Of a stretch of 32,000 bases of DNA, positions 1-32,000 are shown piece by piece. Below the pieces are notes generated by a model. The model was given only the letters and a program-made list of their open reading frames with translations. It searched no databases and was not told the DNA's origin. How positions within the stretch are numbered: the first letter of the stretch is position 1; every line of letters starts with the position of its first letter. The DNA is from Nonlabens ponticola (GTDB lineage: Bacteria; Bacteroidota; Bacteroidia; Flavobacteriales; Flavobacteriaceae). Location of the stretch: the NCBI RefSeq assembly GCF_003966335.1, contig NZ_CP034549.1:2220001-2252000 (forward strand). The letters are read 5' to 3'. Both the position numbers and the translations under genes were made by a program.

Positions 1-1
1 T

Positions 2-538
2 GATTGTGTGCAATCTAGAATGAAAGCTGCTTATCCTGATGCCACTGGTCCCATGATTGTTCATAGGCTGGACATGAGCACCTCTGGAATTATGCTTATT
101 GCCAAAACGCTGGAAGCCTATCACCACCTACAGCAGCAATTCATAAAACGTACGATCACCAAAAGATATACCGCTGTGCTTGTTGGAGTACCTAAGAAAG
201 ATAACGGCTTTATTGACTTGCCCATGCGTGTAGATCTCGATAATAGGCCTTATCAACTAGTAGATCATGAGTATGGCAAATCTGCTCGCACCAAATATAA
301 AGTTATAGGACAGTCTGATAAGCAAACACTCATTCATTTCTTTCCAATTACTGGCCGTACACATCAATTGAGAGTTCATGCAGCGCATCGTGATGGATTG
401 AACGCTCCTATAAAAGGCGATGATCTCTATGGGACAACATCAGATAGAATGTACTTGCACGCAGATCGTATTGTGTTTGTTCATCCAGCAAGCAATGAAT
501 CTATTGTTTTAGAGTCACCATCAGGATTTGGCGTATAA
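2..538 (+). CDS. RluA-family pseudouridine synthase, C-terminal part (5' end lies upstream of the window)
   Basis: The frame is open from base 2 to the TAA at 536-538. The translation contains the RluA catalytic motif HRLDMSTSGIML and the downstream GRTHQLRVH motif. Confidence 0.85.
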   Translation, partial: DCVQSRMKAAYPDATGPMIVHRLDMSTSGIMLIAKTLEAYHHLQQQFIKRTITKRYTAVLVGVPKKDNGFIDLPMRVDLDNRPYQLVDHEYGKSARTKYKVIGQSDKQTLIHFFPITGRTHQLRVHAAHRDGLNAPIKGDDLYGTTSDRMYLHADRIVFVHPASNESIVLESPSGFGV

Positions 539-540
539 AA

Positions 541-570
541 AAATCTGCAAGAAATAATTCCTGCAGATTT
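541..570. terminator. Bidirectional hairpin terminator between convergent genes
   Basis: The sequence aaatctgcaag-aaataatt-cctgcagattt forms a stem of about 10 bp. It has an A-run on the left and a T-run on the right, and sits between the stops of the RluA gene (+) and the porin-like gene (-). Confidence 0.6.
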
Positions 571-590
571 CTAATAATATTTATCACTTA

Positions 591-1181
591 TTATAGTACG
601 AGACTAAGTGCTATGATTACTTGTTCTGGTCTGGTATCGATTCTTACATTGTCAAACATATCATTTGCATAACGCGCTTCATTCTCATTGAGACCACGCT
701 CATAACGCACGTCAACACCTAGATTACCTAGATTCACGCCTACTCCAAATTGAAGACCAACCGTGAAATCATCTTGTGCATCACGCAGATCAAAGTTTAC
801 TGCACCAGTATCAAAATCTGTATCTAGAATATATTGCAGCGATGGACCAGCAAAAACATGCAATGGACCTAACACCTCAAGGCCTACCAATATTGGAGCG
901 TCAAGTTTTTTAACCTCAAAGTCACCAGCGTTGTACTCACTATTTAATTTTGTGTATATAAGTTCTGGTCTGAAATATATCGGGCCAAGATCTACTTTAC
1001 CAAAAACACCGACATGATATCCTACTCGATCGTCTGGATTTTCAGTAATGTTATTAAAATTGTCTTGAAAATCACCAACAGACCCATAGTTGAGTCCACC
1101 TTTGATCCCGAAGCCACCATCTGTCTGGGCATAGCTCAATCCTGCTAACAATAGGGTTGCTGCAATAAATAAATTTTTCAT
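591..1181 (-). CDS. Outer-membrane beta-barrel (porin-family/OmpW-like) protein
   Basis: The N-terminal signal peptide is MKNLFIAATLLLAGLSYAQ. The protein has alternating hydrophobic beta-strand patterning rich in G/Y/F and an aromatic-rich C-terminal strand, at 196 aa. Confidence 0.7.
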   Translation of the reverse strand: MKNLFIAATLLLAGLSYAQTDGGFGIKGGLNYGSVGDFQDNFNNITENPDDRVGYHVGVFGKVDLGPIYFRPELIYTKLNSEYNAGDFEVKKLDAPILVGLEVLGPLHVFAGPSLQYILDTDFDTGAVNFDLRDAQDDFTVGLQFGVGVNLGNLGVDVRYERGLNENEARYANDMFDNVRIDTRPEQVIIALSLVL

Positions 1182-1322
1182 AGTATAAGGGTTTATAAAA
1201 GCAAAACGCTTAGTTCATAATTTTATTGACTAATAATTATGCCAAAAACTTAAAGACGGTATCTTTCTTCAAGGATAAAGTTAATTAGTTCCCTAAATAT
1301 TTCGGATATTGCTAGAATAGTA

Positions 1323-1330
1323 TATATTTG
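1323..1330 (+). promoter_or_regulatory. Bacteroidota-type -7 promoter box (TAnnTTTG) for the MarR gene
   Basis: TATATTTG matches the TAnnTTTG consensus and ends 28 nt upstream of the ATG at 1358. It overlaps the operator-like motif at 1328-1342. Confidence 0.35.
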
Positions 1331-1342
1331 TACATACAATTA
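1328..1342. promoter_or_regulatory. Operator-like motif TTGTACATACAATTA (copy 1)
   Basis: This motif is near-identical (14/15) to TTGTATATACAATTA at 1806-1820, upstream of the next gene. It lies within an inverted repeat, ATTTGTA(1326-1332)...TACAAAT(1344-1350). Confidence 0.4.
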
Positions 1343-1357
1343 ATACAAATACAATAG

Positions 1358-1789
1358 ATGAGTAATAAGGTTGTTGATATTCCGCTTTCGCGAAAGCTAA
1401 TCACCACGCTAATTAAAAAAGGCGCAGGGATGACTGAAGCTATTGCGAGTGTCTTGAAAGAGGAAAAACTGACAATCCAACAATTCAATGTGTTGCGTAT
1501 TCTACGTGGCCGAAAAGGCGAACCTGCAACGCTACAAGATGTAAGTAAGAATATGTTACATGCAAATTCTAATACCACACGTGTTATTGACAAGCTTGTT
1601 GACAAGAAGTATGTTGAGCGCGTACAATGTTGTGATGATAGAAGGCAAATCCAGCTCACTATTACAAAAACAGGCCTTTCCCTACTTAAAAGATTGGATC
1701 AAAAAGTAGATGATAAAGAAAATGCCTTGCTTGATAATATGTCTTTGAATGACAAAAAGACTTTGACCGATCTATTGGAAAAACTATAA
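1358..1789 (+). CDS. MarR-family winged-helix transcriptional regulator
   Basis: The protein is 143 aa. It shows a MarR-like pattern (LTIQQFNVLRIL...ATLQDVSKNMLHANSNTTRVIDKLVDKKYVER...DDRRQIQLTIT..G). Confidence 0.8.
   Translation: MSNKVVDIPLSRKLITTLIKKGAGMTEAIASVLKEEKLTIQQFNVLRILRGRKGEPATLQDVSKNMLHANSNTTRVIDKLVDKKYVERVQCCDDRRQIQLTITKTGLSLLKRLDQKVDDKENALLDNMSLNDKKTLTDLLEKL
1384..1397. repeat. Exact palindrome GCTTTCGCGAAAGC, copy 1 (inside the MarR CDS, encodes PLSRKL)
   Basis: Direct read of the sequence: tccGCTTTCGCGAAAGCtaa. Confidence 0.95.
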
Positions 1790-1805
1790 AAATTTATTTT
1801 AATAC

Positions 1806-1820
1806 TTGTATATACAATTA
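1806..1820. promoter_or_regulatory. Operator-like motif TTGTATATACAATTA (copy 2; core TTGTATATACAA is a perfect 12-bp palindrome)
   Basis: The motif lies 20 nt upstream of the yceI-like ATG. It is followed directly by AATTAGTTCCTAAA, which also occurs as AATTAGTTCCCTAAA at 1283-1297. Confidence 0.4.
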
Positions 1821-1839
1821 GTTCCTAAACAATTAAATC

Positions 1840-2406
1840 ATGAATGTAATTTTTAAAACCGCTGTCGTTCTAGCCGTTGTTGCTAGCACCAGCACAATCT
1901 CAAACAAAATGAAAACAGTAAACACAAACAAGAGCACGGTCACATGGACTGGTAAAAAGTTAGGCGGTAGCCATAATGGTACCATCAAATTGAAATCTGG
2001 CGATCTGCAATTTAATGATAGTAAGGTCACCGGCGGTAATTTCACCATCGATATGACCACCATTGATGTCACTGACCTAACGGGTGAAAATAAAACTAAG
2101 CTAGAAGGTCACTTGAAAAGCGATGATTTCTTTGCTACTAGTACTCACGAGGAAGCAACCCTTGTCTTTACAAATGTCAAGGAAAAAAGTCCTCAAGTTT
2201 ATGAGGTAACCGGTGATTTGACGATCAAGGGTATTACTAATCCAATCACATTTGATCTACAGGCTAACGATTCTAGCGCAACTACACAACTTAATATCGA
2301 CCGTAGTAAATACGACGTGAAATACGGATCAAAGAGTTTCTTTAAAGGTCTAGGTGACAATTTTATCTATGATAACTTTGAAGTAGATGTCAAACTAGTT
2401 TATTAG
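1840..2406 (+). CDS. YceI-like periplasmic lipid/polyisoprenoid-binding family protein
   Basis: The protein has a signal peptide. It carries a YceI-like pattern (V.W.GKK..GSH.G.I....G.L........G.F.IDM..I...D........LEGHLKS.DFF.......A...F........Y.V.GDLTI.G.T.P..F). Confidence 0.85.
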   Translation: MNVIFKTAVVLAVVASTSTISNKMKTVNTNKSTVTWTGKKLGGSHNGTIKLKSGDLQFNDSKVTGGNFTIDMTTIDVTDLTGENKTKLEGHLKSDDFFATSTHEEATLVFTNVKEKSPQVYEVTGDLTIKGITNPITFDLQANDSSATTQLNIDRSKYDVKYGSKSFFKGLGDNFIYDNFEVDVKLVY

Positions 2407-2434
2407 AAAGAAACTTCAAACTGTAAAATTGAGA

Positions 2435-2467
2435 AACGGAAGCCTGGTGAGGGCTTCCGTTTTTTGT
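2435..2467 (+). terminator. Rho-independent terminator after the yceI-like gene
   Basis: AACGGAAGCC-tggtgag-GGCTTCCGTT forms a 10-bp GC-rich stem and is followed by TTTTTGTTT. Confidence 0.8.
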
Positions 2468-2588
2468 TTGTGAAGAGTGCGTCTAATACATGCAAGCAAA
2501 CACTCTAGAGCAAGTAATAACGCTAGAGCCATGGTCAAAATCCAGCGAGGCAACTACAATTGTATTTAATTTTATTTTAATTTTCTAT

Positions 2589-2951
2589 TCACTCTCCTGT
2601 ATCATAGAAAAACTGCTCTTTCCATATTTTGCCGTCTTTTACCTGATAAACAGCTAATTCGTTCATTTGTGAACGCTGGCCGCTAGGTTTGTGAGTGGTG
2701 TCCATCCAGATATTGACGACAAAATGATTGTCCGCCACCATAGGGTCGCTGTATTTATTGCCGTGCACTTCAAAATTTTCTTCCCACCACTGCCCTTTTT
2801 TCTGTATGCCGTCCATGCCGTGGACTTCTTTCATGGGCTCTGACATTTCTATGCTGGTGATTTCTGGGCTGTACAATTCCTGATAAGCCTTATCTTCTTG
2901 ATTATTGCGACAGTATTCCACGAGCTTGTTAGCCACTTCTTGAGTATTCAT
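2589..2951 (-). CDS. SnoaL-like / NTF2-fold small protein
   Basis: I prefer the ATG at 2949-2951 (MNTQEVANKLVEYC...). The 68-codon N-terminal extension in the ORF track is Arg/Ser-rich and low-complexity, and would overlap the divergent miaE start. The 120-aa size and the pattern ELYSP...S.E......G......K...W.......P.V....F.V.......G.R..M.E.AVY.VKDGKI..E.FFY fit the SnoaL/NTF2-like family. Confidence 0.55.
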   Translation of the reverse strand: MNTQEVANKLVEYCRNNQEDKAYQELYSPEITSIEMSEPMKEVHGMDGIQKKGQWWEENFEVHGNKYSDPMVADNHFVVNIWMDTTHKPSGQRSQMNELAVYQVKDGKIWKEQFFYDTGE

Positions 2952-3081
2952 AATATTTTGGTTTTTAGGTTGTATTAAAGATATAAAATATTGATAAACA
3001 AGAGATTTGAATAATCTGATTGACAGATAACTAAATGGAAACTTTCTTGAACAAACCAGCCGCCTGAACGATCTTTGTACC

Positions 3082-3684
3082 ATGGAAACAGCTAGCAAAA
3101 CAACACTAGGACTCAACCTACCTACAGATCCTCGATGGGTAGATCTAGCAGCCATGAGCTTGCAGGATATATTGACAGATCATGCTTTTTGCGAGCAAAA
3201 AGCTGCTAGCACCATGATATCTATGGTACAAATGCACAGCGATAAACCAGAATTGGTAGAAGCTCTTGCACCTGTAGTTACAGAGGAATGGGGACACTTT
3301 AGAATGGTATTGGCCGAATTAAAAAAGCGCGGAATGACGCTAGGTCTCCAACGACCTGACGACTACATCAAGACGTTGATGAAAGGAAAACCTAAGGGTC
3401 AAAGCCGTGAGTGGCTGTTCCTAGATCAGCTATTGATTTGTGCATTGATAGAGGCGAGAAGCTGTGAGCGATTTAAAATGTTATCTCAACAACTTGAAGA
3501 TGAAGGCTTGAAGAAATTCTATCATCAATTCATGGTGGCGGAAGCTGCTCATTACAGATTGTTTCTTGACTTAGGAAAAACTTATTTTCCAGAGGAACGC
3601 GTCATGAACCGCTGGCAATATTGGCTGGATTACGAGGCCTCTTTTCTTAAAGATCTAGAAGTGCGCGGTGATAGGATGCATTGA
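3082..3684 (+). CDS. miaE: tRNA-(ms2io6A37)-hydroxylase MiaE (non-heme diiron)
   Basis: MiaE family motifs are present: ILTDHAFCEQKAAS, EEWGHF, LIEARSCERF (matching my recollection of Salmonella MiaE) and AEAAHY. Confidence 0.85.
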   Translation: METASKTTLGLNLPTDPRWVDLAAMSLQDILTDHAFCEQKAASTMISMVQMHSDKPELVEALAPVVTEEWGHFRMVLAELKKRGMTLGLQRPDDYIKTLMKGKPKGQSREWLFLDQLLICALIEARSCERFKMLSQQLEDEGLKKFYHQFMVAEAAHYRLFLDLGKTYFPEERVMNRWQYWLDYEASFLKDLEVRGDRMH

Positions 3685-3690
3685 TTGAGA

Positions 3691-3714
3691 CAGTTGACAG
3701 TTGACAGTTGACAG
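3691..3714. repeat. Tandem heptamer (CAGTTGA)x3 plus CAGT
   Basis: Direct read: cagttgacagttgacagttgacagt, in the miaE-ctaA spacer. Confidence 0.9.
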
Positions 3715-3790
3715 TAAAATATAGTTTATTGAATTTCCATACCATTAGATCAGCCTTTAATCTGAGTCAGTATCAAGAAGAATATATAAT

Positions 3791-4840
3791 ATGTTTACCA
3801 TAAAAAGTTACCGTCGCTGGCTGCGCGCATCCATCGTGATAATTTACCTCATCATTATCGCTGGTGCCGTGGTGCGCATGACGGGTAGTGGTATGGGCTG
3901 TCCAGATTGGCCTAAGTGTTTTGGCTACTGGATACCACCTACTGAGGAAACAGAACTGGAATTCTCACCTGATACACATTATAAAAAAGGAATGGTCATC
4001 ATCATCAATGAAGAATTGCGTGTGGCTCGTGAGGACTTTTTTACAGGCAACACCTATCAAGAAATCGATTGGAAACCCTATATCAAACATGACTACAGCG
4101 TCTTCAATAAGTTCCACACTTGGACAGAATATATTAATAGACTGATAGGCGCACTAGGTGGACTGGTTGTGTTATTCACTGCTGTGGTCTCATTACAATT
4201 CTGGAGATCACGTAAGAAACTGACTATTCTCACCGTCGTAGCACTGCTAGCGATGCTCATACAAGCAGTTATTGGCAAGATTGTAGTAGACACCTTACTA
4301 TCACCAGTACTTATTACCATTCACATGATTGTAGCATTGCTCATCGTTGGACTGCTTATTTATCTATTGCACGAGGTCTTACCTGTCGATTCACGTTACT
4401 ACAATAAAGGCAATCTGTCACGATGGATGTTAATCATCATCGCAATGACCTTTATTCAAGTTGCCATGGGAACGCAGGTGCGTCAGTACATAGATCATCA
4501 AGTAGATTTGTTCGGCTATCCTTTGAGTAGCGCCTGGTTAGAAAACGGACCGCTGATATTCTTGATACATCGTAGTTATTCGATTTTATTGGTGCTTGTG
4601 CATATAGCAGTAAGCTACATAGCCATAAAAAAATACAAGCATCCCAAACGATCGTATTTTTCTCTTAATGCACTGATTTTGATCACGATCTTGAGTGGCG
4701 TATTAATGAATTATGTGGATTTCCCGCTAGGTTCGCAAGCCGCGCATCTCGTAACGGCATCACTCATTTTGGGACTACAGTTTTATCTATGGATGCGCCT
4801 GCGTACAGCTGCAAGATTATCTGTAGCAGCAACCTCATAG
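3791..4840 (+). CDS. ctaA: COX15/CtaA-family heme A synthase
   Basis: The protein is 349 aa and polytopic. It has the N-terminal motif RMTGSGMGCPDWPKCFG and conserved His residues in transmembrane helices (ITIHMIVALL, IHRSYSILL, AAHLVTASL). Confidence 0.8.
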   Translation: MFTIKSYRRWLRASIVIIYLIIIAGAVVRMTGSGMGCPDWPKCFGYWIPPTEETELEFSPDTHYKKGMVIIINEELRVAREDFFTGNTYQEIDWKPYIKHDYSVFNKFHTWTEYINRLIGALGGLVVLFTAVVSLQFWRSRKKLTILTVVALLAMLIQAVIGKIVVDTLLSPVLITIHMIVALLIVGLLIYLLHEVLPVDSRYYNKGNLSRWMLIIIAMTFIQVAMGTQVRQYIDHQVDLFGYPLSSAWLENGPLIFLIHRSYSILLVLVHIAVSYIAIKKYKHPKRSYFSLNALILITILSGVLMNYVDFPLGSQAAHLVTASLILGLQFYLWMRLRTAARLSVAATS

Positions 4841-4866
4841 AGACGAGCTACCACACTTAAAAATCT

Positions 4867-4874
4867 TATATTTG
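4867..4874 (+). promoter_or_regulatory. Candidate -7 box TATATTTG
   Basis: The sequence matches TAnnTTTG and ends 21 nt upstream of the ATG at 4895. Confidence 0.3.
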
Positions 4875-4894
4875 CCACCCTTAAAATCAAGCAC

Positions 4895-5410
4895 ATGATT
4901 TATCGATTAAGAGCCATTCTTGATGCCACTCAAGATGTCTTTAGAGATATAGAAATTGAAGAAACCGCAAGTCTGGAAGACCTGCATAATGTCATTATGC
5001 AATCCTTTCAACTGCAAGGTGATGAAATGGCCAGTTTTTATGCCAGTGATGATGAGTGGAATCAAGGCGAGGAATATTGCCTGTTTGATATGAGTGATGG
5101 CCTGTCGCCTGTTAAGAAAATGTGTGATACACCTCTTAGCGATGCCATGAGCAAATCCAAGACTAAGATGATCTATGTCTATGATTTTCTCAATATGTGG
5201 ACTTTTCTCATTGAGTTGGCAGATGTTGCTGGCGCTGTAGATGGCACGGCTTATCCGCAAGTGATTTTTGCCATAGGTGAGTTACCAGACTCGCCACCAG
5301 ACAAGGAATTTGAAGCAGATCCTCGCTTCCATGATGATGAGGATAATGATGATGAATATGGCGATGATGAGGAGTTTTATGAGGATTATGACGATAACGA
5401 GTTTTACTAG
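4895..5410 (+). CDS. pRiA4b ORF-3-like (PF07929-type) domain protein with an extremely acidic C-terminal tail
   Basis: YRLRAIL....VFRDIEI.....LEDLHNVIMQSF......MASF and YVYDFLNMWTFLIEL resemble the family pattern Y.LkV.L...iWR.i.v.....L..LH..iq.afgw...HLh.F / Y.YDFGD.W.H. The tail is DDEDNDDEYGDDEEFYEDYDDNEFY. Confidence 0.6.
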   Translation: MIYRLRAILDATQDVFRDIEIEETASLEDLHNVIMQSFQLQGDEMASFYASDDEWNQGEEYCLFDMSDGLSPVKKMCDTPLSDAMSKSKTKMIYVYDFLNMWTFLIELADVAGAVDGTAYPQVIFAIGELPDSPPDKEFEADPRFHDDEDNDDEYGDDEEFYEDYDDNEFY

Positions 5411-5416
5411 ACCACT

Positions 5417-6475
5417 ATGATCAACCTGTACAATACTAGAATTGAGGAACTCGCGATCCATCGTGTAGGTAACAAGAATAAAGGTGAGATGCTGCTCACG
5501 TCAAGTAATAAGACGCCGCTGGATGACGAGATGCACTCGTTGCTCAAGGAATATTTCTTGAAACCATTCCGCAGTAAGGAAGAGGCCTATTACAGTTTTA
5601 CCCATGAACAGGATCTAGAGTTTCATGATATGTACGCTTTCGCGAAAGCGATATTCAATACACCATCATCACTACTAGAAAATTCTAAGAATGCCGCCAA
5701 GCATCTATATCAACAGTCGGTGCATCCACATATACGCAGCGGCGAGTTGTATGTGTGTTACCTCACTGGACTCATGCTAGACAATAATAAAGTTGATGCA
5801 ATAGGATTATTCAAGAGCGAGATCAAACAAGATTTTTTACAGTTTGAAGAAGGCGAGTTAGATCTCAAGATGATCCTACAGCAAGGTGTCAACCTCAACA
5901 AACTAGACAAGGGCGCCATCATATTTAATGTCGAAGAAGAACAAGGATACAAGATCCTATCGGTTGATAGCAACAGATATGACGCTAAATACTGGCTAGA
6001 GGATTTTCTAGGTGTAGACGTTTTTGAGGATGAAAATTTCTTCACAAAGAAATATTTGAAATTCTGTCAGGACTTTGCCAAGGACGTTGTTCTGCCTGCC
6101 GAAGACAAAAAAGAAGAAGTTATGTTCATGAACAGATCTATGAACTATTTTGCCAAAAATGATGACTTTGAAGAGACAAAATTCCTGAACGAGACGCTGG
6201 AAAACCCAGAGCTTATTCCAGAGTTTAAACACTATAAGACTGAGAAAGGACCTAAGTATTCTATTGAGGACGTTTCTACTTTCCCTATTTCAAATACTGC
6301 GGTAAGCGCGGCGCGCAAAGGAATAAGGAGTGTTATCAATCTAGACACACATGTACAGATCAAGATGGATTTCACCAACAGCGACAGTGCCGAAAAATTT
6401 ATTGAGAAAGGCTGGGACGAGGAACGACAAATGTATTATTACCTCGTGTACTTTAACCGCGAGGAAAAGAAGTAG
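5417..6475 (+). CDS. NdpA/YejK-like nucleoid-associated protein (NA37 family)
   Basis: At 352 aa the size matches YejK. The N-terminus IEELAIHRVGNK and the later blocks (HIRSGELYVCY, NLNKLDKGAIIF, RYDAKYWLEDFLG) parallel the YejK layout. Confidence 0.65.
   Translation: MINLYNTRIEELAIHRVGNKNKGEMLLTSSNKTPLDDEMHSLLKEYFLKPFRSKEEAYYSFTHEQDLEFHDMYAFAKAIFNTPSSLLENSKNAAKHLYQQSVHPHIRSGELYVCYLTGLMLDNNKVDAIGLFKSEIKQDFLQFEEGELDLKMILQQGVNLNKLDKGAIIFNVEEEQGYKILSVDSNRYDAKYWLEDFLGVDVFEDENFFTKKYLKFCQDFAKDVVLPAEDKKEEVMFMNRSMNYFAKNDDFEETKFLNETLENPELIPEFKHYKTEKGPKYSIEDVSTFPISNTAVSAARKGIRSVINLDTHVQIKMDFTNSDSAEKFIEKGWDEERQMYYYLVYFNREEKK
5636..5649. repeat. Exact palindrome GCTTTCGCGAAAGC, copy 2 (inside the NdpA-like CDS, encodes AFAKA)
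   Basis: Direct read: tacGCTTTCGCGAAAGCgat. It is read in a different frame from copies 1 and 3. Confidence 0.95.
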
Positions 6476-6479
6476 TCCA

Positions 6480-7538
6480 CTACTCTGCCGAGTAATTACG
6501 TCTTATAAATTCAAGTGCCGTATTGAGAACTGAACCCATGGTGCGACAGGTTTTGAACTTGATATCACCCGTGTAATTATGCAATTCTCTTTTAAGCTGT
6601 TTGAGCTTCGCAGTTTCTGATATATTGTCTGCACGCATACATTTAATCAATGCTTTATATCTGGATTGGGTGTTAATCAAACGTTTTGCAATCAAGGCTC
6701 GTTCTTCCTTTTTGTATTGCTCTATGCTTTCGTTTTTCAAACAATCGGCTACATTCATGACCATAGGCACATTTTCCTTAAAAAATTGTGGCCTGTAAAC
6801 CTTCATTCGACCTTCATAACATTGCTGGTCAAAGTCAATAGCTCTTATCGCATAGCTCACGCGATCAAAGTCGTGTGTTGGGATAATGACATAATTGTAA
6901 GCCCGCATATCACCCAATAAACGTATCAAACAACGCTCATTGAACTTGACAAATTCCTTGGCAATTTGCGTGCGTTCTTGATGATCGCAGGCCTCTAGAT
7001 AATCCTCGATAAATTCGTCACCAGGAATTCCGGCTATATGTTCTTCTATGAGTGTATCATTACTAACTAAAAAGTTTATACGGTGCGGCGATAGCAAGTG
7101 CTCCAACTCAAGACCATACACTCTGGACGAATCAGCTTTCTTAACATAGAAATAGGTATGACCGTCATTCAAGATATTTCTGATCTTGATGCGGAATGGC
7201 TTAGTATTACCAAACGTGCAGTAATCCACAGCATCCACGCTTAAGAACTCCAGTGACTGGTCGCGACCATCACTGTGTAGGATGTCATAGATATGCTTTA
7301 AATCACGATCAATATGCTCTCGCTCATGATCTGGATAATAGCAACGCACCCAGAGTGTATCGTCATCATTTTTATCATATACGGTTACCGCGCCTTGAAA
7401 CCTCAAGAGGTCATCATAAGAAACTGAGATCTTTGACTCACGATTGTATTTTTTTAAGTAAGCTTGCAACGGTTGATTGATAGCAAACGTGGGCTTTTTG
7501 CGAGATAACAACTTATCATCGGCAATATCTATGTTCAT
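6480..7538 (-). CDS. Hypothetical protein (352 aa) with kinase-like/ATP-grasp-like motifs
   Basis: This is a long uninterrupted ORF packed tightly between neighbours, 4 nt from the convergent stop and 54 nt from the divergent ABC gene. Motifs are YFYVKK, LIEEHIAGIPGDEF, GDMRAYN and AIDFDQ. I do not recognise a confident family. Confidence 0.7.
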   Translation of the reverse strand: MNIDIADDKLLSRKKPTFAINQPLQAYLKKYNRESKISVSYDDLLRFQGAVTVYDKNDDDTLWVRCYYPDHEREHIDRDLKHIYDILHSDGRDQSLEFLSVDAVDYCTFGNTKPFRIKIRNILNDGHTYFYVKKADSSRVYGLELEHLLSPHRINFLVSNDTLIEEHIAGIPGDEFIEDYLEACDHQERTQIAKEFVKFNERCLIRLLGDMRAYNYVIIPTHDFDRVSYAIRAIDFDQQCYEGRMKVYRPQFFKENVPMVMNVADCLKNESIEQYKKEERALIAKRLINTQSRYKALIKCMRADNISETAKLKQLKRELHNYTGDIKFKTCRTMGSVLNTALEFIRRNYSAE

Positions 7539-7592
7539 TCTCGTAACATTTCTAATTTGTAACAGTCACATAATACAACAAAAACTTTATCC

Positions 7593-8501
7593 GTGGAACA
7601 AATCCTGCAAATAACCAATCTTTCCAAACATTACGGCGCTCTCAAAGCGGTCGATGATGTGAGCTTTACCATTGAAAAAGGCCATGTTTATGGCATATTA
7701 GGACCTAATGGTAGTGGTAAATCTACCACGCTGGGCATGGTGCTTAATGTCGTGAATCCTACTAGTGGTGATTATCAATGGTTTGGTGGTGGCGTGAGTA
7801 ATCACGATGCGCTCAAGAGAATTGGTGCGATCATCGAGCGCCCTAATTTTTATCCCAGTATGGATGCGGTGCAAAATCTCAAACTTGTTTGCAAGATTAA
7901 AAATATTACCACTGATAAAATTAATGAGAAACTAGAGTTGGTGGGTTTGCTTTCGCGAAAGCATAGTCCCTTTAAAACATACTCGTTAGGTATGAAGCAG
8001 CGTCTTGCCATTGCAAGTGCCTTGCTCAATGATCCTGAAATACTAATTCTTGATGAGCCTACTAATGGGCTGGATCCACAAGGAATACGTGCTATACGTG
8101 ATTTGATACAGCATATCTCGAGTAATGGCACCACCATATTGCTTGCCTCACACCTACTCGACGAGGTAGAAAAAGTATGTTCTCATGTAATCGTATTGCG
8201 TCAAGGAAATATGCTGTACAGCGGGCCAGTTGACGAGATGAATAGCACGCACGGCACCATCCTTATTGATGCGTCAGATCGTGGTGGCTTGAAATATTTT
8301 ATAAGCCAGCAATCGTACGCTGGAAGTATAGAAGAACTAGTCGATGGGTTTGAAGTAATGCTTTTGAGCGACATCGACACAGCGCAAGTCAATAAAGACG
8401 CTGTACAAGCAGGAATTTATCTCAACAAGTTGCTGTTAAAAAAACAGAGCCTTGAAGATCAATTCATTGAATTAACCAACAACCAACCACAAGCATCATG
8501 A
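7593..8501 (+). CDS. ABC transporter ATP-binding protein (ABC-2/DrrA-like, with a C-terminal extra domain)
   Basis: The gene has a GTG start. Motifs are Walker A GPNGSGKST, Q-loop, signature YSLGMKQRL, Walker B ILILDEPTNGLD and H-loop LLASHLL. Confidence 0.9.
   Translation: MEQILQITNLSKHYGALKAVDDVSFTIEKGHVYGILGPNGSGKSTTLGMVLNVVNPTSGDYQWFGGGVSNHDALKRIGAIIERPNFYPSMDAVQNLKLVCKIKNITTDKINEKLELVGLLSRKHSPFKTYSLGMKQRLAIASALLNDPEILILDEPTNGLDPQGIRAIRDLIQHISSNGTTILLASHLLDEVEKVCSHVIVLRQGNMLYSGPVDEMNSTHGTILIDASDRGGLKYFISQQSYAGSIEELVDGFEVMLLSDIDTAQVNKDAVQAGIYLNKLLLKKQSLEDQFIELTNNQPQAS
7949..7962. repeat. Exact palindrome GCTTTCGCGAAAGC, copy 3 (inside the ABC ATPase CDS, encodes LLSRKH)
   Basis: Direct read: tttGCTTTCGCGAAAGCata. 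Confidence 0.95.
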
Positions 8502-9340
8502 TTAGATTATTAGATATAGAATTTCATAAATTCAGGAATAGCCGCAGTAGTAAGGTATTAACGATCATTTACCTGTGTATCGTCGTGTTAATGATGCTCA
8601 CTGGAATCATACGCTTAGAGTTCAATGGTTTCAGTGGTAGTTTTTCAGATTTGGGAATTTTCAATTTCCCACTAGTATGGCACATAAGTACTTATTTCAC
8701 TAGTTTCTTAAAAATTTTCATAGCTATTGTGATCGTATCACTCACGGCAAGTGAATACAGTAACCGTACTATAAAACAAAATTTAATTGATGGACTGAGT
8801 AAGAAAGAATTGATACTCTCAAAATTCTATCTAGCACTCGCGCTTACGGTAGCTGTGACCGTGGTGGTCTTTTTTGCGTCTTTAATTCTAGGATTGATTT
8901 ATAGCGACTACAACGAGATTGGGATCATATTTAGCGATCTACATTTCATGCTGGCGTTTTTTGTAAGTCATCTAGTGTTTTTCTGTTTTTGTTTATTTGC
9001 TGGTATATTGGTAAAGCGCAGTGCGTTTGCACTAGGTTTAATATTTGTTTGGTTCATTTTTGAAAGCGTTCTTAATCTAATCGCAATGGGTCTAGACAAA
9101 TACTACACGCTTAACATAGGTGACTACTTGGATCACATACTGCCTCTCAATGCTATGTCTAATTTAATTAAGCAACCGTTTACAAGATTAGAGCTTGTCA
9201 ACTCGACAATTAATCAGACTAATATTGAAGGATTGAACTTTGAATACCAAATTGAATGGCTAGACGTTCTATCAGTAACTATATGGAGTTTCTTGTTCAT
9301 TTACTGGTCATATCTATTGCTCAAGCGCAGAGATTTATAA
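8498..9340 (+). CDS. ABC-2 type transporter permease
   Basis: The ATG overlaps the ATPase stop (ATGA at 8498-8501). The 280-aa protein has about 6 hydrophobic helices, with a large loop after TM1 typical of ABC-2 permeases. Confidence 0.75.
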   Translation: MIRLLDIEFHKFRNSRSSKVLTIIYLCIVVLMMLTGIIRLEFNGFSGSFSDLGIFNFPLVWHISTYFTSFLKIFIAIVIVSLTASEYSNRTIKQNLIDGLSKKELILSKFYLALALTVAVTVVVFFASLILGLIYSDYNEIGIIFSDLHFMLAFFVSHLVFFCFCLFAGILVKRSAFALGLIFVWFIFESVLNLIAMGLDKYYTLNIGDYLDHILPLNAMSNLIKQPFTRLELVNSTINQTNIEGLNFEYQIEWLDVLSVTIWSFLFIYWSYLLLKRRDL

Positions 9341-9363
9341 GTTCTAACGATTAAATTTGCTGC

Positions 9364-12300
9364 ATGATAAAACAATTCTGGATTGCAGTGGTCGTCGTTG
9401 TTTTAGGAAGTCAAATTGGACTTGCCCAGCTTGAGGCATCTAATTGGTATTTTGGTGACGAGGCTGGATTGAATTTTGATCCTAATACAGGCGCTGTTAC
9501 TGCCCTTACAGATGGCCGCCTGCAAACTGATGAAGGCTGTGCTACTATATCTGATAGTGATGGTAACTTGCTTTTTTACACAGATGGTATCGTCGTCTAC
9601 AACCGTAATCATAGAATCATGCCTCGCGGTGCTGGCCTTAAGGGTGACCCATCGAGTACACAAAGTGCTATAATTATACCCAAACCCGGAGATCCTGATA
9701 TTTATTACATTTTTACGGTAGATACCCGTGCAGCTGGAGGTGAAGATTCAGGACTACATTACTATATTGTTGATATGACTCTAGAAGGTGGTCTAGGTGA
9801 TGTAACGACTTCTATTCGCAATCCACCGAATTTAATACGACGATGCTCTGAAAAAATTAGCGCTATCACCTCTAGATCCGGCGACAAAATTTTTGTCGTA
9901 GGATATGCAGGAAATAATGAAAATGACTCTGTTTTTGATACCTTCTATAGTTTTGAAGTAACCAATATTGGTGTAAATGAAACACCCAATAAATTTACTG
10001 TCACGAGCCAAGTGGGCGATATAAGAGGTTATCTCAAGTTCTCACCTGATGGTGAATTGCTCGCCAGCGCAAACATGACTGGCGGCACATTTATTTATGA
10101 TTTTGATGATCAGACAGGTGCAATAAGTAATGAACGAGAATTGACACTTACCGCTCCTAACGATAAAGGATATGGTGTTGAATTCTCACCTAGCAGTGAG
10201 TTTTTATATGTGACAGGAACTAATGACTTCAACGACCCGAGAAGTGTTGATCCAAATGACCATACAGCAACTCTCTATCAATTTGACGTTAGTACCGTCA
10301 CACCACAGTTAGTAACCACTCTTTATGACGGTAACGGCTATCGCGGTGCGCTGCAATTAGGTATAGACAGTCGCATCTATTACGCACTGTCAGAAAGTTA
10401 CCCAAATGGTTTAACAAGTTTAGGGGTTATAAATAGTCCTGATCTAGGTGGTACGTTTGCAGACTATGATCATGAAGCTATTCCATTGTCTGGAAGAAGA
10501 TCGCGTCAAGGATTACCTCCATTTATACAAAGCTTTTTTGCTTTAATTCAAGCGGAAAACCTGTGTTTTGGTGATGATACTGAATTTTCATTTGAAACTA
10601 ATGAAACACCAAGCTTTGTAGAATGGGATTTTGGTGATGGTACTACTTCCAATGATTTAGAACCGACTCACGTTTATGGTGCCGTTGGGACTTATGAAGT
10701 TACACTCACCTTAACAATAGATAGAAATACACGTACGTATAACAAAACTATAGAAATATACGAGGTACCTGTGGCAAATCCAGCGACTGATCTCATTGCA
10801 TGTGATAGTGACAATGATGGTAGCGTAATTTTTGATTTTACAGAAACCACAAATGAGATTCTAGCATCACAAGATCGTGCGACTACTGGCATTAGGTATT
10901 TCCTATCTCAAGCAGATGCCAATACAGGAACAAATGTTATTACCAGTCCTTATACATTAAATCTACCAACACAAGAGATTGTTGCACGTGTGGACAATAG
11001 AAATAATACCGATTGCTTTGACACCACAACATTCCAGCTATCTCAATTTGCCCAACCTGTCGCAAATCCTGCAGATGATCTAGAAGCATGTGATGATAAC
11101 TTTGATGGCATCGAGACTTTCGATCTGGACTCTCAGCGTGATGATATTTTACTTAATCAAGATCCTGCAGACTTTCAAGTAGATTTCTTTGACTCGTTAG
11201 CAAATGCACAGTCAAATACTAATCCACTGCCAGATTCTTACAGAAATACGAGAGCATTTAGTCAGACCATCTATGTTAGAGTCACAAATAATAACGAGGG
11301 TAGCTGCGTGGATACAAGTACCACATTTGATTTAATAGTTCAGGAACGCCCAGTTGCCGTCAACTTTGATGCCTTTCAATGCGATGAAGACGGCATAGCA
11401 GACAACCGCACCAGCTTCAACCTTTCGAGCTTTAATCAGTCTATTGCAAACGGTCGTACAGATGTGACGGTAGATTATTTTCTCACCCAAAATGATGCAG
11501 ACAATGACCGGTCAGAGCTTGATGATCGTGAATACAACAATATAGCTCCATCACAACGCATAATTGCCCGTGTGACTGATAATAGTACTGGTTGTTCCAA
11601 CACTTCAACGGTAACATTATCAGTAAGCGCCAGTGATGCTCAGGATACACAAGTTGAAGTTTGTGACGATGATGGATTAGAAGATGGCTTATACCTTTTC
11701 AATTTAAGGAATATTGATGATGATGTTCTTGTAAATGCTCCAAGTGATGTTACCGTTAATTACTATGAAACACTAGATGATGCTCTCGCAGAATTTAACG
11801 CCTTACCAGATAATTATCAAACCACAATGCCTGAGCAACAAGTAATTTATGCTAGAGCAGAATCTCCTGACGGTAATTGCTTTGGAATAAGCGAGGTGAC
11901 ATTGATAGTCAATCCACTGCCACAACTTCAAAGGACTGAAGATGTGGAATACTGTGGTAATGATATACGACCGGTGACCATTGATGCTGGTGATTTACAA
12001 GTCGATCAAAACGATCTACAATATCAATGGAGTACTGGAGAGACGACCTACAGCATTGATGTACGAGAAGGTGGCGATTATACGGTTATTGCAACTAACA
12101 GCAACGGCTGTTCACAGCAGCGCGTGGTAACAGTCATCATCAGTGAACCGGCAACCATTGATCGCATTGAAATTATTAATGCTAACGGCGGCGCCACAGG
12201 AAGTGCCACCGTATTTGCAAGTGGACGTGGTGATTATGCTTACCGGATTAGTGAGGATCAAGTATTTACAAGTTCTACCATTTTTGAAAATTTGAGACCA

Positions 12301-12630
12301 GGAATCTACACACTTGAGGTGACAGATCTCAATGGCTGTGGATCAACATTTGAAACGTTCAACGTTGTAGGCTACCCTAGATTTTTCACGCCCAATGCTG
12401 ATGGATTCAACGACACATGGCAACTTGATGGCGTCTCGGCAAACTTTGAACCAGATGCGACCACCTATATATTTGATAGGTATGGTAAACTTCTCAAGGA
12501 ATTAATTCCTGGAGAAGGCGGTTGGGATGGCACGCTGGATGGTGAACCGCTACCTAGTACAGATTATTGGTTCAAAGCCACACTTACTGATGGCACCGAG
12601 TTCTCAGCGCATTTCGCACTCAAAAGATAA
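9364..12630 (+). CDS. Large secreted surface protein with a PKD domain, four ~95-aa Cys/Asp-rich repeats and a T9SS type-B C-terminal sorting domain
   Basis: The signal peptide is MIKQFWIAVVVVVLGSQIGLAQ. The PKD signature is WDFGDGTTS...HVY...GTYEVTLT (about nt 10555-10764). The C-terminus FFTPNADGFNDTW...YIFDRYGKLL....WDG......LP..DYWF fits the gliding-motility-associated/T9SS type-B CTD. Confidence 0.85.
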   Translation: MIKQFWIAVVVVVLGSQIGLAQLEASNWYFGDEAGLNFDPNTGAVTALTDGRLQTDEGCATISDSDGNLLFYTDGIVVYNRNHRIMPRGAGLKGDPSSTQSAIIIPKPGDPDIYYIFTVDTRAAGGEDSGLHYYIVDMTLEGGLGDVTTSIRNPPNLIRRCSEKISAITSRSGDKIFVVGYAGNNENDSVFDTFYSFEVTNIGVNETPNKFTVTSQVGDIRGYLKFSPDGELLASANMTGGTFIYDFDDQTGAISNERELTLTAPNDKGYGVEFSPSSEFLYVTGTNDFNDPRSVDPNDHTATLYQFDVSTVTPQLVTTLYDGNGYRGALQLGIDSRIYYALSESYPNGLTSLGVINSPDLGGTFADYDHEAIPLSGRRSRQGLPPFIQSFFALIQAENLCFGDDTEFSFETNETPSFVEWDFGDGTTSNDLEPTHVYGAVGTYEVTLTLTIDRNTRTYNKTIEIYEVPVANPATDLIACDSDNDGSVIFDFTETTNEILASQDRATTGIRYFLSQADANTGTNVITSPYTLNLPTQEIVARVDNRNNTDCFDTTTFQLSQFAQPVANPADDLEACDDNFDGIETFDLDSQRDDILLNQDPADFQVDFFDSLANAQSNTNPLPDSYRNTRAFSQTIYVRVTNNNEGSCVDTSTTFDLIVQERPVAVNFDAFQCDEDGIADNRTSFNLSSFNQSIANGRTDVTVDYFLTQNDADNDRSELDDREYNNIAPSQRIIARVTDNSTGCSNTSTVTLSVSASDAQDTQVEVCDDDGLEDGLYLFNLRNIDDDVLVNAPSDVTVNYYETLDDALAEFNALPDNYQTTMPEQQVIYARAESPDGNCFGISEVTLIVNPLPQLQRTEDVEYCGNDIRPVTIDAGDLQVDQNDLQYQWSTGETTYSIDVREGGDYTVIATNSNGCSQQRVVTVIISEPATIDRIEIINANGGATGSATVFASGRGDYAYRISEDQVFTSSTIFENLRPGIYTLEVTDLNGCGSTFETFNVVGYPRFFTPNADGFNDTWQLDGVSANFEPDATTYIFDRYGKLLKELIPGEGGWDGTLDGEPLPSTDYWFKATLTDGTEFSAHFALKR

Positions 12631-12660
12631 TTTGCTGTAAGAAAGACTTTTGATAGTTAC

Positions 12661-12674
12661 GCTTTCGCGAAAGC
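12661..12674. repeat. Exact palindrome GCTTTCGCGAAAGC, copy 4 (intergenic, 31 nt after the T9SS gene stop)
   Basis: Direct read: ttacGCTTTCGCGAAAGCaaaa. Confidence 0.95.
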
Positions 12675-12795
12675 AAAATAGCCTAACAAATAAGTGGTAA
12701 ATAAACAACTATTTGCCTCTTACTTTCTTCCTGACAAGTGTGCTACCTGCATCTTTTCCAAGATCACGCAAACGTTGTAAATTTAACATAATTAC

Positions 12796-12807
12796 TATGC
12801 ATGCATA
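12796..12807. promoter_or_regulatory. Perfect 12-bp palindrome TATGCATGCATA, candidate operator of the fad-operon MarR regulator
   Basis: Direct read. It lies 12 nt upstream of a TAnnTTTG box and 29 nt upstream of the ATG at 12836. Confidence 0.35.
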
Positions 12808-12818
12808 ATACTTTTTGT

Positions 12819-12826
12819 TATATTTG
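12819..12826 (+). promoter_or_regulatory. Candidate -7 box TATATTTG for the MarR-fad operon
   Basis: The sequence matches TAnnTTTG and ends 10 nt before the ATG at 12836. This argues against the upstream TTG start at 12815. Confidence 0.35.
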
Positions 12827-12835
12827 AATTACCGT

Positions 12836-13294
12836 ATGAGAGATAAAACGATAGATTATGTGTTGCGCAGTACATGGATGGCTGTTGCCAAAATGTACAA
12901 CGAGCAAGCTGGTACAAAAAACAGCACCATGGCAACTGGCTTTGCACTCATAAGCATTGATCATGAAGATGGTACACCTAGTACGGCGCTAGGACCTAAA
13001 ATGGGAATGGAAGCCACTTCCCTATCGCGCACGCTTAAAGGAATGGAAGAAAAAGGATTGATCACGAGATCTAGAAATCCTGAAGATGGCCGCAGCGTTT
13101 TAATACACCTAACAGACTATGGCAAGGAGATGCGCGAGTTTTCTAAAAGTGTCGTTAAAACCTTTGACAATGCGGTTAAAGAAAAGATTTCAGCAGAAAA
13201 ATTAAGTACCTTTCTGGAGGTGGCACAGCATATTCATGATCTGGTCAACTCTAAGAATATATACAAACAAAAACACGTACAAGTAGAAAACTAA
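12836..13294 (+). CDS. MarR-family transcriptional regulator (first gene of the beta-oxidation operon)
   Basis: I prefer the ATG at 12836 over the TTG at 12815. The winged-helix pattern is MEATSLSRTLKGMEEKGLITRSRNPEDGRSVLIHLTDYG. The stop lies 1 nt before the next start. Confidence 0.8.
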   Translation: MRDKTIDYVLRSTWMAVAKMYNEQAGTKNSTMATGFALISIDHEDGTPSTALGPKMGMEATSLSRTLKGMEEKGLITRSRNPEDGRSVLIHLTDYGKEMREFSKSVVKTFDNAVKEKISAEKLSTFLEVAQHIHDLVNSKNIYKQKHVQVEN

Positions 13295-13295
13295 T

Positions 13296-15704
13296 ATGGG
13301 AAAACGTAGAATCAAACACGTAACCGTCATAGGTTCTGGTATTATGGGTAGCGGTATCGCTTGCCATTTTGCTAACATAGGTTGCGAGGTGCTCCTACTG
13401 GACATCGTTCCTAGAGAACTTAACGATAAGGAAAAAGCAAAAGGATTGTCACTACAAGACAAAGTCGTGCGCAACCGCATGGTTGATGAGAATCTTGCCG
13501 CCGCCATTAAAAGTAATCCAGCGCCGCTTTATAAAAAGTCATTTGCTAACAGAATCTCAACTGGTAATCTTGAGGACGATTTGTCTAAAATCAAAAATAC
13601 CGACTGGATCATTGAGGTAGTCGTTGAAAGACTTGACATTAAAAAGTCAGTTTTTGAGCAGATTGAAAAGCACCGCAAGCCAGGAACACTAATCACGTCA
13701 AACACCTCTGGAATTCCTATCCAGTTTATGAATGAAGGTCGCAGCGAGGATTTCCGTAAGCACTTTGCAGTGACACACTTCTTTAATCCACCACGTTACC
13801 TCAAGTTATTTGAGGTTGTTCCAGGTCCAGATTGTGATCAGGAAGTGACCGATTTCTTGATGCACTATGGTGAGAAATTTTTGGGAAAGACATCTGTTCT
13901 TGCAAAGGACACTCCAGCATTTATTGGTAACCGCGTTGGTATTTTCTCTATCCAGAGTCTATTTCACACCGTTAAGGAAATGGGACTTACCGTTTCTGAG
14001 GTTGATAAATTAACCGGACCTGTGATAGGTAGACCTAAGTCGGCTACATTCAGAACGGTTGATGTTGTCGGTCTTGATACCTTAGTACATGTAGCTAATG
14101 GTGTATATGAAAACGCGCCTGAAGACGAGCATAGAGATACCTTCAAATTGCCAACTTTCATCGACACGATGATGCAAAACAAGTGGCTAGGAAGTAAATC
14201 TGGTCAAGGTTTCTACAAAAAAGTAAAAGGTAAAGATGGTAAGAGTGAAATTCACGGTCTCAACCTAGATACCATGGAATACGCCTTGGAGCCTAGAGCC
14301 AAGTTTGCGACATTGGAAATGACCAAAACTATTGATCATGTACCAGATCGTTTTCCAGTCTTAATTAAAGGAAAAGACAAAGCAGGTGAGTTTTACCGCA
14401 AGAGTTTTGCGTCATTATTTGCTTATGTCCAACATAGAATCCCAGAAATATCAGACGAGTTATACCGTATTGATGATGCGATGTGCGCAGGTTTTGGATG
14501 GGAAAACGGACCATTTGAGATTTGGGATGCCATAGGCATTCAAAAAGGTATGGACCTCATTAAAGAAATAGGAAAAGAGCCAGCTTCATGGGTTACTGAA
14601 ATGCTCGAAAAAGGTTTTGACTCTTTCTACACAGTCAAAGACGGTGCGACATACTACTACTCTATTCCGGATAAGGATTACGTCAAGAAACTAGGTCAGG
14701 ATAGCGTGATCATACTAGATAACATTAGAAAGTCTCAGGAAATCTGGAGCAATTCTGGTGTATCCATTCAAGATCTGGGTGATGGTATCATCAACTGTGA
14801 GTTCCGTTCTAAGATGAACTCAATTGGTGGTGATGTGCTAGCAGGTGTGAATAAAGCACTTGATCTTGCAGAAGAACGCTATGATGGATTAGTAATTGCT
14901 AATCAAGGTGCAAACTTCTCTGTTGGTGCAAACATTGGTATGATATTTATGATGGCTGTTGAGCAAGAATATGACGAGCTCAATATGGCAGTAGCTCAAT
15001 TCCAGAATACCTGTATGAGATTGCGCTATTCCAGCATTCCAACGGTGGTAGCACCGCAACAAATGACGTTAGGTGGTGGTTGTGAAATGTCATTACATGC
15101 AGATGCTGTCGTGGCACACGCAGAGACTTACATCGGTCTTGTTGAATTCGGTGTTGGACTGATCCCTGGTGGTGGAGGTTCTAAAGAAATGACCTTGAGA
15201 GCCGCTAAAGGATTTGGAACTGGTGATGTAGAATTGAATCGTTTGAGAGAATATTTCTTGACCATCGGTCAGGCTAAAGTTGCGACAAGTGCACACGAGG
15301 CATACGATTTAGGAATATTAGAACACGGTAAGGACAAAGTGGTTGTGAACGCAGCGCATCAAATCGCAGCAGCAAAAGCTGAAGCTAGAATGTTAGCAGA
15401 CATGGGCTACACTCAGCCGCCACCGAATAGGAATATTAAGGTGTTAGGTCAACAGGCGCTCGGAATGTTCTTGGTAGGAACAGACGCTATGGAAGCTGGA
15501 AAATACATCAGCGAGCATGATAAGAAGATTGCCAATAAGCTAGCATATGTTATGGCTGGTGGTGACTTGAGTCAAGCACAAGAAGTGTCAGAGCAATACT
15601 TACTAGATCTAGAAAGAGAAGCTTTCTTAAGTCTAACAGGTGAGCGCAAAACATTGGAACGCTTGCAGCACATGTTGCAAAAAGGAAAACCTCTAAGAAA
15701 CTAA
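13296..15704 (+). CDS. fadN: Bifunctional 3-hydroxyacyl-CoA dehydrogenase / enoyl-CoA hydratase (FadN-type domain order: dehydrogenase at the N-terminus, crotonase-fold at the C-terminus)
   Basis: The N-terminal Rossmann motif is VTVIGSGIMGSGIA, and the 3HCDH blocks are TSNTSGIP and HFFNPPRYLKL.E. The C-terminal half is crotonase-like (ANQGANFSVGANIG, GGGCEMSLHAD, GLIPGGGGS). At 802 aa it is similar in size and operon context to Bacillus subtilis fadN-fadA-fadE. Confidence 0.9.
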   Translation: MGKRRIKHVTVIGSGIMGSGIACHFANIGCEVLLLDIVPRELNDKEKAKGLSLQDKVVRNRMVDENLAAAIKSNPAPLYKKSFANRISTGNLEDDLSKIKNTDWIIEVVVERLDIKKSVFEQIEKHRKPGTLITSNTSGIPIQFMNEGRSEDFRKHFAVTHFFNPPRYLKLFEVVPGPDCDQEVTDFLMHYGEKFLGKTSVLAKDTPAFIGNRVGIFSIQSLFHTVKEMGLTVSEVDKLTGPVIGRPKSATFRTVDVVGLDTLVHVANGVYENAPEDEHRDTFKLPTFIDTMMQNKWLGSKSGQGFYKKVKGKDGKSEIHGLNLDTMEYALEPRAKFATLEMTKTIDHVPDRFPVLIKGKDKAGEFYRKSFASLFAYVQHRIPEISDELYRIDDAMCAGFGWENGPFEIWDAIGIQKGMDLIKEIGKEPASWVTEMLEKGFDSFYTVKDGATYYYSIPDKDYVKKLGQDSVIILDNIRKSQEIWSNSGVSIQDLGDGIINCEFRSKMNSIGGDVLAGVNKALDLAEERYDGLVIANQGANFSVGANIGMIFMMAVEQEYDELNMAVAQFQNTCMRLRYSSIPTVVAPQQMTLGGGCEMSLHADAVVAHAETYIGLVEFGVGLIPGGGGSKEMTLRAAKGFGTGDVELNRLREYFLTIGQAKVATSAHEAYDLGILEHGKDKVVVNAAHQIAAAKAEARMLADMGYTQPPPNRNIKVLGQQALGMFLVGTDAMEAGKYISEHDKKIANKLAYVMAGGDLSQAQEVSEQYLLDLEREAFLSLTGERKTLERLQHMLQKGKPLRN

Positions 15705-15708
15705 GACA

Positions 15709-16902
15709 ATGAACAAAACAGCATATATAGTAGCCGCAAAAAGAACAGCGGTAGGAAAATCTGGAAGAGGCGTTTTTAGGTTCAAAAGACCTGATCAACT
15801 AGCTGCCGAGACCATTCAAGGAATGTTGAAGGATGTTCCTGATTTTGATAAAGGGCGCATAGACGACATGATCATAGGTAACGCAATGCCAGAAGCAGAA
15901 CAAGGGTTGAACATGGCGCGTCAGATTTCGTTATTAGCATTAGATCGTGTTGATGTTCCCGGAACAACCATTAATAGATGGTGTGCCTCAGGACTGGATG
16001 CCATCGCAGCTGGTGTGGCACGTATACAATCTGGTATGGCAGAATGTGTGGTAGCTGGTGGCGTTGAGAGCATGAGTTATGTACCTATGGGTGGTTACAA
16101 GCCTACACCAGATTACAAACTCGCCAAAGAAGGTCATGAAGACTACTATTGGGGAATGGGATTGACAGCCGAAGAAGTGGCTAATCAATACAATGTATCA
16201 CGTGAAGAGCAAGATCAGTTTGCGTATGAATCGCAAATGAAAGCACTCAAAGCTCAAGAAGAAGATCGTTTTCAGGATCAAATCGTACCAATTGAGGTAG
16301 AAGAAGTTTATTTAGATGAAAACGGCAAGAAACAAACACGCACTTATACTGTAACCAAAGATGAAGGACCACGTAAGGGAACTAATGTAGAGGCGCTGTC
16401 TAAGCTGCGTCCCGTATTTGCAGCTGGTGGTAGCGTTACCGCTGGTAATAGCTCGCAAACTAGTGATGGTGCCGCATTCACACTTATCATGAGTGAAGAA
16501 ATGGTCAATGAGCTGGGCATCAAGCCAATCGCAAAAATGGTCAGTTTCGCCGTTGCCGCAGTTGAGCCACGCATCATGGGTATCGCTCCTATCGAGGCGA
16601 TCCCAAAAGCATTGAAACAAGCTGGTCTCAAGAAAGAAGATATGGCACTTATTGAATTGAACGAGGCATTTGCCAGTCAATCAGTAGCCGTCGTACGTGA
16701 ATTAGATCTCAATAAAGAGGTCGTCAATGTCAACGGTGGTGCGATTGCCTTGGGCCATCCACTAGGTTGTACGGGCGCCAAATTATCGGTGCAAATCTTT
16801 GACGAGATGCGCAAACGTGGCAATCAAGGCAAGCACTGTATGGTCACCATGTGCGTTGGTACTGGTCAAGGAGCTGCAGGAATATTTGAATTTTTAAACT
16901 AA
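15709..16902 (+). CDS. fadA: Acetyl-CoA C-acyltransferase (3-ketoacyl-CoA thiolase)
   Basis: Thiolase signatures are present: the NRWCASGLDA active-site Cys, GNSSQTSDGAA, NEAFASQ, NVNGGAIALGHPLGCTGA and the CVGTGQG C-terminal Cys. Confidence 0.92.
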   Translation: MNKTAYIVAAKRTAVGKSGRGVFRFKRPDQLAAETIQGMLKDVPDFDKGRIDDMIIGNAMPEAEQGLNMARQISLLALDRVDVPGTTINRWCASGLDAIAAGVARIQSGMAECVVAGGVESMSYVPMGGYKPTPDYKLAKEGHEDYYWGMGLTAEEVANQYNVSREEQDQFAYESQMKALKAQEEDRFQDQIVPIEVEEVYLDENGKKQTRTYTVTKDEGPRKGTNVEALSKLRPVFAAGGSVTAGNSSQTSDGAAFTLIMSEEMVNELGIKPIAKMVSFAVAAVEPRIMGIAPIEAIPKALKQAGLKKEDMALIELNEAFASQSVAVVRELDLNKEVVNVNGGAIALGHPLGCTGAKLSVQIFDEMRKRGNQGKHCMVTMCVGTGQGAAGIFEFLN

Positions 16903-16906
16903 TTAC

Positions 16907-16920
16907 GCTTTCGCGAAAGC
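16907..16920. repeat. Exact palindrome GCTTTCGCGAAAGC, copy 5 (in the 37-nt fadA-fadE spacer)
   Basis: Direct read: ttacGCTTTCGCGAAAGCggaa, starting 5 nt after the fadA stop. Confidence 0.95.
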
Positions 16921-16939
16921 GGAATAACAACAACATATT

Positions 16940-18748
16940 ATGGCAACAGAAACAGCAGAAAAAAAGATGATACGCGGTGGACAGTTCATTGTAACTGAAA
17001 CGGCTGCGGAAGATGTGTTCACACCAGAGGATTTCTCTGATGAGCAGAAAATGATGAAAGAGTCGGTAACCGAGTTTGTCGACAAGGAAATTGTACCGCA
17101 CAAAGAACGTTTTGAGAAGAAGGACTATGCACTCACTGAAGAAGTAATGCGCAAGGCCGGTGAGATGGGCTTCCTAGGAATCGCCGTACCAGAAGAATAC
17201 GATGGTCTAGGAATGGGCTTTGTCTCAACCATGCTAGTTTGTGACTACATTTCTGGCGCTACAGGTTCTATTGCAACCGCGTTTGGTGCGCATACAGGAA
17301 TTGGTACCATGCCTATTACCTTGTACGGAACTGAAGAACAAAAGAAAAAGTACGTTCCTAAACTTGCCACTGGTGAGTGGTTTGGAGCATACTGTTTGAC
17401 TGAGCCGGGTGCTGGATCTGATGCCAACTCTGGTAAAACAAAAGCAGAACTTACCGAAGATGGTAAGCATTATAAGATCAACGGTCAAAAGATGTGGATC
17501 TCAAATGCGGGTTTCTGTAATGTATTTGTGGTTTTCGCACGATTAGGTGAAGACAAAAACATCACTGGTTTTATCGTTGAAAATGATCCTAGTAATGGTA
17601 TTTCTATGGGTGAAGAAGAGCACAAGCTTGGTATACACTCTTCCTCTACTCGTCAGGTATTTTTCAACGATACCATGGTACCAGTAGAAAATATGCTTGC
17701 TGGTCAAGGTGAAGGTTTTAAAATCGCGATGAATGCCTTGAACGTAGGTCGTATTAAGCTGGCTGCTGCCTGTCTAGATGCACAACGTCGTGTAATCTCG
17801 CTTGCAACGCAGTATGCTAATGATCGTGAGCAGTTCAATACGCCGATTGCTAAGTTTGGTGCGATACGCAAGAAGATTGCTGATATGGCAACCAATGCTT
17901 ACGTAGGTGAAAGTGCATCATATCGAGCAGCAAAAGACATTGAAAACAGAATCCATAAGCGTCAGGAAGAAGGTGCCACTTTCGCGGAAGCGGAATTGAA
18001 AGGTGTAGAAGAATTTGCGATTGAGTGTTCTATTCTTAAAGTTGCGGTTTCTGAAGATATGCAGGAATGTAGTGATGAAGGAATTCAGATCTACGGTGGT
18101 ATGGGCTTTAGTGCCGATGCACCAATGGAAGCTGCCTGGAGAGATGCTCGTATCTCACGTATCTATGAAGGTACTAACGAGATCAATCGTATGCTAGCCG
18201 TTGGAATGTTGGTAAAGAAAGCTATGAAAGGTCATGTAAACTTACTAGAGCCAGCAATGGCTGTAGGTCAAGAATTGACTTCGATCCCATCATTTGATAC
18301 ACCAGATTATTCTCAACTATTTGCAGAAGAGAAAGAAATGCTCAAGAAGCTGAAAAAAGTATTCTTGATGGTGGCTGGTAGCGCTGTACAAAAATTAGGT
18401 ACAGAACTAGAGAAGCACCAACAATTGCTACTTGCTGCATCTGATATCTTGATTGAGATCTACATGGCAGAAAGTGCGATTTTGAGAACTGAGAAAAATG
18501 CAAACCGTTACGGCGAAGAATCTCAGAAAGAACAAATCGCCATGTCTCAGTTGTATCTATATAAAGCTGCAAAAATCATTCAGGCGAGAGCTGAAGAAGG
18601 TATCGCAGGTTTTGCAGAAGGCGACGAGCAACGCATGATGCTGATGGGCTTGAAACGTTTTGCAAAATACGCTAACTTACCTAACGTAATCGAGTTGAGA
18701 AACATCATCGCAGATAAAGTAACAGAAGAGAATAAATACCCATTCTAG
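16940..18748 (+). CDS. fadE: Long-form acyl-CoA dehydrogenase (FadE-type, 602 aa)
   Basis: ACAD motifs are present: CLTEPGAGSDA, KMWISNAG, QIYGGMGF and the RIYEGTNEI catalytic Glu region. There is an extra C-terminal helical domain, as in about 600-aa FadE proteins. Confidence 0.9.
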   Translation: MATETAEKKMIRGGQFIVTETAAEDVFTPEDFSDEQKMMKESVTEFVDKEIVPHKERFEKKDYALTEEVMRKAGEMGFLGIAVPEEYDGLGMGFVSTMLVCDYISGATGSIATAFGAHTGIGTMPITLYGTEEQKKKYVPKLATGEWFGAYCLTEPGAGSDANSGKTKAELTEDGKHYKINGQKMWISNAGFCNVFVVFARLGEDKNITGFIVENDPSNGISMGEEEHKLGIHSSSTRQVFFNDTMVPVENMLAGQGEGFKIAMNALNVGRIKLAAACLDAQRRVISLATQYANDREQFNTPIAKFGAIRKKIADMATNAYVGESASYRAAKDIENRIHKRQEEGATFAEAELKGVEEFAIECSILKVAVSEDMQECSDEGIQIYGGMGFSADAPMEAAWRDARISRIYEGTNEINRMLAVGMLVKKAMKGHVNLLEPAMAVGQELTSIPSFDTPDYSQLFAEEKEMLKKLKKVFLMVAGSAVQKLGTELEKHQQLLLAASDILIEIYMAESAILRTEKNANRYGEESQKEQIAMSQLYLYKAAKIIQARAEEGIAGFAEGDEQRMMLMGLKRFAKYANLPNVIELRNIIADKVTEENKYPF

Positions 18749-18771
18749 AATAACTAAAATGTGAGTGAGAG

Positions 18772-18802
18772 AATGCCTTGGAGAAATTCAAGGCATTTTT
18801 TT
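18772..18802 (+). terminator. Rho-independent terminator of the fad operon
   Basis: AATGCCTTG-gagaaatt-CAAGGCATT is followed by a T-run (tttttttatt). Confidence 0.8.
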
Positions 18803-18816
18803 ATTCCCGTAATCAT

Positions 18817-18891
18817 GTCATGCTGAACTAGCTTCTGCATCTCACCATGTCTTTGTTAGAATTTAAGAAGCTGAAATAAACTCAGCTTGAC
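18817..18891. repeat. Inverted pair of hairpin repeat elements (family GTCAWGCTGA..TTTCAGCWTC)
   Basis: gtcatgctgaactagcttctgcatctc (18817-18843) and gaagctgaaataaactcagcttgac (18867-18891, reverse orientation). Both are related to the copies at 20681-20707 and 20774-20800. Confidence 0.8.
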
Positions 18892-18972
18892 AATAGACAA
18901 CAGTATAAAGTTGCTGAGCTTTACCGATACACCACTTAACAATTCCCTAAGGAGAAATCAGCCTGTAACCAA

Positions 18973-18980
18973 TACATTTG
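18973..18980 (+). promoter_or_regulatory. Candidate -7 box TACATTTG for the mscS-like gene
   Basis: The sequence matches TAnnTTTG and ends 28 nt upstream of the ATG at 19008. It overlaps the TTG start used by the ORF track, which argues for the ATG. Confidence 0.35.
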
Positions 18981-19007
18981 CAAAAAATTAAAAGACCAAA
19001 ACCAAAC

Positions 19008-19814
19008 ATGGAAAATTTCAATACAGAAACCGTTGTCAATCTAGTTTTAGAATACGGTATACCTGTCTTAAAAGCTTTATTAATCTATATGATTGGCGCT
19101 TGGCTTATCGCTAAGGCGGTAAGGATTACGAGCAAAATCATGGAGAAGCGCGAGTATGAAGAAACGCTGCGCAAATTCTTGCTTAACATCATACGTTGGG
19201 GTTTATGGGTATTATTATTGGTGACTGTGGTAGGCACATTAGGAGTCGAGACCAGTAGTTTTGCTGCCGTTCTTGCTGCTGCAGGTCTTGCTATCGGTTT
19301 AGCTCTGCAAGGTTCGCTGTCTAATTTTGCAGGCGGCGTGCTGTTATTATTGTTTAAGCCATTCAAGGTTGGCGACACGATTGAGGCTCAGGGCATTACA
19401 GGAACCGTCAAGGAAATTGACATTTTACAGACCAAGGTTTTACAGTTCTCAAAAAAGCTAGCGATCATTCCTAATGGTCCATTACTCAATGGGAACATCA
19501 TCAATTTTGATACAGAAGGTATTTTGCGTGTAGAAACCCAGATAGGCGTAAGCTATGATGCAGACCTTCCTGCTACCCTAGATGCGCTGCGCAAATTGTG
19601 TACAGATCATCCGCTCACGCTGGAAGATCCTGCGCCTATTGTTGAAGTAGTCACTAACGCTGACAGCAGCATTAATATCCTAGTACGACCTTATACCAAA
19701 ACCGAAGATCACTGGACTGTTTTCTTCTATTTACAGAAGAACTTCAAACCAACGCTAGAAGCTATTGGTGTTGAGATTCCATTTCCGCAAATGGATATAC
19801 ATCGCAAGAATTAA
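19008..19814 (+). CDS. mscS: Small-conductance mechanosensitive channel (MscS family)
   Basis: I prefer the ATG at 19008. The pore-helix and beta-domain signature is AAGLAIGLALQGSLSNFAGGVLLLLFKPFKVGDTIE..G..GTV.EI.....K.......L.IIPNG. Confidence 0.85.
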   Translation: MENFNTETVVNLVLEYGIPVLKALLIYMIGAWLIAKAVRITSKIMEKREYEETLRKFLLNIIRWGLWVLLLVTVVGTLGVETSSFAAVLAAAGLAIGLALQGSLSNFAGGVLLLLFKPFKVGDTIEAQGITGTVKEIDILQTKVLQFSKKLAIIPNGPLLNGNIINFDTEGILRVETQIGVSYDADLPATLDALRKLCTDHPLTLEDPAPIVEVVTNADSSINILVRPYTKTEDHWTVFFYLQKNFKPTLEAIGVEIPFPQMDIHRKN

Positions 19815-19821
19815 TAAAAAT

Positions 19822-19853
19822 AAAATCCCGATCTATCGGGATTTTATTTTTTT
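19822..19853 (+). terminator. Rho-independent terminator after mscS
   Basis: The near-perfect palindrome AAAATCCCGATctATCGGGATTTT is followed by ATTTTTTT. Confidence 0.8.
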
Positions 19854-19886
19854 ACCTTTAAAAGAAGCTATCCAAAGCATGACCAA

Positions 19887-20546
19887 ATGAAATACCACAT
19901 AGAACTTCTAGACTTTAGCAGTATTGATGAGATCAAGGACAAATGGTCGCATGATGATTATGTGAATCTGTTGGAGCTTATTGAATTTGGCGATACAGGC
20001 GATGCAGATGATCAAGATTTAAAGGAATTGTTGTTCTTATCGCTGTCAGAAATGGAACCTCAAGAAGCTGCAGAGATCGTACTGCGTTACAAATTTAAAG
20101 ATGAATTGAATGATGGCCAGTATGAGCAGATTTCAAACGACATGCTCAAAGAAAACGTGGCAGAACATTACTCTGATATCTCGTTTCACAGCAGGCTCTT
20201 TGATGTGAACGTATTTCTGTACAAAGCCTTTAACGGCACTTTTCCTCACGCCAAAGCCAGCGTGATCAAATTCAAGGCTGCTACCAAAAACCCGCAAGCT
20301 GCTACGCTTGATGAGGCGGATGCGCTGCGATTGTTGAGTCATGGTATACAGGCACGATCTATTTTTCAGCGTCTGTACAGCAAGCAATTGAGTGGCGAGG
20401 AAGATTTTGACGAGGCGCAACACATAGCGTGGTATTTTGAAAATCTGGGCGACGACACCTATCAATTGATCACGTCAGACTACTGGATCAGTAAAGACGA
20501 GATGATCGCTGGCGAGTTTGACGCCACCTTGCCAGAATCTGATTGA
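19887..20546 (+). CDS. Hypothetical acidic protein (219 aa)
   Basis: This is a clean ORF with no competing frame. The protein is very Asp/Glu-rich, has no signal peptide or transmembrane segment, and belongs to no family I recognise. Confidence 0.6.
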   Translation: MKYHIELLDFSSIDEIKDKWSHDDYVNLLELIEFGDTGDADDQDLKELLFLSLSEMEPQEAAEIVLRYKFKDELNDGQYEQISNDMLKENVAEHYSDISFHSRLFDVNVFLYKAFNGTFPHAKASVIKFKAATKNPQAATLDEADALRLLSHGIQARSIFQRLYSKQLSGEEDFDEAQHIAWYFENLGDDTYQLITSDYWISKDEMIAGEFDATLPESD

Positions 20547-20590
20547 TGACTATACGGCTGCCTTTCTACTACAATGTTTTTAAGGTTTGC

Positions 20591-20604
20591 GCTTTCGCGA
20601 AAGC
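20591..20604. repeat. Exact palindrome GCTTTCGCGAAAGC, copy 6 (intergenic; the extended 22-nt near-palindrome ttgcGCTTTCGCGAAAGCgtaa spans 20587-20608)
   Basis: Direct read. It lies 45 nt after the stop at 20546. Confidence 0.95.
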
Positions 20605-20680
20605 GTAACTGTCATTATCATCCTGCAAGCGATTAGCTGATGGATCTTACACAAGTCTCACTAGAGTACGTGACAGGCGT

Positions 20681-20800
20681 GAGAAGTTGAAATAAATTCA
20701 GCTTGACAAGTCCAAGTAAGTTTTCTTATGCTTACTGGTCTCAGTATCGCAAACTGATAAGAAAGCTCATTCTGTCATGCTGAATTTATTTCAGCATCTC
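20681..20800. repeat. Second inverted pair of the hairpin repeat family
   Basis: gagaagttgaaataaattcagcttgac (20681-20707, reverse orientation) and gtcatgctgaatttatttcagcatctc (20774-20800). The two copies match at 24/27 positions once one is reverse-complemented. A degenerate third copy may exist near 20612-20655. Confidence 0.8.
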
Positions 20801-20915
20801 GAGTATGCTTAAATCACACTTAATATCCTAAACTAAGTCAAAGTGACCGTAGAATTTGCTCTAACGCCCTCAATTCATAGCAGCATCTTTATATCTTTAG
20901 GGAAATTTTTACTTC

Positions 20916-22253
20916 ATGCGACCTTATTTACTCTTTTTACTTTTACCGCTATTATCATTTTCACAACTGCCGTCAGATCATCAGATGGATCTCTACAATA
21001 TCATCGACGAGGTAAGTGCAGATCGTATTGAGAAGGATGTGCGCAAATTGGCTGGTTTTGGAACGCGTAATACGTTTTCAGACACCGTTTCAGACACTCG
21101 TGGTATTGGTGCTGCACGTCGCTGGATCAAGGCAGAATTTGATAAAATCAGTGCCGACTGTGGTGGTTGTCTAGAGGTTTTCTATCAGAAGGATTTTGTG
21201 ACTACAGATATGGGTAGCCGTATTCCTAAAGATGCTTATGTGGTGAACGTGATTGCCATACAGCGCGGCACGACCAATCCTAATGATTTTGTGATGATGA
21301 GCGGCGACATTGACTCACGAGCCAGCGACACCATGGATTTCACGACTGATGCGCCTGGCGCTAATGATAATGCTAGCGGTATGGCAGGAACTATTGAGGC
21401 TGCAAGAGTGCTGAGCAAACGCACCTTCAAAAATTCCATAGTCTACGTAGGATTGAGCGGTGAGGAACAAGGGCTTTTTGGCGGTAAAGGACTAGCTAAC
21501 TATGCCGAAAAAAATAATTGGAATGTCATAGGATTTTTGAATAATGATATGATAGGAAACATACAAGGCGTTGATGGCGTAATTGATAATCGTGAGTTTA
21601 GAATCTTCTCTGAGCCAACTGATCCCACCGAAACAGATCGCCAGCGTGGAGCTCGCAGGTTCTACGGCGGCGAGGTTGACGGAATTTCCAGACAATTGGC
21701 CAGATATTTGCACAACAGTGTACAAACGTACATGCCAGAGATGCGACCTATGATGGTGTATCGATTGGACCGTTTTGGCCGTGGTGGTCATCACAGACCT
21801 TTTAATGATCTAGGTTTTGCGGGTATACGCATTATGGAAGCTCATGAAAACTACACACAACAACACCAAGACATCAGGACAGAAAATGGAATCGCCTATG
21901 GCGACGTCGTAGAGCACGTGAATTTTCCTTATGCAAGAAAGCTTACCGCTGTTAATGCTATCAATCTAGCACAATTGGCTTGGGCACCTACCCGACCGCA
22001 AAATGTCAAAATAGGCGGTATTGTTGAAGCCAATGCAAAATTGAAATGGGATGCCGTCAAGGGTGCAGCTGGTTATAAGGTGTACTGGCGAGATACTACG
22101 AGTCCAACTTGGGACCATTCTAGATATGTAGGCAATGTGACAGAATTTGAACTGGAAGGCATCGTGATCGATAACTTTTTCTTTGGCGTGGCGGCCGTCG
22201 GCGCCGATGGTGTCGAGAGCATCGTTTCGTTTCCATCTGGTATCATGAGATAA
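20916..22253 (+). CDS. Secreted M28-family zinc aminopeptidase with a C-terminal fibronectin type III-like domain
   Basis: The signal peptide is MRPYLLFLLLPLLSFSQ. M28 metal-ligand blocks are GDIDSR, APGANDNASGMAG, LSGEEQGLFG and NNDMIGN. The C-terminus (W..V.GAAGYKVYWRDTTSPTW) is FN3-like. Confidence 0.85.
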   Translation: MRPYLLFLLLPLLSFSQLPSDHQMDLYNIIDEVSADRIEKDVRKLAGFGTRNTFSDTVSDTRGIGAARRWIKAEFDKISADCGGCLEVFYQKDFVTTDMGSRIPKDAYVVNVIAIQRGTTNPNDFVMMSGDIDSRASDTMDFTTDAPGANDNASGMAGTIEAARVLSKRTFKNSIVYVGLSGEEQGLFGGKGLANYAEKNNWNVIGFLNNDMIGNIQGVDGVIDNREFRIFSEPTDPTETDRQRGARRFYGGEVDGISRQLARYLHNSVQTYMPEMRPMMVYRLDRFGRGGHHRPFNDLGFAGIRIMEAHENYTQQHQDIRTENGIAYGDVVEHVNFPYARKLTAVNAINLAQLAWAPTRPQNVKIGGIVEANAKLKWDAVKGAAGYKVYWRDTTSPTWDHSRYVGNVTEFELEGIVIDNFFFGVAAVGADGVESIVSFPSGIMR

Positions 22254-22276
22254 CTAAAATAAGATTGAAGAAGAAA

Positions 22277-22302
22277 ATACCCGATAATGGGTATTTTTTT
22301 TT
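22277..22302 (+). terminator. Rho-independent terminator after the M28 peptidase gene
   Basis: The hairpin ATACCCG-ATAA-TGGGTAT is followed by nine T residues. Confidence 0.75.
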
Positions 22303-22348
22303 GTCATAAATTGAAGGAGTTTTGAACTGAACCCAAAAAGCCATTTAC

Positions 22349-22702
22349 ATGAGTCAATCAAATTCTCTAATCGTTGTATCTGAAGATACTTGCTATAATC
22401 CTGTAAATATTTATTCTAAAAATGGAATACATGTCATCGCATTTTTTGAATGGAGCGATAAGTTTTCATTTGCATCTGTTGTTTTTAGTCAAATGCCAGG
22501 CGATAAACAAGTAGGAAAGGTAAAGTTTCAAAATGAAATGATACATATCACATTGGAACAAGGCGCCAAACCTTTGAAAACATTTAATCTTAACAAAAAA
22601 CTTGAAAAAAATAAAGAATATCCTACTGTAATCGACTTAAATGATCACAAGATTGAAGATCCTACCGTCAGTGGCGGCACTATTATAAGAAGGAATCCTT
22701 GA
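22349..22702 (+). CDS. Hypothetical small protein (117 aa), coupled to the downstream sensor kinase
   Basis: The ORF has no competing frame. Its TGA (22700-22702) shares one base with the kinase ATG (22702-22704). It has no signal peptide and belongs to no family I recognise. Confidence 0.5.
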   Translation: MSQSNSLIVVSEDTCYNPVNIYSKNGIHVIAFFEWSDKFSFASVVFSQMPGDKQVGKVKFQNEMIHITLEQGAKPLKTFNLNKKLEKNKEYPTVIDLNDHKIEDPTVSGGTIIRRNP

Positions 22703-24474
22703 TGATTAAAAAAGTATTATTCATCATCATTGTGCTGTTTCTATCGTGGCAAACCTTTGGTCAGGCAAGTCTTTTGGATAGCATTCAAAAAAAACATGAT
22801 GTTGGTGCTTATAAAGATGGCAGAAAAATTTTATTGGAAGTAGATACCACGGACTTCACAGAATTACAAAAAAGCAAATACTTGTATGTTCACGCTATTT
22901 CACACATCAATATTGAAGGTGAGATGCAAGAGACTTACAATACTCTATTGAATGCTAAAAAGTTAGTTGGTGAAAGAGATTTGTCACTTCTGTTTAATAT
23001 AAATGATGAGCTTATTTATTCTCAATATTCATTGGTACAGGTAGAAAGTACTGCTAATGAGTTAATGGATGAGAATTGTGCCATTGCTCAAATAATTAAA
23101 AAACCCGATGCACTTATAGGATGTAATTCTTATAAATACATGCGTATCGACGACGATGATCCTTTAGAATATGAAAAAAAACTTGCGTTATTGCATGATT
23201 CAAGGTCACTAGCTTTTAATGCTAATTTAGACCGAGTAGAAGGAAATATGTTAATAAACATAGCTACTACACACGAATTGGGGCAGCGATTTGATTCGGC
23301 GCTATACTATTACAATAAATCAAAACAGTTTGTTGAGAAAAAAAATTATGCGCCAACTACTATAGTTTATTATTCGAATCTAGGATATACCTACATACAA
23401 TTGAAAAGGTATGATGAAGCCATAGAGGTTTTGAACAAAGCTTTGGAGCTATCTGAAGCTCAAGATTTACAACCTAATAAGTCCAAAATATTGATGAATC
23501 TAGCGACTGCCTATGAGAGATCAAATGATTATCAAAAGAGTTCTGAAACTTATCAGAAAGTGATAGCCTACTCAAATGAAAAAAATGAAACGGTTCGTTT
23601 CAACAACTTACAAGAACTAGAAACCAAATATCAAGTCCAAGAACGCAAACTAGAAAACGCAGAACTAGCAGCAGAAAACGAGCGGCAAACCACGATGACA
23701 ATAGCCGTTGCAGGCAGCGCTTTAACCCTGTTTCTTATAGGTGGTTTTGTGTATAACAATCAACGCAAGAAAAAGCGACTCGCAGAGCAAGAAGCCGAAC
23801 TTGAAAAGCAACGCGCCGACAACCTTTTGAAAAACCAAGAGCTCGCTACTATAGACGCGATGATCACAGGCCAAGAGAAGGAACGCCGCAAAATTGCTGG
23901 AGAATTGCACGATGATCTAGGCAGTTCTATGACAACTATGCGATTGTATTTTGACCAGATAAGCAACAGCCTGAAAACGAGTGAAGATCAAGATATATAC
24001 AACCGCACCAAGGCGTTGCTTGACGATACTTATCAAACGGTACGCAGCATGTCACACCGCATGCATTATGGCGTGATGGCTAGTAAGGGTCTGGTACCAT
24101 CAGTGCAATCTCTAGCACAACGTATTAGCGACAGCAAGGCTATACAGATTGAGGTGATCACACATAAAATGGATCGTAATCTAGAGAACTCGCTGGAGCT
24201 CAATATTTTCCGTATCGTTCAGGAGTTGCTGAGCAATATTGTAAAGCATGCTGGTGCAAAACACGCAACCGTCAACCTTATAGGAGGTGATGATAGCATT
24301 CACATCATGGTAGAAGACGACGGCCATGGTTTTGATACGACTTTAAAACGCAAAAAAGAAGGCATGGGATTGTACAGTATAGAAACTCGGCTTGAAGACA
24401 TCGATGGTACTGTAGAAGTGGACAGCACCATCAATCACGGCACTACCGTAACCATTGAAATACCCTTAATATGA
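22702..24474 (+). CDS. TPR-repeat sensor histidine kinase (HisKA_3/NarX-DegS type)
   Basis: I prefer the ATG at 22702. The protein has a signal peptide or TM1, TPR-like repeats (YYSNLGYTYIQLKRYDEAIEVLNKALEL, LMNLATAYERSNDYQKSSETYQKVI) and a TM helix (MTIAVAGSALTLFLIGGFVY). It also has a coiled coil, the H-box EKERRKIAGELHDDLGS, and HATPase N/G boxes (LLSNIVKHA, DDGHGFD, GMGL). Confidence 0.85.
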   Translation: MIKKVLFIIIVLFLSWQTFGQASLLDSIQKKHDVGAYKDGRKILLEVDTTDFTELQKSKYLYVHAISHINIEGEMQETYNTLLNAKKLVGERDLSLLFNINDELIYSQYSLVQVESTANELMDENCAIAQIIKKPDALIGCNSYKYMRIDDDDPLEYEKKLALLHDSRSLAFNANLDRVEGNMLINIATTHELGQRFDSALYYYNKSKQFVEKKNYAPTTIVYYSNLGYTYIQLKRYDEAIEVLNKALELSEAQDLQPNKSKILMNLATAYERSNDYQKSSETYQKVIAYSNEKNETVRFNNLQELETKYQVQERKLENAELAAENERQTTMTIAVAGSALTLFLIGGFVYNNQRKKKRLAEQEAELEKQRADNLLKNQELATIDAMITGQEKERRKIAGELHDDLGSSMTTMRLYFDQISNSLKTSEDQDIYNRTKALLDDTYQTVRSMSHRMHYGVMASKGLVPSVQSLAQRISDSKAIQIEVITHKMDRNLENSLELNIFRIVQELLSNIVKHAGAKHATVNLIGGDDSIHIMVEDDGHGFDTTLKRKKEGMGLYSIETRLEDIDGTVEVDSTINHGTTVTIEIPLI

Positions 24475-25094
24475 TACAGTTGATGATTGTTGAGGATCAT
24501 AAATCCTTGATTGACGGTCTGGAACTCCTGATCAAGAACGATCCTGATATTGAGGTGGTCGCCACAGCAACAGATGGAACTGAACTGCTCAAGATTCTAG
24601 AACATAAAAAAGCCCATTTGATCCTGACCGACATCAGCATGCCTAAGATGAATGGTATAGAATTGTGCACGCAGGTGAAAGAGAAATATCCAGCGGTAAA
24701 AGTGGTAGCGTTTACTATGTTTGATGATGCCACCGCTGTAAAGGATATGCTGCAAGCAGGCGCAGATGGTTACCTATTGAAAACCAGATCACTGCAAGAA
24801 GTGCTTGAATCTGTAAAAAAAGTAATGCAAGGCGAGACTGTGGTTGATGCCTCCATTGATCCTAAACTAGCGGAAAGCACTACTGTTATCGATGACGATA
24901 TTCTCTCACGCAGCGAGCGCGAGATACTCAAACTGATTGCCGCTGGCAATAATAGCACAGAGATTGCGGCCATACGCCACACAGCGGTAAGCACCATCCA
25001 CAAACACCGCAAGAACATGATCATGAAGCTAGGTTTGCATGGAAAAGGCGAGCTGCTGCGCTATGCGCTACAAAAACACGCGCATTACCGTTAG
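24471..25094 (+). CDS. LuxR/NarL-family response regulator
   Basis: The ATGA start overlaps the kinase stop. The receiver domain has EDH...D..LILTDISMPKMNG...K. The C-terminal LuxR helix-turn-helix is LSRSEREILKLIAAGNNSTEIA....S..T...HRKN...KLG. Confidence 0.9.
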   Translation: MIQLMIVEDHKSLIDGLELLIKNDPDIEVVATATDGTELLKILEHKKAHLILTDISMPKMNGIELCTQVKEKYPAVKVVAFTMFDDATAVKDMLQAGADGYLLKTRSLQEVLESVKKVMQGETVVDASIDPKLAESTTVIDDDILSRSEREILKLIAAGNNSTEIAAIRHTAVSTIHKHRKNMIMKLGLHGKGELLRYALQKHAHYR

Positions 25095-25211
25095 ACCAAT
25101 AGGTCATTCTTTCTTTTATGCGAGTCTTAATCACTTGCCATGAAGCAAACTAGCAGTGACTTAGAATGGTGTATCCTAGTTTGATTCTATAATATCGCAT
25201 GTAGTTTTTTA

Positions 25212-25225
25212 GCTTTCGCGAAAGC
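25212..25225. repeat. Exact palindrome GCTTTCGCGAAAGC, copy 7 (intergenic)
   Basis: Direct read: tttaGCTTTCGCGAAAGCgtaa. It lies 118 nt after the response-regulator stop. Confidence 0.95.
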
Positions 25226-25355
25226 GTAATCATCAACCATCATATCAAAAAATACCCAATAATGGGTATGGTATCGCCTGTCCTGCATCATTAATTTTAA
25301 CGTGTTCATTGAAAAATGAGCACTTGGGGAAAAGAGAGCAGATCTGTTCTCTTAT

Positions 25356-25387
25356 AACTACCAGGCCTGGTGTCTGGTAGTTTTTTT
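25356..25387 (+). terminator. Terminator-like hairpin plus T-run in an ORF-free spacer
   Basis: aaCTACCAG-gcctggtgt-CTGGTAGtt is followed by TTTTTTT. It is preceded by a second hairpin, AAGAGAGCAGATCTGTTCTCTT (25332-25353). Confidence 0.55.
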
Positions 25388-25415
25388 ATGAATTTATATG
25401 GATATGTAATTAATG

Positions 25416-25423
25416 TATCTTTG
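25416..25423 (+). promoter_or_regulatory. Candidate -7 box TATCTTTG
   Basis: The sequence matches TAnnTTTG and ends 22 nt upstream of the ATG at 25445. Confidence 0.3.
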
Positions 25424-25444
25424 ATCCTTTATTGATTTGTAAAC

Positions 25445-26467
25445 ATGAAGGCACTTAAGTACATTTTTATACTATTACTTGTATTGATTATCGCTGGCGC
25501 AGTCTATTTTTCGCTCCAAGATGGATCTTATGAGACTGAAAGCAAGCAACTTGTAGAGGCACCTGTAGATCTAGTCTACAGTGAACTGGCAGACTTTTCT
25601 AATTGGGAAAAGTGGTATGAACGGGCTCAAAATGAAGATTACAGCGCGAGTTTGAGTAATCAAACCGCTGGCGTGGATGCCGTCTATACCTATAATAGCG
25701 ATGATGGTAATGGTACCATAACCGTTGAGCGTCTGGATCCCAACAAGAGTATTGAATATGCTATAAATCATGATGGACGCCTAGGCAAACGTGAAGCGAC
25801 CTTGTCGATCGACCTGCAAAAGCAAGAAATAGGAACGCTGGTCACCAGCGCAATAAAGGGTGATCAAGATCTAGGAAGTAAAATTTTCACCACTCTTACA
25901 GGCGCAGATCTAGCCAACAACTGGGAAAACAATATTACCGCTACCGTTGAAAATATGGAGAGCGTTCTCGAGGAAAAAATGAACCTCAAAACCATTAATG
26001 TTGATGGTCTTATACAATATAGCGGTGGCTACTATCTCTATATGTCGTCGAGTTCTACCATGGCAAATTTTTCTAATCTACAGTCGCAAATGACACAGCA
26101 GATACGCAGTTTTATGCAGGCTAATAACATCGATACTTATGGCGCGCCCATGGTTATTTACGAGAAATTTGACGAGCCACGCGAGAATGTCATCTTTAGT
26201 GCTGCTATACCGGTACAAAATCGTATCCTGACCGGTGTGGACAGTAAGATCCTATGTGGTTTTATGGAGCCAGGAAGCGCTGTAAAGGTCACTTTAAAAG
26301 GAAAATATAAGTATCTCGAGGAAGCCTGGAATAAAGCAGAAAACTATATAGTAGTAAATGGACTGGAAAAGTCTGAAGTGCCACCATATGAGGTCTATAA
26401 AACAGATCCCTACAAAACACCTAACCCAGCAAACTACTTGACTGAAATATACATTCCTATAAAGTGA
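25445..26467 (+). CDS. Membrane-anchored protein with an SRPBCC/START-like N-terminal half and a GyrI-like (effector-binding) C-terminal half
   Basis: An N-terminal TM anchor is followed by an SRPBCC-like pattern (V.AP...VY..L.DF.NW.KW). The C-terminal half resembles GyrI-like small-molecule-binding domains (G.P..IY..FD......F.AAIPV......G..........G.A.K....G.Y..L..AW.........G.......PYE.Y..DP.........TEIYIPI). This is a family-level call only. Confidence 0.5.
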   Translation: MKALKYIFILLLVLIIAGAVYFSLQDGSYETESKQLVEAPVDLVYSELADFSNWEKWYERAQNEDYSASLSNQTAGVDAVYTYNSDDGNGTITVERLDPNKSIEYAINHDGRLGKREATLSIDLQKQEIGTLVTSAIKGDQDLGSKIFTTLTGADLANNWENNITATVENMESVLEEKMNLKTINVDGLIQYSGGYYLYMSSSSTMANFSNLQSQMTQQIRSFMQANNIDTYGAPMVIYEKFDEPRENVIFSAAIPVQNRILTGVDSKILCGFMEPGSAVKVTLKGKYKYLEEAWNKAENYIVVNGLEKSEVPPYEVYKTDPYKTPNPANYLTEIYIPIK

Positions 26468-26841
26468 TAGGTAAATTATTGGTATTAGTTTTTGTTGGTG
26501 GTGGTTTAGGTAGCACGTTGAGATATTCGTTTTCGCTATGGCTTAATCAAGATGGTATCAAGTGGATTCCTACAATGCTGGTAAATGTCTTAGGATGTTT
26601 ACTTCTGGGTACGCTCCTAGCCTATTATAATAAAGAACAATTGAGCAGCAGTTGGTACTTATTTGCCGCAGTAGGATTTTGTGGTGGATTGACCACATTT
26701 TCAACTTTTTCTGCAGAATTTTTTCTATTCCTAAAAGACCAAAACTACATCGCCGCAACAGGTTATGTTGCGGCGACAATAGTATTGGGCATCGCGGCCA
26801 TCACAGCCGCTTATGCATTCACAGGTAAACTGATTAATTAG
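26464..26841 (+). CDS. crcB: Fluoride-specific ion channel FluC (CrcB)
   Basis: The GTG start overlaps the upstream TGA (GTGA). CrcB motifs GGGLGSTLRY and GFCGGLTTFSTF are present. The 125-aa protein has 4 TM helices. Confidence 0.85.
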   Translation: MIGKLLVLVFVGGGLGSTLRYSFSLWLNQDGIKWIPTMLVNVLGCLLLGTLLAYYNKEQLSSSWYLFAAVGFCGGLTTFSTFSAEFFLFLKDQNYIAATGYVAATIVLGIAAITAAYAFTGKLIN

Positions 26842-27053
26842 TTTGTAGCAACTTGCGTTTGACGACGCAGTTTGCGAGCCTTTTTGGTTTTTTGCGTCCA
26901 AAAAAGTAATTTACCGAAAAGTAAAATCACTAAAATGTCTGCTGCAACAAGAAAGGTAATCCTTACTGCAGTGCTGCCTGTAAATTCGAAGGTAAAACCT
27001 ACAAGACCAGTGACAACTGTTAAGATAAAAAGGATGAGTATATATTTATTCAT
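26838..27053 (-). CDS. Possible small two-TM membrane protein (71 aa) with a basic C-terminal tail
   Basis: There are two clear hydrophobic helices followed by KTKKARKLRRQ. The 3' end overlaps the crcB stop by 4 nt. There is no homology evidence, so this rests on the ORF and hydropathy only. Confidence 0.4.
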   Translation of the reverse strand: MNKYILILFILTVVTGLVGFTFEFTGSTAVRITFLVAADILVILLFGKLLFWTQKTKKARKLRRQTQVATN

Positions 27054-27135
27054 GAGTTTAATTTTTATGTAAAAATAATTTCTTGAACAGCTGTAAAAAG
27101 TTAACAGTAACGGAATTACCTATAAATTAACTATA

Positions 27136-27870
27136 ATGAGAAAAAGATTGTTAAACATAGTCATCCTCATGATGGCATTGTCATCATGTAGCGAGGAAAA
27201 GAAATCTTTAAATGACATCGCTGACACAAATTTAGGAGCTGATGAAACTTATAGTAATGTCTATAATGTTGGTTTTCTTATCTCTGATGGAGTGTATAAC
27301 ACAGAGCTCACGTCACCTTATGATATATTTCAGCACACGATTTATCGCGATAGCATCAAGCCTATGAATGTTTTTACAGTGGCACAAGTAGATACTGTGG
27401 TCACCACTTTTGAAGGCTTACGCCTGTTGCCTGACTATACTTTTAAAAATGCTCCTGACATCGATATTCTTGTAGTTCCTAGTGCAGAGCATCACCTAGA
27501 TACAGATCTTGAAAACGAAGAACTCATTGCCTTTGTAAAAAGCACTGGAGAAAAAGCCATGTATGTCACCAGTCATTGCGATGTCGCTTTTGTACTTGCG
27601 CAAGCTGGTTTACTCGATGGCAAAGTAAGTACCACATTCCCATCTGATATTGATTTGATGCGTAAGACATTTCCAGACCTTGATGTACGCAAGGATGTGC
27701 TATTTGTTCATGACCACAATGTTATTACCAGTGCTGGTGGCGCACGATCCTTTGAAGCAGCTCTTTACCTTACCGACATGTTATATGGTAAGAAGATAGC
27801 CCAAAGTCTAGCTGGTGGCTTGGTGCTAGATTACGACCTAAGCAATTATCCACATTTGATTGTGGATTGA
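27136..27870 (+). CDS. DJ-1/PfpI-family (class I glutamine amidotransferase-like) lipoprotein
   Basis: The lipobox-like signal is LMMALSSC. The DJ-1/PfpI core is DILVVPS....... and the nucleophile-elbow region is YVTSHCDVAFVLAQAGLLDGKVSTTF, followed by ITSAGG. Confidence 0.75.
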   Translation: MRKRLLNIVILMMALSSCSEEKKSLNDIADTNLGADETYSNVYNVGFLISDGVYNTELTSPYDIFQHTIYRDSIKPMNVFTVAQVDTVVTTFEGLRLLPDYTFKNAPDIDILVVPSAEHHLDTDLENEELIAFVKSTGEKAMYVTSHCDVAFVLAQAGLLDGKVSTTFPSDIDLMRKTFPDLDVRKDVLFVHDHNVITSAGGARSFEAALYLTDMLYGKKIAQSLAGGLVLDYDLSNYPHLIVD

Positions 27871-29019
27871 TTATTTATTAAGTGACTCAACCGCCTTTCT
27901 GTATGAGTCTGGCATCTCGCCAAATTCTTCCATGCCTTGCTCGCTCATTTGATCTTTTACCTGTCGCCAATCTTCCGCAGTTGGTTGTACTGCTTTTTGT
28001 TCTTTTGCGCGTGCTGGCTCATAAGTTAAGTAAGCATAACTAGGAAAATGATCACTACCAAAGTTGACACCAGTGCCTGATTCTTCATGAAAAAATTGCG
28101 GAGCAATCAATATGTGATCCAGCGGCCATCTAAAGAAGAAATACTGTGCATGAAACGTATTGTAAAATCCACGACCTATGCGCAGGTCTAATAACTTAGC
28201 GACCGTTTTAGTTAACTCAGTACTGTCGGACCAGGCCACGTCATTAAAATCTCCCAAAACAATTACAGGTAGCTCTGACTTGTTACTCATGAGTGCCGTT
28301 TTCATAAGCTCTGTATCGCGATCTGTGCTCATATCATTGTGCTGCGGCATGGGTGGCGTTGGGTGAATGGCATATAATTGGAATAAATTACCATTGCGCA
28401 TCTCTACCTGGGCGTGAATAGAAGGTATTTTAGGATCCACCATAAACTGCACGCTGGTGTTAGATAACGGTAGCTTAGAATATACCAGCATTCCATAAGT
28501 ATTATCCTGCGGCTGTTCAACCTTATAAGGATAATCATCACCTATGGCAATTCTAATCTCATTCATCCAGCGGTCATTAGTTTCTGTAAAAACAATTAGA
28601 TCTGGTTGTCGTTCACTAATTTCATCAAACAGCTTTTCGTTTTTCTTATTTGACTGCAACACATTTGCTGTATAAATCTTCAAACGATCTTCATCATTTA
28701 CTTGTGAACTGCTTTCTAGAACTTCAAGACCAACTATAGGTGTATAATCGAGGATCTTGGAACATTGAAAAACAAAACATCCCAGCAACACTGTGATGTA
28801 CAAATAGTCATTAATCCATTTAGGATTAAAAGTGACAAAATACAGGATGATCGCAAGAAGCGTGAATCCTGTCAACTGTAAATGAGGAAAGTCAAAAATG
28901 CGCACCCACCAAAAATCTGCAGCGATAAGTGGCATGAGTGACAATAGCGCTGCGATTAAGCCTACTACTTGAAAAACGATTCTCAATTTCATGAGGATAC
29001 CCTTTAAGAGTGATGCCAT
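27871..29019 (-). CDS. Membrane-anchored endonuclease/exonuclease/phosphatase (EEP) family protein
   Basis: About three N-terminal TM helices precede the EEP motifs (DLIVFTETN, YAIHPTPP, VLGDFNDVAWS, GSDHFP). The start could alternatively be the Met at 28992. Confidence 0.8.
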   Translation of the reverse strand: MASLLKGILMKLRIVFQVVGLIAALLSLMPLIAADFWWVRIFDFPHLQLTGFTLLAIILYFVTFNPKWINDYLYITVLLGCFVFQCSKILDYTPIVGLEVLESSSQVNDEDRLKIYTANVLQSNKKNEKLFDEISERQPDLIVFTETNDRWMNEIRIAIGDDYPYKVEQPQDNTYGMLVYSKLPLSNTSVQFMVDPKIPSIHAQVEMRNGNLFQLYAIHPTPPMPQHNDMSTDRDTELMKTALMSNKSELPVIVLGDFNDVAWSDSTELTKTVAKLLDLRIGRGFYNTFHAQYFFFRWPLDHILIAPQFFHEESGTGVNFGSDHFPSYAYLTYEPARAKEQKAVQPTAEDWRQVKDQMSEQGMEEFGEMPDSYRKAVESLNK

Positions 29020-29058
29020 CTATTTATTATATATGGATGACAATTGAGTGGTTGTAAA

Positions 29059-29559
29059 TCAACCAAAAGCGTCCGGTTCAAAATCTTGATTCCCGATACT
29101 CTTAGGGTTAGGACCCCATTGATTCGTACCGTGCTTGCTGTCCTCTACTAGAAAGATGAGCAAGATAATACCGCCTACAAACGGTATAAAGCTAATTAAA
29201 TAATACCAGGCACTGCGACCCGTATCGTGCAATCTCCTCGCAACAACAGCTAGACTAGGAATTATTGTCGCCAGTGCATACAGCACGATCAAGATGTAGA
29301 CAATAATAGCTGGTGCAGTAGCCTCAGCAGCTGCAAACGCGATGAGAGGTATCGATAAAGCAATGACCACTAAAAAATTGAACAACTGGAAATACCAATA
29401 TTCTGACCGGCGTGCGCGTCCAGAGAAATTGGCATAATTGTTAAAAACCTTCTTGACATAATCCATCATACCTGCTTGCTCACTACTGGAGTCAAACGGC
29501 TCACGATTACGTCGAGAACGATAATTAGAATTGTCAGCGGTTGGGTCAAAATTGCTCAT
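29059..29559 (-). CDS. DUF805-family inner-membrane protein
   Basis: The signature GRARRSEYWYF....... is followed by TM helices and then RRLHDTGRSAWYYL. Confidence 0.8.
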   Translation of the reverse strand: MSNFDPTADNSNYRSRRNREPFDSSSEQAGMMDYVKKVFNNYANFSGRARRSEYWYFQLFNFLVVIALSIPLIAFAAAEATAPAIIVYILIVLYALATIIPSLAVVARRLHDTGRSAWYYLISFIPFVGGIILLIFLVEDSKHGTNQWGPNPKSIGNQDFEPDAFG

Positions 29560-29601
29560 AGTTATATTGGTTGGTAGTGCAATATAATTTTTTCTTGTTA
29601 C

Positions 29602-29615
29602 GCTTTCGCGAAAGC
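29602..29615. repeat. Exact palindrome GCTTTCGCGAAAGC, copy 8 (intergenic, 38 nt 3' of the TamL-like gene stop on the minus strand)
   Basis: Direct read: ttacGCTTTCGCGAAAGCataa. Confidence 0.95.
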
Positions 29616-29652
29616 ATAATAAAAATAACCGTAAACAATAAACACAATTTGA

Positions 29653-31962
29653 TTAGAAAGGATAGCCTATCGCAAAATTGAAGACAGGACTGGTGAAATC
29701 GTTTACCCAACGTTCACCTTCAGGCTCTGATGGATCGTGAAGTGGCGCTGCAAGGTCAAAACGTATTACGAAACCTTGAATATCAACGCGCACGCCAGCA
29801 CCAGCGCCTATTCCCAACTCATTGATAAAGTTGCTTGTGAACTCGCCACCTTCTACACCGTTGCCAGTTGTATTCCACACATTACCAGCATCTGCAAAGA
29901 CGGCGCCCTTGATGTAATTGAAAATCGGGAAACGATATTCTACATTTGCCTCTAGTCTCAAATTACCCGATTGATCAAAAAATGATCGATTATCATCCTG
30001 CGGTGGATCATAGGTTCCAGGACCCAGCGATCTTGTTCTAAAGGCACGAACGCTATAGGCGCCACCTGAGAAATATTGCTTACTGAAGGGCATCACATCG
30101 CTATTGCCATAAGGCTTACCTAATCCCGCAAAAAACCTCGTGGCGATACGGCTATCCTCACTTAATAGATAGTGGTACCTAAAATCGACATCTGCCTTGA
30201 CGTATTGCGCAAACTCTTGACCAAAAATGGCACCGTTACCTTCATCATTTTCAGGTGCGACCAGACTCAAGCTGTTACCAGCCACATCAAGAATGGTATT
30301 GACATAGAACATGCTGCGTCTATCAGTGCGTATCAAACCGTTATAAGTAAATGAATAAATAGAACCTGCGATCAATTGCTGCTCAAAACTGTTGTCAAGA
30401 AATGGGTTGTCCATTCTTATTTGCATGAATTCTTCTGACTCGTTTAAAAGATTGACATAGTTAATCGATATTGGATCGAGCTCGTGCGTGACATATTTAT
30501 TTGCTTGCCATATGTAACCAAAGTTGGTGGTAAAAGTTAATAAACTATATAACTGGCTGCGTGTCAGTAGATCCACCTCAACTCCTATTTTAGTCTTTGG
30601 AACGCTGTAGTCAAAGAAATCTTTATCAAATTTATAAGGGAATAACAGTCGTGGGAAAATGAGATCTGCACCTAAAGCAAACTCTGTACTGGTAAGTCCA
30701 GCCTGGTCGCCACTAGCGATTTGCACCTCATAAGCGGCAGTGGCATTAATATTAAGTACTTCACCGCCTTTAAAAAGATTGCGATTTGAAAAGGTGACGC
30801 CTAGATTGGGGCCTGCAAAGTCATTTGATTTTGTAACGCCTTGCAGCTCTGCACGTATAGAACGTTTTGATAGCGGTGATAGAAATATGTTTGCCTCGAG
30901 AAAATTGAGGCTATCGTTAGCCTCCTCTTTAATCTCATTGTATTCAATATTTACAAATTTGTACGCGCCTATGGTACCCAAACGACGGCTGGTACCTTTT
31001 GATTTTTTGGGACTATATAAATCACCTTCTTCAATGACGATAAATGGATCTAGTCTTTTAGGTTTGAAAAATTCAATATCCTGTATGAAGTTCTTGTCGT
31101 TGTATCTAGTGGTGTCGTGTGCTACAGAATCTGCACCTACAATGTGATGTGGATAAATGTTTACTTTGGATACTTTATACGGCTTCACCGATTTTGAGGG
31201 AACGTCTTTTTTGAGCTTAAGAAATAGATCAAACTTGCGGTTATCGTACTGGTTTGTATCTGCCTGAAAAATTAAAAATCCGGAATTGAAATTATAATAT
31301 CCTTTATTCTTGAGGTTTTGATCAATGCGTTCTCGCTCCAGCTTCATAGCAGATAGATCAAATCGTGAACCTACTTTAATGGGCGATTCCTTAACCTGTG
31401 CTTCCAGCACATCATAAAACGGTATAGAATCTCGATCTACCGTATAGGTTTTCATGGTATAGGGCTGCGGTAGCTGTATATTGTACTTGACGGTAGCTCG
31501 TTGTGCGGCAGTGTCTCGATCGACACCAGATGTAATACCGCTAAAGAAAAAACCGCGATTCTCCAGTCGATTGCGCAATATATCTCGAGTGCCTTCTTCC
31601 TCTACTTGAGAAAGGTAAACCGGTTCCTCGCCTATTTTGCGTTCTAAAAATCTAGAGATAAATCCAGCGCTGTCTTTCTTGACCTTATAATGATAGTATA
31701 AGCCTGGCTGTAGCCCCAAGATTTTTGAATTCGGCTCTGGGTTAAGGACTTTTTGTAGTTCTGCCTTGAGAGCTTTTACATCTTTTACAGTGGCCGCACT
31801 ATCCACATTTACCTCAATTTTGTAAGCGTCTAGTAGCAATTCATCCTCAGGAATATACTTCTGCACATTGCAGGAGGTAAAGAACATAGCAGCAACTACT
31901 ATTGCTAGTACACTTCTAGAAATGGACATCATGTTTATACGTGAATTTATTATGCGTCTCAT
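29653..31962 (-). CDS. BamA/TamA-family outer-membrane protein, probably the Bacteroidota lipoprotein form (TamL-like)
   Basis: The protein is 769 aa. The N-terminal signal has a lipobox-like AAMFFTSC. The C-terminal Omp85/D15 barrel has G.G.G.R.D..G...RFD.A and ends in an aromatic residue (FAIGYPF). Confidence 0.8.
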   Translation of the reverse strand: MRRIINSRINMMSISRSVLAIVVAAMFFTSCNVQKYIPEDELLLDAYKIEVNVDSAATVKDVKALKAELQKVLNPEPNSKILGLQPGLYYHYKVKKDSAGFISRFLERKIGEEPVYLSQVEEEGTRDILRNRLENRGFFFSGITSGVDRDTAAQRATVKYNIQLPQPYTMKTYTVDRDSIPFYDVLEAQVKESPIKVGSRFDLSAMKLERERIDQNLKNKGYYNFNSGFLIFQADTNQYDNRKFDLFLKLKKDVPSKSVKPYKVSKVNIYPHHIVGADSVAHDTTRYNDKNFIQDIEFFKPKRLDPFIVIEEGDLYSPKKSKGTSRRLGTIGAYKFVNIEYNEIKEEANDSLNFLEANIFLSPLSKRSIRAELQGVTKSNDFAGPNLGVTFSNRNLFKGGEVLNINATAAYEVQIASGDQAGLTSTEFALGADLIFPRLLFPYKFDKDFFDYSVPKTKIGVEVDLLTRSQLYSLLTFTTNFGYIWQANKYVTHELDPISINYVNLLNESEEFMQIRMDNPFLDNSFEQQLIAGSIYSFTYNGLIRTDRRSMFYVNTILDVAGNSLSLVAPENDEGNGAIFGQEFAQYVKADVDFRYHYLLSEDSRIATRFFAGLGKPYGNSDVMPFSKQYFSGGAYSVRAFRTRSLGPGTYDPPQDDNRSFFDQSGNLRLEANVEYRFPIFNYIKGAVFADAGNVWNTTGNGVEGGEFTSNFINELGIGAGAGVRVDIQGFVIRFDLAAPLHDPSEPEGERWVNDFTSPVFNFAIGYPF

Positions 31963-32000
31963 CTACTGCTTTTCTGGTTGTGAAGAATCGTCATTATTTT
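31959..32000 (-). CDS. 3' end of an upstream minus-strand gene (13 codons visible), stop overlapping the TamL-like start
   Basis: The reverse strand reads K I M T I L H N Q K S S R stop, in frame to the window edge. Its TGA (31959-31961) overlaps the ATG (31960-31962) in an ATGA arrangement. The visible stretch is too short to identify. Confidence 0.3.
   Translation of the reverse strand, partial: KIMTILHNQKSSR

Follow-up and report, generated by a model that had tools for sequence, protein, structure and literature searches.

HIP1 (GCGATCGC) of the cyanobacteria is a short, exact and palindromic word which is enormously over-represented, falls in coding DNA in all frames as well as in non-coding DNA, is conserved at orthologous sites beyond codon constraint, shows a non-random, quasi-regular spacing and is lineage-restricted, with a consensus that extends outward (PMC5861425, PMC4390886). 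The same properties are found in the 14-bp palindrome GCTTTCGCGAAAGC of Nonlabens, for which our search of the literature returned no earlier description. Concerning the differences, HIP1 is unrelated in sequence and 8 bp long, against 14 bp here and at least 22 bp with flanks; its hosts are Cyanobacteria, while ours are Bacteroidota of the marine genus Nonlabens (Flavobacteriaceae); and its density is 0.3-2.7 per kb, compared with ~0.25-0.33 per kb. One-off variants are rare for the Nonlabens palindrome, whereas they are common for HIP1 according to Elhai. Moreover, since the Nonlabens palindrome, unlike HIP1, has no GATC or CGATCG core, the link of HIP1 with DmtA/DmtC does not transfer.

The uptake sequences of Pasteurellaceae (USS) and Neisseriaceae (DUS) also resemble it: they too are exact words in very high number whose consensus is extended, they lie both in genes and between them and keep their orthologous positions, their range is a single family or genus, with dialects, and host phages can carry them. 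USS, like the Nonlabens palindrome, are spaced more evenly than random. However, USS and DUS are non-palindromic words of 9-12 nt at about four times the density, with a large one-mismatch halo; competence is proven in their hosts, and ComP is known as the DUS receptor. Chi has a comparable density (~1 per 4-5 kb), can be carried by phages and, in the Chi islands of E. coli, is likewise embedded in a G/T-rich 5' strand; it differs because it is an asymmetric 5-8-mer, read as single-stranded DNA and oriented with replication, whereas in the 32 kb analysed here only the full palindrome occurs.

Eight exact copies are present in the window, by which we mean the whole 32-kb stretch of Nonlabens DNA analysed, and their coordinates, their distances from stop codons (31, 5, 45, 118 and 38 nt) and their reading frames (LSRK twice, AFAKA once) are those of the original prediction. 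Three copies, all listed here without strand like the others, are coding: 1384-1397 in the N-terminal part of a MarR-family gene (1358-1789), read LSRK within the translation IPLSRKL; 5636-5649 in the gene of an NdpA-like nucleoid-associated protein (5417-6475), read AFAKA; and 7949-7962 in an ABC-transporter ATPase gene (7593-8501), read LSRK with minor codons. The intergenic copies lie at 12661-12674, 31 nt past the stop of the gene for a 1088-aa T9SS-sorted protein; at 16907-16920, in a spacer of 37 nt that separates the thiolase gene from the acyl-CoA dehydrogenase gene; at 20591-20604, 45 nt past a stop codon and with the right flank GTAA; at 25212-25225, 118 nt past a response-regulator stop codon; and at 29602-29615, between two minus-strand genes, 38 nt past a BamA-like stop and with the left flank TTAC.

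This copy number is beyond chance, as had been claimed, since at most 0.1 copies are expected: dinucleotide shuffles of the window give 0.10 matches even at two mismatches or fewer, and Markov models of order 1-5, with the palindromes masked, give 1e-4 to 2e-6 exact copies. All 8 octamers TTCGCGAA of the window and all 8 CGAAAGC half-sites fall within palindrome copies, so that no free half-site occurs outside the full palindrome in the 32 kb. Outside the palindrome, TCGCGA and CGCG are found at about the number expected from composition, and thus the core alone is neither avoided nor enriched; the proposed restriction-type behaviour of this core is not supported. The flanks of the copies are dissimilar past ~4 nt, and therefore the copies are independent short palindromes and not pieces of one longer duplicated segment. 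The degenerate copy proposed at 17978, in the acyl-CoA dehydrogenase gene, does exist with 2 mismatches, but is at chance level: outgroup flavobacterial DNA contains 15 two-mismatch matches in 1.61 Mb, or ~0.3 per 32 kb.

The 14-mer was found in all seven Nonlabens-type genomes sampled, at ~1 copy per 3-7 kb. In loci of ~21 kb we counted 4 copies in N. tegetincola, 7 in N. marinus, 6 in a Nonlabens MAG, 3 in N. arenilitoris, 4 in N. xiamenensis and 4 in a tegetincola-like contig, which extrapolates to roughly 700-1000 copies per Nonlabens genome. No copy was present in Altibacter, the outgroup, or in 1.6 Mb (79 loci) from other flavobacterial genera; sister genera have apparent lineage-specific iterated words of their own. 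Genuine temperate-phage contigs carry 2-3 or more palindromes with typical flanks.

The comparison with a HIP1-type palindrome inside genes was borne out by this genus-wide but lineage-restricted abundance and also by the coding copies, which replace existing codons without changing protein length and have thus arisen by substitution, not insertion. NdpA has 352 aa with or without the palindrome, and in the gene for 3-hydroxyacyl-CoA dehydrogenase/enoyl-CoA hydratase the AAAKA of the window corresponds to AFAKA in N. tegetincola, with 5 nucleotide differences. In N. marinus, the Nonlabens MAG, N. xiamenensis and the tegetincola-like contig, the NdpA-like gene has an exact copy at the identical codon; AFAKA is present in 16 of 18 Nonlabens-clade NdpA proteins, while outgroups have unrelated residues in proteins of equal length. 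The ABC-ATPase copy is exact in 4 Nonlabens species, where Altibacter reads GLADRQ, and N. marinus has an orthologous exact copy at codon 10 of its MarR gene (L081:6882). A further N. marinus copy (L081:19305) lies 32 nt past the stop of the gene preceding the orthologous MarR gene, nearly the spacing of the window's copy at 12661 (31 nt); this preceding gene is a second T9SS-type gene absent from the window. The copy at 16907 was not found in the corresponding thiolase/acyl-CoA dehydrogenase spacer of N. tegetincola and 8 other genera.

Synonymous sites are conserved within the palindrome: none of 9 third codon positions varies across 4-5 species, against 12-14% invariant positions gene-wide (4/4 inside versus 40/336 outside in the NdpA-like gene, 5/5 versus 37/265 in the ABC-ATPase gene). 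Coding palindromes also contain rare codons, and in the ABC-ATPase copy the shares of CTT, TCG and CGA within their synonymous families are 0.15, 0.09 and 0.12. Palindromes fall in each of the three reading frames (76, 28 and 25 copies). A peptide motif was rejected. Where genes were properly called, 17 of 21 palindromes are within genes; gene calls in metagenome loci are ORF heuristics, and the excess of palindromes in the first tenth of ORFs (28/129) suggests that some "coding" copies sit upstream of the true start codon.

The palindrome extends symmetrically as TTNC...GNAA, followed by a C-poor 5' flank of ~25 nt. The 22-bp consensus TTAC...GTAA proposed earlier is real, although looser than claimed. 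In 390 half-sites C has a frequency of 0.91 at -1 and T of 0.71 at -3, values inflated by the selection of metagenome loci with a flank-biased pattern (TNC...G); an unbiased set of 56 half-sites gives 0.82 and 0.75. From -4 to -16 the frequency of C in the 390 half-sites is 0.03-0.08 compared with a background of 0.19, and the pattern is mirrored on the other side. Read 5' to 3' toward the palindrome, the strand is rich in G/T and almost lacks C over ~25 nt. To our knowledge, strand-asymmetric 25-nt flanks of this kind have not been described for HIP1. A DNA hairpin of the core is weak (-2.1 kcal/mol, z = -0.2), and past 4 nt the two flanks of a copy are as complementary to each other as those of chimeric pairs, with equal folding energies; this comparison revealed no copy-specific extension of the stem.

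REP and REPIN elements, too, are short palindromes, GC-rich within an AT-rich genome and preceded by a conserved 5' tetranucleotide, and TTAC directly 5' of a hairpin recalls both the IS608 target and the REP-element tetranucleotide. The palindrome could then be a miniature REP-type element, a single-stranded DNA hairpin moved by a RAYT/IS200-like Y1 transposase cutting beside a TTAC-like tetranucleotide. The suggested search for such a transposase did return a frameshifted Y1_Tnp gene (Pfam E = 7.7e-7) in one Nonlabens MAG, flanked by inverted hairpins with the similar stem CGCTTT/AAAGCG, which matches the palindrome plus one flank base; furthermore, the one-off variant GCTTCCGCGAAAGC occurs twice in N. 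arenilitoris. However, these hairpins have different loops and are not iterated, and ~1.1 Mb of palindrome-bearing DNA yielded a single further RAYT-like match, a 30-aa remnant (L213). REP elements lie outside genes, have imperfect sequences of 20-40 nt, occur clustered or paired and spread by insertion, whereas many Nonlabens copies are coding, and the copies are exact, mutually avoiding singletons and not clusters or REPIN doublets, with no selection for stem extension, and the window has separate REPIN-type hairpin pairs of its own. Since the coding copies leave length unchanged, a 14-nt insertion cannot be their origin. The original prediction had already doubted a simple REP element, and this reading, largely refuted by the coding copies, appears to us very improbable.

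An RNA-level element (a terminator, an attenuator or an mRNA-stabilising hairpin) is less credible still, and we regard it as scarcely tenable. All five intergenic copies of the window are downstream of a gene and one of them (16906-16921, minus strand) was caught by a loose terminator scan, but the stem is weak, in several species most copies are within genes, and in both directions T is abundant 5' of the copies and A 3' of them, the opposite of an intrinsic terminator. As the prediction had noted, no T-run follows the copies; canonical T-run terminators stand separately in the window, for example at 19816-19851 and, near the copy at 25212, at 25356-25382. No Rfam family matches the palindrome. 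Nor is the position after stop codons special, as had been supposed: the spacers of 64 intergenic copies are tandem in 38 cases, convergent in 12 and divergent in 14, with no enrichment of convergent ones.

Near-misses are scarce: 18 copies with one mismatch and 22 with two stand beside 211 exact ones. In a duplicated gene fragment that is ~20% diverged the palindrome is exact in both copies. Such exactness might also come from a functionless by-product of neutral drive, in which a methyltransferase or nuclease with the CGCG/TCGCGA core as its target, together with biased short-patch repair or gene conversion, recreates the sequence; neutral molecular drive is an older proposal for HIP1. The core indeed contains typical methylation targets, the palindrome is present in any host-resident DNA, prophages included, a correction mechanism would account for exact copies with few near-misses, and the G/T-rich, C-poor 5' strand may resemble the footprint of single-strand deamination. 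On the other hand, a specificity of 14-22 bp plus ~25-nt flanks is far beyond any known methyltransferase or Vsr-type site, and TCGCGA and CGCG, as reported above, are not enriched on their own. Sites with 3-4 mismatches show no enrichment, which implies no reservoir of sites on their way toward the palindrome, and changes at core CpGs account for 3 of the 18 one-mismatch variants, with no excess. Pure drive, moreover, does not predict that neighbours repel each other, and we consider it improbable.

Spacing is over-dispersed. In the window the coefficient of variation of the gaps between copies is 0.205 (P = 2e-4) and the longest gap is at most 4.7 kb, and in 857 kb of independent loci only 12 pairs are less than 1.5 kb apart, compared with 40-42 expected; this short-range repulsion persists with coding/intergenic-matched placement and without the window. 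Even spacing, the ~25-nt strand-asymmetric flanks and the scarcity of near-misses are three features that go beyond the original prediction.

This distribution would also be expected if even spacing were selected directly, in a chromosome-architecture site bound by an abundant nucleoid-associated or domain-organising protein and serving nucleoid organisation at the kilobase scale. Noc NBS, SlmA SBS, MatP matS and ParB parS sites are conserved palindromes of 12-16 bp, tolerated in genes and bound by dimers, and a 14-bp palindrome with symmetric flanks is what a dimeric DNA-binding protein would require; strong repulsion of neighbours, window gaps that never exceed 4.7 kb and conservation at orthologous sites all agree with such a role. 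However, the architecture sites known so far amount to tens in a genome, in particular regions only, while the Nonlabens palindrome is far denser, with ~1 per 4 kb in every sampled locus. The copies in temperate phages are not predicted by this model, though compatible with it, and the apparent lineage-specific words of sister genera are more typical of uptake-sequence dialects. We judge an architectural role unlikely, though it deserves more weight than drive; Xu et al. proposed one for HIP1 from its periodic spacing (PMC5861425).

We consider it probable that the palindrome is a selected signal read by a putative protein on double-stranded DNA. It would be a genus-wide Nonlabens signal acting as DNA, and not as RNA, peptide or mobile element, and its reader would be a two-fold symmetric, probably homodimeric, sequence-specific factor whose footprint exceeds the 14-mer, covering the 5' TTNC, the 3' GNAA and then ~25 nt of G/T-rich, nearly C-free sequence. 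Exactness would be held by selection, or by constant correction, on the DNA itself, and this selection may override codon preference and sometimes the amino-acid sequence. Selection would be for coverage, roughly one site per 3-5 kb, so that second sites within ~1.5 kb would not be maintained.

As to function, tagging for uptake or recombination is a tentative proposal, which we hold with distinctly less than even confidence. Known uptake sequences are non-palindromic with a large one-off halo, while the Nonlabens halo is small (12:1), which counts against it, and even spacing and conservation suit a chromosome-architecture binding site equally well. In its favour, HIP1 is conserved and quasi-periodic, raises transformation in a way described as Chi- or uptake-like (PMC5861425; bioRxiv 10.1101/2024.09.10.611283; bioRxiv 10.64898/2026.06.24.733823). 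Tagging of resident DNA is what USS and DUS motifs perform, and recent work proposes it for HIP1 as well. Riemerella columbina, placed in the Flavobacteriaceae by its authors, prefers its own DNA in natural transformation, with no motif identified (PMC7965970). Taken as a whole, the reading that we prefer, with a confidence approaching but not reaching even, is that of a selected double-stranded DNA signal which probably tags resident DNA; its most likely use in Nonlabens would be to mark such DNA for the uptake and/or homologous recombination of conspecific DNA.

The eight exact copies of the palindrome GCTTTCGCGAAAGC (hereafter the 14-mer) originally reported in the window, at 1384, 5636, 7949, 12661, 16907, 20591, 25212 and 29602, were confirmed, and the distances from stop codons and the reading frames assigned to them proved correct. 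Markov models of orders 1 to 5, computed with the palindromes masked, predict from 1e-4 down to 2e-6 exact copies, so the copy number is indeed beyond chance. Dinucleotide-preserving shuffles of the window gave 0.10 matches at two mismatches or fewer, and the window itself holds one two-mismatch match, at 17978. This match had been taken for a degenerate copy, but it lies at chance level: outgroup flavobacterial DNA contains 15 such matches in 1.61 Mb, that is about 0.3 per 32 kb.

We also considered whether the copies might be parts of one longer duplicated segment, one of the circumstances under which the original prediction would have failed. Their flanks are unrelated past about 4 nt and a repeat finder links the window copies via the palindrome alone, so that they are independent short palindromes. 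Each of the eight TTCGCGAA octamers in the window falls within the palindrome, and no free half-sites of it were found there. Outside the palindrome the shorter words TCGCGA (n = 5) and CGCG (n = 47) occur approximately as often as composition predicts, and for this reason restriction avoidance, or enrichment of the 4-6-bp core, was rejected as an explanation.

The proteins encoded in the window are flavobacterial (a T9SS-sorted protein, a FadB-like 3-hydroxyacyl-CoA dehydrogenase/enoyl-CoA hydratase, thiolase, acyl-CoA dehydrogenase and an NdpA-like protein). The taxonomic range of the 14-mer was followed in acyl-CoA dehydrogenase loci of flavobacteria (80 loci, each about 21 kb long), and other Nonlabens genomes were reached via NdpA homologues. 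Among species-representative genomes the nearest acyl-CoA dehydrogenase locus is that of Nonlabens tegetincola (89% amino-acid identity), and the nearest NdpA proteins (88-90%) belong to a Nonlabens metagenome-assembled genome (MAG), N. marinus, N. arenilitoris and N. xiamenensis. The 14-mer was present in one of the 80 loci, the N. tegetincola locus, with four copies; the 79 others (1.6 Mb from Leeuwenhoekiella, Gillisia, Aquimarina, Mesonia, Flavobacterium, Polaribacter and other genera) contained neither an exact nor a one-mismatch copy, and no analogous iterated palindrome of their own. Within loci of about 21 kb, exact copies numbered seven in N. marinus, six in the Nonlabens MAG, four in N. 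xiamenensis, four in a tegetincola-like contig and three in N. arenilitoris, which has in addition two copies of one variant, and none in Altibacter, the nearest outgroup by NdpA. The same 14-mer is thus common to all seven Nonlabens-type sources. In N. arenilitoris (33.5% GC) every copy seen is intergenic, and the variant is one and the same non-palindromic one-mismatch sequence, GCTTCCGCGAAAGC, at two separate intergenic sites with flanks TTAC/GTA (L084:5841 and 9359, L085:2616; both loci are from this species).

When metagenomes were scanned with a flank-extended pattern, 120 loci (800 kb) with 195 exact copies were obtained. Of these loci 108 are low in GC, and the 12 high-GC ones are single hits that represent chance matches. 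Extrapolation from 0.25-0.33 copies/kb suggests roughly 700-1000 copies per 3-Mb genome, a figure that is derived and not counted. An assembly or adaptor artefact was rejected, because copies lie in frame in conserved genes and occur in isolates, MAGs and metagenomes of many sources.

Coding DNA carries a large part of the copies. Where genes were properly called (N. marinus, the MAG, N. xiamenensis, the tegetincola-like contig), 17 of 21 copies are intragenic; an ORF heuristic applied to all loci assigned 129 copies to coding and 82 to intergenic DNA, which per base corresponds to a 4-fold enrichment between genes. By the same heuristic all three frames are occupied (AFAKA 76, xFRES 28, LSRK 25). 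A motif selected at the peptide level was therefore rejected, given the three frames in use and the copies between genes. As for the origin of the coding copies, NdpA is 352 aa long both in Nonlabens, where it carries AFAKA, and in outgroups, whose residues at that place are unrelated; the ABC ATPase reads LLSRK in Nonlabens against LADRQ in Altibacter; and the FadB-like gene encodes AFAKA in N. tegetincola against AAAKA in the window, with five nucleotides differing. Since protein length is unchanged and residues are exchanged, insertion of a 14-nt element cannot produce these copies, which must have arisen by substitution. They are also subject to turnover: N. arenilitoris is without the NdpA and MarR copies (5636 and 1384 in the window), N. 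tegetincola is without the copy of the spacer between the thiolase and acyl-CoA dehydrogenase genes (16907), and its FadB-like copy is absent from the window.

Where a coding copy is shared, it is the DNA that is kept. In NdpA, compared across five species, all four third codon positions inside the palindrome are invariant, against 40 of the 336 codons outside it; in the ABC ATPase, across four species, the figures are 5/5 inside and 37/265 outside. Pooled over these two genes (4-5 species), invariant third positions amount to 9/9 inside and 77/601 outside. The LSRK frame, moreover, takes minor codons (CTT 0.15, TCG 0.09 and CGA 0.12 of their synonymous families). Invariant synonymous sites and minor codons together indicate that what is maintained is the sequence of the DNA as such; Xu et al. 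showed this for the cyanobacterial palindrome HIP1 (PMC5861425).

The preserved signal extends beyond the 14 bp. In an unbiased Nonlabens set of 56 half-sites C has a frequency of 0.82 at -1, T of 0.75 at -3 and T of 0.68 at -4; with the metagenome loci included (390 half-sites) they become 0.91, 0.71 and 0.57, those at -1 and -3 being inflated by the search pattern. On the strand read 5' to 3' into the palindrome, C falls to 0.03-0.08 between -4 and -16 (background 0.19), and the same strand is G/T-enriched to about -25; the pattern is mirrored on the other side and is alike for coding and intergenic copies. T peaks at -4, -7, -10 and -13, which on both sides are third codon positions in the dominant AFAKA frame, so that the flank bias is expressed at synonymous sites.

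A hairpin or cruciform was considered. Past the first 4 nt the two flanks of a copy match each other's complement only as well as flanks combined from different copies do, and real copies (-12.5) fold with the same energy as such chimeras (-12.2 to -12.7); the 14-mer alone, folded as DNA, yields -2.1 kcal/mol, no better than shuffled sequence. We therefore rejected a hairpin or cruciform and read the flank pattern as a shared consensus. An intrinsic terminator was rejected on similar grounds: the core hairpin reaches only those -2.1 kcal/mol, many copies are intragenic, and the flank is T-rich upstream and A-rich downstream in both directions. Spacers between tandem genes hold 38 intergenic copies, convergent spacers 12 and divergent ones 14. 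Canonical terminators with a hairpin and a T-run are found separately in the window at 18765-18803, 19816-19851 and 25356-25382, the second being perfectly bidirectional (AAAAATAAAATCCCGAT...ATCGGGATTTTATTTTT), and their presence indicates that the organism uses ordinary intrinsic terminators. No match to the Rfam 15 covariance models at gathering score was found in the window. A ParB/parS or Noc site was set aside because the half-sites here are arranged as TTTC-2-GAAA, as opposed to the TTTC-4-GAAA that we take to be the spacing of that type, and because of the density of the copies.

The arrangement of the copies along the DNA is more even than random. Successive gaps in the window are 4252, 2313, 4712, 4246, 3684, 4621 and 4390 nt, with a coefficient of variation of 0.205 (P = 2e-4 when compared with uniform placement). 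The effect was reproduced in 114 non-redundant loci (857 kb), with 12 pairs of copies closer than 1.5 kb where 42.2 +/- 5.6 were expected; leaving the window out again gave 12 pairs, against 39.6 expected, and the deficit persisted when coding and intergenic copies were placed separately in the simulation, which gave an expectation of 40.9 +/- 5.6. A single pair was closer than 500 bp. Around a given copy the density of further copies is 0.04/kb within 1.5 kb, 0.14/kb at 1.5-3.5 kb and about 0.22/kb beyond; over-dispersion was seen, but no sharp spacing period.

The copies are also nearly all exact. In 836 kb of palindrome-bearing DNA, from loci whose retrieval depended on the motif, exact copies number 211 where the outgroup rate predicts none, followed by 18 one-mismatch (expected 0), 22 two-mismatch (7.8), 34 three-mismatch (42) and 192 four-mismatch sequences (282). 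Decayed or incipient copies thus form a small halo, limited to one or two mismatches. One-off variants are mainly transitions, with the outermost position changed most frequently, and changes at the CpGs of the core (3 of 18) are not in excess. A rough steady-state argument suggests that exact copies would be lost less than one tenth as fast as under neutrality. Repair drive of a purely neutral kind, one of the processes that might maintain such a word, fits poorly with both the repulsion between copies and the size of the motif. In the MAG locus L082 a C-terminal fragment of a ComM/Mg-chelatase-family gene is duplicated (17660-17860 and 19096-19296) at about 80% identity, with the palindrome exact in both; this is the one true duplication, and its gene fragment holds a copy by coincidence.

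REP elements and REPINs, short repeats mobilized by RAYT transposases, required separate consideration, as a relative of the latter was encountered. REPs are extragenic and spread by insertion, whereas the coding copies of Nonlabens leave protein length unchanged; they form clusters or inverted doublets, whereas the present copies avoid each other; and they border a RAYT gene, which the 14-mer does not do at the pseudogene of L082. A REP/REPIN origin was consequently rejected, the copies being single and mutually repelling, and many of them placed in genes without change of length. The pseudogene in question is a frameshifted IS200/RAYT-like Y1 transposase gene adjoining NdpA in the MAG (L082:11352-11849; Y1_Tnp, E = 7.7e-7), with inverted hairpins on either side of it, TCGCGCGCTTTTGCAAAGCGAGCGCG and a near reverse complement of this sequence (L082:11132-11950; also L083:1869-2690). 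The stem of these hairpins, CGCTTT/AAAGCG, matches the palindrome plus one flank base; their loops differ and they are not iterated. Apart from it, about 1.1 Mb yielded one short remnant as the only RAYT-like match. The TTAC beside the palindrome recalls the IS608 target, and we keep the RAYT/IS608 resemblance as a weak lead. A distinct hairpin motif of about 28 nt, TGTCA[A/T]GCTGAA...TTCAGC[A/T]TCT, occurs in the window at 18816-18843, 18866-18893, 20682-20709 and 20773-20800; these are two inverted pairs in two spacers, REPIN-like and separate from the 14-mer.

The 14-mer was also searched for in viral contigs, where mainly single chance hits were obtained. Several low-GC phage or prophage contigs, on the other hand, carry at least 2-3 exact copies with the typical C|G and TTAC/GTAA flanks and host-like spacing: L138 (IMGVR_UViG_2617271332_000001); L108, L125 and L130 (IMGVR_UViG_3300039191_000362); L121; L107; and L163. 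Genes for a head-maturation protease, a baseplate hub, and a Mu-like transposase and transposition proteins mark them as genuine phage DNA. These contigs probably derive from Nonlabens phages, and the palindrome may serve as a marker of phage host. Its presence in phage DNA implies that the process maintaining it also acts on, or benefits, temperate phages of the host clade. Among the viral loci (within L086-L203) 15 of the 129 occurrences of the 14-mer share the flanks GACG|CGCG; this group probably represents a single unrelated phage gene or repeat, conserved and high in GC.

The purpose of highly iterated palindromes such as HIP1 has been debated for thirty years, and to our knowledge all those described so far are cyanobacterial. 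The original prediction had compared the Nonlabens palindrome with HIP1, and the comparison holds at the level of behavior: the word is over-represented by orders of magnitude, it lies in coding DNA in all frames as well as in non-coding DNA, and orthologous copies (in two genes) are kept beyond codon constraint. With the uptake sequences USS/DUS it shares being a hyper-abundant lineage-specific word with an extended consensus, present in genes and spacers. It behaves, in other words, as an iterated genomic signal of the HIP1 or USS class. By sequence, methyltransferase link or taxon it is not a member of the HIP1 family, since HIP1 is GCGATCGC or a derivative, is methylated by DmtA/DmtC-type enzymes and is cyanobacterial, whereas the Nonlabens sequence is unrelated and its host belongs to the Bacteroidota. 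Chi differs as well, being asymmetric, oriented with replication and read by RecBCD or AddAB, whereas the Nonlabens motif is palindromic and without free half-sites. Length (14-22 bp), near all-or-none exactness, strand-asymmetric flanks, short-range repulsion and host phylum set the palindrome apart from known cases. Our literature search, incomplete in its coverage, found no description of the 14-mer or of any iterated palindrome in Bacteroidota; queries on RAYT in Flavobacteri* gave only chance word matches, and those on uptake sequences in Flavobacteri* nothing relevant. HIP1 has recently been reported to make natural transformation up to 100-fold more efficient, depending on methylation, an effect described as uptake- and Chi-like, and it co-varies with a DNA-uptake apparatus (bioRxiv 10.1101/2024.09.10.611283; 10.64898/2026.06.24.733823). 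Riemerella columbina, placed in the Flavobacteriaceae by its authors, prefers self-DNA in natural transformation, and no motif was found (PMC7965970).

A second iterated word emerged in other genera. The 9-mer TTTCCGAAG, which is not a palindrome, shows an enrichment of about 10-20-fold and lies in either orientation, in genes as well as in spacers, in a group that comprises a Patiriisocius MAG (L041, 12 copies, e.g. at 5644, 10512 and 17147), Aureitalea sp. L0-47 (L004, 10 copies), a Bacteroidota MAG (L031, 7 copies) and an Aequorivita MAG (L072, 4 copies), each count referring to a locus of about 17-22 kb. In the remaining 76 flavobacterial loci the average is about 0.5 copies, and the window has none. 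Its core (TTTC-CG-AAG) resembles that of the Nonlabens palindrome (TTTC-GCG-AAAG), and it may be a second lineage-specific iterated signal; if the two were related, they would be Flavobacteriaceae "dialects" of an iterated signal like those of Neisseriaceae and Pasteurellaceae. Two local repeats were noted within the set of flavobacterial loci. Robertkochia flava has five repeats of about 45 bp (...GGCTATATCTCATGGCTAGT...AAAAAAGAA...ATTCATGA; L024:15812-20540), each just upstream of an ATG, suggesting a promoter or leader repeated across a gene family, and Aureitalea sp. has about eight tandem heptamers ACTGAAC/ACTGAAT directly upstream of the acyl-CoA dehydrogenase start codon (L004:9930-9990).

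Concerning mechanism, the exact palindromic core, the symmetric decay of flank information and the lack of structural covariation point to a two-fold symmetric, sequence-specific reader of double-stranded DNA, a putative protein. The conservation at synonymous sites, the repulsion of close neighbors and the use of spacers where available, and otherwise of tolerant positions in genes, point to selection at the DNA level for coverage, with at least one site per few kilobases. As to function, the reading we favor is that the palindrome would be a tag of resident DNA for DNA uptake and/or homologous recombination; the main rival, a nucleoid-organising binding site, explains spacing and conservation equally well. 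The tag is suggested by USS/DUS and Chi, the best-understood classes with the same population-genetic signature, which have such a function, by HIP1, the closest analogue, which is reported to raise natural transformation, and by the composition of the strand that resection approaching the palindrome on either side would leave as a 3' tail, which is G/T-rich and C-poor. G/T-rich, C-poor composition is preferred by RecA and surrounds Chi in E. coli, and the flank strand appears to resemble it. It is conceivable, although we consider it rather doubtful, that Flavobacteriaceae possess a hitherto unrecognized self-DNA recognition system for uptake and/or recombination with lineage dialects, GCTTTCGCGAAAGC in Nonlabens and TTTCCGAAG in Aureitalea, Patiriisocius and relatives, in which selection keeps at least one site per few kilobases.

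Independently of its function, the palindrome is an iterated palindrome of a second phylum. It carries much more information (14-22 bp), is clearly conserved at synonymous sites, shows repulsion between copies that can be measured and has a strand-asymmetric flank, and so offers a second system in which uptake signal, recombination hotspot, nucleoid organiser and repair drive can be tested. The length of the motif makes direct experiments practical, and the 22-mer TTACGCTTTCGCGAAAGCGTAA used as bait should pull down the reader. As a genus marker, it can be used for binning Nonlabens DNA and assigning phage hosts in marine metagenomes. Because the self-DNA preference of Riemerella columbina was described without a motif (PMC7965970), a candidate motif in a related genus is directly testable, and the palindrome may open a route to transformable Nonlabens. 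If the self-DNA recognition system were real, its signal would be without precedent in Bacteroidota among uptake- or Chi-like sequences and the first of these to be a palindrome, and, as an independent parallel to HIP1, it could help to resolve what such motifs do.
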